Under the pieces are notes generated by a model. It worked only from the letters and a program-made list of their open reading frames with translations. It was not told where the DNA came from and did not search any database. From a virus: 64,000 nucleotides of DNA. Position 1 is the first letter of the stretch; every line of letters begins with the position of its first letter. The stretch spans positions 1 to 64,000 of the IMG/VR virus record IMGVR_UViG_3300009130_001605; one strand, 5' to 3'. The translations under genes and the position numbers were made by a program. This document shows, one piece after another, positions 1 to 64,000 of the stretch.

Positions 1-1
1 T

Positions 2-283
2 TTCGATGCAATTAAAAACCGTTTCCCGACAATTCATATCCCAATTAGAAAAAAGAATAATCAATCAGATTATTATATAGTATGGAATCCTACATGCACT
101 GAATTTGCAATGATTGACACAAGGGTTATTCGTGACCTTGCAAATTCCAAAGTTGTCAACGTAGCATGTAAAGAGAGCTTCGATGGAGCTCAAAAGTCTT
201 ATACAGAAGATTTTGTTGATGTACCTAAGAATATGGCAACGTTTTATAAATTAAAAAATGGTGTCTGGAAGACAGCAAAGTAG
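2..283 (+). CDS. 3' end of a phage hypothetical protein (truncated by window start)
   Basis: Open frame from base 2 to TAG at 281-283: FDAIKNRFPTIHIPIRKK...KNGVWKTAK*. Confidence 0.7.
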   Translation, partial: FDAIKNRFPTIHIPIRKKNNQSDYYIVWNPTCTEFAMIDTRVIRDLANSKVVNVACKESFDGAQKSYTEDFVDVPKNMATFYKLKNGVWKTAK

Positions 284-312
284 TTGATTATGTCTAGCCT
301 TTTTTTTACATT
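284..312 (+). promoter_or_regulatory. sigma70-like promoter TTGATT-N17-TACATT
   Basis: Exact 17-nt spacing; the same arrangement recurs at 5482, 7253, 17830, 40709, 49279 and 62144. Confidence 0.6.
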
Positions 313-327
313 TTAAAAAAGGGAAAT

Positions 328-1497
328 ATGGATATTAAAACACCGTTGGTAAAGGATACAATCGATAAAAATGACACTAAAGCACTTGCTGAGTGGTTAC
401 TTACAAATCCTCGTCTTACAAAAGGGCCAGAGACATTGGCTTTCGAACAAGAGTGGTCTGAGTGGTTGGGTACAAAGTACTCAATTTTTTGTAACTCAGG
501 ATCATCAGCAAATTTATTAATGCTTTACGCATTGATTGCAGCAAAAAAACTTAAGAATCAAAAGGTGGTTGTTCCATCATTGGCATGGGCCACTGATCTT
601 GCACCAGTTGTTCAATTTGGAATGGAGCCAATTATCTGTGATATCAATACAGATAACTTGTCAGTTCATTTGGGTGATTTGGAAGAGATTTTCAAGAAAG
701 AGAGTCCTTCTGTTTTGATGTTGGTTTCTGTTTTGGGGTTAACACCAAATATGACCTACATTGTTGATTTGTGTAAAAAATATGATGTAATCTTACTAGA
801 AGATACTTGTGAATCACTTGGATCAGAACATCAAGGAAAAAAACTTGGAAACTTTGGCTTAATGTCAACATTTTCGCTTTATTTCGGACACCATTTATCC
901 ACTATAGAAGGTGGTATGGTCTGCACTAATGACGAAGAAATGTGTGAGGTTCTTAAGTCTATCAGATCTCATGGATGGGATAGAGATGCATCCGAAGAAT
1001 ACAAAAACAAATGGAGAGACAAATGGGGAACAGAAGACTTCAATGGAATGTACACATTTTATTACCCAGGCTTCAATGTTAGATCAACAGACCTGCAAGC
1101 GTTCATTGGAAGAAGACAGATTAAGAAAGCAGATGAAATTTGCAAACTTAGAAGCGATAATTTCCAAAAATACCAAGACAGAATAATTAACCCAACATGG
1201 AAACCAGCTACAATTGCTGGAGACTACACTTCAAGTTTCTGTTACCCAGTATTGTCTATTCATAGAGATAAAATTGTAGAAGAACTTAAGGCGAATGGTG
1301 TTGAGGTACGTCCATTAATTTGCGGATCTATGGCAACGCAACCTTTCTACATTGAAAGATATGGTAGAAAAGAATTAGGCAATGTAAAAAACTTCGATGA
1401 GTATGGGTTTTATGTACCAAATAATGACAAAATAACAGATGAGGAAATAACCCTTATCTGTAATATCATAAACAAATACACGAATGAGCAAAAATAA
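328..1497 (+). CDS. colD: DegT/DnrJ-family PLP enzyme, ColD-type GDP-4-keto-6-deoxymannose 3-dehydratase
   Basis: NSGSSANLL, EDTCESLG and FSLYFGHHLSTIEGG motifs; His replaces the Schiff-base Lys as in ColD/E1 dehydratases; adjacent to gmd. Confidence 0.75.
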   Translation: MDIKTPLVKDTIDKNDTKALAEWLLTNPRLTKGPETLAFEQEWSEWLGTKYSIFCNSGSSANLLMLYALIAAKKLKNQKVVVPSLAWATDLAPVVQFGMEPIICDINTDNLSVHLGDLEEIFKKESPSVLMLVSVLGLTPNMTYIVDLCKKYDVILLEDTCESLGSEHQGKKLGNFGLMSTFSLYFGHHLSTIEGGMVCTNDEEMCEVLKSIRSHGWDRDASEEYKNKWRDKWGTEDFNGMYTFYYPGFNVRSTDLQAFIGRRQIKKADEICKLRSDNFQKYQDRIINPTWKPATIAGDYTSSFCYPVLSIHRDKIVEELKANGVEVRPLICGSMATQPFYIERYGRKELGNVKNFDEYGFYVPNNDKITDEEITLICNIINKYTNEQK

Positions 1498-1531
1498 AAC
1501 AGCAATAATTTTTGGTATTACAGGGCAATGA
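1484..1531 (+). pseudogene. Orphan 5' fragment of gmd (MSKNKTAIIFGITGQ*)
   Basis: Translates to the Gmd N-terminal GITGQ motif and then stops at TGA; duplicates the start of the intact gmd at 1742. Confidence 0.8.
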
Positions 1532-1538
1532 AATTTTT

Positions 1539-1749
1539 ATGGAAAATAAAAAGTGTGAATTGTGTAATAATAGTTTTGAATTTAACCCAAAACGAAAAAG
1601 AGAAAGGGAAAAAAGATTTTGTTCAATGAACTGCTCTAGATTATAAAGAGAGTTCTGTTAGATTTATGAAATGGATATGTAAAAACAGGGTTATTGCTGA
1701 TCAGTATAAGTATAAATGGGAAAGTTTTAAAAAACAGATAAATGGATAA
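1539..1749 (+). pseudogene. Decayed homing endonuclease remnant (Zn-ribbon N-terminus plus an out-of-frame C-terminal fragment)
   Basis: 1539-1646 MENKKCELCNNSFEFNPKRKREREKRFCSMNCSRL* (CxxC...FCSxxC); a second frame ESSVRFMKWICKNRVIADQYKYKWESFKKQING* ends at 1749, overlapping the gmd start. Confidence 0.6.
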
Positions 1750-2776
1750 AAAAAATAAAAAAGTCGCACTTTTGTACGGAATTACGGGACAAGATGGAAG
1801 TCACCTAGCAGAACTACTTCTTGAAAAAGGGTATGAAGTACATGGTGTAATCCGTAGACACTCCACTATTGGTGGAACAGTTAGGGTTGATCATATTTTT
1901 GATCAGTTAAACCTTCACTACGGGGACATAACAGATCCAATGAACACTTCGAGGTTAATATCAGAGATTCAACCAGATGAGGTCTATAACCTTGCTGCAC
2001 AATCTCATGTAAAAGTTTCATTCGAACAACCTTATTATACTGGTATGGTTGATGGACTTGGAACATTAAATATTTTAGAAGCAGTTCGTATTCATGCACC
2101 TAAAGCTAAGTTTTATCAAGCATCCACTTCAGAGATGTTCGGTGGACTTTCTTACAACAGGCCAGAAAATGGATATACTGAGGAATCAGCATTTCATCCA
2201 AGGTCTCCTTACGGAGTTGCTAAGATTTATAGCTATTGGATGATTAAGAACTATCGTGAGTCATACGGTATGCATGCGAGTAATGGAATTCTATTCAATC
2301 ATGAAGGTGAAAGGAGAGGGGAAACGTTTGTAACAAGAAAGATTACAATGGCACTATCAGCTATTAAGAAAGGTAAGCAAGATGTATTAACACTAGGTAA
2401 CATGGATTCTTTGCGTGATTGGGGTTATGCAAAAGATTATGTGGAAGGTATGTGGAGAATGTTGCAACAAGATACTCCTGGGGATTATGTTCTTGCTACC
2501 AATGAAACTCACACCATCAGAGAGTTTGTCGAAGAAGCTGTTAAATACTGTGGTTGGGAAATCGAGTGGAAAGGTTCAGGTGTTGACGAGAAAGGGTATG
2601 ACAAAGAAACTGGTAAATTATTAGTAGAAGTTAATTCTAAGTATTTCAGACCTGCAGAAGTAGACTTGTTACTTGGTGACCATGGGAAAGCAAAAGAAGA
2701 ACTTGGGTGGGAACCGAAGACAAAGTTTAAAGATTTGGTTAAACTAATGATGGAACATGATTTAAACAATGTCTAA
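1742..2776 (+). CDS. gmd: GDP-mannose 4,6-dehydratase
   Basis: GITGQDGS, YNLAAQSHVKVSF, YQASTSEMFG, PRSPYGVAK, NHEGERRGETFVTRKI and RDWGYA motifs. Confidence 0.97.
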   Translation: MDKKNKKVALLYGITGQDGSHLAELLLEKGYEVHGVIRRHSTIGGTVRVDHIFDQLNLHYGDITDPMNTSRLISEIQPDEVYNLAAQSHVKVSFEQPYYTGMVDGLGTLNILEAVRIHAPKAKFYQASTSEMFGGLSYNRPENGYTEESAFHPRSPYGVAKIYSYWMIKNYRESYGMHASNGILFNHEGERRGETFVTRKITMALSAIKKGKQDVLTLGNMDSLRDWGYAKDYVEGMWRMLQQDTPGDYVLATNETHTIREFVEEAVKYCGWEIEWKGSGVDEKGYDKETGKLLVEVNSKYFRPAEVDLLLGDHGKAKEELGWEPKTKFKDLVKLMMEHDLNNV

Positions 2777-3056
2777 AAAATTAAGTGTTAAAAATCGTCT
2801 TTACTTATGTTACATAAGTAACCCTTATGGTGATTGGCACACTTTTTTTAAAGTGGTTGAAGACCAAGAGACAGAAGGATCACAACACTTATTCATAGAT
2901 AACAATGCTGAGGCTTTCGGATTCAAGCAACCACCAATGAACGTTTATTTAAAGTTATCTAGAAAAAAGAAAAAGAAGTTAAAAAAAACGTTTGGTAAAA
3001 ATGCTTTTCATGTCTTTAAAGACAACGTTAGTTTTTTGAAAATGGTTTTAAAATAG
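2769..3056 (+). CDS. hypothetical protein with a basic KLSRKKKKKLKK patch
   Basis: ORF overlaps the gmd stop; operon context. Confidence 0.65.
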   Translation: MSKKLSVKNRLYLCYISNPYGDWHTFFKVVEDQETEGSQHLFIDNNAEAFGFKQPPMNVYLKLSRKKKKKLKKTFGKNAFHVFKDNVSFLKMVLK

Positions 3057-3059
3057 AAT

Positions 3060-3497
3060 ATGAAGAATTATAAAATCACAGAAACAGAAAGGGGTTTTGA
3101 GATCACAGGACCTAATCATTCAATGAATGGAAATGGTGTTTTATATCACACAAGTGAAACTTTAGATGATGCTAAAAAACATTTGAAAGAAAACATGGAT
3201 TATCTTGTCAAGAAAAATGACATCATTAGAAAAAGAGAAGGCTTTGAAGTAACGGAAAACGAGATTGGTGATTACACATGTAAAGGACCATGGGAGATCA
3301 AGGGAGAAACTTACACATACATCGAAGATAGTTTATCATCTGCAGACGGTGAAGGTCACGATGTGATTGTCAAGAGAGAATCTGATGGGAAATTTTTTAT
3401 GTTTGGTTGGTTTTTGTCTTTTAGCCAAAATTATTATTTTGATGGTTTCTTCAAAGAGGTTTTTCCAAAAGAGGTGACCATTATAACTTACGAATAA
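3060..3497 (+). CDS. hypothetical protein
   Basis: 145-aa ORF in tight operon spacing. Confidence 0.75.
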   Translation: MKNYKITETERGFEITGPNHSMNGNGVLYHTSETLDDAKKHLKENMDYLVKKNDIIRKREGFEVTENEIGDYTCKGPWEIKGETYTYIEDSLSSADGEGHDVIVKRESDGKFFMFGWFLSFSQNYYFDGFFKEVFPKEVTIITYE

Positions 3498-3500
3498 ATT

Positions 3501-3794
3501 ATGTATAGACCATTACCAGAATCACTTACCATTAAAGCATCTGAAATTGAAGGGCTAGGTCTTTTTGCTAAAGAAGATATTAAGTCAGGCACAGAACTTG
3601 GTATATCACATTTTGAGATTGACGGAGAAATTATAAGAACTCCTTTAGGTGGGTTTTATAATCATTCTAAATCACCAAATGTAGAAAAAATAGAAAACGT
3701 TATTTCGAATAAGATTTACCACATATTGTGTGCAATAAAAGATATTAAGGCTGGTGATGAGATAACTTGTGAGTACACTTTGTATAAATTGTAA
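3501..3794 (+). CDS. minimal SET-domain protein (putative lysine methyltransferase)
   Basis: SEIEGLGLFAKEDI, GFYNHSKSPN and IKDIKAGDEITCEY SET motifs. Confidence 0.85.
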   Translation: MYRPLPESLTIKASEIEGLGLFAKEDIKSGTELGISHFEIDGEIIRTPLGGFYNHSKSPNVEKIENVISNKIYHILCAIKDIKAGDEITCEYTLYKL

Positions 3795-3859
3795 GTCTTT
3801 TAAAATTGCTTAAAACGATAATAAGTTTCTAAAAGTTTCATGAATTCAAAAAAATAATG

Positions 3860-3867
3860 TATTTTTG
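3860..3867 (+). promoter_or_regulatory. Bacteroidota-type -7 element TAnnTTTG
   Basis: TATTTTTG upstream of the A1-like gene; similar elements at 41517, 48190 and 56607-56614 (- strand). Confidence 0.45.
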
Positions 3868-3890
3868 CCTAAAATGTTTATAGCAATAAT

Positions 3891-5453
3891 ATGAAATTTA
3901 AAGACTTAACAGAAAAGCAGAAAAAGAAGTTAGCCGAAATTTACAATTCCAAAGAGTATAGTTGGGATGTAAAAGAAGAGAAATTAGCTAAGTTTACTGG
4001 CAAGGCATCTAGGACTGCCAGAAAGTGGTGCGAGAAGTTAGGTTTAACTAATCCTAAAGAATCTAAATCACCTCAATTTGATTCTGCTGAAAAAAAGACT
4101 TTTAATAAAAAAGCAAAAAGGTTCATTATTACATGGGCACAAATGAACACCCCAATTCATAAGCAGTTTTTCGAAAACATCAAGGTTTATGCAGAAGAGA
4201 TTGGTGCAGAGATACATGTGATTGCTGGTAAGTATAACAATCCAAGATCCCTAAAGTCGGAAGGTGAAGAAGGAACTTGGGCAACAGAAGTTATGCCTTA
4301 CTTGGATGCTGGTCGCCATAATGTTCACCAACATATGACAATTATGTCTGATTATCCAATCATGCCAACTGCAACTAATCCTATGTCAGGGCTTAGAGGT
4401 GATACTGGAGACAACTCATGTATTTTTGGTCACCCAAGAGTTCAAATGGAAATGGTTCCTGTTCTTGATGGTCACGCACCGAAGATGATGTTAACAACTG
4501 GTGCTTGTACAGTTAACAACTATTCAAGGTCAAAAGCTGGTAAGAAAGGTGAATTCCACCACACTTTCGGATTTGCAATTGTTGAGATTAAAAACAAAGA
4601 CAAATTTTTCACAAGACAAGTAACTGCTACAAGTGATGGTAACTTCAACGACATTTATTACAATGTAAGTGATGGGAGTGTAACTAGAAACACAACTATC
4701 GATGCAGCTGTGTTAGGTGACATTCACTTAGGGCAAACTGATCCAGCTGTCTTAAAAGAAACGATCAAGTTATTTAAAAAACTTAAGCCAAAGCATACAA
4801 TTATTCACGATTTATTCGATGGTAGTTCAATTAACCATCATGAGTCACATGATCCAATTGCTCAATACCACAAAGAGAAAACTGACGGAAACTCTCTTAA
4901 AAAAGAGATTGACTTCATGATTAAGTGGATTGACAGAATGAGACAATACAACTTAGTTATTGTTCGAAGTAACCATGATGACTTTGTTGATCGTTGGATT
5001 AAGAAAATTGATTGGAAACAAAACATTAAGAACGCCATGGAATACATGGATTACACAAAAGTTCTTCTTACAGGTAAGGCTCCAAAAGGGATTATACCTT
5101 ATATCATCGATAAGCATTTCGATGATGTTATCACGCTAGGTAGAGACCAAGGTTTTCAAGTTAATGGATGGGAAGTTGGATATCATGGAGATCATGGTAC
5201 TGGTGGAACTAGAGGGTCACTTCAACAATACAGAACTCTTAGTACAAAAACTATTACAGGTCACTCTCATTCTCCTGGTAGGATGGATGGGTCTTTGGCA
5301 GTAGGTACATCAACCTATTTGAGAATGGGTTACAATCAAGGAGCTTCTGCATGGTTAAATTCTCATGTTATTATCCATACAGATGGGAAAGCACAACACC
5401 TTAATTTCATAGTTGATAAAAATGGTGGAGCTGAATTTACAACATTTAAATAA
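3891..5453 (+). CDS. T5 A1-like protein (calcineurin-like metallophosphoesterase/DNase)
   Basis: RFIITWAQMNTPIH, TTGACTVNNYS..KAGKKGEFHH, GDIH, HDLFDG, SNHD, HGD and GHSHSP motifs. Confidence 0.7.
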   Translation: MKFKDLTEKQKKKLAEIYNSKEYSWDVKEEKLAKFTGKASRTARKWCEKLGLTNPKESKSPQFDSAEKKTFNKKAKRFIITWAQMNTPIHKQFFENIKVYAEEIGAEIHVIAGKYNNPRSLKSEGEEGTWATEVMPYLDAGRHNVHQHMTIMSDYPIMPTATNPMSGLRGDTGDNSCIFGHPRVQMEMVPVLDGHAPKMMLTTGACTVNNYSRSKAGKKGEFHHTFGFAIVEIKNKDKFFTRQVTATSDGNFNDIYYNVSDGSVTRNTTIDAAVLGDIHLGQTDPAVLKETIKLFKKLKPKHTIIHDLFDGSSINHHESHDPIAQYHKEKTDGNSLKKEIDFMIKWIDRMRQYNLVIVRSNHDDFVDRWIKKIDWKQNIKNAMEYMDYTKVLLTGKAPKGIIPYIIDKHFDDVITLGRDQGFQVNGWEVGYHGDHGTGGTRGSLQQYRTLSTKTITGHSHSPGRMDGSLAVGTSTYLRMGYNQGASAWLNSHVIIHTDGKAQHLNFIVDKNGGAEFTTFK

Positions 5454-5479
5454 AAAAGAGTCGAAAGACTCTTTTTTTT
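5452..5479 (+). terminator. intrinsic terminator
   Basis: AAAAAAGAGTC-GAAA-GACTCTTTTTTTT hairpin with U-tract. Confidence 0.85.
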
Positions 5480-5481
5480 GT

Positions 5482-5510
5482 TTGATTTCTTGTTTTTTTC
5501 TTTTTACATT
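5482..5510 (+). promoter_or_regulatory. sigma70-like promoter TTGATT-N17-TACATT
   Basis: Exact spacing, just upstream of the ORF at 5527. Confidence 0.6.
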
Positions 5511-5526
5511 GTTTTAAATAGAAGAC

Positions 5527-6264
5527 ATGAAAAGAAAATTAGGAATAAACATTGACGGTGTAATTAGGAATTTTTTAGAGAGATTCGAAAAAGTCTATAT
5601 CTCTACTTACATTCACAATGAAACGTTGGTTGAATCTGGAGAAGACGGAGGAATGAAAGTCTTAACAGATCAAGAGGAAGAGGCAAGAGCTGCTGCTATT
5701 GAAAAGAAAATTGATGAAATGATCACTTTTCCAGTCGATTCTTTCGACCTTATGAACCACTTTAAATTTGAGCCTGGTAAAAACTATCTTGGTGATGAAG
5801 TTTCTGCTCAAGAAGTTTATGAGGAATTTGTAAATGAATTGAAGGCATTCCAAATTTTTGGACAAGCAAATGGTTATCAGTGGTCTATTGACACTGCTCA
5901 CAGGTTGCAACAACTTGGTGCAGATGAAGAATTGTTTGAAGTTGTGTTGTTATCAACGTTAAAGGGAAAGGCTGTTACAGCAACTTATTCATTCTTAGCA
6001 TCTATTGGATGTAGAATCAAAAATGTTATGTTTGTTGATGACGATTTCGACAAATGGGATATTTGTGATGCAATTATAGATGTAATGCCTGAGGCATTTC
6101 AGAGTAAGCCAGAAGAATGCCTATCAATCAAGATAAATCACGAGTTCAACAAATATGAAGAAGGAGACTTATCATATGACACAATGAGAGATGCATTTCA
6201 CACAAAAGATGAAAATGGAGATCCAGAACTTATCACAAAGTTGAGAAACTTTTACAATCAGTAA
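5527..6264 (+). CDS. HAD-fold 5'(3')-deoxyribonucleotidase (NT5C)-like protein
   Basis: KLGINIDGVIRNF resembles DxDGV motif I with the first Asp as Asn; C-terminal DAIID. Confidence 0.55.
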   Translation: MKRKLGINIDGVIRNFLERFEKVYISTYIHNETLVESGEDGGMKVLTDQEEEARAAAIEKKIDEMITFPVDSFDLMNHFKFEPGKNYLGDEVSAQEVYEEFVNELKAFQIFGQANGYQWSIDTAHRLQQLGADEELFEVVLLSTLKGKAVTATYSFLASIGCRIKNVMFVDDDFDKWDICDAIIDVMPEAFQSKPEECLSIKINHEFNKYEEGDLSYDTMRDAFHTKDENGDPELITKLRNFYNQ

Positions 6265-6287
6265 CCAATAAATTTTATAATACAAAA

Positions 6288-6696
6288 ATGAAAACTTTAA
6301 TTTTTATCAATCGTAGCATTGTTCTTGTCTATTGCATCATTTGCACAAGATGAACAATTGATTAAGCCAGGTAGATACCATGGTAGTATTACGGAAAATG
6401 ACCAGTCGAGAGATTATATCTTGGAATTTGACACAGATGGGTATGCCTATCAACTAAGTGTATCTGATACCACTAGGTATGAGTTTGATTTTAAGAAAAC
6501 AACTTCACACAATCAAATCACCACACTTCAATGGATGAATTCTGACGGAAGTTGGACGGAGACACAAACTTTTATGATTACAAAGTTGAGTAACAGTGTT
6601 ATTCAAGTTTTCCATATAAGATATGTTGTCAATAAAGGGTCTGAGAGACAGTCTTGGTTTTATGGCAACAAAGCATTGTTTTATTTAGAAGAATAA
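6288..6696 (+). CDS. secreted protein with a signal peptide, frameshifted at the T5 run 6301-6305
   Basis: Deleting one T joins ATG 6288 to the 6319 frame, giving MKTLILSIVALFLSIASFA|QDE. Confidence 0.6.
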
Positions 6697-6764
6697 CCCT
6701 TTATATTGCATCTTTTTTTGTGTATATTACGTTATAATTAATATAACCACAAATAAAAGTAATT

Positions 6765-7178
6765 ATGAGAATAATAAAGAGCGGTAGAGAATATCAATTA
6801 CAAAGTGAGCAAGGATCAAATGATCAAATAATTAAGTTCTTTGAAAGAACAGCAAGGTTCTTGACAAACAGAGAACTTCATGAAGAAAAAGCTGGTGAGT
6901 CATTGCCTAATTATTTCTTCGAAACATTGCAGCTTGACCCAGATGCTGACAGCACTGTTAAGTCAACAAATCCTTTGGACATGGTTCAAAATGATGGAGT
7001 TAGTATCAAAGAAGTTGTAAATGTTTTATTGGCACAATTCAGAAGCTACGATGAAGCAGGTCTTGGTTGTCCAGAAAATGATGCAAGCATCGAACATTTA
7101 GAGGGAGTCTTAGAGCAGCAAATGCAAAGAGAATCTAACAGGAGGCTTAATAGAACTTATGCCACTTTATTAAAATAG
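6765..7178 (+). CDS. Tad1/Acb2-hairpin-like protein (putative immune-signal sponge)
   Basis: C-terminal DGVSIKEVVNVLL..GCPENDASIEHLEGVL..R...R matches the Tad1-family G.T.E....CRENA.AITKLEEAL..R..R pattern as recalled. Confidence 0.5.
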   Translation: MRIIKSGREYQLQSEQGSNDQIIKFFERTARFLTNRELHEEKAGESLPNYFFETLQLDPDADSTVKSTNPLDMVQNDGVSIKEVVNVLLAQFRSYDEAGLGCPENDASIEHLEGVLEQQMQRESNRRLNRTYATLLK

Positions 7179-7198
7179 TAATTATTTGCTTTAGTTTT

Positions 7199-7233
7199 AA
7201 GGGTTGGGAATTAATTTTCTTGACCTTTTTTTT
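7199..7233 (+). terminator. probable intrinsic terminator
   Basis: AAGGGTTGGGAA-TTAATT-TTCTTGACCTT stem with GU pairs, followed by a T run. Confidence 0.55.
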
Positions 7234-7252
7234 GTTTTTTACTTTTTTATAC

Positions 7253-7281
7253 TTGACTATATCTTTTCTTGTTATTACATT
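7253..7281 (+). promoter_or_regulatory. sigma70-like promoter TTGACT-N17-TACATT
   Basis: Exact spacing ahead of ATG 7311. Confidence 0.6.
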
Positions 7282-7310
7282 TTAATCATATAAAAAAGAT
7301 TAAATATAAT

Positions 7311-8534
7311 ATGTCAGAAAAAGTAGAAGTAAAAGCTCCTACCACAGTAGACCCGATTCAAGCTAAGATTAGTGAGGTTGTTGGTAAATTAGAGGACAAA
7401 AGTTTCTCAATTTATTTTTACGCTCCATCACTTAACTCTGCAAGTGGAGGTGTAGGTGTTTTATTCAAACAGGCCACTATCTTAAAAGAAGCTGGTTACA
7501 ACGTAAAGGTTATTTTTGAACCTAAGGTTAACGAAAGAGCGTCTTACGATGCATCGATGAAATCTAAGAAAAGGATTTTTGTATATGATGAATTTAATCC
7601 ATCTTGGTTAGATTTTGATATTTCTGATCTTGAAATTTTACCACAAGTTGGTGCTGATGAAACTGGTAAGCCAGTTGACAAAATTATTTTCATAAACGAA
7701 GAAGGAAATACTTCTGAGCAAGATGTTAAGCAGATTGAGATTAACACTGAAGATATGATAATCATACCTGAGGGTTTCCCAAACATCATGCAACAATTAG
7801 CAGGTAGTCCATGTAAGAAAATAGTTCTTGCTCAAAGCTGGATTTATGTTCTTAATTCATTACAGCCAGGTCAAACTTGGCAGTCATACGGAATTAGTGA
7901 TGTAATCTCTATTTCTGATGCAATTACTGAATATTTACACTCTGTTATGCCAGGATTAAATGTTAAACAATACAGTCAAAGTATCAACAGAGACTTGTTT
8001 AATGTTCCTAAATTAAGCGACAAAGCTCCAATGATTGCTTTCTCTTGTTCAAGAGGGCCAGAGAACAGGATGAAAACTTACAATGTTATCAGAAACTTCC
8101 AACAATGGCACCCAAAAAATAAATTTGTAAGATTTATGGAATTAGGTGGTCTTTCGAGAGAGGAATATGCGGAGAGGCTTAAAAGTTGCTCTATCGCACT
8201 TTACACTGATGAAATTGCAGGATTTGGAACAGCACCATTAGAAGCAATGGCATGTGGAACACACGTTGTTGGTTGGACTCCTCATGGAGGAAAAGAATAT
8301 ATGGGTGAAAACGGTTTCTGGGCAACAAATGGAGACATTTTCCACTTGTCAGAATATTTAGGTATTGCAGTTGATAAATTACTTAACGGTGAGTTAGACA
8401 ACCCTGAGCTTAAAGAAGCTTACGAAAGCACTTTGAGTAGATATACTGTTGAAAAAGAAAAGGAATCAGTTTTGAACATTTTTGATAAATACGTAGAAGA
8501 AAGAATAGATGAAATTAAAGGAATTCAAAAATAA
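7311..8534 (+). CDS. glycosyltransferase, GT-B fold (GT4-like)
   Basis: N-terminal SGGVGVL; C-terminal DEIAGFGTAPLEAMACGTHVVG; ATG 7311 preferred over TTG 7269. Confidence 0.85.
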   Translation: MSEKVEVKAPTTVDPIQAKISEVVGKLEDKSFSIYFYAPSLNSASGGVGVLFKQATILKEAGYNVKVIFEPKVNERASYDASMKSKKRIFVYDEFNPSWLDFDISDLEILPQVGADETGKPVDKIIFINEEGNTSEQDVKQIEINTEDMIIIPEGFPNIMQQLAGSPCKKIVLAQSWIYVLNSLQPGQTWQSYGISDVISISDAITEYLHSVMPGLNVKQYSQSINRDLFNVPKLSDKAPMIAFSCSRGPENRMKTYNVIRNFQQWHPKNKFVRFMELGGLSREEYAERLKSCSIALYTDEIAGFGTAPLEAMACGTHVVGWTPHGGKEYMGENGFWATNGDIFHLSEYLGIAVDKLLNGELDNPELKEAYESTLSRYTVEKEKESVLNIFDKYVEERIDEIKGIQK

Positions 8535-9450
8535 TAAGACCCTAGTCTCACTATATGTAGATTCAGAAGGTCTAGCGAGTAAGAAAAATTTTAACAACTG
8601 TATTTACAGTATCACTAAACAAAAAACACCAGTTGACTTGGTGATTTTTCAAAACAGTTTATCGGATTCTGAAGTTGTTGAACTTGAAAAAATCTTAAAA
8701 GACCCATTGTTAACTACGCTTAAAGTTGACGAAGAGGGTAAGGCTATTACAGAGGAAAATAAACTTGAAAAAGATGATTCTCCAGTTAACTATACGATAG
8801 TTAAAACAGAAGCTAAAAACTTCTCCGAGTTATTCAATTTAGGATTTAATTATGCAGCTGCAAACGGTTATGAGTTTTACTTAACTATCGAGCAAGATGA
8901 TTTATTTTCAATCCACTGGATAGAATATGCAGAGCAGTTTGCATCAGAAGAAGAAAACAACGATGTTTTCCTTCCTTTAATCAGACACACAATGAACGGT
9001 CAATTCCACAGTCTTATTAATGAGGCAAGTTGGGTTGAAGGAATGTCTGAGGAAGCTGGTATCACTGATATCAACTTGCTTCTTAAATTTAACTCTATTA
9101 ATCCTTTGGGAGCGGTATTCAGAGTTGAGTCTATCAAAGAAAGCAGTGAAGAAATCGATGGTTTGTATCTTCCAATGAAAGAAAGTATGAAAATCACTCA
9201 TTCATATGAGTTCTTTTTAAGAATGATCTATGATGATTTGAAAGTAAAAACTGTTCCAAGAGTAGGTTATGAGCTTCAAGTGTTCCCTAAGGAATCATTC
9301 AGTGAAGCTTCTTCAAAAATACCGCCAAATTTAAATAGCATACCTGCAGAAAAAGGTGGGATGTCTCAAGAAGAGATTCAATTCTATGTTGATTCAGCTA
9401 AGAAAGAGTATTTCTTCGAAAATGATAGGAAATTACAATTCAAAGGTTAA
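8509..9450 (+). CDS. glycosyltransferase, GT-A fold (GT2-like)
   Basis: CIYSITKQ, NLGFNYA, IEQDD (DxD-like) and YEFFLRM motifs; overlaps the upstream GT. Confidence 0.65.
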   Translation: MKLKEFKNNKTLVSLYVDSEGLASKKNFNNCIYSITKQKTPVDLVIFQNSLSDSEVVELEKILKDPLLTTLKVDEEGKAITEENKLEKDDSPVNYTIVKTEAKNFSELFNLGFNYAAANGYEFYLTIEQDDLFSIHWIEYAEQFASEEENNDVFLPLIRHTMNGQFHSLINEASWVEGMSEEAGITDINLLLKFNSINPLGAVFRVESIKESSEEIDGLYLPMKESMKITHSYEFFLRMIYDDLKVKTVPRVGYELQVFPKESFSEASSKIPPNLNSIPAEKGGMSQEEIQFYVDSAKKEYFFENDRKLQFKG

Positions 9451-9461
9451 GGCTGAGTATC

Positions 9462-10403
9462 ATGGTAGAAGAAGAAAATTTACTACCAGGTAATCAATAC
9501 GATAATTCAAGTCAACATCAGGAGTATCCTGATGTTGACAATGATGAAACTTTCACAAAAGATGAAAAAGAAAAGGAATTTTTAAATCAATTCCATTTCA
9601 AAAATGACCAGAAAGTATACTGGGGAAAAGAGCAAGAAGTTGCTGTTGAGGACTATCTAAGAATGAGTGAAGTTTGGCTTGAAAACAGGATCAAATGGGA
9701 ACTCAAGGAAGCAAAAGAAGGTAAGAGGGAAACTGATTGGGATCTCATTTTATCTATCGAGGATTTAATTGAAAAATCGAAAGACCCTGAAGTAAAAATA
9801 AAAAGAGAAAAACTCTTTAGAGACAAAATTGATAAGCCATTAAGCAAGTTGGTGGAAAACATTGTTTTTTCTTATAAATTGTTTAGAGGTGATATTGATG
9901 TGAAAAGTCTGCAATGGGATTGCCTAGGGTTTTTAATGGAGAAGTTTGCGAACTTCAAACCATCAAAAGGGAAAAGGTCATTCTCTTATTACGGGACTGT
10001 TGTAAAACACTATTTGATTGGTGAGAAAAAAGACAACTACAAATCTCAAACTAATAATCTTGAATACGAATCTTTTAGAGAGGAAGTAAACAATAGGAAT
10101 AAGTATGAGCTTGGAGATCGAGATCCTTTGGAAGAATCAGCAAGGTTATTTGATCACATTGTTAGTGAGATAAAAATAGAACTTGTTAACACAGAAATGT
10201 CGGATAACGACAGAAATGTTGGTAATGCTATTGTAAACATTTTTGAGAGACACGAAGAAACTAATATTTACAAAAAGAACAATCTTTACAAGCTAATAAA
10301 GGAATATACTGGATTAGAAACAAAGGATATAACTTATTCACTAAACAGGTTTAAAACCTTATATAAACTTAGAAAACAATCCTTTATTACAGATGATGAT
10401 TAG
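9462..10403 (+). CDS. phage sigma-factor-like protein (candidate late sigma)
   Basis: Region-2-like KLVENIV...FLMEKFANFKPSKGKRSFSYYGTVVKHYLI; lies just before the structural module. Confidence 0.6.
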   Translation: MVEEENLLPGNQYDNSSQHQEYPDVDNDETFTKDEKEKEFLNQFHFKNDQKVYWGKEQEVAVEDYLRMSEVWLENRIKWELKEAKEGKRETDWDLILSIEDLIEKSKDPEVKIKREKLFRDKIDKPLSKLVENIVFSYKLFRGDIDVKSLQWDCLGFLMEKFANFKPSKGKRSFSYYGTVVKHYLIGEKKDNYKSQTNNLEYESFREEVNNRNKYELGDRDPLEESARLFDHIVSEIKIELVNTEMSDNDRNVGNAIVNIFERHEETNIYKKNNLYKLIKEYTGLETKDITYSLNRFKTLYKLRKQSFITDDD

Positions 10404-10421
10404 TGAATATTTTTAAATCTA

Positions 10422-10429
10422 TATTTATT
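10422..10429 (+). promoter_or_regulatory. putative late promoter TATTTATW
   Basis: Recurrent motif a few to about 30 nt upstream of structural-gene starts on both strands (about 16 sites). Confidence 0.65.
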
Positions 10430-10440
10430 AATAAAAAATC

Positions 10441-10830
10441 ATGTCAAATAAAAAGGTTGAAATATCGAAAAATGGATTTGATAATTTGATTAATCAAATT
10501 CATACAAACATACAAGAAGAGAGAGAACTTGCTTTAGATAGATATAGAACTCAAGATGATCAATGTGAAACAATTGAGGATTTTATTTCCACTGGAAAAG
10601 AAATGGTTGCATATCTTAAAGTTGCCTCTGAAAGAACAAATGCTCAATTAAGTTTAGCTGATAAGCTTAAAGACATTGTGTTTAAAACTGAAGACCAAGA
10701 TAGTGGAGGTGGTGCTGATGGGGTTTCTGATGATATTAGAAAATCCATCGAGTCTCAAATTGAGGCAACAAGAAAGTTAAATGAAGATGAAGAACTTTCT
10801 GAGGGTATAGAAGAAAATGAAGAAGATTAA
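10441..10830 (+). CDS. hypothetical protein with an acidic C-terminus
   Basis: ORF directly after the late-type motif. Confidence 0.8.
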   Translation: MSNKKVEISKNGFDNLINQIHTNIQEERELALDRYRTQDDQCETIEDFISTGKEMVAYLKVASERTNAQLSLADKLKDIVFKTEDQDSGGGADGVSDDIRKSIESQIEATRKLNEDEELSEGIEENEED

Positions 10831-10832
10831 AA

Positions 10833-12050
10833 ATGGCTTTTAAAACCCAACAAAACGCACCTCTTACTGATTCGCAACTTGAGTTGACCGCAAAAATAGG
10901 GTCAATGAAAAGTTTGTTGGCACTTCCCTTTAGGCCTCAGAACAACATTCCAAAGGATCAACAAATATCTACTTTTGATTATTTGTTAAAAATACTTAGG
11001 TCTATTGGTCTTGCACCAGAACCTGTTTTTAGGCTTTTCCTAGAAAAGGTATTTGGAGCTCTGGAGGGTTTTTTGGATGAAAAGGTGATAGAGGCTGTTG
11101 GTGCATCTTTAGATAAAAAAGGCATAACCCTTCAATCAAGTAGAACAAATGCCAGCGTTATATCACAAGGAGTGGGATCAACATTGTTTTCTCCTGCTAT
11201 TAAGCAAGCGATGGCAAAGGAACTTACTGTCATGATATTTGGTCCCAAGCCAAAAGAAGGTGATTCAGATAAACTTGTACCAAATTCAAGAAGAAATCAG
11301 TTAATAGAAGAGGCGGTTTGTAGTTCCAACATGTTTAGGCTATCAAATAATCCTTCTGAAAAAAATCAAGACATACAATTTAACAGAGTAAAACTGAAAC
11401 AACAGTTAGAAGCTGGTGAAGTTGTATTTGAGATTAGTTGTCAAGATGTTAAAATAAAATTACCAGAAGATCCAGAAGTATTCTTTACAGGAGGTGGTGT
11501 AAACACTCAAGCCAGTAGCACTGTAACACCTGCACAAAGTATGGATCTAATTGTAAACCATGTGTCTAGTGAAGCTGGTAAAATCAATAACGAAAACAAT
11601 TCTGCTTCTGTAGGAAAAAGTTTTTTTGAAATTCTAATCGAAAAGCTTTTAAGCTATATTACCACTTTAGTTTTTCCTCACGTTGGGCCTATATTTTCAT
11701 TTCTAGGAAACCATTCAGAAACATCTGACCTTGGCCTTACTGCAGCTAATACACTTTATAGTAATTGCTCAATTGAGAGTGCTCCAACTGCTGAGAAAAC
11801 AGCATTTGCTTCCAGCCTTATTAATTCTTTGTATTTATTATTACTTAAGTTATTACTTCTTTCCGCCATCAAGGAATTCAAGAAGCTTGTTGCAGGTTAT
11901 TTTGCAAGAACAGCAAGGGAAAGGCAAAGAAGGAAGTCGGATAAATTAAGAATGAAATTTAATCTACTAAAAGGTGTGGCGGATGACGCAGGTAAAGCAG
12001 CAAAATATGCTGCAGCACTCAAGTCTCTTAGTAGTATTTTGGATAGTTAA
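10833..12050 (+). CDS. hypothetical protein (probable tail/baseplate-associated)
   Basis: 405-aa ORF in the operon leading to the spike gene. Confidence 0.75.
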   Translation: MAFKTQQNAPLTDSQLELTAKIGSMKSLLALPFRPQNNIPKDQQISTFDYLLKILRSIGLAPEPVFRLFLEKVFGALEGFLDEKVIEAVGASLDKKGITLQSSRTNASVISQGVGSTLFSPAIKQAMAKELTVMIFGPKPKEGDSDKLVPNSRRNQLIEEAVCSSNMFRLSNNPSEKNQDIQFNRVKLKQQLEAGEVVFEISCQDVKIKLPEDPEVFFTGGGVNTQASSTVTPAQSMDLIVNHVSSEAGKINNENNSASVGKSFFEILIEKLLSYITTLVFPHVGPIFSFLGNHSETSDLGLTAANTLYSNCSIESAPTAEKTAFASSLINSLYLLLLKLLLLSAIKEFKKLVAGYFARTARERQRRKSDKLRMKFNLLKGVADDAGKAAKYAAALKSLSSILDS

Positions 12051-12060
12051 AAACAATGTT

Positions 12061-12480
12061 ATGGCAGCAATAATACAGGCCAGTAGTGATGCAAATAAAT
12101 CTGAAGAAGTTGCAGATTTCATGTTGTTTATGTTAAAAGAAAATAGGTTGAAAGTGCCTAAACTAAGTGTTTTTCAACTACTTGCTTCTAAAATTAGACC
12201 AGGTCTAAGTGCAGACATTTTGGCTGCATCAATAACTTCCAGGTTTGATGAAATAGGGATACCAACTGGTACCCTTGAAGAAGGTACTCCTAACGTAATG
12301 GAAGAGTTTGTTAAAGTGTTATCAGAATCAATTGTTGACGCACTTCAAAATGATATGAGAATCGATGTTGCAGTTGATTCAGGGGTTACAGTACAAGCAA
12401 ATGGTGCGAATGGTGGTGGTCCTGTTGTTGTTTTTGGAGCATCTGTTGCACCTCACACAGGAATTGGAGTAGCAAGGTAA
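12061..12480 (+). CDS. hypothetical protein (probable spike-associated)
   Basis: ATG 12061 preferred; C-terminal V.ANGANGGGPVVV.G. Confidence 0.7.
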   Translation: MAAIIQASSDANKSEEVADFMLFMLKENRLKVPKLSVFQLLASKIRPGLSADILAASITSRFDEIGIPTGTLEEGTPNVMEEFVKVLSESIVDALQNDMRIDVAVDSGVTVQANGANGGGPVVVFGASVAPHTGIGVAR

Positions 12481-12737
12481 TGGGATTAGGTACAGATAAA
12501 AAATTGACAACAAATAAAGAATATTTGTTGGAACTGCAAAAGTTAGCAGATAAACACGCTTCTTTAAAAGAAAAATGTGAAGGCATGTTAAAAGAAGGTG
12601 ATTCAATAGAAGACAAAGTAAAAGAATCTGAAAGGGTTTTTGCAATCACAGACGCAGTTAAATCCATAATGTTTGAAATGGACGAAGTGGAAAATAAATA
12701 TTACACTATTTTAGATAACTACAAGAATAAGAAATAA
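12480..12737 (+). CDS. hypothetical coiled-coil protein
   Basis: TAATG-coupled on both sides. Confidence 0.75.
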   Translation: MGLGTDKKLTTNKEYLLELQKLADKHASLKEKCEGMLKEGDSIEDKVKESERVFAITDAVKSIMFEMDEVENKYYTILDNYKNKK

Positions 12738-13702
12738 TGGGTTTTAACGATTTAGTAAATCAACAGTTAGGTGGAAAAGGTCAAGGTGACACTATGTCTT
12801 CTATGGGTAACCAAAGCAAGAGTAACATTTACCCTGCAGTTGTTTTAAATGTCGATGATCCAGCTGAACAAAACAGGATTGTAGCAAGAATTGTTTCATT
12901 AGATGAAACTGGTGAAATGAAAGGTGGTAGAGACAGGGAAACTCCTGATGATCAACTTCCTTTTTGTATACCTATGGTTCCTGAGTTTATTCACGTTAGA
13001 CCTCTTGTGGGAGAAATGGTTCTGATTTATTTAGAGAATCCGTCTGACAACTCTGCCCCAAGGTATTGGATGGGTCCAATGATCACATCCAAACTAAAAC
13101 TGAAATATCAATCTTTCGAAGAAGCGGATGGCATTTTTAGATACACAGACTTTTTCGGAAACGAAAAGCTAGAAAACAAAACACAGGCTTCATTAGCAAT
13201 ACCCCAGCAGGCAGATATTGCAATTCAGGGAAGAGATGACGCAGATGTTATCTTGAGACCAAGAGAAGTTCTTATTTCGGCTGGTAAATTTATTGAGAAC
13301 AGTTTTGATTTAAACGTAAATGCTCCATGTAATATCCAACTAAAACAATATGATCAAGTTGAAAGTGATGAGGTAGAATCTTTTTCACAACAAAACTTAC
13401 AAGCTAACAATGTTAACATATATTCTCCTTTTGGTAAATTTAGGGATGCAGAAAAAGGGGCTAAAATCGAGAGTACAAACCAAGACCTTCAATATTTAGG
13501 TGTACTTGCAAACAAATTGCATCCAGCAGTGTTCGGTGATGAACTAATCGTACTTCTAGATCTTATGGTTAAAGTTATTCTTACACATGTTCACACTCCA
13601 CAAGCAAAGCTTGTGGAGAATGCGAATTCAAATGAATTGGCTGAATACGTTCTCGAAGGTAAACTTCAAGACATGATTTCTAAATTTGTTAGATTTAATT
13701 AA
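12737..13702 (+). CDS. baseplate central spike (gp5/gpV-like OB fold)
   Basis: AVVLNVDDPAEQNRIVARI..RPLVGEMVLI..RYWMG OB-fold; C-terminal THVH (HxH) apex motif. Confidence 0.75.
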   Translation: MGFNDLVNQQLGGKGQGDTMSSMGNQSKSNIYPAVVLNVDDPAEQNRIVARIVSLDETGEMKGGRDRETPDDQLPFCIPMVPEFIHVRPLVGEMVLIYLENPSDNSAPRYWMGPMITSKLKLKYQSFEEADGIFRYTDFFGNEKLENKTQASLAIPQQADIAIQGRDDADVILRPREVLISAGKFIENSFDLNVNAPCNIQLKQYDQVESDEVESFSQQNLQANNVNIYSPFGKFRDAEKGAKIESTNQDLQYLGVLANKLHPAVFGDELIVLLDLMVKVILTHVHTPQAKLVENANSNELAEYVLEGKLQDMISKFVRFN

Positions 13703-15432
13703 AAAGGTCTTTGAACTTTAAAGTCAATTACGTTAGGTAAAACTCTTACAGAACCTAGCTCTTCAACTCTAAATTCTATTTTATAAGTTTGGTTATTCAA
13801 TAACCAAGAGGTGTCTAAATCGAAATATTGTTCTTGACATTTATTTCTAACAACTTTATTTATATTTGTCCAAGGAATGACCTCATCTTGATTATTCATT
13901 ATCAACCTATAAGATATAGAATAAAAAGGAGAAGGTTTTTTACGAGAATAATTTACTCTAACATTTGCAAATATTCTTATTTTTTCATCATTTGTTAGAA
14001 TAGAATTGCCCTCAAGTCCATAGATATTTAAAGTGTAATCGTTTATACTTGGAGAACTGTTTAAATAGTAATTATCTTGTATTTGAAAATGTTGAACATA
14101 ATCTTGTTGGTCAACACCTGGTACAAAAGTAACACCTTGCCAAACATCAGAGTATTTTTGTCCCCTTGTTGCGTTAGGTAAATCAGTTGGGTTTATATCT
14201 ACATAATAAGTACCAACACCTGCTTGATTGGGAGTAAGTCCAGTTATTACATCATTTCCTGATGGGTCTTTAATAGAAACTGTTGAGGCAGAATAATAGT
14301 TAGCCGTATTGTTTCCACTAAATGTGTATAAGTATAATCTGCTAACTCTATTATTTGTAACTTGCTCACGATCATCAACAATAACTTGATCATAATTAAC
14401 TTCAATATACGGCTTGAAGGCACTATTTGTTTTCTCAGTTAAGAAAGAAGCAATACTTCTTGTGTTTGTGGACATTAGTTCAAACGGTCTTGTGTAAGCT
14501 AAACCTATACCATAGTTAGTTCCACCTGTTAGCCAGTAATTAACTAGTTTTGTAATATCTATCGAAACATCTTCATCTCCTATATCAAAATGCTGACTTG
14601 ACCACAGAGGGTCTAAGTAAGAAAATGTGCTAGAAGATAAAACAAATGAATCGCCAGAAGTTATAGTTGCCCCTGTGCTTCCAACTCCAATATCTATTCC
14701 TAAGTTAATGAAATCTAAACTTGAAGTAAGTCCAGTTTGTAAATCATAAGTTGTATTTGATCCAGACAACGGATTGAAAATGTATGTAGTATCATTTCCA
14801 GATACGCTTATGTTTACACCTGTTGTTGCAGTTGATGATAAGATATTGAATCCGTAAAAGGCGGATGAGTTGTTTCCTTCTTTTTTGAAAGTCAATCCAC
14901 TGTATGTAACGGATCCAGAATAAACATCAAGGTTTGTTGATGCTGTCGGATTCGAAAATACACCTGGCTCATCCCACGTTGTCAACATTGTTGCGTTATT
15001 CCAATTCGAGTAACCGCTTAACAAAGGGTTTCCTTGTTGTCTTACAATGTAATCTTCTTTCACCATGTCATAACCTCTGCCTTCATCCCAATCTTTGTTT
15101 ATAGGGAAAGCAACAAGGTCAAAAGAAGTTGAGATAACTTTTGTAAGCACATCGTATTCAAATTCTTTTTCTAATACAGCATCTCTTGGAATTGAGTTTG
15201 TCATTTTTAGAGTGTAGGATTTAACATTTCCACTCATAATCTCTCCAGAAGAAAACCTGCTAGATAAACCATCTAAAGGGTATTTTGCAATATGCCTACT
15301 TATTGAGTTCCTTACAGAACCTACACCACCAAACCATAGTTCACTCATAGCATTTTGGCCACTATTAAAGGTTTCAAAAAGACCTGAGGCAATCGTATTA
15401 CTTTTATCTGGATATATTCTAAATTTACTCAT
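13699..15432 (-). CDS. virion structural protein (beta-rich)
   Basis: 577 aa, S/T/G-rich; WDEGRG and IDITKLVNYW motifs; late motif upstream at 15446-15453. Confidence 0.7.
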   Translation of the reverse strand: MSKFRIYPDKSNTIASGLFETFNSGQNAMSELWFGGVGSVRNSISRHIAKYPLDGLSSRFSSGEIMSGNVKSYTLKMTNSIPRDAVLEKEFEYDVLTKVISTSFDLVAFPINKDWDEGRGYDMVKEDYIVRQQGNPLLSGYSNWNNATMLTTWDEPGVFSNPTASTNLDVYSGSVTYSGLTFKKEGNNSSAFYGFNILSSTATTGVNISVSGNDTTYIFNPLSGSNTTYDLQTGLTSSLDFINLGIDIGVGSTGATITSGDSFVLSSSTFSYLDPLWSSQHFDIGDEDVSIDITKLVNYWLTGGTNYGIGLAYTRPFELMSTNTRSIASFLTEKTNSAFKPYIEVNYDQVIVDDREQVTNNRVSRLYLYTFSGNNTANYYSASTVSIKDPSGNDVITGLTPNQAGVGTYYVDINPTDLPNATRGQKYSDVWQGVTFVPGVDQQDYVQHFQIQDNYYLNSSPSINDYTLNIYGLEGNSILTNDEKIRIFANVRVNYSRKKPSPFYSISYRLIMNNQDEVIPWTNINKVVRNKCQEQYFDLDTSWLLNNQTYKIEFRVEELGSVRVLPNVIDFKVQRPF

Positions 15433-15557
15433 TTTGATGTTTTATTATAAATATCAATAAAAATATCATCACAAGCCATTAGTGTTTAATTTATGCAATT
15501 CATTGATTACTTTTTATAAAATTAATTGTTCAATATTTATTAAAAACGAACAAATTT

Positions 15558-15953
15558 ATGCCAGTATCAATAAGTATTAAATTCCCATTCGATAGAACTC
15601 AAGAGGGAGGCGTTTTCGAAGTAAATAAAACTACTGACGAAGCTATAAGAACAAACCTTATTTCTCTACTAACCACAAAACGTGGACACAGAGTTATGAG
15701 ACCAAGTTTGTATTCTCCAATTTTCGATTTTATTATGGAACCTTGGGATGATATTTCTGAGGATGACTTGAGAGGGCAGTTGGAAACTAAAATCCAAGAG
15801 TTCATGGGTAACCAAATAGAAGTTCAAAAAATTATACTTGAGCTACAAGATGATGGAAACACTCTTAGAATTGAAATATTGTATTCGATTTTGCAGATCG
15901 GTGGAGTTACCGATGGTGTAGAACTATTTGTACCATTATCAACAAATAACTAA
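15558..15953 (+). CDS. gp25/GPW-like baseplate wedge protein
   Basis: AIRTNLISLLTTKRGHRVMRP motif. Confidence 0.85.
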   Translation: MPVSISIKFPFDRTQEGGVFEVNKTTDEAIRTNLISLLTTKRGHRVMRPSLYSPIFDFIMEPWDDISEDDLRGQLETKIQEFMGNQIEVQKIILELQDDGNTLRIEILYSILQIGGVTDGVELFVPLSTNN

Positions 15954-15966
15954 ATTATAAAACACA

Positions 15967-17829
15967 ATGGCAAGGACAAAAAAAAATCCAGACATTAACC
16001 TTTTAAGTAGAGATTTCCAAAGCATTAGATCTGATTTAGAATCTTTCCTTCAAGCATTTTACCCTGAAGTTTGGAAAGACTTTAACGTGACTTCACCTGG
16101 TATGGCATTAGTAGATTTAAATGCTTATGTAGGTGATTTATTATCTTATATTGCTGATAAAAAATATAATGAAAACTACCTTGATGGCGTTTCGGAAAGA
16201 AAGTCTGTTTATAGATTAGCGAAAACAAAAGGCTACAGACCTCCAGGGTTTAGGCCTGGTGTTGCTATTGCAGACATTACAATAGAGGTTCCAGTTACTG
16301 CAGATGGGCCAAACCCAGATTACCTACCTATTTATAGAGAAGGGATGCAAATAAATGGTGGTGGTCAAATATATGAAACAGAATTTCCAATTGATTTTAG
16401 CTCAGATTTCTCTGAAGAAGGAACTGCGAATAGAACAATTGAACCTATATTAAATACAAATCAAGATATTATTAGATATAGGATTGTAAAAAGGGAGAAA
16501 ATTAGAGCAGGTGTAACTGTTATATATTCAGAAGAAGTCTTTCAAGAAGATGCAATTCCGTTTTACAGATTGTTTTTGCCAGAAAACAATGTGCTTGACA
16601 TACAAAATGTAATAGCAATAAATCAAGTGGGTTTAAGTGATGTTCCGACATATCAAGAATTTAATGACCCAAACAATTCTTTTACAGAGGTTGACTTTCT
16701 TGCACAAAGCAAAGTTTTTGAAGAAGATCCAACTTCAGAAAGAGTTAATGGTGTTGCCATTGGTAAATTAATAGAAGTTAATAAAAGATTTGAAAAACAT
16801 TTTTTAGCAGACGGTAGCTGTATGCTTCAGTTCGGTGGAGGAACACCGAGTTTTAATGCATATGAAAGTTATTTGAAAGATATTACTTCTGTTTCTGGAA
16901 CAACTAACATAGATGCTTCTGTGTTGCTTGATAACACAGCTCTTGGTGAAACAGTTCCTGCAAACTCAACTGTGTTTGTTAAATACAGAATTGGTGGCGG
17001 TCTTAGTAGTAATGTTGGTCAAGGTGTCTTGACTGAAGCATCTAATATAGACGCTCTTATACTTGGGTCTGATCCAAAACTTAATCAACAAGTCATACAA
17101 TCAACAAGGGTGTTTAATCCAATACCTGCTGTTGGAGGGGCAGGGTTACCGACTGTTGAGGAAATAAAGCATTTCACTGCTGGTAATCATGCAGCACAAG
17201 ACAGGTGTGTTACTCTTAAGGATTATCTTGCTAAGTCAGCACAAATACCGAGTAAGTTTGGTGCACCTTTTCGTATACAAGGGAAAGTTGAAGACAACAA
17301 GGTTAAACTATACATATTATCCAGAGATGGTAATGGTAGATTAGTTTCTAACTCAACATCAACAATAAAAAACAACCTTGCAACCTGGTTGTCTCAATTT
17401 AGGATGATAAATGATTTCGTTGAGATTAATGACGGAAAAGTGGTAAACCTTCAATGCGAAGTAGACTTATTGGTTGACAAAACATTTAATGTAAACGAGA
17501 TAAAACTGGCAGCTATTCAAGAGGTGAAAAACTTCTTAGATATCAGCAAAAAGCAAATGAATGAACATATTTATATTTCTCAAATAACAGATTTGATTAG
17601 AGAGATACCAGGTGTGATCAATGTTGTTGATATTCGTTTCTATAACATGGAAGGTGGAGGTTATTCGTCTACCGCAATCAGTCAAGCTGTTATTGATAGG
17701 ACAATAGTACCTGGTACAGGTGGGTTTAGAACTCAAATTGAGTATATTGATAATCAGATTTTTGGAACACCTTTATCTATGTTTGAGATAAAGTTTCCTT
17801 CTAAGGATGTTAAGGTGCGTTGCGGATAG
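15967..17829 (+). CDS. baseplate wedge subunit (T4 gp6/baseplate J-like)
   Basis: RDFQSIRSDL, AYVGDLLSY, LQFGGG, YRIGGG..SNV and AQDRCVTLKDY motifs. Confidence 0.9.
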   Translation: MARTKKNPDINLLSRDFQSIRSDLESFLQAFYPEVWKDFNVTSPGMALVDLNAYVGDLLSYIADKKYNENYLDGVSERKSVYRLAKTKGYRPPGFRPGVAIADITIEVPVTADGPNPDYLPIYREGMQINGGGQIYETEFPIDFSSDFSEEGTANRTIEPILNTNQDIIRYRIVKREKIRAGVTVIYSEEVFQEDAIPFYRLFLPENNVLDIQNVIAINQVGLSDVPTYQEFNDPNNSFTEVDFLAQSKVFEEDPTSERVNGVAIGKLIEVNKRFEKHFLADGSCMLQFGGGTPSFNAYESYLKDITSVSGTTNIDASVLLDNTALGETVPANSTVFVKYRIGGGLSSNVGQGVLTEASNIDALILGSDPKLNQQVIQSTRVFNPIPAVGGAGLPTVEEIKHFTAGNHAAQDRCVTLKDYLAKSAQIPSKFGAPFRIQGKVEDNKVKLYILSRDGNGRLVSNSTSTIKNNLATWLSQFRMINDFVEINDGKVVNLQCEVDLLVDKTFNVNEIKLAAIQEVKNFLDISKKQMNEHIYISQITDLIREIPGVINVVDIRFYNMEGGGYSSTAISQAVIDRTIVPGTGGFRTQIEYIDNQIFGTPLSMFEIKFPSKDVKVRCG

Positions 17830-17858
17830 TTGATTTCCAACATACTACTTACTACATT
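17830..17858 (+). promoter_or_regulatory. sigma70-like promoter TTGATT-N17-TACATT
   Basis: Exact spacing immediately after the gp6 stop. Confidence 0.55.
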
Positions 17859-17880
17859 GTTAGTAAACGATTAATTTTGA

Positions 17881-18033
17881 GAAAGTAAAAGAAAAAAGGT
17901 ACAAGAAATAATTAAACTTTATGTTGATGAACATGTACCAACAACTAAGTTAGGTAGTAAGTTTAACTAGAGATGCAAGTGGTATATTGTAAAAATAATG
18001 TTATATATAAACCTATTTTAAAAGAGTTGGGTG
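17881..18033 (+). pseudogene. probable homing-endonuclease remnant (HTH fragment)
   Basis: Start-less frame 17881-17970 ESKRKKVQEIIKLYVDEHVPTTKLGSKFN*, followed by a YCKNNVIYKPILKELG fragment in another frame. Confidence 0.4.
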
Positions 18034-18210
18034 ATGAAAAAATTAGCAATTTATATGACAAGGTGGCAACTGAGCACACCTATCTTAGCACTGGTGCCAA
18101 TTGTTTTGGTAAATAACTTTAATATAAGCAACTTTTGGACTACCGCAATTATTTCGAACCTGATAGGATCTTTAATTTTCTTTTGGGTAGATAAAAAAAT
18201 ATTTAAGTAA
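18034..18210 (+). CDS. small two-helix membrane protein (58 aa), absent from the ORF track
   Basis: MKKLAIYMTRWQLSTPILALVPIVLVNNFNISNFWTTAIISNLIGSLIFFWVDKKIFK*. Confidence 0.7.
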   Translation: MKKLAIYMTRWQLSTPILALVPIVLVNNFNISNFWTTAIISNLIGSLIFFWVDKKIFK

Positions 18211-18212
18211 TT

Positions 18213-18428
18213 ATGTTATTCAAAGTAGAGTCTTCAAACATTTCAATGGTGGATTATGAACCACAAGATTTAACATTAACTGTTTATTTTAACAACGGAA
18301 GTGTTTACAATTATTATCCGATCTATGAACATCAAGTTCTGGAGTTCTCTTCATCGGCTAGTAAAGGAAAATGGTTCAACAAAAACATAAGAGGCAACAA
18401 ATCTCTTGGTGGAAAGAAAATTAAATAA
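18213..18428 (+). CDS. KTSC-domain protein
   Basis: VESSNISMVDYE..LTVYFNNGSVYNY..SASKGKWFNKNIRG. Confidence 0.9.
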   Translation: MLFKVESSNISMVDYEPQDLTLTVYFNNGSVYNYYPIYEHQVLEFSSSASKGKWFNKNIRGNKSLGGKKIK

Positions 18429-21380
18429 ATGGAACAAGTTTTATTGACAGGATCGACAAGGAGTGGGACTACACTGTTTGCTTTTAGCCCAACACCTTTT
18501 AGGAAAGGTATTGATCAAAGCACTGGGTATGTAACATTTAATGACATGGGCATAACAAGTGGTATTTACCAGTTTAGCGGAGATACTATATGGTCAAGAA
18601 ATAACAGTAACCATTTTGCACCACTGTCTTCTGTTACAACAAACTACCAAACTGGTTATACGTTTATACAAACAAGCGAAGATGTTATAAGCCAGAAAAG
18701 TAAAGATAGATTGATATCTAAGCTTCCAGGTATGGTTGAAGATGCTAATTCTAAGCAAAATTTAAGATACCTATTTAAAGATGAGCCTATTAACGACATT
18801 TTTTATAATGTGTCAATAACAAAGACTTTCGATACACTTGACACCTTTAATGTTTATAATTCAGTCTCTAATAGTTCTCCTATTTTAAACGCCAATACTG
18901 GTGTTGTATTCGGAAAATTAGAAGCTATTCAAAAAATTAAAAACCCACTACCTTTAGACGCTGATCACGAAGACAGGGATAATGTTAGAATCCCTTTAAG
19001 AAATGTTCCAATAGGAATTTTTCAAGAATCCGAAGAATTTCCACAAACAACATCCGTTGATGAAAATGGAGATAGAATTAAGTTCTCTTTTAAAACAGAG
19101 TCTGAGTTTGCAGATTCAAGGTATTTTAATACAGAATCTCAAGAATATGATGAACAATTTTTAAACACTAATAATTACGACAAAATACCTGATCATTATA
19201 AATTGATGACTACAACTAATGAGAATGGTGAGTTTATTATATATAATGTTCCAGTTGGAACACAATCTATTGTTTTTGAGGTCGATTTGCTTAAGCAAGG
19301 GTTGACTAAAGAAGAGGTTGCTTTAAATTTCTTTCCATATCCAACTAGTGATTCACCCAATATTGACACTGTTCCTCATTTCTTTTTTAGGCAAATACCA
19401 GTGGATGTTGTTCCTGCATGGGGCGATTTTCAAACTGGATATACTGAAGTTAATATATCTGCAAATATAGATCTTAGAAAATGGGCAACTTACTATTTTG
19501 TTCCATCTTCATATGGTGGTTTTACAATGCCAGAACTTCCTGCAAACAATATTAACAACCCCTTGTCTATAGCAGTAAGAGATATGACGAAACCAAGTGC
19601 AGGTGGAGGATATAACCAAGAAGACTTAATGCCAAGTGAGATCGTACAAATTGGAGACACTTTAGATAGAGATACAGAACAAGAAATCTCTTGGTTTAAT
19701 GAATTCATACAAAGAAAAAGTACTGCAAAATTTAGGCACGATGATTTTTCTGTTATAAAATTACCTGCAAACATTTACCATCCAACAATGATAAACAGCG
19801 TTGAATCGGGAAATGCTATCAAAGAGGTTGGGGATCCAATTGTTCTTAAAACAAATCCTGTACCTGGAACTTGGTTTGCATCATATCAATTTAAACAGTT
19901 TATAACTAGGGAGAATTATAGAACAACAGGTGCTGAGAGCAGGGGGATAAATGGTTCTGCTGGATTGGTTGTTTGGAGAAATCATTTTGATTTAACCTAC
20001 CCACTTGGTCAACAAGAATATCCACCAAATGAAAGTGAAATTGAAGATCCAGCCAGTGTTGCATCAAACAACGAAACTTTAACTGATCCTTTATATGAAC
20101 AGCCATGGAGTTATTTTTACCCAAATGAAGTCTCAATACCAACAGTTCCAGTTAACATTATTAATGACAACCCAAATGATGGAGAGGCAAAATACTCTGA
20201 CGGAGATCTAATTGGTGTAAATACAGACACATCTGTTGATGAAACTGGTGGTTATGGTTTGCAAAAAAGAATAGATTCAACAGAAGAATTTATAAACAAA
20301 TTTTCACAAAGAGTGACCAAAAATTATGTGTATAAATATGAACAGGGTAATTTTTGGGATGAAAAATATGGAACAGGTTATGCTAATCACCCAGATAGAG
20401 CCACTAATAGTTCTGTTGAGAACGGTGAAGGATATCAAAGAGTAGAGTGTGGTTTTGCATATTTCATGAGGCCAATGGATTGGCCTATTATAAAACAAAG
20501 TGATGATAAGGATTACGTTGATCCAAGTGATCATGATACAAATATTTTCCTTAAAGAAGGCACTCAAGACATGAGTCTTAATTTGGACGGGACATCAAGT
20601 CAAATCACAGGAAGGTTAGATATTTATAGAATTTTAAACCCAAGTCCATCTAATTTAATTTCTCCAGATCCAATTGTTACACCAACTTTTATAAACATTG
20701 ATTTACAAAGAATTTACAGACCAGCAGGTGAATCTGGTACAAGAACTTGGTTAAGGTATCCAGTAGGAAACGAAGAGGTAGATAGAAATAATTTACATTT
20801 GTTAGGCTATTTTAGGAATGATGATAAAAAATTTACAGAAACAACAATTTTTATAACAAACCTTGGGGAAAGGACTGTAAACATTAGAGGTGTTGAAACA
20901 CCTCCTAATAAATCATTTTCAACCATTTTAAACAGTAGTAGTGATCTGGTTTTTTCATTACCAGGTAATGGTGAGTTTGATTTCGGTCAATTTAAGTTCA
21001 CAAAATCAAATTACAGTATAAGATTCGAAGAATACAGTGCAGGTAATCAAGGGGGTACAAGTTGGAATGGTGATCCATGGTACGTCCCATCAATTTCAAA
21101 AGATGCTAATGAAGAAGGGGAAGTGATGACATATTATTATGTAACCCAAATTTCAGGTAATTATAGGAATGGTAAGTTTAAAAATAATGGAGGCTGTGAT
21201 GATGAAGGTCAAAGGCAAAACGACAATTCAAACACCTACATTGATGGGTTGGTTGTGGGATTAAGTGCAAACAACAAAGAAACTGATGGCAACTCCATTT
21301 TAGATCCTGGTAGTATAAATGTAAACTGGACAGGTTGTGAATTAAATGATAAGCAGTGGATTCCTTATGAATGGAAATAG
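18429..21380 (+). CDS. large virion structural protein with a carboxypeptidase-regulatory-like Ig domain
   Basis: TTTNENGEFIIYNVPVGTQSIVFEVDL; baseplate context. Confidence 0.65.
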   Translation: MEQVLLTGSTRSGTTLFAFSPTPFRKGIDQSTGYVTFNDMGITSGIYQFSGDTIWSRNNSNHFAPLSSVTTNYQTGYTFIQTSEDVISQKSKDRLISKLPGMVEDANSKQNLRYLFKDEPINDIFYNVSITKTFDTLDTFNVYNSVSNSSPILNANTGVVFGKLEAIQKIKNPLPLDADHEDRDNVRIPLRNVPIGIFQESEEFPQTTSVDENGDRIKFSFKTESEFADSRYFNTESQEYDEQFLNTNNYDKIPDHYKLMTTTNENGEFIIYNVPVGTQSIVFEVDLLKQGLTKEEVALNFFPYPTSDSPNIDTVPHFFFRQIPVDVVPAWGDFQTGYTEVNISANIDLRKWATYYFVPSSYGGFTMPELPANNINNPLSIAVRDMTKPSAGGGYNQEDLMPSEIVQIGDTLDRDTEQEISWFNEFIQRKSTAKFRHDDFSVIKLPANIYHPTMINSVESGNAIKEVGDPIVLKTNPVPGTWFASYQFKQFITRENYRTTGAESRGINGSAGLVVWRNHFDLTYPLGQQEYPPNESEIEDPASVASNNETLTDPLYEQPWSYFYPNEVSIPTVPVNIINDNPNDGEAKYSDGDLIGVNTDTSVDETGGYGLQKRIDSTEEFINKFSQRVTKNYVYKYEQGNFWDEKYGTGYANHPDRATNSSVENGEGYQRVECGFAYFMRPMDWPIIKQSDDKDYVDPSDHDTNIFLKEGTQDMSLNLDGTSSQITGRLDIYRILNPSPSNLISPDPIVTPTFINIDLQRIYRPAGESGTRTWLRYPVGNEEVDRNNLHLLGYFRNDDKKFTETTIFITNLGERTVNIRGVETPPNKSFSTILNSSSDLVFSLPGNGEFDFGQFKFTKSNYSIRFEEYSAGNQGGTSWNGDPWYVPSISKDANEEGEVMTYYYVTQISGNYRNGKFKNNGGCDDEGQRQNDNSNTYIDGLVVGLSANNKETDGNSILDPGSINVNWTGCELNDKQWIPYEWK

Positions 21381-22048
21381 ATATGAATAATAGAAAAAAA
21401 ATATTACTAAGAAGCACTTCTTTGTTTGGGTTGGAAAATTTAGACATGCATATTAATGTTGATTTGAAATCAAACTTTAAAGAAATTAGACCAGATTCTT
21501 ATGAGAATAATTTTGATTTACAAAAACAATATGATAAAGAAAGAAACTCTTCTAGGAACTTTACTATCTATGGAGGGGTAAACTCTGTTTTCACCGACAG
21601 CTCAAGTAAAATTTTAAGGTTTTTTGCTGAGATCCTCCCATCTTCTGACCCCGTGTTAGAAAATAATTTCACTATAGCAAGTTCTACAAGTCAACAAAAT
21701 TCTGGTGTAGACACTATCGTATTATCCAACGGTGCAAGTTTAAGTTACATAGGAGAAGTTACTTCGAGGCCTATTTCTCATAATCCAAAAAACATATTTG
21801 GATTTAATGAAGCTTACTATAAAAAAGATTTGACAGATTTTAATTACGATGCTATTTACATAGTCATAGATCAAAACATAGTTGCAAGGCAACAGTTGGT
21901 GTTTAATGATGCAGATGGAAACTTTGTTAAGTACGGTAATGATACAGAGGAGATTAGAGAAAATGGAACTACGTTTACTGTTTTTAATGATTTTCCGTTC
22001 TTTTACAATATTCATTGGATAAAACTCCCACTGGAAATAACAAAATAA
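21371..22048 (+). CDS. hypothetical structural protein
   Basis: Overlaps the upstream ORF; start may be 21383. Confidence 0.7.
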   Translation: MEIDMNNRKKILLRSTSLFGLENLDMHINVDLKSNFKEIRPDSYENNFDLQKQYDKERNSSRNFTIYGGVNSVFTDSSSKILRFFAEILPSSDPVLENNFTIASSTSQQNSGVDTIVLSNGASLSYIGEVTSRPISHNPKNIFGFNEAYYKKDLTDFNYDAIYIVIDQNIVARQQLVFNDADGNFVKYGNDTEEIRENGTTFTVFNDFPFFYNIHWIKLPLEITK

Positions 22049-22066
22049 TTTGGTAGATATTTATTT

Positions 22067-22627
22067 GTGATGGAAGATAACGTTAGAAAACATAAAATTT
22101 ATATAGACATAGAGCCAACTGTAAACGGTGCAGTGGGAACTGTGGGTACAACTGGTGTGACAATAGACAATTCAGAAGTGTTTTATAAAATAAAACACTC
22201 AGACGGAACTTTTCACAATTACCCTGAGAATGATTTTTACATAAACATACCTGTTTATAAATCTGAAAGGGTTTTTGAATATATAGATTTACAAAGAGAA
22301 GATGCTATCCACACAGTTCAGAGACAAGAAATAAATCCTTTTTTTATTGAATATGAGTTTTTTAATTCAGTTACTTTTAGTAGAATAAATAAAGGTGATG
22401 ACTTAGACGACAATAATATTAGTTTCATTAAAAGTGTCGTGTCAGAAGTTGCAAATTCTAGTGACAGTTATGTTAGAGAATGGTATGATAATGCTGGAAA
22501 GTTTAAGTTTCCATGGAACGCTGGCACACCTAATGAAGTTACAAAAGATGATCTTGACAAATCCTCTATGAATAAAGATGGTATAGTGTCAAAATCAACT
22601 GTTTACCCAATTGACATAAACAACTAA
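22067..22627 (+). CDS. hypothetical structural protein
   Basis: Late motif at 22058-22065 immediately upstream. Confidence 0.7.
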   Translation: MMEDNVRKHKIYIDIEPTVNGAVGTVGTTGVTIDNSEVFYKIKHSDGTFHNYPENDFYINIPVYKSERVFEYIDLQREDAIHTVQRQEINPFFIEYEFFNSVTFSRINKGDDLDDNNISFIKSVVSEVANSSDSYVREWYDNAGKFKFPWNAGTPNEVTKDDLDKSSMNKDGIVSKSTVYPIDINN

Positions 22628-23298
22628 TGCAATCTTATAAATTAACGATATATTCAGGTTCTGAAACAACAAACATTGTGACAGGATCAACGCTAAGTTT
22701 TGATGGTGATTATTATTCATACGATCAATCTGGGTTTAACCTTGGGGTTGTAACAGAGTTTAATGTTCGACAGTATCTTAACAATCCTAACAATGAAGGT
22801 GTTGCAGTTGACTTTTTCACATATTTAACAGCAAACACAAGTAATAGTGAATTTGTAGAGATAGCAAATAGTAATAAAAAATTAGCAGATTCATTTGTTG
22901 AGTATTATTCAACATCTGTAACAAGTGGCCTAACAACACCGATTTCAATTATAGACAATAGTTTAACTGGAACAAGTGCTGTCACTGTCACAAATTATAA
23001 TTATGATCTTAGTGACGCAGGTTCAACGTCTAATCCTTTAGGTTTTCCAGACACTATAATTAAGGGCGGTAATAGAATTGGTACTGAAACAGAATCTTTG
23101 ACAACTTATACTAATGAACAAAGTTTTTTTATTCCAGTTAAAATAAAAAGAAGTAATTTAGATGTTGCAAGAATTAATTTCTCTGAATTTTCTGAAGATT
23201 CTACAAAAGTAATAAATGGTCAAAATGTTTATTTAACCAAAGGCTTTGTCGATTTAAATAAAAATGAAGACCCAGCATCATTTTGGTATGACAGATAA
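22627..23298 (+). CDS. hypothetical S/T-rich structural protein
   Basis: TAATG-coupled ORF. Confidence 0.7.
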   Translation: MQSYKLTIYSGSETTNIVTGSTLSFDGDYYSYDQSGFNLGVVTEFNVRQYLNNPNNEGVAVDFFTYLTANTSNSEFVEIANSNKKLADSFVEYYSTSVTSGLTTPISIIDNSLTGTSAVTVTNYNYDLSDAGSTSNPLGFPDTIIKGGNRIGTETESLTTYTNEQSFFIPVKIKRSNLDVARINFSEFSEDSTKVINGQNVYLTKGFVDLNKNEDPASFWYDR

Positions 23299-23321
23299 GT
23301 GGTCTTAATAGAAATGAGACA

Positions 23322-23573
23322 TTGGGCAGATCTTATCAAATAGAAGTTGGTTTAACCAATGCTTCTATGATAGGGTTTTTTGTAACAGGAATGTATGGGT
23401 ATGGAGAGAAAATGTTTATAAATGAAAACAATTTAGGGTGTACCTCAGAAGTTGAGGGTGTAATTCCAGATTGTAGATCGGATTCAACTGACGATTTAAG
23501 ACAAGATGATGATGGTTTAACCAATACATTTATTACAGTTTATAACTTTTTCTTCACTTGCCCTGTTGAGTAG
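23322..23573 (+). CDS. hypothetical protein
   Basis: TTG-start ORF that fills the gap in the operon. Confidence 0.5.
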   Translation: MGRSYQIEVGLTNASMIGFFVTGMYGYGEKMFINENNLGCTSEVEGVIPDCRSDSTDDLRQDDDGLTNTFITVYNFFFTCPVE

Positions 23574-23622
23574 TTGTATTTTTTATGCAACATATTTATA
23601 TTAAAATAAAAACAAATTTAAA

Positions 23623-24501
23623 ATGGCAGTAGGAATATACGGATCGAAAAAATTAGCAGACTCAGATTTTAATGACTTTGATATACTGTATGCTTATAAT
23701 CCAAACAATCAATCATTAGGTGATTTAGAATTGAAACCACTCTTTTCGAACATCTCTAATAATGAGATTAGAAAAATGTCAGGTGCAGACGGACTTTATA
23801 AACTTAGGCTTCCTGCTTCTGTTTTTAATAAACTTGGGTTTTATACAATTGTATTGCAACCAAAAAAGTTTGAAGTTGAAATTGTAGACTGCTCTTTCAT
23901 TGTTAGCACAGGTGATGACGAAATACAAGTTTCAAAAAAAGGTATAGTTATACCAGCACTTCAATTTAGAAAAACGGGTGCATTAATCGGTTATCAAATA
24001 GAATACTTTGACGATGCAAATCAAAAGATAAAGAATTTACACAGAATTGTTACAAGTTCAGATCTTGTTAGTGTTGCTCCAAGTAACTCATCAAACACAG
24101 CTGCTTCAACAAATTACAGTTTAGACCCAAGTGGTAGTTTATTGTTTCTTACACTAACTCCAGATGAACTAAGTCTTATCTCGGATCAACAAAAGGTTGA
24201 CTTAGGTAGTGCTGGTCAGAAAATACTAATTAGCAACACTTTCTTTGACCCTGAGGTGATTGAAATTGAAATGGTAGACCAAACCATTAAAACTCTTTCT
24301 CATGCCTTATATGGAAATAATACGAGAGATTTGGGAACTGGTGTTTATTCTATATTCGATGAATTTGGAAATCTTTACAAACAGTATAATTTACTGGAAA
24401 GAAAAAATGAATTTAACAACGCAACAATAGAAGTTAAGGAATTGAGGACGAGTATAAATCTGGATCAAAGTTTCTTCAACTTATCACAAGGTATTAGTTA
24501 A
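23623..24501 (+). CDS. hypothetical structural protein
   Basis: Late motif TATTTATA at 23593-23600; 292-aa ORF. Confidence 0.75.
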   Translation: MAVGIYGSKKLADSDFNDFDILYAYNPNNQSLGDLELKPLFSNISNNEIRKMSGADGLYKLRLPASVFNKLGFYTIVLQPKKFEVEIVDCSFIVSTGDDEIQVSKKGIVIPALQFRKTGALIGYQIEYFDDANQKIKNLHRIVTSSDLVSVAPSNSSNTAASTNYSLDPSGSLLFLTLTPDELSLISDQQKVDLGSAGQKILISNTFFDPEVIEIEMVDQTIKTLSHALYGNNTRDLGTGVYSIFDEFGNLYKQYNLLERKNEFNNATIEVKELRTSINLDQSFFNLSQGIS

Positions 24502-24561
24502 GTGTTTTTGATAAAGAACCACCTTTAATACATAAAGTATTTAAATTATATTGAATCTTTA

Positions 24562-26028
24562 TTAGTTGTAATCTATCCATTTATTATTATCCTTACTCCA
24601 CATTGTATCTATGTAAGAAGAACCGTCTACGTGAGAAGTGTTTAATGTTATAGTATTCCCACTATCACCGCTTATAGTAGCACCTTGAAATGTATCAAAG
24701 TCGAATTTCTCATCTTGTAAAGAGAAGTCTTTAATAGTAGTGTCAGACCAGGTTGAACTACCATCTTGTGAACATAACCATGTACCTGCTGAAAAGTCAG
24801 TATCTAAGTCTAAATCAAAGTCAGTAATTGTTCTAGAATCACCGTCTATAGTTGCTACACCGTTCTTTATAGTTAAAGTATAAGTTTGTCCTACAACAAC
24901 CACCCATCTTTCATCAATAGTATTAGAGTTACTAAGCCCCGAAGCTTGTAATTGAACCTTGTTACCTGCACTAATTCTCTGTCTAAGGTTAAGCCAACCT
25001 GTATTGGCATTATTGAATTTACCAGAACTTAGTATGGTCAAGTTGTTAACTACAGTATCACAAACAAAAGTCAGTTCAAGGTCTAAATCATGAAACTTAT
25101 CTATGACATGATCTACATTTACCTTACCATCATCTTGATTGCTACGATTAAAAGTAACCACATAACTGTTCTTTTTCCACATACCATAATTGATTCTTCT
25201 CATGCCGTCTACGTGGTTAGTTTCTATATCCCATACCGTCCCATCACTCCCTATTACCTCGTTTCCTAGACCTTCTCTAAGCTTGTAATCTTCGTTGTTA
25301 ATAGAAAAACTGTAAAGCTCAATATCAGCGTAGAATAAACCTCTCTTACCTATTTGTGAAATAATGAAAGGGGAAGTGCAGGAAGGCATGTTTACAGTAG
25401 TACCGTTTACAGTAATATCGTTATCAGTTCCATTGAAGTTTAATTCTATCGTGTTAATACCACTAATTGCTGACAGCCCTGTGTTAACTGTTGCACTACC
25501 TGTAACCCGTAAATACACATTCCCACTAGATAATACTGTAATTCTGCTATTACTGGCTGAATTACTCTCTGAACAAATATCGAACTGTGTACCAATAGAG
25601 TCTAAGTTAAACGTGAACTTTAGTGGTTCATTTGTGTTGCAAGTTATAGCGGAACTTCTTTTTAGATACTCTTGATTAGCACTATCAAGCTCTAAAGCAA
25701 ATGATTTCTTTTGCCAAACCTCTGAGTTTAATATTGTCGTAGATTCGTTTATAGATATAGTAGCGATATCACCAGTTTCACTTTCAATAGAAGCACCAAT
25801 AGACTCTCCAAAAAGCCAAGTCTTACCCTCAGCTGAAAAGGATAGAATAACACTTGTCTGCGGATAATCTACACCATTAAAGGTTATCTTACCTCCTGTG
25901 ACGTTTGTAAAGTCTAGTTTATAGTCATTATGTCTAAACCTTGGATTTTCATCACCCAACATAACTTCTCTGTATGGACTAGAATCAGATCTTAATATCC
26001 TTTTTTGCCTTTTTACGTTTATTGCCAT
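24562..26028 (-). CDS. putative receptor-binding/fibre protein with two tandem beta-sandwich modules
   Basis: Two modules ending TNHVDG...MWKK and TSHVDG...MWSK. Confidence 0.55.
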   Translation of the reverse strand: MAINVKRQKRILRSDSSPYREVMLGDENPRFRHNDYKLDFTNVTGGKITFNGVDYPQTSVILSFSAEGKTWLFGESIGASIESETGDIATISINESTTILNSEVWQKKSFALELDSANQEYLKRSSAITCNTNEPLKFTFNLDSIGTQFDICSESNSASNSRITVLSSGNVYLRVTGSATVNTGLSAISGINTIELNFNGTDNDITVNGTTVNMPSCTSPFIISQIGKRGLFYADIELYSFSINNEDYKLREGLGNEVIGSDGTVWDIETNHVDGMRRINYGMWKKNSYVVTFNRSNQDDGKVNVDHVIDKFHDLDLELTFVCDTVVNNLTILSSGKFNNANTGWLNLRQRISAGNKVQLQASGLSNSNTIDERWVVVVGQTYTLTIKNGVATIDGDSRTITDFDLDLDTDFSAGTWLCSQDGSSTWSDTTIKDFSLQDEKFDFDTFQGATISGDSGNTITLNTSHVDGSSYIDTMWSKDNNKWIDYN

Positions 26029-26043
26029 TTTGTTTACTTTTTG

Positions 26044-27537
26044 TTAAGGTATGTCAACACCATCAATTGATATCCATAATGTGTTGGTTGCAGTATCATC
26101 AAATGCTCTTATACCGCCAGTTTGTGTTTTAGAAGGGTTGTCGGTGTGACTTATTTTTTCATCAAAAACAGTTTGCAAATCCGTTCCACCACTATAAATC
26201 ACCTCACTCACATCAAGGTTTGTCGTATAAACAGTATCAGATGTGGAACCTGTTATATTTTGTCCACCAAGAATAACAGATCTTATAGCAGATGATTCTA
26301 ACTTGTTATTCTGGCCCCCAAGTATTGCTGAATAATCAGCATTAGTTATAGATCCATTTGAGTGTGCAAAAGCATAAGTTCCGTTTACTAGTGTGTTACC
26401 CCCACCTACATGAGACCCTTGTGTAGTTGCAGATGTTACACGACCTCCAGCATGAGAAAATGCCCCACTTGCCACTGTTAAATAACCTTGTGCATGAGAT
26501 CTAGGTGCATTAGCAATTGTTTTATCGCCTTCTGCATGTGAATAAATGCCACTAGCAGTTGTGTTAAGACCTTCTGCGTGAGATCCTATTCCAGAAGCAG
26601 TTGTACCTAATCCTTCTGAGTGAGATCCAACTGCAGTTGCCGATGTATTGAATCCTTCTGCATGAGAATAATTTCCAGAAGCTAAAGTCTGCCTACCCTC
26701 TGCGTGAGAAGCTGTTGTTATTGCAGTTGTGATATGACCCTCTGCATGAGAATAATCACCATAAGCAAGTGTATTTCTTCCTTCTGCGTGAGAAGCATCA
26801 CCAGAAGCACTTGAAAAAAATCCTTCTGCATGAGATCCATAAGACCCAGAAGCAGTTGTGCTGTGACCTTCTGCATGTGATGGTCTTCCAAGTGCCTGTG
26901 TGCTTTGGCCTTCAGAGTGAGACCAGTCAGCATGTGCCGTTGTAGATTGCCCTTCAGCGTGACTATATCTACCATAAGCTATTGTACCTGCACCTTCAGA
27001 GTGAGCACCTCTGCCTTGTGCCATTGTGACAAACCCTTCTGCATGAGATCCATAAGACCCAGAAGACAATGTACCTCTACCTTCAGCGTGAGAAGTGTTC
27101 GTTGTTGCACTTGTGTTTTGACCTTCAGCGTGAGCATAAGATCCAGCAAATGTGTTTTGACCTTCAGCGTGAGACCATGGTCCATAAGCTATTGTTTGAA
27201 ACCCTTCCGCATGTGAGTACCTTCCATTAGCAACAGTCCCAAAACCCTCAGCGTGAGAATAATTACCACCTGCTGTGTTTCCAGATCCACCAGCAACAAA
27301 TGAGCTATTCCCACTTGCTATGTTAGATCCTAATACAGGTTTAATTGAGTTTGTTCCTGATCCAATGATAAACGGTGTAGTGCCTCCACCAGTACTGATT
27401 ATATCACCAATATCTGTCCCTGCTGAATATATTGTTGTGGCACTAATGGTGTTAAAGTTTGCAGCTCCACTGAATGCGTCATTTATTGCTTGCCTCCCTG
27501 CACCAAAGGTGACTCCCGTAGGTATTAATTCTGACAT
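26044..27537 (-). CDS. tail fibre with YadA-head-like (Hep_Hag) 14-residue repeats
   Basis: About 20 SHAEGxxTxAxG repeats; late motif at 27560-27567. Confidence 0.8.
   Translation of the reverse strand: MSELIPTGVTFGAGRQAINDAFSGAANFNTISATTIYSAGTDIGDIISTGGGTTPFIIGSGTNSIKPVLGSNIASGNSSFVAGGSGNTAGGNYSHAEGFGTVANGRYSHAEGFQTIAYGPWSHAEGQNTFAGSYAHAEGQNTSATTNTSHAEGRGTLSSGSYGSHAEGFVTMAQGRGAHSEGAGTIAYGRYSHAEGQSTTAHADWSHSEGQSTQALGRPSHAEGHSTTASGSYGSHAEGFFSSASGDASHAEGRNTLAYGDYSHAEGHITTAITTASHAEGRQTLASGNYSHAEGFNTSATAVGSHSEGLGTTASGIGSHAEGLNTTASGIYSHAEGDKTIANAPRSHAQGYLTVASGAFSHAGGRVTSATTQGSHVGGGNTLVNGTYAFAHSNGSITNADYSAILGGQNNKLESSAIRSVILGGQNITGSTSDTVYTTNLDVSEVIYSGGTDLQTVFDEKISHTDNPSKTQTGGIRAFDDTATNTLWISIDGVDIP
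26400..27270 (-). repeat. 42-45-bp coding tandem repeat array (SHAEG units)
   Basis: Periodic CCTTCTGCATG/CCTTCAGCGTG; identical 31-mers at 26822-26852 and 27035-27065. Confidence 0.85.
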
Positions 27538-27573
27538 GTTTTTATGTTTTAGGTTTAATTATAAATATGGTAT

Positions 27574-29304
27574 TTAATTTTTAATTATATCAAATTCTTT
27601 ACTAGCCCAAGTGTCAGTTTCATTATCCCAAAGTATCTCAATATAAAAATCTTCTGAGTAACCTGTTTCTGTTGTTTTGTTTTTGTCCATGTTTATTGTT
27701 TGAACATGGGGCTCGTATCCCCTGTAATCAGTTGTCAACGTGTACATTCCTGCTGTGAGTCCTGTAAACAAGAATCCGCCTGTATGATCAGAAACTTGCA
27801 TAATTGAATTACCATCTTGGTAAGTTAATTCTAACGTTGCACCTGTAACAACACTACCAGTTACAACTCCACTAAGGGAATAATTACCAGGAGTTTCAAG
27901 GTTTAATGATTCAGGTGTGAAAGAAGCCTCTATTTCATCTACAAAAGGGGAATCTATTTCACCAGACACAAACAACACTTTTGGTGCAACATCTGTTCTA
28001 CCAGTCATGTTGTCAGAAAATGTTATAATTTTTTGATCGACATCGAATACATTTCTTATTTTTTTGACATTACCAATTCTGTACATAAAATCCATTCCAG
28101 TTTTCAATGGAAAACCTGCTTCTTGTATGCCGTTTTCATTTAGGTTTTTTTCTATTTGAAAAATAAATTTTTCACTCGAAGTAAAACCAGTATCTATCAG
28201 GTTATATATCACCTCAACAACGGATGAATCTCCATCACCTACGTTTGAGTAATAAATTTTTGGTGAGAACGTATTAAGGAAACCTGTCACAAGAGGCTCT
28301 TCTATTATTGGCTTGTTGGGTACTGTAAAATATGTAAAAAAATGACCTTGCACAACTATTCCATTAAATGTTGTAGAAGTTATACTATGCTCTTCTATTG
28401 TTGAATTAAAAGGTTCGTATTCTGGTAAGTTTACAGAAACTCTAGCAATAGACTCTCCTGAGTGAAAAGGGGATTCATAAAAAGACAATTCTTCAGATGT
28501 GGTTGTCGCAGTTACACCTTCTCCAATATCTGGATATTCTAAATTTTCATTTTCTGTTGAGTTTATGATAAGACTATCAATATTATCTACAGCCATCATT
28601 TCAACATCCACGTAGTCACTTGGAGTTTTTTCATAAAAAGCAAAAGAGGTGGCAACAAAATATTGACATTTATCTTCAAATAACTCTTTTTTATATAATC
28701 CAGATGTTGTCCCTGTTGTTTTAATAAATTGACCTGGAGCATAATCGTAAACTGGCGTTGTCACTCCAGTGGCCGACACTACATCTTCCAAAAAAGGGGT
28801 TTCCATCAACTTTTGTATTTCATCAAACGAAACAGTGTCTAATTTTGAGAAATTTTCAGTTTTACCAGTAGCAGATGTTTCAAGAACTTTTGTGATAGAA
28901 GAAATTTGATTACCATCTTCATCGTATAAAGTTTCTTTTTCTGTAACCAAGTTCTCATGATTAACCCCTTCTGTTTCTTTTTTGTTAAAAAGAGGGCTAT
29001 AACCTTTATAAGATTCAAAATCTAATTTATAAGTTTTATGAACAATTTCTGTTTTACCACTCATTGAATGAGTGTTTCCAGTAAACTCATATCTAATAAA
29101 TGGAACATTAAGATTTGTAAACAACATATGAGGATCTTGTGAGTAATAGTTCACGGAACCGCCCAAAGTTGTAAATTTAGGTACATCAAAAGTTATGTCT
29201 CTTAACTTATCCTCATTTATATCAACATTTTTGTTGGAATAAAAACTTCTTGCAACAGAGTTATTATCTCCAGTCTTTTTTCTGTATTCTTTATTAATTA
29301 TCAT
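27574..29304 (-). CDS. virion structural protein with a C-terminal carboxypeptidase-regulatory-like domain
   Basis: C-terminal SDHTGGFLFTGLTAGMYTLTTDYRGY. Confidence 0.65.
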   Translation of the reverse strand: MIINKEYRKKTGDNNSVARSFYSNKNVDINEDKLRDITFDVPKFTTLGGSVNYYSQDPHMLFTNLNVPFIRYEFTGNTHSMSGKTEIVHKTYKLDFESYKGYSPLFNKKETEGVNHENLVTEKETLYDEDGNQISSITKVLETSATGKTENFSKLDTVSFDEIQKLMETPFLEDVVSATGVTTPVYDYAPGQFIKTTGTTSGLYKKELFEDKCQYFVATSFAFYEKTPSDYVDVEMMAVDNIDSLIINSTENENLEYPDIGEGVTATTTSEELSFYESPFHSGESIARVSVNLPEYEPFNSTIEEHSITSTTFNGIVVQGHFFTYFTVPNKPIIEEPLVTGFLNTFSPKIYYSNVGDGDSSVVEVIYNLIDTGFTSSEKFIFQIEKNLNENGIQEAGFPLKTGMDFMYRIGNVKKIRNVFDVDQKIITFSDNMTGRTDVAPKVLFVSGEIDSPFVDEIEASFTPESLNLETPGNYSLSGVVTGSVVTGATLELTYQDGNSIMQVSDHTGGFLFTGLTAGMYTLTTDYRGYEPHVQTINMDKNKTTETGYSEDFYIEILWDNETDTWASKEFDIIKN

Positions 29305-29307
29305 GAT

Positions 29308-32286
29308 TTACACTTCTAATAATTGAGCTGTTTTTGTTGCAACATCGTAAACAATTTTACCAACATCATCTCCAGTTGAATAATTATTGTTAGTTATGGT
29401 TGTTTGTATAATTTTCTTGTCTACCAATATTCCAGTTGGGTTAATGAAGTTATGTCCATTTCTAACAATTTCACCACCTAAATATGTTTCCATCTCAATG
29501 GATATGTTACCAGAATTTATCGTTTGGAATAATGCTCTCAACCTGATTTCAAAAGATACTTCAAGAGGGAAGTCGTTTTCTAACTGTAAAAAGTTTATTT
29601 TAACTGATTCAGTTCCTGTTACCTCTGAGTTATCTGTACCCCATGTTAAGAATGGCTCTCCTGTTGACAGCGGACCAACAGTTGTAGGTCCTTCACTCCA
29701 ACCTACTTCATCGCCATCTATACTGACATTTCCAGTGTTAACAATTGCAGTTTTTGTATCAAGGTCATTACCTCCTTCTGAAGTCCACTTATACCTAATT
29801 ACAGCAAAATCGAATGGATCAAAATCGAATTGATCACTCGAAGTGTTTGGGTAAATCTCAGAGGTTAAACTTATCGGATTTAACACAGAATCAAGTTTTG
29901 TTGGCATATTACTAATTACTTGTATAGGGTTTAGTTGCATGCCAACTCTAGGTGTCAAATACCCCTTAACTTCAATAATATTTAAATCTGCCTTGTTGTT
30001 ATCGTTTGTATCTGCTGTTGGTATAACTGGGTACAATTGTGGATCTAATGGCGGTATATAATCAGCCTGGAATTCAGAACCATCATTTATACCTTCTTTA
30101 TAGACAAACTTTTGCCTATTAAACAATGTGTTTCTGTATTCCGTACCTGTACCTTGGAAAATTGTTGTAGCAGGAATGAGTTGCAAGAAATAATCTTGAA
30201 ACTGCACCTCCAATAGTTCAATAAAAAACTCTAGACTTCTAAAGGTTAATCTGTTTGACCTTGGGCTATCGCCATAATAATATGTTAAATATAATTTTTT
30301 AAGATTTTGATACCAAAAGCTTGTGTGTTCTTGGTCTACCGTTTTTCTAGTTCTTGGATCTGTTGAGTTTGCATAGACATGTTCTGCAAATTCATTAAAT
30401 GTCATTCCAGAAATAACTCCATAGTCGATTACGTCACAAAATTCGTAAATATGTTCAAACGGAACTGTTAATGCACTAAATGAGAATGTTGTAGAAGTTG
30501 TACCCCACACCCAACAAGTGCCTGTTGATTGAAGCCAGTGCATTACATCACACTCAATTGCTGCAGCTGGGCTTATACTAACGTCCAATTCTTTTGTATT
30601 CAGAATGTGCTCCGTCCCAAAGTAATTTGTGTCACCAGTTTGAACTTTAATGTTATCAGCTCTCTTAATTGGATCAAATTCTGGTCTCCATTGGTTTATA
30701 TATGCTTGACCGTCACCTCTTCCTGGTCCACCTTCTTGAAATATATAAGAACTTGCATCGTAATTTATATATCCGTTTTCATTTATTTTTTTAGGACCAC
30801 CTTCAATTACAGAATCACTTATCTGAATAAAATCCGTTTGCCCTTCTGATGGGGCAAAATCACCAGTAAGACCTTCTGTAGAATCTGAAACAACTTTTTT
30901 AATATCATAAACAAATTCGTTTAGGTTGATAAGGCATTCAGGAGCACCAATTAGTTTAAATACAAACTGTAATGCATCTCTTGTACCTTTTTTCTTAAAC
31001 AGCCAAATAATATTGATTAATATTCTTTTCCATATCTCAACATTTACTTCAGCTAGTGTTGTTTTGTCCCCTTCTACATCTCCAACCAAATATTCAAACA
31101 AATCGGTTTCATTAAAAGATGATGACAATTCCCAACCTAAAAGATTACTTAATTTGTGTAAAAACTTGTTAGGCAAACTTTCTTCCTCTGAGTAGTTTAC
31201 GGTATGTGCGAATGCAATAGAGTCAATAAACTGTTTGATGTCATCAAACTGCTTAGAGTAAGTCTCTACCAAACTCCTATAATCACCTTCGTCACTATCT
31301 TGTTCCAAAAAGTTCTCAGGAACCATTGTCCTAAGCATTATACCCGTTTTACTATCATCAACTAATTGAGCAGCATTTAATATGTCTTCTAGGTAAAGTG
31401 TGAAATCACCACCTTGATTATCAGGGTTGAATCCATCAATTGATCTAGGCCATGGGAATTGCAAGAGGTTTTCTGTGTCTGGTTCTTCTGCACTTGGTAT
31501 TAAAAACTCCCCTTCCAATACCAATTGTTTTTGAAGCCTTGTCATTCTGCTTAAAAACAAGTTATGCCTTATCTTTGTAGGTCTTACATAAATAGCATTT
31601 GCATAACTACTCGCTGTTACAGAGCTGTCAAACAATAGTCCTCCAATTCTGAAATTCATGTAAGAAGTTCCAGCGGAAGTTGCAAAAGGTGTGAAACTAT
31701 AATCTATTATTTCATGTATAGTTTCGTTTCCGAATAACTGAATAGCAAATTCACTTGTATCATTTACAAGAGTTGGGTTTGTTGACGTACCTGAGTTTAC
31801 AACAACTTCGCCCTGATTTGTTGCAGATGTGTAAGGAATGGAAAACGAAGATTCAAATGTTGAACCAACTTTTTCAGTTGTGTAGTTTACTATTGTACTA
31901 CCAGTCCCATTGTCATAAGATAAAACAGCATAAGGAAAGTTTTCATTTACATCGTTTATTCCTTGTGCAACAGATGTGTAAAAAGAACTAAAGTAAGCGT
32001 AACTTAATGGGTCTGTTTTTTTAAAATTTAACTCCCTGTTATCAACAGAAAAAGAAAGCTCTGGCTCAAAAGTGCTAACATTTAAACTCTCTAATGTACC
32101 ATAACTGTCGAATGACAGATGTCTACTGTCAGCCGATAAACTATCGGAATCCGTATTTCTTTGGACTCTAAATGAACCGAATGTAAACAAAGATTCTGAC
32201 TTGCTTGTAGATATTCTTGTGTCTTCACCAGGTTTTTGAAAAACCGATAAGGTTTGACCGCTGTCTATTTTGACTAAATCTGCCAT
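29308..32286 (-). CDS. baseplate wedge initiator/tail protein (gp7/gpI-like) with an appended C-terminal domain
   Basis: LPNKFLHKLSNLLGW and LFKKKGTRDALQFVFKLIG motifs; late motif at 32304-32311. Confidence 0.7.
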   Translation of the reverse strand: MADLVKIDSGQTLSVFQKPGEDTRISTSKSESLFTFGSFRVQRNTDSDSLSADSRHLSFDSYGTLESLNVSTFEPELSFSVDNRELNFKKTDPLSYAYFSSFYTSVAQGINDVNENFPYAVLSYDNGTGSTIVNYTTEKVGSTFESSFSIPYTSATNQGEVVVNSGTSTNPTLVNDTSEFAIQLFGNETIHEIIDYSFTPFATSAGTSYMNFRIGGLLFDSSVTASSYANAIYVRPTKIRHNLFLSRMTRLQKQLVLEGEFLIPSAEEPDTENLLQFPWPRSIDGFNPDNQGGDFTLYLEDILNAAQLVDDSKTGIMLRTMVPENFLEQDSDEGDYRSLVETYSKQFDDIKQFIDSIAFAHTVNYSEEESLPNKFLHKLSNLLGWELSSSFNETDLFEYLVGDVEGDKTTLAEVNVEIWKRILINIIWLFKKKGTRDALQFVFKLIGAPECLINLNEFVYDIKKVVSDSTEGLTGDFAPSEGQTDFIQISDSVIEGGPKKINENGYINYDASSYIFQEGGPGRGDGQAYINQWRPEFDPIKRADNIKVQTGDTNYFGTEHILNTKELDVSISPAAAIECDVMHWLQSTGTCWVWGTTSTTFSFSALTVPFEHIYEFCDVIDYGVISGMTFNEFAEHVYANSTDPRTRKTVDQEHTSFWYQNLKKLYLTYYYGDSPRSNRLTFRSLEFFIELLEVQFQDYFLQLIPATTIFQGTGTEYRNTLFNRQKFVYKEGINDGSEFQADYIPPLDPQLYPVIPTADTNDNNKADLNIIEVKGYLTPRVGMQLNPIQVISNMPTKLDSVLNPISLTSEIYPNTSSDQFDFDPFDFAVIRYKWTSEGGNDLDTKTAIVNTGNVSIDGDEVGWSEGPTTVGPLSTGEPFLTWGTDNSEVTGTESVKINFLQLENDFPLEVSFEIRLRALFQTINSGNISIEMETYLGGEIVRNGHNFINPTGILVDKKIIQTTITNNNYSTGDDVGKIVYDVATKTAQLLEV

Positions 32287-32412
32287 TAATGGAGTGTTTT
32301 TATTATAAATATCACTTAAAAAGAATTCAAATTAAATAGTAGGGATAAAAAAGTTTTTAGGAAATATTTATTTTAAAAAAATAACTGTTTACATTCCATT
32401 AGTTTAAAATAA

Positions 32413-32604
32413 GAAAAAAGAAGTAAACTATCATCAAAACCAATAATACAAATGAATATAGATGGATCTATAATAAAAGAGTGGGAAAGTGCAAAAAAAG
32501 CATCAGATTTCTTGTATATAAATAAGAACACAATAGTCAGGTGTTGCAGGGGTGAACAGAAAAAAGGTGCTGGTTTTATTTGGAAATTTAAAAACAAAAA
32601 ATAA
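32413..32604 (+). pseudogene. NUMOD1 DNA-binding domain remnant of a homing endonuclease
   Basis: SKPIIQMNIDGSIIKEWESAKKASDFLYINKNTIVRCCRGEQKKGAGFIWKFK*, preceded by an in-frame TAA at 32410; no nuclease domain. Confidence 0.75.
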
Positions 32605-34664
32605 TGAGTGGATTTTTACCTAATGAGCCTAGTGTTTTTATTAATATAAAATTGACCGACACAGGAAGACGCTTACTTTCTCTTGGAAGGCTTACATTCG
32701 ATAAAGCAGCTCTGTCTGACAGGGAAATCAACTACGGCTTTGATAGGCAGGCTGTTGGTGGTTATGATATGCAAAACAATAGGGTTTTAGCACCTAAAGA
32801 TGATCATCCTACTTTCTCTAATTTTGATGGGAGTGACTTTATACCTTTAGGTCCAGCAAGAGTTCATTCTGCTAAGCAAATTGTTTCAGCTTTAACCGAT
32901 TCTGTTGGGTTCTTCACAGGAGACACTAAATCAGGTTTTGGGCTTGATGTTTCGAAAGCAATAACAACAGTAAATATTACATACTCTTCATCTACATCTT
33001 TACCTAACGGAACAAATGTTGTTGGTTATGATGCTGGGTCGGAACTGGGTGGAATTGCTCCAGTTGCAGGTAACTTGATTTACATCCCATGGGAACCGAT
33101 ACAAAACAGTGGGAACACGTTTAATTCAAGTTCTTATGATTTAAACCCAACAAATGCAACAAACGCTCTTTGGTATAGAATAAGTGATGTAACATCTAAT
33201 ATGATGTCTAGTTGTTTAACTTTAGATAGACCAGTTCCTAATTTCGGAACATCTACAACAGACCAAACAATTAGAGCTTACGTTTATCCTTATAACGGAG
33301 TAGAGGATTACTATGGTTCAGCATCAACGGTAAATGTTGGCGTTTGGAACATGAATATTGTTAGAACAAGTGATGTGATTGGAACTGAGTCTACAGGTAG
33401 TGGGTATACAACTTATGGATCAGTTGAGTATAATGGAATGAAAAACTATTTAGGGTTTTCTTCTGAAACTAAATCATTCGGTGTTGTTCATTTTACAAAC
33501 GAGCATACAGGAAATACTTACGCAGAACAATTTGTTGAAAAAACTATTGAGTTAAACCTACCAAATGTAATGTGGCATAAAACAAGTGCCAACGTTGGTC
33601 AAGGAATGGCTCAAGGTCTTACTTTATATGATGTTGCTGGTATAACTTACATTGACTCAGCAAACAATTCAACATACAGAGAGTTAAGGGATGGTAGTTC
33701 AACTGACAACGTTGTTGTTGGTAGAGTGTATCATAAACTTAAAATAATTGTAATTACAGACCCTGAATTACTTACAGCTCTTAGTTATAAGTCAAATAGG
33801 AATTACACAATTCCTAAGCCTCAATTAACACTTCAATCTTCACCAAAGTATCCACTAACATATAATGATGCAACAGGTCTCTGCAATAGTGGTAGCACTT
33901 ATTATGTTACTTATAATTTGGAGTCTGGTTCTGAATATTCACCAAACTCTAGTTTTGGTTATCCAGAAACAATGCCTGGTGCATACGTTTCAAAGGTTGC
34001 AGGAGAATATGATGCAAACGGAAATCCAACATTCTTGTCAATAAACTTCCCTCCAACATCATTCCCTTTTATGAGGTCTGATGTAAACATGGATCCAACG
34101 GGATCTTTCTCTGGAACAGGATGGAATGCAAATAAGATACAAATAATGGTGAACGAAGTTGCAAACACTAGTTCATTGGATTATGACACCATACCAGAAT
34201 ATGGTTGGGTAAAAGTCTCTAACGTAGTAGGTAATGGTATTTACACAGGAGAAACTGGAGAAACTTCAATCAACCCACTTCAATTACAAGCTTATCAATT
34301 TGTTATCTCAAGAGAAGATTATGAATCAGGTACAACTTATTCGTTGGGAACAGGGTTTACAGAAAACATGGATTCAGGTAGTAATGGGTTAACATTCGGT
34401 GATGAATCTTTCTTCTTTGGATCATTGAAGACAGGTATTGCTGCAACATCATTTAAAACATCTATTACGATACCTGTTTCAAATAATGGATTTAACTCAT
34501 CTAACAACCCAACATTTGATAGCGATTTAGATCACAACACATATATCACCGAATTTGGTGTATTTAATGCAGAAAATGAATTGGTAGGAATTGCCAAGCC
34601 AACTTATCCATTGAAAAAGAACAATGGAAAACTCTTGGCACTTAAATTAGAATACGACTTTTAA
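32604..34664 (+). CDS. baseplate/fibre-attachment structural protein
   Basis: N-terminal KLTDTGRRLL and C-terminal YITEFGVFNAENELVGIAKPTYPLKK (tail-collar/gpH-N-like halves). Confidence 0.7.
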   Translation: MSGFLPNEPSVFINIKLTDTGRRLLSLGRLTFDKAALSDREINYGFDRQAVGGYDMQNNRVLAPKDDHPTFSNFDGSDFIPLGPARVHSAKQIVSALTDSVGFFTGDTKSGFGLDVSKAITTVNITYSSSTSLPNGTNVVGYDAGSELGGIAPVAGNLIYIPWEPIQNSGNTFNSSSYDLNPTNATNALWYRISDVTSNMMSSCLTLDRPVPNFGTSTTDQTIRAYVYPYNGVEDYYGSASTVNVGVWNMNIVRTSDVIGTESTGSGYTTYGSVEYNGMKNYLGFSSETKSFGVVHFTNEHTGNTYAEQFVEKTIELNLPNVMWHKTSANVGQGMAQGLTLYDVAGITYIDSANNSTYRELRDGSSTDNVVVGRVYHKLKIIVITDPELLTALSYKSNRNYTIPKPQLTLQSSPKYPLTYNDATGLCNSGSTYYVTYNLESGSEYSPNSSFGYPETMPGAYVSKVAGEYDANGNPTFLSINFPPTSFPFMRSDVNMDPTGSFSGTGWNANKIQIMVNEVANTSSLDYDTIPEYGWVKVSNVVGNGIYTGETGETSINPLQLQAYQFVISREDYESGTTYSLGTGFTENMDSGSNGLTFGDESFFFGSLKTGIAATSFKTSITIPVSNNGFNSSNNPTFDSDLDHNTYITEFGVFNAENELVGIAKPTYPLKKNNGKLLALKLEYDF

Positions 34665-34681
34665 ATAAAAAAAACATAAAA

Positions 34682-35053
34682 ATGGGAAAAATACCTTCAG
34701 CATCAACACTTTCATCTATCGCTTACTTAACTGAAAGTGGTAGAAGATATCTTTACGGAAAAGATAACGATGGAAACCAAATTAGATTCAATGACGATGG
34801 AAGTGACAATTTTGAAATTGTTAGTTTTGCATTATTTGATGGAGATAGAAATTACAAAGTTGCCACAAACTTTAGTACTGGTGAAATGCCAGATATTGCA
34901 GGAACTACAGATAAAACTTGTTTAAAGACAGCTGCTGATATAAGTAGAAAAAACTCTATTGTATATGCAGGAACCATTGTTAACACTGTTGCTGACACTT
35001 TCTTTTACCAAGCAAGTTCTGAATCAGTAGAAATAGACATTGATAGTTTATAA
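34682..35053 (+). CDS. structural protein, paralog family A (AYLTExGR)
   Basis: Shares its N-terminus with 37816 and 38763. Confidence 0.7.
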   Translation: MGKIPSASTLSSIAYLTESGRRYLYGKDNDGNQIRFNDDGSDNFEIVSFALFDGDRNYKVATNFSTGEMPDIAGTTDKTCLKTAADISRKNSIVYAGTIVNTVADTFFYQASSESVEIDIDSL

Positions 35054-35069
35054 TCATTAAAAAACAAAA

Positions 35070-36176
35070 ATGAACGAATTTAAAAAATTAACTGAGGACC
35101 CTGTTAGTACAAGACAAGAAACTCAGACATCAAGAGCAATAAACGGTAGTGAACTAACTTACACTTTGTGTGATAGAACTGATCTAAACAGTAGTACAAC
35201 GAATTATTTTGTAAGTTTCAATTTACCTTACACATCTACTGATTTCCCTACTACTTCTCAACTTTCTTTGTCAAAGCCAGAGTTGCAACAGTTAAATGTT
35301 GACAAAATGGTAATAACTCCGATTGCCAAAGAAAATTATAACGAAATTTTAGACGGTAGATCGATTACTTTTACAGTTCCTCAAACAGGTGCTGGGAGTA
35401 TGTCTGCAAAAACAGTTGTATCTTCTACTTATTCTAGTCTTGATAAGAAAAGTACAAATGAATTGTTAGGATCAAACATTGCCTTTTTGTTCTCAGATGA
35501 TGTTAACTTGCCTTACAGTGGTACAACTGGTGACGGATCTTTTGATAACTCATCAAATTCGACTTGGAATACCACTTCTTCTTTTGCTAACAGGCCTGCA
35601 GCGGTTTCATTCAGCAATATGGGTCAAAATGATTACTCTACAGATGGGAGGGATTTTGCTACTGATGTTAATTTGGCTGTTACAGTTGACGAAGGTTATC
35701 CTTTACCAACTTTGAGAGGTTATAACTACGACATCCCTGTTGGATTTGTTGCATTAGATAAAGGGTGGATGATTCTTACTCACCCAAATATTGTTGACAA
35801 CATACCTTATAACGAAGGGTTTAAGTTGTCAGATGGGTCTTTGAACACAGGTCCTACTTCAGCAACAACAGATATTTACTTTACAGATAACACTGTCTCT
35901 CAATTAAGTTTTGTTGATATTAATATAGAATATAAAACTTCTGTTATTGCATTAGTGTTTCCAACAGAATTCTTCTTTACAACGAACAAGTCTTGGGATT
36001 TGGAGAAAAATTATCAAGAACAACAAAATGGGACTTTTGGTTATGATGCTGTTTCAATTTCAGAAATAGCACTTTATAATGCAAAGGGAGAAATTATTGC
36101 CATATCTAAACTTGATAGACCGTTAGAAAAACAATATAACGATTTAGTTACTTTTAACTTAGACATTAACATTTAA
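35070..36176 (+). CDS. structural protein, paralog family B (ISEIALYN..KLDRPL)
   Basis: Full-length paralog of 36699..37811. Confidence 0.75.
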   Translation: MNEFKKLTEDPVSTRQETQTSRAINGSELTYTLCDRTDLNSSTTNYFVSFNLPYTSTDFPTTSQLSLSKPELQQLNVDKMVITPIAKENYNEILDGRSITFTVPQTGAGSMSAKTVVSSTYSSLDKKSTNELLGSNIAFLFSDDVNLPYSGTTGDGSFDNSSNSTWNTTSSFANRPAAVSFSNMGQNDYSTDGRDFATDVNLAVTVDEGYPLPTLRGYNYDIPVGFVALDKGWMILTHPNIVDNIPYNEGFKLSDGSLNTGPTSATTDIYFTDNTVSQLSFVDINIEYKTSVIALVFPTEFFFTTNKSWDLEKNYQEQQNGTFGYDAVSISEIALYNAKGEIIAISKLDRPLEKQYNDLVTFNLDINI

Positions 36177-36186
36177 AAATAAAATT

Positions 36187-36693
36187 ATGGCAACATTTAC
36201 AGATAGTGAATATACACCATCATACGCTTTCGCTTCGGTTAACCTAAATACAGTTATAGATGGAGTAACAATGGACCCAAAAGAGGTTTATCAGTGTCAA
36301 ATATCAGTCACAACAGCAGACAATACTCCTGCGTTTGTTGGAGATATAGGCAATTCATCTTTACCATATAATTATTACCAATTAGGTTCTGTTAATGGTA
36401 GATCTTATTATTTAGGAATTGGGGGTATAACAAGGAGTCAACAAAATGTTATTCATTTTTTACCCCTTGGATATAACAGTACATTCCCTGGTTATATAGC
36501 ACCTTTGTCAGCTAATGAATTAACTGATTGGAAGACAGCTTGTAAAAATTGGATCATAAGCACAACTGGGTCTGAAAATGCAACAGTTGGAACAAATATC
36601 GCTCAAACAATAACTGTAAGTTTTTATGGTGTTGAGACAAATAGAGAAGAAGAAGCTGGGTCATTCCAGTTTACATTAAAAACAACAGTATAA
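36187..36693 (+). CDS. hypothetical structural protein
   Basis: ORF between the family-B paralogs. Confidence 0.7.
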   Translation: MATFTDSEYTPSYAFASVNLNTVIDGVTMDPKEVYQCQISVTTADNTPAFVGDIGNSSLPYNYYQLGSVNGRSYYLGIGGITRSQQNVIHFLPLGYNSTFPGYIAPLSANELTDWKTACKNWIISTTGSENATVGTNIAQTITVSFYGVETNREEEAGSFQFTLKTTV

Positions 36694-36698
36694 AATAA

Positions 36699-37811
36699 AT
36701 GACACAATTCACTAAACAAGTCGTAGACCCTATAAGCACAAAGCAGGAGATTCATACATTAACGGTGGCTAATGGAAGTGGATTGACGTACACTTTTTGT
36801 GATAGAACAGACTTAGCTTCTAAGGAGGCAAATTATTTCATAAGCTTCAATTTACCTTATGAATTTGATGCTTTCCCTTTGACGGACACTGTCGCTCTTC
36901 AAAAGCCAGAGTTGCAACAATTAAACGTTGACCAAATGGTTATTGTAGATATTGATGGTCAATACTATAACGAACTTATAGATGGTAGATCGGTTAACTT
37001 TACTGTACCTCAAACAAGTAATGGTGGTGCCTCTATTTCCGCAAAGACAGTTGTTTCAACAACGTATACAACTTTGGAAAAAAACACAAATGATCAATTC
37101 TTGGGAACAAACATTGCTTATTTATTTTCCGATGATGTTAATTTACCATATACAGGAACAACGACCCTTACAGACAAGTCTTCTGTGACTTCTTGGATAA
37201 ATCCAGACAACGATAGTATCATGGCTGTGCCAGTTGCTACTTCTTATACTGAATTAGATTTAAGTTCTAACGTAAACACAGATCAAAGACCTTTTTCTGA
37301 TGTGAGTTATGCAGTTGATGTTGGTGTTCATTATCCTGGAACTTCAAACCTTGGATACAACTATGATATTCCAGTAGGATTCGTGGCTCTTGATAAAGGT
37401 TATTTAGTACTAACTCATCCTGACATTGTAAATAACATTCCTTTTTCACAAGGTGTTAAAAGACATAGTAATTTACCAAACACAGGATCAACTTCAGCAA
37501 CAACAGACATATATTTTTCAAACACGAGCACTTCTGCTGCTAGGTTTGTCGATATTGATATTAATTACACAACTTCAATTATTTGTATCATTATGCCTAA
37601 GGAGTTTTACAAAACTACAAATCCAAGTTATGACACAATTAGGGCAGCTGAAGAAGAAGCTGCTGGAACAAATGGTATGGAACCTGTCTACATTTCTGAG
37701 ATCGCATTACATAACACAAATAATGAAGTTATTGCTTTTGCAAAATTGGATAGACCATTAAAAAAGACCTATAGTGATTTCGTTAGTTTCACAGTAGACA
37801 TAAAATCATAA
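36699..37811 (+). CDS. structural protein, paralog family B
   Basis: KPELQQLNVD, GYNYDIPVGFVALDKG and KLDRPL shared with 35070. Confidence 0.75.
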   Translation: MTQFTKQVVDPISTKQEIHTLTVANGSGLTYTFCDRTDLASKEANYFISFNLPYEFDAFPLTDTVALQKPELQQLNVDQMVIVDIDGQYYNELIDGRSVNFTVPQTSNGGASISAKTVVSTTYTTLEKNTNDQFLGTNIAYLFSDDVNLPYTGTTTLTDKSSVTSWINPDNDSIMAVPVATSYTELDLSSNVNTDQRPFSDVSYAVDVGVHYPGTSNLGYNYDIPVGFVALDKGYLVLTHPDIVNNIPFSQGVKRHSNLPNTGSTSATTDIYFSNTSTSAARFVDIDINYTTSIICIIMPKEFYKTTNPSYDTIRAAEEEAAGTNGMEPVYISEIALHNTNNEVIAFAKLDRPLKKTYSDFVSFTVDIKS

Positions 37812-37815
37812 AAAA

Positions 37816-38700
37816 ATGGCAAGATTAGAGTCAGCATCAACAATATATGTTCAAGCCTACCTTACAAGTAAGGGTAGAGAATATTTTTCTGGATTTAATT
37901 TAGATGGTGAAAACGCTAGGTTTGATGGTGATATCGATTTGTTTCAAGCAAAAACTTTTTCTTTGTATGATACCGATGTTAATTATAAAACCACACAGCC
38001 ATTAGAATCTGGTGATGTTCCAGATATATCTGGATCAGACGGATGTTTAATGACATCTGCATACCAACTTAGAAAACATTTTTTAACAAATGGTGTAAAT
38101 GTAGAAGAAATACCATTTGATTTTGCTGTTATTAGATATTCTTGGGAAGCAGTTGGCTATCAAACTGATGTGGATACTAGAACTGCAATTTTGGGTACAG
38201 GATCAGATGCTGTTGACATGGTAGATGTTGGTTATGATAGAGGTACTCAAGTTAACATGACTTACCCAAACCCTGTTGGTGGAGTAGAAAGATATGTTGG
38301 ACCATCTGAAGATGAATATTATTTAAAATGGGGTAGGGACAATGCAAGTGCAAGTGTTGGAGGTAAATATACAGAAAGTGTTCTTGTTGATTTTAATAGA
38401 CTTATAGAAGACTTTGGTACCGTTGAAGAATTTCAAGTTAGACTAAGATCTTATTGGGTTAGTAGCATTGCTATTAGTGGGCCATTGACAGTTGAATTAA
38501 CCACTTATACAGGTGGTGAAATGGTTTATGATTCATATACATTTAATTACTTTAATGAAGGTGGCGTAGAATCTTTTACAACAAGTTTTGATACCGTTTT
38601 AAATCATTATGTAGTAAATGGGAATGAAAATGGTAGTGATGTTGGATTAATAAGTTTTAATGCAGCAACAAGAACTGCTAGTTTAATAAAAGTTGAATAA
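37816..38700 (+). CDS. structural protein, family A N-terminus plus a C-terminal domain shared with the gp7-like protein
   Basis: AYLTSKGREY; FDFAVIRYSW..DVDTRTAI. Confidence 0.7.
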   Translation: MARLESASTIYVQAYLTSKGREYFSGFNLDGENARFDGDIDLFQAKTFSLYDTDVNYKTTQPLESGDVPDISGSDGCLMTSAYQLRKHFLTNGVNVEEIPFDFAVIRYSWEAVGYQTDVDTRTAILGTGSDAVDMVDVGYDRGTQVNMTYPNPVGGVERYVGPSEDEYYLKWGRDNASASVGGKYTESVLVDFNRLIEDFGTVEEFQVRLRSYWVSSIAISGPLTVELTTYTGGEMVYDSYTFNYFNEGGVESFTTSFDTVLNHYVVNGNENGSDVGLISFNAATRTASLIKVE

Positions 38701-38762
38701 AAACAATTACATCATTTATAAAGTTTAAAATTTTTAATAATATTATTTATTAATAAAACACT

Positions 38763-40652
38763 ATGTCAAAAATAAGCTCAGCCACATCACTTACACTCAC
38801 TGCGTATCTAACCGAAAAAGGTAGAGACTACTTGGCTGGGTTTAATGGAAACAGCTCTAATAGAATTGTTGATGGGACGGACATGTTTAAGCCAACGAAA
38901 TTTACCCTTTACGACAGTGATGTAAATTATAGGGTTTCGGATAAACTTACAACAGGAGATCCAACCGATCTTGCTGGAAATAAAGGGGACAATTGTCTAA
39001 GTACAATTGCCAATCAAGTAAAAAAGAACATTCTAATTTATGAAGAAGGAAATACACCAACAATCTCTTTCGAATCTGATCTTTATGTGATAGACGAGGG
39101 GCAGGCTGTTTCTTTTCCAACATTATTAAGTCACTTGCAATTTGGTTTCATAAACAAGTCTGTAGATATATCAATTGACGAAGTTAGGTCAACTCTTGCA
39201 CCAAATCAATATTCAATTGATAATACACCTTCTACATTCACATACGAAGGGAGTATACAGGAATTTACATCCAACTTCACATCTACAACAGACGAAGAGT
39301 TTTTAATTGGTGAAACAAGGGATGTGGTTTTAACTCTCAGTAATTTTGTTGAAGCAGAGCCAGGTGAAATAACGGAGACAACAATAAGAATTAATGGAAC
39401 GGCTCCTCTTGAAATACCAATTAACTTTGATAGATTGGAGGATTCAGTCAGAACAGGATATGATGGACAGCATGGAAACATTGTTATAAATAATGGGTTG
39501 TTAACAGAGCCTTCTTTTGCTAATGCAACAGAAAACTATATGGAAATTGAGATTTCTGATAATCTAATTCCATATATAGACTTATTAAATATTAAAATTA
39601 TAGAATCTGATGTATTAGCTGAAAGTAACAGGCCAATAATATTAGTTGATCGGCATACTGTGTCTTCTATGATAAGAAATGGAGAAAGAGTTCCATTTGA
39701 GATGCTAGAGGGTGATGACAGTTTTGCTATTGACACAAGGATTAGCACAATAGATTCTATTGACTCTTCTTTCAGGGGTTCTATCACATTTAGGATTGTA
39801 GAAGCTGGAGAAGGGATTTCAGTTGGAGTAAGAGATACTTATGTAATAAATGTAGAAGGTGTTGATCAACCTGTTATTCCAGAATGTGTTCCTGCTGTTT
39901 TTGAAGACCCTATGTTTGATGAAGGTAATTATCGTTGGGCACACACAGTCAATGCTCATATTCCATCATATATTGAAAATCTTGATAATAACAATCAAGC
40001 TGTTTTGGCTGTAGAGTCTTTTGATCAATGGCAAGATTCCACAAATGGTGTATCTATGGCTTTTGGTGGTCCTCTAAGTGAGTATGATCGCTCAGACATA
40101 CCAGGGGAAGTGTCTCTTCAAGAAAGGTGGAAATTAATAGATCCTGAAAAAAACATTGATAGTGATTCTGGTATATATTCAAAAATACTTTTTGAAAACG
40201 GAGGAAGTCTTTCTGGTGATTATATTGCAAAAATAAGCATAAGGGCCTATACCGCTGGTAACCCTAGAGATATATTAAGAAGGCCTAGGGTTTATATAGT
40301 TGCAGGGTATAATAACTCTGATTTTGAAATTAAAGCGGAACAAAATTTCGATGTTGAAAATGGTGTCACTGATTCTGGAGTTCCTGATTTTATAAATATT
40401 GAGCTCCCTATAACACTTGATGGAGAAAGTTATTTTGGTTTTTTCGTAAAAGCAATTGATGGAGCTACAGCAGAAGGGGCTTCTGGGGTTAGACTGCCAG
40501 CTTTTGGATATGAAGAATGTCTAAACGAGCCAGACAGAGAATTAAGAGACGTTCCTCAAGGTCAAATTTGGGCGTGTACTAAAGAGTTTGGGGGTACTAT
40601 CGAATTTGCTACCAATGTAGAAGTGGATTCTTTTCAGGTAATTTGTCCATAA
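38763..40652 (+). CDS. structural protein, family A N-terminus plus Calx-beta/Ig-like domains
   Basis: AYLTEKGRDY; PTISFESDLYVIDEG..VVLTLSN..GEITETTIRI; late motif at 38744. Confidence 0.65.
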   Translation: MSKISSATSLTLTAYLTEKGRDYLAGFNGNSSNRIVDGTDMFKPTKFTLYDSDVNYRVSDKLTTGDPTDLAGNKGDNCLSTIANQVKKNILIYEEGNTPTISFESDLYVIDEGQAVSFPTLLSHLQFGFINKSVDISIDEVRSTLAPNQYSIDNTPSTFTYEGSIQEFTSNFTSTTDEEFLIGETRDVVLTLSNFVEAEPGEITETTIRINGTAPLEIPINFDRLEDSVRTGYDGQHGNIVINNGLLTEPSFANATENYMEIEISDNLIPYIDLLNIKIIESDVLAESNRPIILVDRHTVSSMIRNGERVPFEMLEGDDSFAIDTRISTIDSIDSSFRGSITFRIVEAGEGISVGVRDTYVINVEGVDQPVIPECVPAVFEDPMFDEGNYRWAHTVNAHIPSYIENLDNNNQAVLAVESFDQWQDSTNGVSMAFGGPLSEYDRSDIPGEVSLQERWKLIDPEKNIDSDSGIYSKILFENGGSLSGDYIAKISIRAYTAGNPRDILRRPRVYIVAGYNNSDFEIKAEQNFDVENGVTDSGVPDFINIELPITLDGESYFGFFVKAIDGATAEGASGVRLPAFGYEECLNEPDRELRDVPQGQIWACTKEFGGTIEFATNVEVDSFQVICP

Positions 40653-40708
40653 AATTAAACAAAATGTCAAAATAAGGTATAACTATTTATTAAGACGTGT
40701 GTTTAAAC

Positions 40709-40737
40709 TTGACTTTGTCAAATTGGCTTATTAGATT
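40709..40737 (+). promoter_or_regulatory. sigma70-like promoter TTGACT-N17-TAGATT
   Basis: Upstream of the ruvC-like gene. Confidence 0.5.
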
Positions 40738-40752
40738 AAAACAAAAACGAGA

Positions 40753-41319
40753 ATGTTAATAAGTTTAGATATATCAACTTCAGTAATAGGAATCACATCT
40801 TTCGATGAAGAAACTGGTGCTTTAATTGAATTGGATTACATAAAATTCAAATCAGGTAAAACCATTTTCGAAAAATTAGAGGATTTCAAAGAGAAGATAA
40901 AACATTACGAAGGTGCAAATGTAAATTACATTGCAATCGAGGAACCATTAAAGAAATTTATGGGTAAATTCTCAAATGCATCAACAATATCTTTGCTTAA
41001 TTTTTTCAATGGGATGATTAGTTCATACATGTACACAACTTTCGGAATTGAGCCATGGTATATGAATGTGAATACAGTTCGTAAAACTGCATTTCCAGAA
41101 GTTAAATTAAACGCAAAGAATATTAAGCATGAAATCTGGGGACAGGTTAAAAACTGTGAACCTCAAATAAATTGGAAGTATTCAAAAAGAACAATGAAGC
41201 TTATGCAAGAAAACTACGATATGACAGATTCATATGCAGTAGGCAGAGCATATCTTAGAACATTAAATGAAAGTGGAAAAATAACTCTTAAAGAAGATTA
41301 TTTCGAAACTAAATCATAA
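40753..41319 (+). CDS. ruvC: RuvC-like Holliday junction resolvase
   Basis: ISLDISTSVIGI, IAIEE and DMTDSYAVG catalytic motifs. Confidence 0.85.
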   Translation: MLISLDISTSVIGITSFDEETGALIELDYIKFKSGKTIFEKLEDFKEKIKHYEGANVNYIAIEEPLKKFMGKFSNASTISLLNFFNGMISSYMYTTFGIEPWYMNVNTVRKTAFPEVKLNAKNIKHEIWGQVKNCEPQINWKYSKRTMKLMQENYDMTDSYAVGRAYLRTLNESGKITLKEDYFETKS

Positions 41320-41350
41320 GACACTTATTTGTGGTTAGATGAGGGAAATT

Positions 41351-41381
41351 GGATAGGTATTTTTATCTATCCTTTTTTTTT
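41351..41381 (+). terminator. intrinsic terminator
   Basis: GGATAGGTA..TATCTATCC hairpin followed by T9. Confidence 0.8.
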
Positions 41382-41530
41382 ACAAGCCTTCTATTGAAGA
41401 AAGCGATGATATTACTCTTAGTAATACTTACCCAATTCATGTGGAAAAAATTTATGGCACAAATGAATAAGTAAAGAATTATAGCAAGTAATTTTTTTTA
41501 TGTCATAAATTTCATTTATATTTGCCTGAT

Positions 41531-42502
41531 ATGACAGATGTAGACGAAATGCTTATTTTTCTTGTTGAGGATATTCTTGGACCACACAGGCCAACTAAGA
41601 AGGATAACCCACAAAAATACTTCCATTGCAAAAGCCCACAGTGCATACACAATCATGATAAATTTCATTTAGCATATAATGCTGAAAAACGTGTATTCAA
41701 GTGCTTTAAATGTGAAAACAAAGGATCTATACAAAGATTGGTTTCTTACTATGGTGGTAAAACTCATAGTGAGAAATTAAAACTAATCCTTCCATATCAC
41801 ATTCCGCAAAGTTACTTTGATAGACCTAAGGTTGACTTTGCAAATGTTACTTGTGAATTACCAAAAGAATATCTTCCTCTTTGGAAAAAAAGAGATTCAT
41901 TTAAGTATAGACAAGCACTCGACTATGTGATTAATACTCGAAAGATCACAATGGAACAGATTAAGGAATACAACATCGGTTACACCGAGGAAGGTAATCG
42001 TAAGTTGCGTATCATCATCCCATCGTACAACAGTAGTGGCAAGGTGAATTACTATGAAGCAAGAGCTTATTGGGATAAGATTAAGATGAACTATATCAAG
42101 CCTGACAATCCGAATAAAGATGATGTTATATTTTTTGAGAATAGGGTTAATTGGGATTTACCAGTATTCCTAGTGGAAGGAGTATTCGATGCATTGAGAG
42201 TTCCTAATGCAATACCTATGCTTGGGAAGATACCTTCTTACTATTTGATTTCGAAATTACTTGAGCATAACTCCAGGGTTATTCTTTGTCTTGATGAAGA
42301 TGCAATCAAAGAAGCGTATGAAATATACGAAGATTTCTCTTCTCTTGGTCTTGATATGTACTTTATTGACATGTCTGGTAGAAAGGATATATCTAAAATT
42401 TTTGAAGATAATGGTAAGAAAGCTATTGTTGATTTGCTTAAGACGATTCAAAAGCTTAACTTTGAGAAATTTCTCGAAAAACTAATACAATATGAGCGTT
42501 AA
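41531..42502 (+). CDS. DNA primase (Zn finger plus TOPRIM)
   Basis: FKCFKC zinc finger; LVEGVFDAL, LCLDEDA and KDIS motifs; ATG 41531 preferred. Confidence 0.9.
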   Translation: MTDVDEMLIFLVEDILGPHRPTKKDNPQKYFHCKSPQCIHNHDKFHLAYNAEKRVFKCFKCENKGSIQRLVSYYGGKTHSEKLKLILPYHIPQSYFDRPKVDFANVTCELPKEYLPLWKKRDSFKYRQALDYVINTRKITMEQIKEYNIGYTEEGNRKLRIIIPSYNSSGKVNYYEARAYWDKIKMNYIKPDNPNKDDVIFFENRVNWDLPVFLVEGVFDALRVPNAIPMLGKIPSYYLISKLLEHNSRVILCLDEDAIKEAYEIYEDFSSLGLDMYFIDMSGRKDISKIFEDNGKKAIVDLLKTIQKLNFEKFLEKLIQYER

Positions 42503-45500
42503 AAAAATAGCACACTTTGCCGATATACAATTAAGAAGAGGGTCGAGACACGAAGAATTCAAACAAGTTTTCCTAAGGGTTTATGATGACCTTAGAAAAG
42601 AAAAGCCTGATAGAATTTATTTGGCAGGAGACATTTTTCACAATAAGATCGATATGTCTCCAAACTTGGTTTTAATAACCAATCAATTTTTTTCTGAATT
42701 ATCAAAAATAGCACCAGTTGACATTATACCAGGTAACCATGACCTTAATTTGTCACAGTTATCTCAAGGTGACACAATTCTCTCAATTATAGATCCTCTT
42801 TATAACGGGGTTGTTGTAAGAGAAAATGATGATGCCACAACTGATTATTGGAAACAATATGGAGACAGGTATGGTATTTTCTATTTCCCAGAAAGTGGAT
42901 ATTACAATATCGATTCTGAGACCGTTTACGGACATTACTCTTGTATCGATGGGAAAATACTTAACCTAACACAAAAAGACCCACAAAAGAACTACATTGC
43001 CCTCTATCATGGACAAGTGTATGAGTCGATGAATGACAATGGGTCTATGAACATGGGTCATGATTTATTGAAGATCGAAGCGTTCAATAACTTCGATATT
43101 GTTGCAATGGGAGATATTCATGAACACCAGACGTTCAGAGATAATCACTCAATGGCATACCCAGGAAGTCTTATTCAACAGGGGTATGGAGAGTCAATTG
43201 AAAAGGGTTACATCGTATGGGATGTTGAAGACAGGAGTTTCAGAAAGAAATATATCCCGAATGATTACGGATTTGCAAAAATCAGTATTTCTCATGGAGA
43301 ACTTTGGGAAGACAGGCTTAGGAACATGCAATTCTCTAACGACAAAGAAAAAACTAAAGTCTATGTCGAATGGGAAGATTATGATGAAAATTATTCTGTC
43401 GAGAAAGAAGATCAAATTGTAAAATTCCTTAAAAACCAATACGGATGTAAAGTTATCACTGTTGTTCACAAATCGATTGTGAAAAATGCGGAGCTTGCAG
43501 TTGAGGATGGAGAGGCGGACATAATGCTTGAAAAAGATTTCATCGAAGTATTAAAAGAGTACATCGAGGACAATGATGAGCAATTTGATCTGGAGAATGT
43601 AGACATAGATGACATTTTAAAGTTTGCAAAAACTGTTGATAATGAATTAGGGATTGAGATTGGCAAAAACTATTCAAATGTATCTTGGTACATCGAGTCT
43701 TTTGAGGTTTGTAATTTATTTTCATACGGTACAACACCAATTAAGTTCGACTTTAGAACTCTTCGAGGACTAACTGGTATCTTTGGTCCAAATTACTCAG
43801 GTAAAACAAACTTTATCAAATCTCTTGTTTGGGGGTTATTCCAAAGCATTTTGGGAGGTGGAGATGCTAAGAAACTTGTAAACATATTCACAGAAAAGGA
43901 TAAGGCTTACGTGAACATCTATATTGACCTTGGTGGCCAAAAGATTCGTATTCTACGTTCTGTTCGTAATGTTGTGAAGAAAGACGGAACAATTAAAAAC
44001 GAATACGATGTTAGGTATGAGAAATGGATCAAGAATGATACGTCTGGTGTTTGGGAGTGGAAGGCTGAGGAAAACGATAAGAAAACAAACACAAAGTCTG
44101 CTGTAAAGGAACAAGTGATCGAAGCAATCGGTACCCCTGAAGATTTCACCAAAGTAAATCTTCAGTCTGAGAACGGTAAAGACAACTACCTTAACTCCGA
44201 GCAACAAGGCAAGAATAAGTTGATGAAGAAATACTTAGGACTTCAACCTTATTCTGACAGATTTGATTATGTGAAAAAGAAATATTTTAATCCAATTTCT
44301 AGGGAGCAGAAAAAACTTGGTGATGTAAATGCTATTTACGAAGACTTGAAGGAAGCTAAGGAAAAACTCGCAATCGATAGAGAGAACTTCAAAAAGCTCA
44401 ATAAAGAAAAAGAAGAAAAAAGTGAACTTGCAGATAAATACAACTCTGAGATTATAAAACTTAGTGAACAACTTCATGCTATTGATGCCACAAGAGAGAA
44501 GAGTGTTGATGAAGTTGAGAACAAAATCGGTGACACAAAAAAATTGTTGTCTGAAAACAAGAAAAAATACTCCGAATTAGAAGAGTGGCTATCTAATAAT
44601 TTCAAGAAAGAAATGCCAGAAGAGATTAATGGTACAGTAGAGACAATAAGCACTGCATTGTTAAAAAAGAAACAAGAACTAGAACAGGCAAGAAATTGTT
44701 TTAAAAAATCTAATGAATGGATTAAAGTTAATCCAAAAAAGGATGAAGTTGATATTTCTGATTTTGAAAAAGAGGTTGATAATATCAAAGCTGATATTGT
44801 TAAGTATGAAAACATGCTCCCTAATTTTAGGGGAGAAAAATGCACTTCATGTGGACATGTGTCTCACGAGCCTCAGCCAGAAAGAGAAAAAGGTTGCCTA
44901 AACTATATCGCAGGATTAAAGGAAAAGCTAAGTGAAGTTAAGTCAAAAATAGATGATGCTAAATCTATTGTTGATCATAACTTGAGGGTAGATATGGCTA
45001 ATTCTGAATTGTCAAACTTAAAGTCTAAAGGTCAAGTCCTAAAATCTGAAGTAGATGAGTTTTCTAGGAAATTGAAGGTTTTGGAAAGTTCTAAAGATCT
45101 CATTGAGAAAAACAGGCTTGTAGATTACAAATCTGCCGAGTTAAAGAATTTTAGAAACTTCATAGATAGAGATAAAGACTTGTTGATCGAATACAGTGAA
45201 ACAATTGTAAAGATTAAACAAAACGAAGAGAATGCTCAGGTTAATGCAAAGATTAACGTTGACATTAAATCGAAAAAAGATAAATTGACTGAATTGAAGT
45301 ACGCTGTTTCAAATATAGAGAGACAACGTGTAGAAGTGAACGGTGATATTCGTGTCAATTCAAAAGCAATCGATGATTATGAAAATCAACTTGAGAGCAT
45401 AAGAGAGCAGGAAAAGATGTACAAGGTTTATTCAATCTATGTTCAATGCACAAGTAGGGATGGTATCCCTGCAAACATTATCAGAAAGAAACTTCCGTCT

Positions 45501-45953
45501 ATCAACAGTAAGATTAGAAGTATTCTTAAAGATTTGGTGGAATACAAACTTGAGCTTTGGCTTGATAAGAAAGGTGATATTAAGGAAAGTTTTTTCTACA
45601 ACGATGATAAGAGTGACAACTTGCCTATGGATAGTTCTTCTGGAGCTCAAGGGTTCCTTGCAAACCTTGCAATTAGAGATGCATTGCATTACGCTAGTAA
45701 GCTTCCTAAGTCCTCTATGTGTATCATTGATGAAGGATTCGGTAAATTGGACCCAGACATCACAATAAACATGCAGGAGCCTCTTAATTACCTTAAGAAC
45801 AAATACAGAAATGTATTCGTGGTAACTCACAAGGATATTGTAAAAGACTTCATGGATAACATTATCGTTGTCGGGAAAAGTAAAAAAGATATAAGCTCTG
45901 AGAATCAACAAAAATATCCTCAGGCTTGGACAACTCAAATTACAATTAAGTAA
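42492..45953 (+). CDS. fused Mre11/SbcD nuclease-Rad50/SbcC ATPase (gp47-gp46-like)
   Basis: GDIFH, GNHD, GDIHEH, YPGS; Walker A GPNYSGKT; coiled coil with CTSC hook; SSGAQ signature; IIDEGFGKLD; VTH. Confidence 0.92.
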   Translation: MSVKKIAHFADIQLRRGSRHEEFKQVFLRVYDDLRKEKPDRIYLAGDIFHNKIDMSPNLVLITNQFFSELSKIAPVDIIPGNHDLNLSQLSQGDTILSIIDPLYNGVVVRENDDATTDYWKQYGDRYGIFYFPESGYYNIDSETVYGHYSCIDGKILNLTQKDPQKNYIALYHGQVYESMNDNGSMNMGHDLLKIEAFNNFDIVAMGDIHEHQTFRDNHSMAYPGSLIQQGYGESIEKGYIVWDVEDRSFRKKYIPNDYGFAKISISHGELWEDRLRNMQFSNDKEKTKVYVEWEDYDENYSVEKEDQIVKFLKNQYGCKVITVVHKSIVKNAELAVEDGEADIMLEKDFIEVLKEYIEDNDEQFDLENVDIDDILKFAKTVDNELGIEIGKNYSNVSWYIESFEVCNLFSYGTTPIKFDFRTLRGLTGIFGPNYSGKTNFIKSLVWGLFQSILGGGDAKKLVNIFTEKDKAYVNIYIDLGGQKIRILRSVRNVVKKDGTIKNEYDVRYEKWIKNDTSGVWEWKAEENDKKTNTKSAVKEQVIEAIGTPEDFTKVNLQSENGKDNYLNSEQQGKNKLMKKYLGLQPYSDRFDYVKKKYFNPISREQKKLGDVNAIYEDLKEAKEKLAIDRENFKKLNKEKEEKSELADKYNSEIIKLSEQLHAIDATREKSVDEVENKIGDTKKLLSENKKKYSELEEWLSNNFKKEMPEEINGTVETISTALLKKKQELEQARNCFKKSNEWIKVNPKKDEVDISDFEKEVDNIKADIVKYENMLPNFRGEKCTSCGHVSHEPQPEREKGCLNYIAGLKEKLSEVKSKIDDAKSIVDHNLRVDMANSELSNLKSKGQVLKSEVDEFSRKLKVLESSKDLIEKNRLVDYKSAELKNFRNFIDRDKDLLIEYSETIVKIKQNEENAQVNAKINVDIKSKKDKLTELKYAVSNIERQRVEVNGDIRVNSKAIDDYENQLESIREQEKMYKVYSIYVQCTSRDGIPANIIRKKLPSINSKIRSILKDLVEYKLELWLDKKGDIKESFFYNDDKSDNLPMDSSSGAQGFLANLAIRDALHYASKLPKSSMCIIDEGFGKLDPDITINMQEPLNYLKNKYRNVFVVTHKDIVKDFMDNIIVVGKSKKDISSENQQKYPQAWTTQITIK

Positions 45954-45954
45954 T

Positions 45955-46677
45955 ATGGATTTCAATAAAGAAGCAATAAAGTCACCAATGTTAGAGTTGG
46001 TGACTTTATCTGAAGAAAAAAGATCGGAAGTAACAAAATTTGTCAAAGAAGTTGTTGGTGAAAAATCGAAAGAAGACCATCACAAAAGAGATAGTGGCCA
46101 AGAAGAAAAAAGGTGGTACACTGGTTTTTGTGGCGAATCTGCTTTGGAGCAATTTCTTGGAGAGGAATTCGTTGATTTATCTGTTGGTAACTCAAATGGG
46201 TATCACGTATCCGACTTGTCAAAACTAAATCTCGACATTGGAGTTAAAACTGTTGAGAAAGGTAAGTTCCCGATCATCTTTAAGAAAAACAGAACGCCTC
46301 AAATCATAGTTATCAAAGACAGTAATTCCAGATTTACAATCGCAGGTTTGGCTACTCCAGAAATTCTTAACAAATACCAAAGTGATGAATTGATACTTAG
46401 CCCTGCTCTTCGTGCCAGGGGAACAAAAACAGGGTTCTACGGCTTTAAGTTCCTAAAGAAATTCGATAGCATATCGGATTTAAAGATGATGACAAGGAGC
46501 GTACCAAATGGGACTAAAATTGTTTCCAAAGGTGTTGTATACATTCTTAATGTAAAAAATGGAAAGTACGAACTTACACTTGAGAGTGACGGTAAATTAA
46601 TTGGTTCCTACAGTTTATTCTCTATGAACTTTCGATTAAAAGACATGAGCAAAAAAGACGGTGTTTTTTACGAATGA
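45955..46677 (+). CDS. PD-(D/E)XK-like hypothetical nuclease
   Basis: GFCGESA...SD...IGVKT pattern. Confidence 0.45.
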   Translation: MDFNKEAIKSPMLELVTLSEEKRSEVTKFVKEVVGEKSKEDHHKRDSGQEEKRWYTGFCGESALEQFLGEEFVDLSVGNSNGYHVSDLSKLNLDIGVKTVEKGKFPIIFKKNRTPQIIVIKDSNSRFTIAGLATPEILNKYQSDELILSPALRARGTKTGFYGFKFLKKFDSISDLKMMTRSVPNGTKIVSKGVVYILNVKNGKYELTLESDGKLIGSYSLFSMNFRLKDMSKKDGVFYE

Positions 46678-46724
46678 TCTTGAAACATTCTTAACACAAC
46701 TCTCGTTATAAAAAGAAAAAACTT

Positions 46725-46934
46725 ATGGGAAGAGAATATATTTTAAGCATGACATCGGAAGATGGGTCAGTTAGATACCTTAAAGAATTTGAGATAAGTT
46801 CAAAGAGAATTTCTCAAGAGTGGTCTTCAAATATAGAGGATGCAGATAAGTTTGACACTAGACAATTAGCAAATGGTGTAAAAACCTGCCTTCAAGACGA
46901 GGAAAGTTTCATCAGCGTAATGGAAGCATGTTAA
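46725..46934 (+). CDS. hypothetical protein
   Basis: A-rich start context; 69 aa. Confidence 0.65.
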   Translation: MGREYILSMTSEDGSVRYLKEFEISSKRISQEWSSNIEDADKFDTRQLANGVKTCLQDEESFISVMEAC

Positions 46935-47083
46935 AACGTTGGAAGGAAAAACTTTACCACCTATGGTACCTAGCTTGCATGTCCCCTCAAAAAAGGGAGT
47001 GGCGTAAAAACTTAATAAGGCTTGGTAAGGTTTTAGAGGAATCGAAAAAAACTACTGTAATAAAAGATTATGAAAAAAAGTAA
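46928..47083 (+). CDS. small basic hypothetical protein (51 aa), absent from the ORF track
   Basis: MLKRWKEKLYHLWYLACMSPQKREWRKNLIRLGKVLEESKKTTVIKDYEKK*, overlapping both neighbours. Confidence 0.5.
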   Translation: MLKRWKEKLYHLWYLACMSPQKREWRKNLIRLGKVLEESKKTTVIKDYEKK

Positions 47084-47264
47084 TTGGGTTTTCAAATTAC
47101 CAAGAAAGAAAAAAAAGGCATTTAAAATTTGGTTTGCAAATCTTGAAGGTTTCACGGTTGCTCCTGACAAGGAAATTACACCAGAGGGAATATTCAAAGA
47201 CTTGTACTCGATGTTTAGATCTCAGAATTGTGCCAAAGTAGTAATGACCACAAAAGGTAGGTAA
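47070..47264 (+). CDS. hypothetical protein with a KLPRKKKK motif
   Basis: 64-aa ORF in operon. Confidence 0.6.
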   Translation: MKKSNWVFKLPRKKKKAFKIWFANLEGFTVAPDKEITPEGIFKDLYSMFRSQNCAKVVMTTKGR

Positions 47265-47266
47265 CT

Positions 47267-47515
47267 ATGAGCGACATAATAAAAGAAGCCTTTGACAACT
47301 TGGACCCAAAATCAGAGGAGAGAGTCAAAAAACTTGTAGATGAAATCGAGTTAGGTTCTAAAAGTAATATTTGGAAAAAAATCTACAAAGGATATAACAA
47401 AAAAGAACAAGAAGTTTGTTGGCTAATATGGGGCGGTGTTCCAGTAGACCATGAGTGGGCTAAAGGTACCAAGGTATTCAAGGAAGCTTATAAAATGGCT
47501 TATCCTGCAAACTGA
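47267..47515 (+). CDS. hypothetical protein
   Basis: 82-aa ORF. Confidence 0.6.
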   Translation: MSDIIKEAFDNLDPKSEERVKKLVDEIELGSKSNIWKKIYKGYNKKEQEVCWLIWGGVPVDHEWAKGTKVFKEAYKMAYPAN

Positions 47516-48144
47516 TTACCGAATTGACCTGGAGCAAATACTTGCTTAGGTTCAACTGGCTCTGATTGGGTATTTTGTTGCATCTGATCTAAGTCATCTT
47601 GTTTTTGTGTTTCTTGATCATCAACGTCTTTTTGTTGAGATAATGCTGTTTGTGCTTGTGCGGCTTTTCCTGCATTAAAAGCAACTTGTACACTCATTTG
47701 CTTGTCGTTAGGATTATATCCTGGAGGTGCTTGTGTAAAGAAATTATCCGTAAACCACATCCCTTTGATGTTGTTTGCATTAAAAAGTCTCCATTCACCT
47801 TCTGCCTCTGCACTTCTGTTTCCAGTTTCTCTTGCCTTTCTCTCTGATTGTCCGATTAGGTGCAATCCTCTAATTACAGTGTTTCCATCTGCAGATGTAC
47901 CCATTGCCATTGGTCTGATAATTCTGTATTTTGGTACAGGCATTTCATAGTTCTCGTTGTCACTTTTAAAAAGAAGCCCAACCTCACGACCTTGCTCAAT
48001 AGCTTGTTTCATCATCTCTCTATTAAAAGGAACTCTTTCCACACTTTTAGATAGCATGTTCGTTTTAGTCTGTGCATCAACCTCGGTGATGATACCAGCT
48101 AGTTCTTGAATTCTTTTTCTGTATGATTCTTCTAGGATAAGCAT
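47500..48144 (-). CDS. WYL-like domain protein with an N-terminal RIQELAGI motif
   Basis: YRIIRPMAMG..GNTVIRG..EWRLFNANNIK; late motif 4 nt upstream. Confidence 0.55.
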   Translation of the reverse strand: MLILEESYRKRIQELAGIITEVDAQTKTNMLSKSVERVPFNREMMKQAIEQGREVGLLFKSDNENYEMPVPKYRIIRPMAMGTSADGNTVIRGLHLIGQSERKARETGNRSAEAEGEWRLFNANNIKGMWFTDNFFTQAPPGYNPNDKQMSVQVAFNAGKAAQAQTALSQQKDVDDQETQKQDDLDQMQQNTQSEPVEPKQVFAPGQFGNQFAG

Positions 48145-48214
48145 ATTCTATAAATATAACCAAAATTTTAATTTGATGTCTTTTTTCATTAACTTTGCTT
48201 AAATAACTTTGAGC

Positions 48215-49153
48215 ATGACCACAAAAAAAATACAGCAAGAATCTAAGAACGAAGCTTATGAGAGGCTAAAGAAGGGAAGGGTGAATAATATTCACATTTC
48301 TTTCTCCGAGTTTACTCAATACAAAAATTGTCCTCACAAACATCTTATTCAAAAACACCTGAGTATTGACAAAGACGACCAATCAATACACTTGTTTTTT
48401 GGTAACTGTATACATGAGTCTTTCGAATATGCTTTGCGTGATGGAATGGGTGTTGAAGATCGTATAAAGAAATTCAAAGAAGATTTTTACAAACAAATGG
48501 TGGACAACATGAAAGGTCTCCCTGGGTTTTCTGAAGTTTTCGATTTCTTAGATCAAGGTGAGAACATTATCCGAGTTTTCGACACAGATGCTCTCATGGG
48601 CCAATATGAAATTGTGTCGGTTGAAGAAGATTTATACGAGAACTTATCTGGAAGATTCTTTTTCAAAGGTTTTATTGACCTTGTATTGAGAAACAAATTA
48701 ACAGGAAGATATTTAATTGTTGATTGGAAAACCTCTGGTCAAGAATGGAAGGTTGATAAGAAAAAAGAGAATGAGATCTTTATGTGTCAAATGAGGTTTT
48801 ATAAATTTTTCTGGGCTCGTAAACACAGTGTTGATATTGACCAAATAGATTGTGAGTACATTGTTCTTAACAGACTTGTTAACAAGAAGAAGCCAAGCAA
48901 AGGCTTTGGTGTTCCTCAATACGTTCCGATAGACTCAACGCTAGATGAAATTGAATACTCTCTTAGAATGCTTGCAAATGCTGTGAAGGGAATACATTTG
49001 GATAACAACTTCCCAAAGATAAAGGAAACAAACCCTGAGTTGATTTGGAAAGAGAATGGATGCCTGTTTTGTAAGTACAAAGGAAACAAACATCCGATGT
49101 GCAACAGAAATAATAAGCAGTATAAGCACATTTTATTAGAACATAAGTTTTAA
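48215..49153 (+). CDS. PD-(D/E)XK exonuclease (Cas4/RecB-like)
   Basis: ISFSEFTQYKNCP, FGNCIHE, KGFIDLV, IVDWKT, QMRFY and C-terminal CLFC..C. Confidence 0.88.
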   Translation: MTTKKIQQESKNEAYERLKKGRVNNIHISFSEFTQYKNCPHKHLIQKHLSIDKDDQSIHLFFGNCIHESFEYALRDGMGVEDRIKKFKEDFYKQMVDNMKGLPGFSEVFDFLDQGENIIRVFDTDALMGQYEIVSVEEDLYENLSGRFFFKGFIDLVLRNKLTGRYLIVDWKTSGQEWKVDKKKENEIFMCQMRFYKFFWARKHSVDIDQIDCEYIVLNRLVNKKKPSKGFGVPQYVPIDSTLDEIEYSLRMLANAVKGIHLDNNFPKIKETNPELIWKENGCLFCKYKGNKHPMCNRNNKQYKHILLEHKF

Positions 49154-49154
49154 C

Positions 49155-49274
49155 ATGGAAACAAAAAAATAGCTTGGCGATGGTTTTGGTGTGTCAGTAA
49201 AGCATATGGATACTTACCCTACTGGTTATGCATATTATAATGTAACCATAGATTTCTATATAAATGACTTATAA
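49155..49274 (+). pseudogene. small interrupted ORF
   Basis: METKK*LGDGFGVSVKHMDTYPTGYAYYNVTIDFYINDL* with an in-frame TAG at 49170. Confidence 0.3.
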
Positions 49275-49334
49275 ATCATTGATATTGTAATTTCTATTTA
49301 TTATCTTTAAGTTGAAAAATAAAAAATTACAGAA

Positions 49335-49529
49335 ATGGAAGGACAAAATGTATTAGACTTACTTGTTGAAATTCAGACAGTTGCAGCAGAATCTGAGGTT
49401 GATGCAGAAAAGGTTATAAAAGGAAATAAAACTGCAGGTATTAGGTTGCGAAAAACTATGCAGACAATTAAGAGCCTCGCTCAAGACATTAGAGACGGAG
49501 TTCAAGACAACAAAAAAGCTAATCAATAA
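49335..49529 (+). CDS. histone H1-like (Hc1-family) DNA-binding protein
   Basis: DAEK..KGNKTAGIRLRKTMQTIKSLAQDIR. Confidence 0.8.
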   Translation: MEGQNVLDLLVEIQTVAAESEVDAEKVIKGNKTAGIRLRKTMQTIKSLAQDIRDGVQDNKKANQ

Positions 49530-49542
49530 GATTAGCTTTTTT
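49512..49542 (+). terminator. intrinsic terminator overlapping the stop codon
   Basis: AAAAAAGCTAATC-AATAA-GATTAGCTTTTTT. Confidence 0.7.
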
Positions 49543-49619
49543 GTTTTACACCCACATTTTAACTGGTGTTTTCTTTAAAATAGACTGGTTTTTTTAAAGT
49601 TTTTTGTTTACATTAATTC

Positions 49620-52600
49620 ATGGCAAAAAGGAAAAAAAGCAATAAACCTGTACAAAAGGTTGAGATAAGACGACTGAGAGGTGGTACTAACTACCGCTTT
49701 ACATATGACTACATACCAATGCTAAACGCATACATTAAAGGCAATTTGCCTCGTGAACACTGGAAAGTTCATGTTGAGAATGTGTATGATCCGATAGCTA
49801 AACAACCAAAAGACGTTTGGTCTAGAGACGTTAGGGAGTTTTCTGTTGGTAAAGTAATTGCTTTCCTTGTTGATAATGGAATTAAATTCGACTTCATCAA
49901 TATGACTGAAGGTGAAATTAACGTTCTTCGTAAAGAATTTAGAGAAAGACAAATGAGGATGAAACAGATCCTTAAAGAAAAAGCTGATGGTCTTGATGTG
50001 ACAGGTATGGATTTTAGTTATATGACAATGCAGCCATATGACTACCAAAAGAAAGCAGTTAAGTTTTTTGAGCTGAATGAAGGAAATGTTATTTTAGCCG
50101 ACCAACCAGGTGTTGGGAAACAAGCAGGTTTAGACACTCTCATTTCTACTCCAAATGGATGGAAAAGAATGGGAGATATGGAAGTTGGTGATAGAATACA
50201 CAACAGGTTTGGAAGTGTTTCAAATGTAAAAGGTGTGTATCCTCAAGGATACAAGGATTCTTATAAAATAACATTCAATGATGGTTCTCACACTTTCTGT
50301 GGATTAGAACACTTATGGACTGTTAGAGATAAAAACAGAAGGAAAAGAAACAAAGGGTGGGTCGTTAAATCTTTAAAAGAATTATTAGACTCAGGACTTG
50401 AATATGGAATGTCACCAAACGGATCTAATTCAAATAGAAAACCTGCTTTAAAATGGGAGATTCCAGTTACTGAACCTGTTTATTTTGACGACAAGGAATA
50501 TTATATTAGCCCATATCTACTAGGAGCATTAATCGGTTGCGGTTGCACATGCGTTAAATTAAACATGTATTTAACTGTACCAGACTTTCAAATAGAAATT
50601 GCAAACAAAGCAGAGAGTTTGTTGCCAGAAGGATATGGATTTAGTGTTAACAGAAGCCCTAAACGTCCACACTATAACATTGTTAAAGACAAAAACGCAA
50701 AAACGCTTGAAAACAGAGTTGTAACATACATAAGAAGACTTGGCCTTGATGTTAAATCTAGTGATAAATTTATACCACAAGAATACATGATAGGATCTGT
50801 TTATCAGAGAATTGAGTTGTTACGTGGATTGATGGACACTGATGGTAGTTGTTTGAAAAACAGAAGTAATTACCACACCACTTCAGAAAAGTTGGCAAAA
50901 GATGTTGTTGAACTAGTTCAATCACTTGGTGGCATTGCAAAAATAAACATCTACGATAGATCTCATGAAGACAAATCTACTGAATACATAGTTAATATTA
51001 AAACTAACTTCTGCCCTTTTTCTTTGAGTGAAAAAGTGAACGAATGGAAGTCTGTGAAGTCTAATAAAATATCACGTTACATTAAAAGTGTGGAATTGTT
51101 CAAACAAGAAGAACAACAGTGTATTGCAACAGATGCACCAGATCACACTTATTTAACGGATCAATACATTGTTACACATAACACATTGCCTCCTTTTTCA
51201 TATGCATACAAGCATAATCTTAAGACGTTAATCGTTTGCCCATCTTCTCTTAAACTAAATTGGAAAAGAGAGATTGATAGCTTTCTTAAACAGCATTCTT
51301 TTGTTTACAAATATGCTCCACCAAAAAGGAGTAATAATGTAAATCATCCAAAAGAATATTGTAACTTCCATATAATCAATTACGAATCTCTTGAGACATA
51401 TTTCAAATATGAATTTAGTCACAAGTGTTCTTCTCCAAACTGTAAATTTAAAGCAGTTGATCTTGAGAAGGGTTATAAGAAATGTCCTTTGTGTGCCACT
51501 CCTAAGAGTGTCAAGTCAAGAAGGGTTAATATTCTTGAATTCGAAGACAAGCAAGGTATGACATTAAATCCAGAGGATTATGATTTGATTATTCTTGACG
51601 AATGCCATTACATCAAAAACGAGGCTGCACAAAGAACAAAGATTATCAAAAAGGTCTTTAAAGACATTCCAAAAAAAATACTTATTTCTGGCACACCAAT
51701 CAAAAGTAGACCAATGGAGTTTTTCTCAATATTAAACTTCCTTAGACCTGAAGAGTTCAATAGCTCTCATGAGTTCGGGAAAAGATATGGAGCAGGATTT
51801 CAAGATAACTTCGGTTGGAAATATGACGGAGCATCAAACCTTGAAGAATTGTTTGAGAGAGTTCAGCCATATTTTTTAAGAAGATTGAAAAGCGATGTGC
51901 TAGAACTTCCACCTAAGACTTTTGTAAACATTCCTATCGAGCTTACAAATAAGCAGATGAAGGATTACGGGAAAGTTGAAGAAGGTGTTGTTGAACAACT
52001 TGAAGGAGAAGATAATTCTGGTGAGAAAAAATCAGCACTTGAAATCATTCTTGAATTGAAGAGGTACGTTTCAACAATAAAAGTGAAAGAATCAATTCCG
52101 ATTATCAAGGATATTATTGAACAAGGTGAAAAGATTGTTGTATTCTCCGAGTTCCAAGATACAGCAGAGGCAATTAGAGATGCATTCGCTGGACAATCCG
52201 TTATGATACATGGTTCTGTTGGAACTGAAGAAAGAGATCAGGCTGTTCAACAGTTTCAAGACCCGAAAAGTGATATAAAGGTTTTCTCTGGAACAATCGG
52301 TGCTGCAGGAGTTGGGCTTACGCTTACTCGTGCAAGTAATTTAATTTTTATCGGTTCAGCATGGACAAGTGGAGATATGGAACAAGCAGAAGATAGGGTT
52401 CACAGAGCCTCAACAACAGCAAGTAAAGTAACAATTATGACGCTTTATTGTGAGAACACAGTTGACGAATATATTATGCAACTACTTCAGGATAAGGCAC
52501 AAGTGGTTTCGAAAGCACTTGATAATAAAGTAGCAAACAAAACTGTAAATCAAACCGACTCTTTGAGTCAAGAGACAAGCAACATGAGTATTGTTGGAGC

Positions 52601-52628
52601 ATTAGTTGCAAGACTAACAGGAAACTGA
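49620..52628 (+). CDS. Snf2-family helicase/ATPase containing an intein
   Basis: LADQPGVGK|T, CPSSLKLNW, LDECH, SGTP, LRRLK, GVGLTLT and QAEDRVHR motifs. Confidence 0.93.
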   Translation: MAKRKKSNKPVQKVEIRRLRGGTNYRFTYDYIPMLNAYIKGNLPREHWKVHVENVYDPIAKQPKDVWSRDVREFSVGKVIAFLVDNGIKFDFINMTEGEINVLRKEFRERQMRMKQILKEKADGLDVTGMDFSYMTMQPYDYQKKAVKFFELNEGNVILADQPGVGKQAGLDTLISTPNGWKRMGDMEVGDRIHNRFGSVSNVKGVYPQGYKDSYKITFNDGSHTFCGLEHLWTVRDKNRRKRNKGWVVKSLKELLDSGLEYGMSPNGSNSNRKPALKWEIPVTEPVYFDDKEYYISPYLLGALIGCGCTCVKLNMYLTVPDFQIEIANKAESLLPEGYGFSVNRSPKRPHYNIVKDKNAKTLENRVVTYIRRLGLDVKSSDKFIPQEYMIGSVYQRIELLRGLMDTDGSCLKNRSNYHTTSEKLAKDVVELVQSLGGIAKINIYDRSHEDKSTEYIVNIKTNFCPFSLSEKVNEWKSVKSNKISRYIKSVELFKQEEQQCIATDAPDHTYLTDQYIVTHNTLPPFSYAYKHNLKTLIVCPSSLKLNWKREIDSFLKQHSFVYKYAPPKRSNNVNHPKEYCNFHIINYESLETYFKYEFSHKCSSPNCKFKAVDLEKGYKKCPLCATPKSVKSRRVNILEFEDKQGMTLNPEDYDLIILDECHYIKNEAAQRTKIIKKVFKDIPKKILISGTPIKSRPMEFFSILNFLRPEEFNSSHEFGKRYGAGFQDNFGWKYDGASNLEELFERVQPYFLRRLKSDVLELPPKTFVNIPIELTNKQMKDYGKVEEGVVEQLEGEDNSGEKKSALEIILELKRYVSTIKVKESIPIIKDIIEQGEKIVVFSEFQDTAEAIRDAFAGQSVMIHGSVGTEERDQAVQQFQDPKSDIKVFSGTIGAAGVGLTLTRASNLIFIGSAWTSGDMEQAEDRVHRASTTASKVTIMTLYCENTVDEYIMQLLQDKAQVVSKALDNKVANKTVNQTDSLSQETSNMSIVGALVARLTGN
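50121..51182 (+). mobile_element. class 3 intein (354 aa) with a LAGLIDADG domain, inserted in Walker A
   Basis: Begins QAGLDTLISTPNGW and ends IVTHN|T; WCT triad (HLW, QQCI, VTHN); blocks YLLGALIGCG and LRGLMDTDGS. Confidence 0.9.
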
Positions 52629-52681
52629 TAGTCTCTGGTAAAAATATCACTTTTTCGACCTATTTATAAGAAAAAAGAGAT

Positions 52682-53593
52682 ATGTTTGTAAGACAAGGAG
52701 ATAAAGGAGAAGGTGTAGCAAGTGTACAAAAGCTATTATCTTTATTAGGTTATGATTTAATTATAGATGGAGACTTCGGAGCTAGAACAACTAGGTCTGT
52801 TAGATCATTTCAAAAAAAATATGGTTTAGATATTGATGGTATTGTAGGGAATGCAACTTACAGTACATTAAAAGCTGCACAAAAAAGAAATTCAAAAGAA
52901 TCAGGCGTATCATCTGAGCAAAGCTATGGGGCGTTGGAGATTGTCCAACACCCTCTTAGCCCTGGACAATACATCAAACAAGTATTTGATAAGAAACAAA
53001 TTTATTTACACTTCACTGCAGGTGGGCCAACAGCTAAGAATGTGATTTCAGGATGGGATGCAAATGATCCAAGAATTGCAACAGCTTACGTTATCGATGG
53101 TAATGATGGCTCTGTGCTTGAGTGTTTCAACCCTACTTTTTGGTCTTACCACCTTGGTATCAAAGGAACAAGGGGAAAGGTTGACAAAGCTTCTATCGGT
53201 ATTGAGATTTGTAATTGGGGTCCTCTTGACGAAAAAGACGGTAAGTATTACGGTTGGCCAGCAAAGACGTACGACAAGTGGTTAGATAGATATGAGGTTA
53301 AGAAAGAGGATGTTATATTTTTAGACACTCCACACAGAGGCTATAAGCATTATCACAAAATCACAGATGAGCAAATTGAATCTGTAGAAAAATTACTTAT
53401 TTATTTAGTAAAGGAGTTTGGCATTCCAGTTAATGACGGCTTTGGTTCTGACTGGTATGAATTCAAAGAACACGTTATCAAAGAATTAACTCCAGGCATT
53501 TGGAATCACGTTAACGTTCGTAAAGATAAATACGATCTTTGTCCTGACCCAAGAGTTACGGCCATGTTGAATGGATTAAAAGATAAGTTATAA
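52682..53593 (+). CDS. endolysin: peptidoglycan-binding domain plus Amidase_2
   Basis: DGDFGART..FQ..GLDIDGIVG; LHFTAG, SIGIEICNWG and H..VRKDKYD; late motif at 52661. Confidence 0.9.
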   Translation: MFVRQGDKGEGVASVQKLLSLLGYDLIIDGDFGARTTRSVRSFQKKYGLDIDGIVGNATYSTLKAAQKRNSKESGVSSEQSYGALEIVQHPLSPGQYIKQVFDKKQIYLHFTAGGPTAKNVISGWDANDPRIATAYVIDGNDGSVLECFNPTFWSYHLGIKGTRGKVDKASIGIEICNWGPLDEKDGKYYGWPAKTYDKWLDRYEVKKEDVIFLDTPHRGYKHYHKITDEQIESVEKLLIYLVKEFGIPVNDGFGSDWYEFKEHVIKELTPGIWNHVNVRKDKYDLCPDPRVTAMLNGLKDKL

Positions 53594-53859
53594 TGGCAAG
53601 AGATTGGTCTAAAAGAGATATTGAGAATATCGTCAACAAAATTGTTGATAACAAAATAGAGCAAGCTACTAAAAATCTTACTAGCGATAAAGAGGTCAGG
53701 AAGATGATTAAGTCGGATATTGATGCTTTCTATAAGGAATTGAAGAAAGGCAAAGATGCTATGTCTGATAAAGAAACCAAAGAGCTTATTAGAAAATCCA
53801 TGATAAACCTTTATAAGTTTATGTGGGAAAAATCAAACTTCTTCATTAGAAATATTTAA
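53593..53859 (+). CDS. hypothetical protein
   Basis: Coupled to the endolysin stop. Confidence 0.7.
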   Translation: MARDWSKRDIENIVNKIVDNKIEQATKNLTSDKEVRKMIKSDIDAFYKELKKGKDAMSDKETKELIRKSMINLYKFMWEKSNFFIRNI

Positions 53860-53861
53860 AA

Positions 53862-54464
53862 ATGGAACTTAACAATAGATTGAAAGAAATAATTCAGGAT
53901 GAAATTAAAAACTTCTCACTTGAACAATTAAAGGGTAAAAAATCACCAGAATCAGCTCCTGCTAAATCTGATTACGATAAAATTAAAGAGGCAGAAGCTG
54001 AATCTAAAGATGTGGATAACATTTTGTTTTTCGGTGGTGATGACCCAGAGACAATTAAAAAATCTAAGCAGAGATATATCAAAGAAAACGAAGAACCTGC
54101 TGCTGTTGATAATCAATCTGAAGATCCAAGAATAACTCAAACAGAGATAGATCAATTCGAAAAAGATTTCCGTGAGAAAGTTAGCCCATTAGTTCAATTT
54201 TCTTCTAAAGATGACGGTGCCATAAATTTTAAGCTTTACAAAGGTGAAGCTGGAATTGAAGCGAGAATTTCTGGTGTTATTCCAATTAGCGGAGACAGTA
54301 AGGTCGAATGGAGTTTTTCCCTTCAAGAAGGTTCATATGTTAATATGAGTTCTGAGCTTACAACAGAAGTTGCTGAAGTTCTTAATAAAATGGCTTTTTT
54401 CTATGAAGAATGGAAAAGAGAATGGACTGAAAAATTAACAGAATTGCCAGCCGATAAAGAATAG
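53862..54464 (+). CDS. hypothetical protein (possible internal head protein)
   Basis: N-terminal RLKEIIQDEI motif. Confidence 0.7.
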   Translation: MELNNRLKEIIQDEIKNFSLEQLKGKKSPESAPAKSDYDKIKEAEAESKDVDNILFFGGDDPETIKKSKQRYIKENEEPAAVDNQSEDPRITQTEIDQFEKDFREKVSPLVQFSSKDDGAINFKLYKGEAGIEARISGVIPISGDSKVEWSFSLQEGSYVNMSSELTTEVAEVLNKMAFFYEEWKREWTEKLTELPADKE

Positions 54465-54504
54465 TTGTTTATTTTAGAACAGCTTTTATGTACATTCTTC
54501 TTGT

Positions 54505-54795
54505 ATGAAAACTTTTCAAGAGATAATAGCGAATCAAAAGAAGTTTAAAAACGAAATATTACTATATTTGAGAGATGAAGTAAGATCCTCAAAAGAGGAA
54601 TTGAGTAGTATTAAAACTGATGATGAGTATATTATGTCTCAAAAGAAGAAGATGGAACAAAGCTTCAAAAAGGCTAAATTTAGAAAATCTTTTAGTGAAC
54701 TGTTTTTTATGCATCCACGAAGAAACAAAGAGAAATTTGTTTGGTGGGACGAAAAAAAACAGGAAGCTTTAATTCTAAACTATGAAAAAAAATAA
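54505..54795 (+). CDS. hypothetical protein
   Basis: 96-aa ORF. Confidence 0.65.
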   Translation: MKTFQEIIANQKKFKNEILLYLRDEVRSSKEELSSIKTDDEYIMSQKKKMEQSFKKAKFRKSFSELFFMHPRRNKEKFVWWDEKKQEALILNYEKK

Positions 54796-55132
54796 GCATT
54801 TAGACATACTGATTGACATACGCTTCAACGGTTCAATGAATAGATTCGAAGAACTATATGGAGAAGGTGTTTCATATAGGAGGTTTGAACAAGAAACTTA
54901 CGTAGAACTAAAGTCTATGGTTTTCGAAAGATTGGGTAGAAAGATTAAGTTCAAAAAATGTAGGGACTTGGAAAAGTATGCGGACCCAATGGTGCTCACC
55001 ATTAAGGCTGAAATGACTGATGAAGAACATGAAGAATTCATTAATATTTATGATCAAGGTGAATTCGTATTTTTATATGACTTCATTGTTTCAAAAATAA
55101 GGTTACAAGAAGAAAATCAAAATCAAGATTAA
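54782..55132 (+). CDS. hypothetical protein
   Basis: Overlapping-operon ORF. Confidence 0.65.
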   Translation: MKKNKHLDILIDIRFNGSMNRFEELYGEGVSYRRFEQETYVELKSMVFERLGRKIKFKKCRDLEKYADPMVLTIKAEMTDEEHEEFINIYDQGEFVFLYDFIVSKIRLQEENQNQD

Positions 55133-55138
55133 AAAACA

Positions 55139-56041
55139 ATGGAACAATTCAACCAAGAACAAGCTGAACATTTAGCTAATTTGAAAAATAAGAGAAAAGC
55201 TATGTTTGATCAGATGAATGTGACACCAACTTTCACCCAGGACCAAATAAATCAAGGTGCTGCTGCGAGTAATTCTGGTGGATCTGTAAACCTTGCTGTT
55301 AGAGATAGGATCGCTGCTATTAAAGGTGGACATATGAAGCAGGAGATGAAAGAGTTAAACGAGGCTAAAAATCCGAATGAATTCCAAGCACTTTCAGTTC
55401 CAAAACCAAAAGGTCCTGCTCTTACACCAGAGCAAGAGGCTAAAAGAGCACAAGGTTTAAAAGAATCTGGTCTTGCTGACACTATCAAACCCTCAAAGGG
55501 TTCGAGAGAGGCAAGCAGTTTAGAAGCTATGTTTGACACCGATTCATCTGGACCATTATCAAGCGATGTGGTTATGGGTAATGCTTGGGACAATAAAAGA
55601 CAACAGGCACAACAAGCCCCAACAGGAACTCTTATACAAGAAGATCAAATGATGGGTGGAATTGGATCTTGGGAAAATAGTTACAAAAACACTCTTAATC
55701 AAGCATCTACGTCTGGGCAATATCAAAACCCAAATGTTAACCCACATGGTCAGAAAATGATGAACGAAGCTCAGCAGATGCAACAAGCACCAATGGGCAT
55801 GAACGCTACTCCAATGGGACCAACTCAAATAACTCAATTAATTGAGTCCAAGGTTTCCGAGATTGTTGATAGCAGAATGAAAGCTGTATTGTCAGAACTT
55901 AGCCAAGGGGATACAAGTAGGAAAACAAACCCAAACCAAATTATTGGTGAAAGAGTTAAGTCTGAAAGTGGTAAGTATTATAAAAACGCCATCAAAATAG
56001 ATGGAAAAGTATATATATTAAAAGAGGTTACTGGAAAGTAA
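55139..56041 (+). CDS. Q/M-rich low-complexity hypothetical protein
   Basis: 300-aa ORF with an A-rich start. Confidence 0.75.
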   Translation: MEQFNQEQAEHLANLKNKRKAMFDQMNVTPTFTQDQINQGAAASNSGGSVNLAVRDRIAAIKGGHMKQEMKELNEAKNPNEFQALSVPKPKGPALTPEQEAKRAQGLKESGLADTIKPSKGSREASSLEAMFDTDSSGPLSSDVVMGNAWDNKRQQAQQAPTGTLIQEDQMMGGIGSWENSYKNTLNQASTSGQYQNPNVNPHGQKMMNEAQQMQQAPMGMNATPMGPTQITQLIESKVSEIVDSRMKAVLSELSQGDTSRKTNPNQIIGERVKSESGKYYKNAIKIDGKVYILKEVTGK

Positions 56042-56052
56042 CCTCTTTTATT

Positions 56053-56592
56053 TTATTTCTGTAAGAACTTATTTGTGAAAACAACTTTAACCATGCTTAA
56101 ATGAGAGCTTTCATGGTCCTCTCTGATTTCATTTAGTATTTCCAAAGGATCTCTTTTTAATTCGATAAAAGCTCGGTCTGATTCCGCTTTTTCACGATTA
56201 TTACCAACAATCTGATCTCTACTAACATCACTCCAAGAAATCCTATTCAAATCTCTTTGTGTAAATCTTGAGTTAACAAATTTAACAAAACCATGACTTA
56301 CACCTAAGTCGATGTGGTTTATAATATAACAAGAACGGCACAACAAAGTGACTTTTGTGTCTTCTGGCTTACTCTCATTGAAGTCCTCAATGTGTAAAAC
56401 CAAGTGTTTCTTCTTATATTCAAACTGACTTTCGTTTTCACCTTCTTCTTCTAAAGGTTTCCAACCACAACATTGACATGTGTTGTCATAAAGCATTTGT
56501 GTCTCTTTTGTTATCCTAGCAAATTCTTCACCACCTATTGCTTCTATATACGGCTTACTTGGAGTTGTTACTTTTAAAGTTAAGTCTATCAT
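56053..56592 (-). CDS. HNH-fold zinc-binding protein (IcmJ/DotN-like)
   Basis: YDNTCQCCGW...LLCRSCY...TQRDLN; TAnnTTTG element upstream. Confidence 0.5.
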   Translation of the reverse strand: MIDLTLKVTTPSKPYIEAIGGEEFARITKETQMLYDNTCQCCGWKPLEEEGENESQFEYKKKHLVLHIEDFNESKPEDTKVTLLCRSCYIINHIDLGVSHGFVKFVNSRFTQRDLNRISWSDVSRDQIVGNNREKAESDRAFIELKRDPLEILNEIREDHESSHLSMVKVVFTNKFLQK

Positions 56593-56683
56593 AATTCAAT
56601 TTTTCCCAAAGATAAAAAAAAAAACTGAATTTTTTAGAATTTTCATTATTAACTGCTATTTATTAATAAAAATTTTACTTACC

Positions 56684-57421
56684 ATGGGAAAAAAACTTAA
56701 TGAAAAGCAATTCAGAGAAGTAGTAAGAAATATAATTAAAGAAAGTGTTAAAGATTTAGGTGATTCTATGAATCAAGACTTAAACACTATGGATTCTGTT
56801 AATACAACGGATCATCCAAATACTTTAATTGGTGCTCCTGAAAATACTAATGATCCTTCTCAATCTCCTGTAGATACAAAGAAAGAGAACGATAAAGATG
56901 CTCCTGAAACTCCAAAGACAGAACAATTGAAAGAAAGTAAAGGCGATGTTGAGAATGCAGGTGAAGTGACTGATGTTGATATGAATTCACAAGATTCTGA
57001 ACTAGGTGATCACAAAGACGGTGCTGTTGTTGAAGTTGAAGCAGGTGGTGGAACTCACTCAGGTGAATCAACAAAAGGTATGGCTAAAGCTAAAGAGGAA
57101 ACAAAATCAGGAATGAATGATTCTTCTAATGAAAACGGTGGTGATGACAAGGGTGCGGAAGCTACTGAAACAAAAATGAATGCAATGGACAAAGAGGTTG
57201 ACGAAGGAACAAAAACTTACGTTGAAGCTGGGTCTGAAGATTCTACTGGTCAAAAAGATGCTAAATGGAGCAAAGAAGCTAAGAATGAAAAAGCTGATGA
57301 GCCTATTGCAACAGCAATTCAATTACCAGAAGGATTCGGTAAAAAAGCAATTTCTAGTTCTGAATTATTAAAATTCATCAACGAAGAAGCAGACAAACTT
57401 TCTGACAAAGGTTTACTTTAA
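56684..57421 (+). CDS. acidic low-complexity protein (possible internal head/scaffold protein)
   Basis: LNEKQFREVVRNIIKES N-terminus; internal MN..D...VEAG..ST.G repeat; late motif at 56657. Confidence 0.7.
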   Translation: MGKKLNEKQFREVVRNIIKESVKDLGDSMNQDLNTMDSVNTTDHPNTLIGAPENTNDPSQSPVDTKKENDKDAPETPKTEQLKESKGDVENAGEVTDVDMNSQDSELGDHKDGAVVEVEAGGGTHSGESTKGMAKAKEETKSGMNDSSNENGGDDKGAEATETKMNAMDKEVDEGTKTYVEAGSEDSTGQKDAKWSKEAKNEKADEPIATAIQLPEGFGKKAISSSELLKFINEEADKLSDKGLL

Positions 57422-57441
57422 TATTTAATAACAACTTTTTT

Positions 57442-57478
57442 AACCAGAACATTATTTTATTAGTGTTCTGGTTTTTTT
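57442..57478 (+). terminator. intrinsic terminator
   Basis: AACCAGAACATTA-TTTTAT-TAGTGTTCTGGTT followed by a T run. Confidence 0.8.
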
Positions 57479-57543
57479 CTTACTAAAGAAAACTTTACTA
57501 TCTCATTTGCTTTTTTTATATTAAATATAAACGAAGACTTAAA

Positions 57544-59541
57544 ATGAGCAATATCTTAGATATAAAAGATTCAATTGGTGCATATACTTTTTATGCAACA
57601 AATACAAACAAAGAACAATACTTTTGTAAATGTGGAAACCATTTCGAAGTAGATGCTCCTTCAGACGAACTTTCAGATGTAGAAAACCTGTTTAATGATG
57701 GTGACGATGATGATGGTATTATGGGAGCACTTAACAGTGCCAAAATATCTTTAAGGGATAATATTAAATGCCCTCATTGTAATGTCGATTACAAAATCCC
57801 TGTAAACCAAAAGAGATTAAGAGAAATTGGTAAATATTTCTTATCAGGATACAATGTTAACGAAGATAACGGTAGACTGACCTTAAATAAGGTTAAAGTA
57901 AAACCTTTGCTTGCACCAGAAGAATCAGAGGAACCTTTGGAATTTGAAGAAATTGTTAGGCACCTTTCTTATGAGATTGAGACAGGGAAATTGTTTTTCA
58001 AAGATTATAAGTCTGAAGAAATAGAGTTTGATCTAGATCAAACTCTATCAGTAGTTAGCAAGTTTTTTGAAAATGACACACCACTTGTTGTCAATCTATT
58101 TGATTTACATAACTACATAATGAAATTATCAAATTATGTATCCGATTCAGAAAATATCGACACAGTAAAAGGTTTACTTGAGGAAGCAAGGTCAAATATG
58201 AACAAGAGTGCTGATGACACTTTTGAGAAAGTCTTATCTATCTTGTTGTCAATCATCAAATATTCAAACTTGTCAACAATTGCAATGACTAAAAGTCCTA
58301 TTTTCCTATACGAAATGCTTAGAGATTGTAATCCTCCGAAAGCAGAGGTGTTGGAGAAAGAGGGTGTCACTTCACCAATCAAGATTTTTAACTTCTTGGC
58401 AAAAACTTACATCAACAGAATAAACGAAGAAGTTAAAGAAGAAAAGATTGTTGAAAAGGAATTTACATTCTCTAGTAATATCGTCTTGGAAGACCACGAG
58501 GATCATTCAAAGGTATCAAAAGTTGGTGATGATTTTGAGGAAGGAACTGAAGATACAATGTCTGTATCAGAAGGAGAAACAAGAGAGTTGAAAATAAACT
58601 TAAAATCCATTCAGGATTATGAGTCTAAGGTTTCTAAAACCGCCCAAGGTAATTTTGAGGTTTTTCAAATCGGAGGTGACGGACAGATTTCAAAATTCAT
58701 ATACAAGAAACTTAAAGCGTTTCACGACTATAAACAACTGGTTAAGTATATGAAACATTTCGAGTATAAGAACTTGGTTGAACTTATGACGAAATATGAC
58801 TATGATCTTATCGTGAACATGATAGATGTGATCTATTACCGATTAGACATAGACATGGATGAGGTGAAAAGGCTTATTCCGTTATTTATAGACCATTGTC
58901 AGGTTCAAACCAAAGATATGAAGATAAAAACTAATACGTTTGATCCAAATGAAGAGCTTACGTTAGATTACACTTACATCAATAGTTTTAATTTTGAGTT
59001 TTACGATGACTGTAAGATGATGATTAAAACTTTGGAATTTGATCCAAGAAAGGATTTGTACAAAATCAAAACAAATGCCGTTCTTAAAGCCTTCCATGAT
59101 GAAGTGGTGAAATACTATGGGGCAATTAAATTAGAAGAAGAAGGCGGTTATAAAGGTTATTTCAATAACTTTAAATTCCTTGAGGATAAAAACAACTACG
59201 ATGGGTTATTGAGATTCGAAATAATTGATACTCCTAAAGCTGTTGTTGCAGAAGGTAGGGAACTACACCATAGTGTGAGTTCTTACGCAGCTAGATTGAT
59301 GGACGGGGATTATGTATTACTTAGAGTCTATGATGACACTGAGGACGCTCCAGAAAAGGATTTAGATAGATTCACAATGGGGCTTCATTACAACAAGAAT
59401 AACGGTCTTGAGTTTGATCAATTAAAAGGTGTGGCAAACAAGCCAGCAAGTGATCGGGTTAAGAAAATGGCTATTGAATGGATGAAATCCAAAGAAGTGA
59501 ATTATAACGAAAAAAGACCAGACATCCGTATTAGACGATAA
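57544..59541 (+). CDS. PcfJ-domain protein with N-terminal Zn ribbons
   Basis: FCKCG and CPHC; C-terminal FHDE..AEGRELHHSVSSY..RFTMGL..QLKGVANK. Confidence 0.75.
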   Translation: MSNILDIKDSIGAYTFYATNTNKEQYFCKCGNHFEVDAPSDELSDVENLFNDGDDDDGIMGALNSAKISLRDNIKCPHCNVDYKIPVNQKRLREIGKYFLSGYNVNEDNGRLTLNKVKVKPLLAPEESEEPLEFEEIVRHLSYEIETGKLFFKDYKSEEIEFDLDQTLSVVSKFFENDTPLVVNLFDLHNYIMKLSNYVSDSENIDTVKGLLEEARSNMNKSADDTFEKVLSILLSIIKYSNLSTIAMTKSPIFLYEMLRDCNPPKAEVLEKEGVTSPIKIFNFLAKTYINRINEEVKEEKIVEKEFTFSSNIVLEDHEDHSKVSKVGDDFEEGTEDTMSVSEGETRELKINLKSIQDYESKVSKTAQGNFEVFQIGGDGQISKFIYKKLKAFHDYKQLVKYMKHFEYKNLVELMTKYDYDLIVNMIDVIYYRLDIDMDEVKRLIPLFIDHCQVQTKDMKIKTNTFDPNEELTLDYTYINSFNFEFYDDCKMMIKTLEFDPRKDLYKIKTNAVLKAFHDEVVKYYGAIKLEEEGGYKGYFNNFKFLEDKNNYDGLLRFEIIDTPKAVVAEGRELHHSVSSYAARLMDGDYVLLRVYDDTEDAPEKDLDRFTMGLHYNKNNGLEFDQLKGVANKPASDRVKKMAIEWMKSKEVNYNEKRPDIRIRR

Positions 59542-59543
59542 TT

Positions 59544-59912
59544 ATGTGGATTAGAAAATACAATAAACAAAATGAATTAGCTCTATCTGTTCAACTTGAC
59601 GAAACAGGTGGAACTAAATCATTATATTCAGTTGAAAAAGACACTTTCTTGAGATTTAACAGATGGGGAAAAAGAAATATCGTTGAATATAAAGTTTCTG
59701 ACGAAGAAATTGAATTGGTGGAAAACAGAGAAGGTGCAAAATTTTTTAGATGCATCTCAAAGAATAACAAAAAAGGGGGTATTAACTACCCTGGATATCA
59801 CAAACATTTCTCTATTGAGAATGGGGATGTTATAAATTTTAATATTGACAAATCTAAACTTAAATCATGGAAGGCAAAAGCCACGAAGAAAAGCAGGATA
59901 GCAAAAACCTAA
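59544..59912 (+). CDS. hypothetical protein
   Basis: 122-aa ORF. Confidence 0.65.
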   Translation: MWIRKYNKQNELALSVQLDETGGTKSLYSVEKDTFLRFNRWGKRNIVEYKVSDEEIELVENREGAKFFRCISKNNKKGGINYPGYHKHFSIENGDVINFNIDKSKLKSWKAKATKKSRIAKT

Positions 59913-60211
59913 TGATGAGTGCCATTAAACATGGTCTCGATGGAATCTCTTATTCACAGTCATCAAAGGCAATTAGCCTAGATGAAAATGAAATCTATGA
60001 AATAACTGACAAATCATCGAAAGGGAAAACTTTAGATGAATTAGAGCAAAGAAAGCTTACACTTCACAATATTCAGTCTGGTAATTTTAAAAGTTTTTTT
60101 ACAGTTGTAAATAAATATGAACAAGAAGACCAGTGTGTAATTGCAAAAATGATTGAATTAGGCCAAGAGTCAAACGAGGACACAAACAACAAAATAAACG
60201 AATATGAATAA
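59867..60211 (+). CDS. hypothetical protein
   Basis: Start at 59867 or 59912. Confidence 0.6.
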   Translation: MEGKSHEEKQDSKNLMMSAIKHGLDGISYSQSSKAISLDENEIYEITDKSSKGKTLDELEQRKLTLHNIQSGNFKSFFTVVNKYEQEDQCVIAKMIELGQESNEDTNNKINEYE

Positions 60212-60686
60212 GAATGAAAAGGAACAAGAATTGATTTGTAAAAAGCTAAAAGATATTACAGCATCAAATGTAAAGCATTTAAGTAAAGAAGAAAAGGATG
60301 CGGAAATAAAGAATTTGAAGGTGAAAAACCCAGAACAATATTTACATTTACAAAAAATGTACTCTTTGTTTGAAGAAAGGTATGAAGACCTCAACCCAGA
60401 AGAAATCATAGAAAGGAAAGGCGAAATACTAAAAGAAAGATTGAACTTAATCAACCAAATTCAAAATGGAGAGTTTAAGGAAAGGATGGAAGCAAATGTT
60501 GGGTTTAAAGAAGAAGTTGTTGTTGACAAAAAAACAACAGAAGAATTACTTCTTGAAGAGGTGGAAACACTAAATGTTTCAATTGAATTATTAGCAAATC
60601 AAATTGAAGAGCTTTCAAACAAGAAATCTTTATTAGAAAGATTGTTTATTTCAGCACTAAATTTTTTTAGAATTGTCTTTTGGTAA
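60204..60686 (+). CDS. hypothetical coiled-coil protein
   Basis: 160-aa ORF. Confidence 0.7.
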   Translation: MNKNEKEQELICKKLKDITASNVKHLSKEEKDAEIKNLKVKNPEQYLHLQKMYSLFEERYEDLNPEEIIERKGEILKERLNLINQIQNGEFKERMEANVGFKEEVVVDKKTTEELLLEEVETLNVSIELLANQIEELSNKKSLLERLFISALNFFRIVFW

Positions 60687-60720
60687 TAAAATAATTCCCT
60701 ATTTATAAATAAAGAGTATA

Positions 60721-61128
60721 ATGGGACTTGCTTACGAAAATATAGACAAAATAGATTCAGTTAAATCATCAAAAGGTGACAGGTATATCAAATTTGATAT
60801 GGGGTTACGTGATGGGAAAAGGGCTTCTTTAGTTGCTGAATATGATCAGTATTGCAAATGGGTAAAAGACAACAAGGGTTCTTATAACAATATTTTCGGA
60901 GACTTTGTTAAAGACTTTTTAGGTTCTTCTTCTGAATCGGAAGAGGAATTAAGTGAAATAGTTGACAAGGACGGTAATTTATACCCAGACCAAGACATGC
61001 CAAACAATGCTACAAACAAAATGGTGGGTTCTTCAAAGTTTGATTTAGACAAAGTTTATAAGCAAACTGTTCCTGCAGGATCTAGATATTATTCTGGCGA
61101 TTTAGGTGTTGGCATCATAACTTGGTAA
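60721..61128 (+). CDS. hypothetical late protein
   Basis: Late motif at 60700-60707. Confidence 0.7.
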   Translation: MGLAYENIDKIDSVKSSKGDRYIKFDMGLRDGKRASLVAEYDQYCKWVKDNKGSYNNIFGDFVKDFLGSSSESEEELSEIVDKDGNLYPDQDMPNNATNKMVGSSKFDLDKVYKQTVPAGSRYYSGDLGVGIITW

Positions 61129-61170
61129 TAAATCAAAAAAAAATCATATTTATAAGAAAAATTACCAACA

Positions 61171-61668
61171 ATGAATTCAACAGAAAAAAATAACGACCAA
61201 AGAATGAAAGACATACTTAAAAAGATGTCTACCCCAGGTGTTGCTACTAGAGATGAAAATGAAACTTTATCTGAAAACAAAAACCTTGAAGGTCATTCTG
61301 AAAGATTTAAGAGAGTTGCTACTTATGATCCAATTCAGGAAAACATGAAGTTCACTTCAAAGTCTAATCCAGTTGGAGGTCATGGTGAAACAGTTAATTC
61401 TATCATCAACACTGTTGACGGCACTTCTGTAAATAAATACGGATTTGATAACGGAAAGCCATCTGTCAGCCCAGGATTAACTGCAAAAGAGGCTTTGGAA
61501 ATCGCTATTAAAAGAACAATGGAGTCAGGTGCCCCTGTAAATAGCATTGGGTTTTATGACGAAATTAATTGGAACTTAGAAAAATTAGGTTATTCAGCAA
61601 AACTTCCTATTGATGTTAAGGGTGCATTAAATGATATGCTTAAATATGGAGAAATCAGAAATTCATAA
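61171..61668 (+). CDS. hypothetical late protein
   Basis: Late motif at 61147-61154. Confidence 0.7.
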   Translation: MNSTEKNNDQRMKDILKKMSTPGVATRDENETLSENKNLEGHSERFKRVATYDPIQENMKFTSKSNPVGGHGETVNSIINTVDGTSVNKYGFDNGKPSVSPGLTAKEALEIAIKRTMESGAPVNSIGFYDEINWNLEKLGYSAKLPIDVKGALNDMLKYGEIRNS

Positions 61669-62140
61669 AATTATCAATGAAGAGATTCAACTTTTCTTAG
61701 AAGATTTTAAATTTAATAATAGTCAAAAAACATTTAACCCAACACCGTCAATGATCTCTAATTGCAAGAGAGGGATTGAAGCTGTTAAACAAAAAGATTT
61801 AACAGTAGATGGTGAGAACGAAGGTTCGGGTAAAGAAAAAGCTATGTCCATAATTGCCAATGAACCAATGACTCATGCAATGCTAAAAAGGATGAAAGCG
61901 TTTTTTGACAATAATTCTTCTGATTATCAAGCACAATTGGGTGCTGGAAAAACAATAAAAGATTCTGGGATAATCCAAACATGGAATCTTTGGGGTGGAG
62001 ATGCAGGAAAAGAAATGTCTAACAGAGAGGTTGATTACACACAAAGGGACAATCAAAAAAGAAAAGACATCAAGACTTTTATTGCTCCAGTAAAAACTTC
62101 TACATTAATGGATCCTCACAACACAAGGATTCACAAATAA
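61646..62140 (+). CDS. head-associated hypothetical protein (RM..FF...W.LWGGDAG family)
   Basis: LKRMKAFFD..TWNLWGGDAG; N-terminal IHKIINEEI; ATG 61646 preferred. Confidence 0.6.
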   Translation: MEKSEIHKIINEEIQLFLEDFKFNNSQKTFNPTPSMISNCKRGIEAVKQKDLTVDGENEGSGKEKAMSIIANEPMTHAMLKRMKAFFDNNSSDYQAQLGAGKTIKDSGIIQTWNLWGGDAGKEMSNREVDYTQRDNQKRKDIKTFIAPVKTSTLMDPHNTRIHK

Positions 62141-62143
62141 CAC

Positions 62144-62172
62144 TTGATAAATTCATCTTTTATTTTTACATT
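62144..62172 (+). promoter_or_regulatory. sigma70-like promoter TTGATA-N17-TACATT
   Basis: Exact spacing upstream of 62196. Confidence 0.55.
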
Positions 62173-62195
62173 TCGTTGTAAATAAAAATTAAAAG

Positions 62196-62711
62196 ATGAT
62201 ATTCGATTACAATTTCTCAGAAATAGAAGACAACCTTAACTTACCTGAACTAGGAGAGTTTGAAGGATTTCAAGATGCAGATGACGATTTACGTCCTGTT
62301 GCAAACTTTATTAAAAGCAAAACGTTTCACAACGAGTACATAGAGCCAAATAGAATTAAGTTTTTCTATACGAACAAACCAAAGAAAGACGGTGGTAGGT
62401 ATGTAACAGGAACTTTAATGGTTCGTTCGGAAATTGAAAGACTTGTTGATGATAGATACGACTTCATTGCCATTATCTATTACCCAGTGTTCAAAATGCT
62501 TGAAGACGAGGATAAAATCATCCAATTAGACAAAGTTCTTTGTGGTATTGACTTAGGAACCCTTGAGAAGCCTGTAGTAAAAAAGCAGCAACCAGATTCG
62601 AAAGAATTTATTGGAAACTTGAGCTTTTATGGTAGAGACAAAGTTCACGACAGTTCTGAGACAGTTCACTTAGCAACAGAATCAATCGTCCAATCAGAAA
62701 AAGAAGGGTAA
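62196..62711 (+). CDS. phage metallopeptidase-like protein, apparently lacking HExxH
   Basis: IKFFY..KPKKDGGRYVTG..YDFIAII..F..L..QLDKVLCGI. Confidence 0.45.
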   Translation: MIFDYNFSEIEDNLNLPELGEFEGFQDADDDLRPVANFIKSKTFHNEYIEPNRIKFFYTNKPKKDGGRYVTGTLMVRSEIERLVDDRYDFIAIIYYPVFKMLEDEDKIIQLDKVLCGIDLGTLEKPVVKKQQPDSKEFIGNLSFYGRDKVHDSSETVHLATESIVQSEKEG

Positions 62712-62712
62712 A

Positions 62713-62997
62713 ATGAATGTAGAAATAATAAAATCTACCTTCCAAGCTATTGTTAGTCAATTCGTGGCAGAAAGAGATGCTACTGTTGCTAACATCAACC
62801 AACTTCTTTACTCTAAAGGTGATAACGTAGAGGCGTTAACCGAGTTAATGTCCAAATTGACTTTGGCTAAAATGAATATAGCCAACACTCAAGAAGAATT
62901 AAACAAAGCTATGACTTTAATAGCTTTAGAAAAACAAACACCAAAGGATAACGGTTCTCAAGAACCAGAGATCCCTTCGGGAAATAGACCAGAATAA
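62713..62997 (+). CDS. hypothetical protein
   Basis: 94-aa ORF. Confidence 0.65.
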   Translation: MNVEIIKSTFQAIVSQFVAERDATVANINQLLYSKGDNVEALTELMSKLTLAKMNIANTQEELNKAMTLIALEKQTPKDNGSQEPEIPSGNRPE

Positions 62998-62999
62998 AC

Positions 63000-63230
63000 A
63001 TGGTAATAACACTTAAAATAATAATTTGCATTTTCCTACTTGCCATAGGTATAGCAGGGTATTCTATATTCAGAATGTTCAAAGATTCCATTGACTCTGA
63101 AGATTATGATAATATCTCATTGCTAGGTAAATTATTAAATCAGCTGCTGTTCACTACAATAGCAGCTGGTTTACTTTCCTTGATCTCATTCTTATCGGTT
63201 GTTTTGTTTTCTACCATTACAATTTCATAA
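63000..63230 (+). CDS. two-TM membrane protein
   Basis: Two hydrophobic segments. Confidence 0.65.
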   Translation: MVITLKIIICIFLLAIGIAGYSIFRMFKDSIDSEDYDNISLLGKLLNQLLFTTIAAGLLSLISFLSVVLFSTITIS

Positions 63231-63231
63231 A

Positions 63232-63537
63232 ATGTTTAATTGGATTAAGAAAAAAATAAGACATTCAAAATTAAACTTCTATCTACAAAACTTTTTGTTT
63301 AATGTTTCTTTTTGGCTTAGATGTAGAAAGCTTTATAAAACCATTGGGTATAGAAAGCGAACAGGAAACTTCGATATTGATGAAGTTGGTAGAATGCATT
63401 ACAAATACACCACTGTTAAAAAAAAGAGGTTTGTTGGATACGTGTATAAAAACGACATCTATTTAGATAACCCTGGAATGCAAATAAAAGACAGGGAACA
63501 ATGGGAATCTTGGAGAAAGAAAAATTTGATTAAATGA
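63232..63537 (+). CDS. basic hypothetical protein
   Basis: ATG 63232 preferred. Confidence 0.6.
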   Translation: MFNWIKKKIRHSKLNFYLQNFLFNVSFWLRCRKLYKTIGYRKRTGNFDIDEVGRMHYKYTTVKKKRFVGYVYKNDIYLDNPGMQIKDREQWESWRKKNLIK

Positions 63538-63563
63538 AACCAACTAGAAATAGTTGGTTTTTT
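63537..63563 (+). terminator. intrinsic terminator
   Basis: AAACCAACTA-GAAA-TAGTTGGTTT-TTT. Confidence 0.85.
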
Positions 63564-63623
63564 ACTTACAGCTCACGATATTGGTTTTTTTGTGATATTT
63601 ATAGAAAATAAATATTTCCATCG

Positions 63624-64000
63624 ATGGCTGAATATAAAAAGAAAAAAATTGTAGATAAAGAAGTCCAAACTAATGGATTCGAGAAAAGAAGTGAAGAATT
63701 TCAAGACAACGTATCTGATAGAGGTGAAATGTATGAAATGATTCATGACCTATCAGAAAAGGCTACAGAAAAGGCATTTGACAAAGAAGGTGTTGAGAGA
63801 GTTGAGAAATACGCAGGTGTTTATGCAACAGGTAAACCTTACGGAGCAGGTGTTCAAAAAGGAAAGTATGATGTAAGATTTTCAAGTCAAGTAAAATCTG
63901 CTTATCAAAAACAAACAATTTTCGGTACAAAAAGAATGGAAACAGAAATAACTTCTGATTTCGATGCTGAAAATGATCTACTTACTGTTCATTACGATGG
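63624..64000 (+). CDS. 5' part of a late hypothetical protein (runs off the window)
   Basis: ATG 63624 MAEYKKKKIVDKEVQ..., open to the window end; late motif at 63596-63603. Confidence 0.7.
   Translation, partial: MAEYKKKKIVDKEVQTNGFEKRSEEFQDNVSDRGEMYEMIHDLSEKATEKAFDKEGVERVEKYAGVYATGKPYGAGVQKGKYDVRFSSQVKSAYQKQTIFGTKRMETEITSDFDAENDLLTVHYD

What the first reader, a model, noticed from the sequence alone, without database searches (positions are those of the whole stretch)
328..40652. Candidate phage-encoded virion glycosylation system with a [S/T]-[G/A]-x-[T/S] sequon
Seen: a nucleotide-deoxysugar pathway (ColD-type enzyme, Gmd) and two glycosyltransferases (7311, 8509) sit directly upstream of the sigma-like gene and the baseplate/tail module. 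The structural proteins there repeatedly carry one tetrapeptide pattern. Hand counts: about 10 in 13699-15432 (SGYS, TAST, SGLT, TATT, TGLT, TGAT, SGDS, TGGT, SAST, TGLT); about 11 in 27574-29304 (TGNT, SGKT, TGKT, TGVT, TGTT, TATT, TGFT, TGRT, TGAT, TGLT, TGYS); about 12 in 32604-34664; 5 in the 223-aa protein at 22627; 4 in the first 80 residues of 18429; and SAST/SATS at the N-terminus of all three family-A paralogs. I saw only about 1 in the 1153-aa Mre11-Rad50 (its Walker A) and essentially none in the 665-aa PcfJ protein. Established: some phages and giant viruses glycosylate their virions with their own enzymes, and the Bacteroidota host sequon D-[S/T]-[A/I/L/V/M/T] is different. Inference: the motif is an acceptor site for phage GTs that coat the baseplate and tail with colitose- or fucose-type sugars.
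Basis: partly seen in the sequence, partly recalled or inferred. Interest (0 to 1): 0.8.

Follow-up and report, generated by a model that had tools for sequence, protein, structure and literature searches.

The report
Sequon-like Thr/Ser-Gly-x-Thr motif on phage tails
The tail, sheath and fibre proteins of this uncultured jumbo phage and its whole clade carry 3-6 times more copies of the four-residue motif Ser/Thr-Gly/Ala-x-Ser/Thr than chance. The excess is found only in phages that also carry a conserved pair of sugar-transferring enzymes next to the baseplate genes, so it may mark sugar-attachment sites, but no chemistry shows this.

Summary
Observation confirmed. Every hand count was reproduced. 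In genes 13699-40652 the motif occurs 86 times against 37 expected from shuffles (z 8.5). The rest of the window has 14 against 14. The core is [ST]-G-x-T (TGxT 26 v 3.4). It acts at protein level and is not caused by paralogy.

It is not a general tail-protein feature. T4 virion proteins give 32 v 32. In 166 S/T-rich tail proteins of distant T4-like contigs the ratio is 1.25.

Both glycosyltransferases are real: 7311-8534 is GT-B and 8509-9450 is GT-A (AF2 pLDDT 93). ColD and Gmd are confirmed.

The GT pair sits in a conserved block with the baseplate genes in more than 80 viral contigs. Homologues of protein 13699 are 4.9-fold enriched in 77 GT-bearing loci and 1.1-fold in 32 GT-less loci. 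About half of the sites turn over between relatives.

The link to glycosylation is still inference. GT presence and motif share one phylogenetic origin. In repeat fibres the motif sits at repeat corners, so it may be structural. The capsid protein is not enriched. I give the acceptor-site reading about 0.4.

The scan noted similar motifs before on other phage DNA (e1-5633868, e1-5403072, e1-5763431).

The parts
328..1497 (+). ColD-type PMP-dependent GDP-4-keto-6-deoxymannose 3-dehydratase
   Evidence: Pfam DegT 6e-65. The best PDB matches are ColD/WbdK 2gms (E 4.5e-58), ahead of perosamine synthases. The His-His of ColD aligns with the query's GHH.
1742..2776 (+). GDP-mannose 4,6-dehydratase (Gmd)
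   Evidence: Pfam GDP_Man_Dehyd 6e-138. Present beside the same module in 4 of 5 relative records.
7311..8534 (+). GT-B fold (GT4-like) glycosyltransferase. The ORF opens at TTG 7269; the likely start is ATG 7311.
   Evidence: Pfam Glycos_transf_1 at 34.9 bits, above the cut-off. A profile of 6 orthologues matches PDB 8xsg (AmGGT glucosyltransferase, PMC12159676) at E 6e-17. 163 relatives in IMG/VR; none in 50,697 GenBank phage records.
8509..9450 (+). GT-A fold (GT2-like) glycosyltransferase, always directly after the GT-B gene
   Evidence: No Pfam or PHROG hit alone. A 43-sequence profile matches PDB 6p61 at E 5e-5, followed by other GT-A enzymes. AF2 pLDDT 93.3, pTM 0.92. Foldseek 6p61 at E 7e-11, then WrtF fucosyltransferase, TarP/TarS and SpsA. 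ESM-Atlas neighbours are viral GT2. E128 and D131 are invariant (a DxD-like site).
9462..10403 (+).
   Evidence: Synteny. No Pfam, NCBIfam or PDB match. Remote homologues also lie upstream of the baseplate genes in GT-less phages.
12737..13702 (+). Baseplate hub-like protein (weak gp5 N-terminal match), motif-poor
   Evidence: phrog_430 E 1e-3. 0 v 0.3 in the window. Orthologues in GT+ loci 44 v 40.8.
13699..15432 (-). Motif-rich baseplate protein, the family that tracks the GT pair
   Evidence: 10 v 2.3. Orthologues 6-26 v 1.2-5. 77 homologues in GT+ loci give 540 v 110.6; 32 remote homologues in GT- loci give 73 v 65.0. 174 of 219 sites lie outside conserved columns.
15558..17829 (+). gp25-like (15558-15953) and gp6-like (15967-17829) inner baseplate wedge proteins, motif-poor
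   Evidence: Pfam GPW_gp25; phrog_219. gp6 has 2 v 1.2 in the window. 15 orthologues in GT+ loci give 4 v 20.3; 68 in GT- loci give 140 v 124.7.
18429..23298 (+). Baseplate or tail proteins 18429-21380 (5 v 2.6, four sites in the first 80 aa), 21371-22048, 22067-22627 and 22627-23298 (5 v 1.3)
   Evidence: Orthologues of 18429 give 30 v 13.3 and of 21371 give 19 v 8.9.
24562..26028 (-). Fibre-like protein, motif-enriched (7 v 2.3)
26044..27537 (-). YadA-head/SHAEG-repeat fibre; motif count explained by its composition (10 v 8.8)
27574..29304 (-). Tail protein with a C-terminal CarboxypepD_reg domain; the strongest TGxT carrier (12 v 2.0)
   Evidence: 16 homologues at 31-56% identity all have 6-16 v 2-3. 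Eight columns are conserved (DTGFT, SGSTVTGAT); 97 of 195 sites lie outside them. In the AF2 model (pLDDT 59.6) the sites sit at strand/loop borders.
29308..32286 (-). 992-aa fibre or baseplate protein, motif-enriched (10 v 3.3)
32604..34664 (+). 686-aa tail protein, motif-enriched (12 v 4.1)
   Evidence: The orthologue in the complete 388-kb relative has 14 v 3.6.
34682..40652 (+). Fibre gene set. Paralogues 35070-36176 and 36699-37811 (4 v 1.8, 5 v 1.7). Three proteins (34682, 37816, 38763) share a 90-aa N-terminus with SAST/SATS at residue 6.

Best explanation
The window is part of an uncultured T4-like jumbo phage; complete relatives are 372-388 kb. In this clade a soluble GT-B enzyme (7311-8534) and a GT-A enzyme (8509-9450) are fixed in a block with the baseplate genes, next to a GDP-deoxyhexose pathway. 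Some relatives also carry GT2, GT10-like and GT11 enzymes.

I propose that these enzymes O-glycosylate Ser/Thr of outward-facing tail proteins (sheath outer domains, peripheral baseplate, fibres) in the cytoplasm, before or during assembly. The acceptor would be a small turn or corner element written [S/T]-[G/A]-x-[S/T], most often T/S-G-x-T.

Shown: the motif excess, its specificity, its restriction to tail proteins, its restriction to GT-bearing lineages, its turnover, and the enzyme folds. Inferred: that the enzymes act on proteins, that the motif is what they recognise, and which sugar is used.
For: 1. The excess is strong and specific: 86 v 37.3, z 8.5. TG.T is 26 v 3.4, and also 2.4x what the marginal T(-1) and T(+2) frequencies around Gly predict. 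Permuted patterns are flat. Flanking residues show no extended context, and codons vary.

2. It is not a generic tail-protein property. T4 fibres give 18 v 17.4 and 18 T4 virion proteins 32 v 32.3. The Flavobacterium phage immuto gives 56 v 50. 166 S/T-rich tail-module ORFs of distant T4-like contigs give 504 v 402, with TG.T 52 v 47.7 and a 95th-percentile ratio of 2.5.

3. The same protein families behave differently with and without the GT. The 13699 family is 4.9x in 77 GT+ loci and 1.1x in 32 GT- loci. Sheath proteins give 11-15 v 4-5 in GT+ genomes, 7 v 3.7 in a complete GT- phage and 3 v 3.0 in T4. For whole genomes, S/T-rich ORFs give 353 v 132 (GT+), 25 v 11 (distant GT+) and 56 v 47 (GT-).

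4. Sites turn over while density is kept: 97 of 195 and 174 of 219 sites lie outside conserved columns. G/A and S/T interchange within the same sheath columns.

5. Location fits exposure. In the sheath, the sites lie in the N-terminal ~430 residues rather than the conserved core. In the 388-kb relative, all 15 of 276 ORFs with p<0.01 lie in the two structural blocks. Inner wedge gp6 is depleted in GT+ loci (4 v 20.3) but not in GT- loci (140 v 124.7).

6. The block 5527-GT-B-GT-A-9462-hub-13699 is kept down to 26% GT identity in 80 contigs.

7. The clade genomes have no Wzx flippase or initiating phosphoglycosyl transferase, a bona fide ThyA and no Tet/JBP. Nothing therefore points to lipid-linked or DNA targets.

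8. There is precedent. Phage-encoded virion glycosylation occurs in mycobacteriophages (Freeman 2023, cited in PMC12619734). The cytoplasmic heptosyltransferase TibC modifies Ser in NSGGAV and TSAAVS of TibA (PMC4358343).
Against: - There is no chemical evidence of any modification.
- GT presence and motif excess map to the same clade, so the association may rest on a single ancestral event. No secondary GT loss was found to test it.
- The GT- homologues of 13699 are remote (21-60 bits) and shorter, so their folds may differ in part.
- In the relative's most extreme fibres (58 v 12.3), the motif sits at every corner of a tandem repeat and includes the widespread 'LPLSGGTxTG' fibre motif.
- TGAT in the CarboxypepD_reg domain overlies a Gly-Ala pair that is invariant across the family (G488, A489), as expected of a turn.
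- The major capsid protein is not enriched (3-4 v 2.2).
- Non-structural proteins show no avoidance (14 v 14.2).
- The GT and sugar genes lack the TATTTATW late-type motif (none before 10422).
- The nearest solved relative of the GT-B enzyme acts on small glucosides, not proteins.
- An intermediate lineage (L014, L016, L017) shows about 2x enrichment with GT status unknown.
Confidence: 0.42

Rival explanations
1. The motif is a lineage-specific structural element: a tight turn or beta-solenoid corner with a small residue flanked by beta-branched or hydroxyl residues. The tail proteins of this clade happen to be built from such units. The GT pair and sugar genes serve another purpose and share only the clade's history.
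For: The motif sits at strand/loop borders in the AF2 model. It lies at each corner of tandem repeats in the relative's fibres and in the common LPLSGGTxTG motif. Some sites are invariant, with conserved Gly (DTGFT, SGSTVTGAT). Thr is strongly preferred over Ser at position 4, as expected at a strand start. GT and motif co-occur through one shared origin. Distant controls show a weak general excess of [ST]G.T (158 v 102).
Against: The same families (13699, sheath) lack the excess outside the clade. Half or more of the sites are not positionally conserved. Ala replaces Gly at the same columns. x is often Leu, Val, Tyr or Phe, which does not fit a two-residue hairpin turn. There is no flanking context, as a single domain family would give.
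Confidence: 0.36
2. The motif is a functional short linear motif for something other than glycosylation by these GTs. It could be another modification of Ser/Thr, a site read by an assembly chaperone, or a ligand or metal-binding loop of receptor-binding proteins.
For: Density is kept while positions turn over, and the excess is restricted to tail proteins. This shows selection on the motif, not the identity of its reader. A SET-domain methyltransferase is nearby at 3501-3794.
Against: No candidate kinase, acyltransferase or dedicated chaperone was found to track the motif. The only clade-specific enzymes found beside the tail genes are the two GTs.
Confidence: 0.12
3. The GTs and the GDP-sugar pathway remodel host envelope glycans (LPS, capsule; superinfection exclusion) or glycosylate phage DNA. 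These are known roles of phage sugar islands, and they would have no relation to the motif.
For: Sugar islands with gmd and GTs are common in large phages. Diverse DNA glycans made by phage GTs are described (Pyle 2024, cited in PMC12619734). The GT genes lack the late-type promoter motif.
Against: Two complete clade genomes have no flippase or initiating transferase. Their thymidylate synthase is a true ThyA above equivalog cut-offs. There is no Tet/JBP (but the control genomes did not match this family either). GT10/GT11-type fucosyltransferases extend glycans rather than modify bases. The GT pair is fixed inside the baseplate block over deep divergence.
Confidence: 0.3

Closest known systems
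Mycobacteriophage virion glycosylation (Che8-type; Freeman et al. 2023, Cell Host Microbe, known here through PMC12619734 and the papers)
   Same: Phage-encoded soluble glycosyltransferases lie beside structural genes. The virion proteins are the proposed cytoplasmic targets.
   Different: There the glycans sit on C-terminal tails of the capsid and tail-tube subunits of siphoviruses of Actinobacteria. Here the capsid protein is not enriched. The candidate sites are a dispersed four-residue motif on sheath, baseplate and fibres of a jumbo myovirus. The GTs are unrelated by sequence (no tblastn match in 50,697 phage records).
Bacterial autotransporter heptosyltransferases (TibC/Aah) acting on TibA and AIDA-I (PMC4358343)
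   Same: This is cytoplasmic hyper-O-glycosylation of many Ser in beta-helix repeats. The modified Ser in TibA are followed by small residues (NSGGAV, TSAAVS), which resembles [S/T]-[G/A]. It shows that a corner element can be structural and an acceptor at once.
   Different: Those enzymes are GT9 heptosyltransferases, and the clade genomes have no GT9 match. They modify Ser and not Thr, whereas Thr dominates here.
GtfA/GtfB and SdgA/SdgB: GT4 (GT-B) O-glycosyltransferases of serine-rich-repeat and Ser-Asp-repeat adhesins
   Same: They are soluble GT-B enzymes that modify many Ser in S-[A/V/E]-S-type repeats, followed by GT-A enzymes (GalT1, PDB 5hea, is a weak match of the 8509 profile).
   Different: Similarity is only at family level (SdgA model 20.9 bits against a cut-off of 800). 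The substrates here are folded beta-rich tail proteins, not low-complexity repeats.
Chlorovirus (PBCV-1) capsid glycosylation by virus-encoded cytoplasmic GTs (own knowledge)
   Same: A virus-encoded nucleotide-sugar pathway (including GMD) plus several soluble GTs build glycans on virion proteins at non-canonical sites.
   Different: That is a eukaryotic virus with N-linked glycans on the major capsid protein. There is no sequence relation.
General O-glycosylation of Bacteroidota, sequon D-[S/T]-[A/I/L/V/M/T]
   Same: It is a short sequon on Ser/Thr in the likely host phylum.
   Different: It is periplasmic and lipid-linked. Its sequon is not enriched here (26 v 24.9).

Membership tests
GT-B fold glycosyltransferase (GT4-like), for 7311-8534 | Sequence match to the Glycos_transf_1 C-terminal domain above the curated cut-off, and to a solved GT-B enzyme | tested here: met
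   Pfam 34.9 bits against a cut-off of 26.4. Profile v PDB 8xsg E 6e-17 over 254 positions.
GT-A fold glycosyltransferase (GT2-like), for 8509-9450 | Rossmann-like GT-A fold | tested here: met
   AF2 pLDDT 93.3. Foldseek prob 1.00, E 7e-11 to 6p61, WrtF, TarP, TarS and SpsA. Profile v PDB E 5e-5.
GT-A fold glycosyltransferase (GT2-like), for 8509-9450 | DxD metal/nucleotide-sugar binding motif | tested here: inconclusive
   E128 and D131 are invariant in 43 sequences (consensus ExDDE). Their position in the active site was not checked on coordinates.
ColD (GDP-4-keto-6-deoxymannose 3-dehydratase) | Best match to ColD rather than to sugar aminotransferases, with His replacing the PLP-binding Lys | tested here: met
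   2gms/3gr9 E 4.5e-58 against perosamine synthase 2.5e-32. The query's GHHLSTIEGG aligns with ColD's SHHIATMEGG.
Complete GDP-colitose or GDP-fucose pathway | A ColC/Fcl-type reductase in addition to Gmd (and ColD) | tested here: not met
   None is in the 75,938-base contig, which starts 327 bases before ColD. Relatives carry a 305-317-aa SDR about 5 kb upstream, so absence here may be due to truncation.
Phage virion O-glycosylation system (mycobacteriophage type) | Phage-encoded GTs next to virion structural genes | tested here: met
   The GT pair lies in a conserved block with hub and baseplate genes in 80 contigs.
Phage virion O-glycosylation system (mycobacteriophage type) | Glycan mass on virion proteins | not testable with these tools
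   The phage is uncultured, and there are no proteomic data.
Phage virion O-glycosylation system (mycobacteriophage type) | Acceptors in C-terminal extensions of the capsid and tail-tube subunits | tested here: not met
   The clade's major capsid proteins give 3-4 v 2.2. Candidate sites are dispersed in sheath, baseplate and fibres. The tail tube was not examined.
Sequon (acceptor motif under selection) | Excess over composition, confined to the exposed substrates | tested here: met
Sequon (acceptor motif under selection) | The excess tracks presence of the enzyme across relatives, in independent lineages | tested here: inconclusive
   GT+ 4.9x against GT- 1.1x for one protein family, and whole genomes agree. 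However, GT+ lineages form one group, and no independent gain or loss was found.
Bacterial autotransporter heptosyltransferase (BAHT) system | A GT9 heptosyltransferase | tested here: not met
   No PF01075 match in two complete and one partial clade genomes, while the controls matched.
Phage DNA glycosylation (T4-type or TET-type) | A hydroxymethylase or TET/JBP enzyme that creates the base acceptor | tested here: not met
   The only thymidylate-synthase-family gene is an equivalog-level ThyA (344.6 bits against a cut-off of 325). There is no Tet_JBP match, though that search had no positive control.
Bacteroidota general O-glycosylation substrates | Enrichment of D-[S/T]-[A/I/L/V/M/T] | tested here: not met
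   26 v 24.9 in the enriched proteins.

The most novel reading that the evidence does not exclude
A large clade of jumbo phages runs a cytoplasmic, sequon-directed O-glycosylation system. A GT-B/GT-A pair fixed in the baseplate gene block decorates sheath, baseplate periphery and fibres at [S/T]-[G/A]-x-[S/T] with deoxyhexose-containing glycans. Selection adds sites on exposed proteins and removes them from buried ones: gp6 has 4 v 20 in the clade.
Probability: 0.4. Interest if true: 0.85.

Novelty: new variant of a known kind. Interest (0 to 1): 0.68.

Why it matters
Among tailed phages, glycosylation of virions by the phage's own enzymes is established only for mycobacteriophages, and no short acceptor motif is known for any phage.

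If this motif is an acceptor, glycosylated tail proteins could be predicted from sequence in hundreds of uncultured large phages. At least 163 viral contigs carry the GT. It would also explain why sugar islands sit beside tail genes, and point to a glycan coat on the host-recognition apparatus, with consequences for adsorption, protease or defence evasion and particle stability. It would add a new soluble protein O-glycosyltransferase pair with a four-residue tag that could be used for glyco-engineering.

If it is only structural, it still defines a clade-specific building rule for tail proteins, and it warns against reading sequons from enrichment alone.

Tried and rejected
- DNA-level motif: rejected, because codons at the motif vary and both strands are affected.
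- Paralogy or internal repeats as the source in the window: rejected for most proteins. Repeats do explain the extreme counts in two fibres of the 388-kb relative.
- Generic property of tail fibres or beta-rich virion proteins: rejected by T4, immuto and 166 control proteins.
- Host Bacteroidota sequon: not enriched.
- Nucleotide and protein searches of GenBank phages for the module, the GT, 27574 and 32604 found nothing. A test on cultured GT-less phages with true orthologues was therefore impossible.
- The viral-contig search with 27574 found no relatives; homologues came from the protein database instead.
- The AF2 model of 27574 was mediocre (pLDDT 59.6). No coordinates were available, so exposure of the sites could not be measured.
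- The 'sigma-like' identity of 9462 was not supported by any library.
- The partial gene upstream of ColD (2-283) is unrelated to the gene at that position in relative G004.
- Literature searches found no report of this motif or of glycosylated tails in such phages.

Full report
WHAT THE WINDOW IS. The window is the first 64 kb of a single 75,938-base viral contig with about 34% G+C. It has no nucleotide match in GenBank phages. It carries gp25-like and gp6-like baseplate genes, a fused Mre11-Rad50 and a PcfJ protein. Its gp6 is 57-62% identical to that of IMG/VR contigs, two of which are complete at 388,594 and 372,283 bases. It is 27-31% identical to gp6 of a 484-kb uncultured phage, Microcystis phage Mel-JY01 and Flavobacterium phage immuto. 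The contig is therefore a fragment of an uncultured T4-like jumbo phage.

THE OBSERVATION. I called the genes and counted [ST][GA].[ST]. Against 2000 composition-preserving shuffles per protein, genes 13699-40652 hold 86 sites where 37.3 are expected (z 8.5). All other genes of at least 150 aa hold 14 against 14.2.
- The signal is carried by 13699 (10 v 2.3), 27574 (12 v 2.0), 32604 (12 v 4.1), 29308 (10 v 3.3), 24562 (7 v 2.3), 22627 (5 v 1.3) and the 35070/36699 pair.
- The Gly/Ala-rich YadA-head-like fibre 26044 is explained by its composition.
- The core is [ST]-G-x-T: TG.T 26 v 3.4 and SG.T 14 v 3.5. TG.S and SG.S are flat, six permuted patterns give 1.0-1.5x, and the Bacteroidota sequon D[ST][AILVMT] gives 26 v 24.9.
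- Thr at -1 and at +2 of Gly are each 1.6x enriched. Their co-occurrence is a further 2.4x above that, and no residue outside the four positions is informative.
- Codons at the sites are mixed, so the signal is in the protein. BLAST all-against-all shows that the enriched proteins are mostly unrelated.

IS IT WHAT TAIL PROTEINS ALWAYS DO? No.
- T4 long tail fibres give 18 v 17.4, and 18 T4 virion proteins give 32 v 32.3.
- The tail module of Flavobacterium phage immuto gives 56 v 50.
- A gp6-profile search of IMG/VR returned 80 loci. In the 70 distant ones, 166 ORFs with at least 17% Ser+Thr give 504 v 402 (1.25x), with TG.T 52 v 47.7. The median per-protein ratio is 1.2 and the 95th percentile is 2.5.
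- The window's proteins, at 3-6x, are clear outliers.

THE ENZYMES.
- 328-1497 is a ColD-type 3-dehydratase. Its best PDB matches are ColD/WbdK at 4.5e-58, with the His-His of ColD conserved.
- 1742-2776 is Gmd.
- 7311-8534 is a GT-B enzyme: Pfam above cut-off, and its profile matches the glucosyltransferase AmGGT, PDB 8xsg, at 6e-17.
- 8509-9450 had no library match alone. A 43-sequence profile finds GT-A enzymes in the PDB. Its AF2 model (pLDDT 93.3) matches GT2 structures at E 7e-11, including a GDP-fucose-dependent WrtF and phage TarP.
- In a 152,940-base relative the region upstream of ColD holds an SDR/C-methyltransferase fusion, GT2, GT10-like and GT11 enzymes and an Fcl/ColC-like SDR. 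The window's contig is cut just before ColD, so its own island is unknown. Its partial first gene is unrelated to the relative's.

CO-OCCURRENCE. The GT-B gene has no tblastn match in 50,697 GenBank phage records but has 163 relatives in IMG/VR. In all 80 retrieved loci, down to 26% identity, the order 5527 / GT-B / GT-A / 9462 / hub 12737 / 13699 is kept, often with Gmd nearby.
- An HMM of the 13699 family finds 77 members in GT-bearing loci with 540 sites against 110.6 expected ([ST]G.T 274 v 39.7). It finds 32 remote members (21-60 bits) in GT-less loci with 73 against 65.0. One of these aligns with the window protein over three segments and reads WLTSGIKN where the window has WLTGGTN.
- Whole genomes agree. 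S/T-rich ORFs give 353 v 132 in the 388-kb GT+ relative, and its 15 significant ORFs all lie in the two structural blocks. They give 25 v 11 in a 115-kb fragment with a distant GT, and 56 v 47 in a complete 197-kb GT-less phage.
- Sheath proteins have 11-15 sites against 4-5 in GT+ genomes, 7 v 3.7 in the GT-less phage and 3 v 3.0 in T4.
- The clade's major capsid proteins are not enriched (3-4 v 2.2).

BEHAVIOUR OF THE SITES. In the 27574 family (16 sequences, 31-56% identity) every member has 6-16 sites against 2-3. Eight columns are conserved (for example DTGFT and SGSTVTGAT), but 97 of 195 sites lie elsewhere. In 29 non-redundant 13699 proteins, 174 of 219 sites lie outside conserved columns. 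Alignment error in repeat inserts inflates this somewhat.
- In three sheath orthologues the sites lie in the N-terminal ~430 residues and hardly at all in the conserved C-terminal core. The same columns switch between G and A and between S and T.
- The inner wedge gp6 has 4 sites against 20.3 in 15 GT+ orthologues and 140 against 124.7 in 68 GT-less ones. This looks like avoidance, but the 15 are related and each expects only about 1.4, so I treat it as a hint.
- Not everything is tidy. The 9462 family is 3.6x enriched in GT+ loci, probably through a site conserved in one sub-clade.

WHAT ARGUES FOR STRUCTURE INSTEAD. In the AF2 model of 27574 (pLDDT 59.6) the sites lie at strand/loop borders. 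In the relative's most extreme fibres (58 v 12.3 and 38 v 6.6) the motif marks each corner of a tandem repeat and includes the widespread 'LPLSGGTvTGLT' fibre motif. TGAT in the CarboxypepD_reg domain overlies a Gly-Ala pair that is invariant across the family (G488, A489). A corner element can, however, be structural and an acceptor at once. TibC heptosylates Ser in NSGGAV and TSAAVS of the TibA beta-helix (PMC4358343). The clade has no GT9 enzyme, so this is an analogy only.

OTHER TARGETS FOR THE GTs. Two complete clade genomes have no Wzx-type flippase and no initiating phosphoglycosyl transferase. Their single thymidylate-synthase-family gene is a true ThyA. No Tet/JBP was found, though that search lacked a positive control. 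This gives no support for lipid-linked or DNA targets, but it does not exclude use of host machinery. The late-promoter-like TATTTATW (35 v 16.8 in the window) first appears at 10422. The GT and sugar genes therefore lack it and may be expressed earlier than the tail genes, which is compatible with either reading.

VERDICT.
- The glycosylation reading is the best single explanation (about 0.4). A clade-specific structural motif is close behind (about 0.36).
- The association with the GT rests on essentially one evolutionary origin, and nothing chemical is known.
- Virion glycosylation by phage GTs is a known kind. A dispersed four-residue tag on the tail apparatus of jumbo phages, with a GT pair fixed in the baseplate block, would be a new variant.
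- Earlier notes of this scan report similar S/T-G-x-T excesses in other large phages. I did not use them as evidence, apart from testing the BAHT lead.

Noticed in passing
window 15967-17829 and its orthologues (L003-L022, L144-L169): The inner wedge protein gp6 is depleted in the motif in GT-bearing phages (4 v 20.3 in 15 orthologues) but not in 68 GT-less ones (140 v 124.7). This may be avoidance in a buried protein. It is not corrected for relatedness.
   Followed up: partly
window 10422-63614: TATTTATW occurs 35 times against 16.8 expected, and never before 10422. ColD, Gmd, both GTs and 9462 therefore lack this late-promoter-like motif.
   Followed up: partly
G001:C1:123596-125608 (relative; L130): The Gmd gene of the 388-kb relative is a 678-aa open frame. 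The Gmd match is split (positions 1-237 and 230-332) around an insert of about 320 aa, possibly an intein or homing element. Another note of the scan reports a disrupted gmd 5' end at window 1484-1792.
   Followed up: no
G007:C1:47014-49311 (L104): The sheath gene of the 115-kb relative with a distant GT is interrupted by a single in-frame TAA. The 7 kb after its gp6 (L018) holds only one ORF of at least 150 aa. This could be an assembly error, a pseudogene or stop-codon reassignment.
   Followed up: no
window 9462-10403 and homologues: This conserved protein of unknown function always follows the GT pair. Remote homologues also lie upstream of the baseplate genes in GT-less phages. In GT-bearing loci the family holds 43 motif sites against 12.0, although the window's copy has none.
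   Followed up: partly
window 3501-3794: A 97-aa SET-domain protein (Pfam 2.8e-11) lies between Gmd and the tail module. It is a possible protein lysine methyltransferase.
   Followed up: no
L091 3669-6278 (relative G004): An 869-aa fusion of an NDP-sugar epimerase/dehydratase with a sugar C-methyltransferase, followed by GT2, GT10-like and GT11 genes. This is an unusually rich soluble glycan-building island for a phage.
   Followed up: partly
L014, L016, L017 (gp6 41% identical): An intermediate lineage has about 2-fold motif enrichment in its tail proteins (for example 7 v 2.4 and 10 v 5.1). No GT lies in the 7 kb upstream of gp6. The contigs are too short to tell whether the GT is elsewhere.
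   Followed up: no
window 42492-45953: Mre11 (Metallophos) and Rad50 (SMC_N) are fused in one 1153-aa protein, unlike the separate gp47 and gp46 of T4.
   Followed up: no
G001 (IMGVR_UViG_3300024262_006558): IMG/VR classes this 388,594-base, 100%-complete relative as a 'provirus', which is odd for a T4-like jumbo phage.
   Followed up: no
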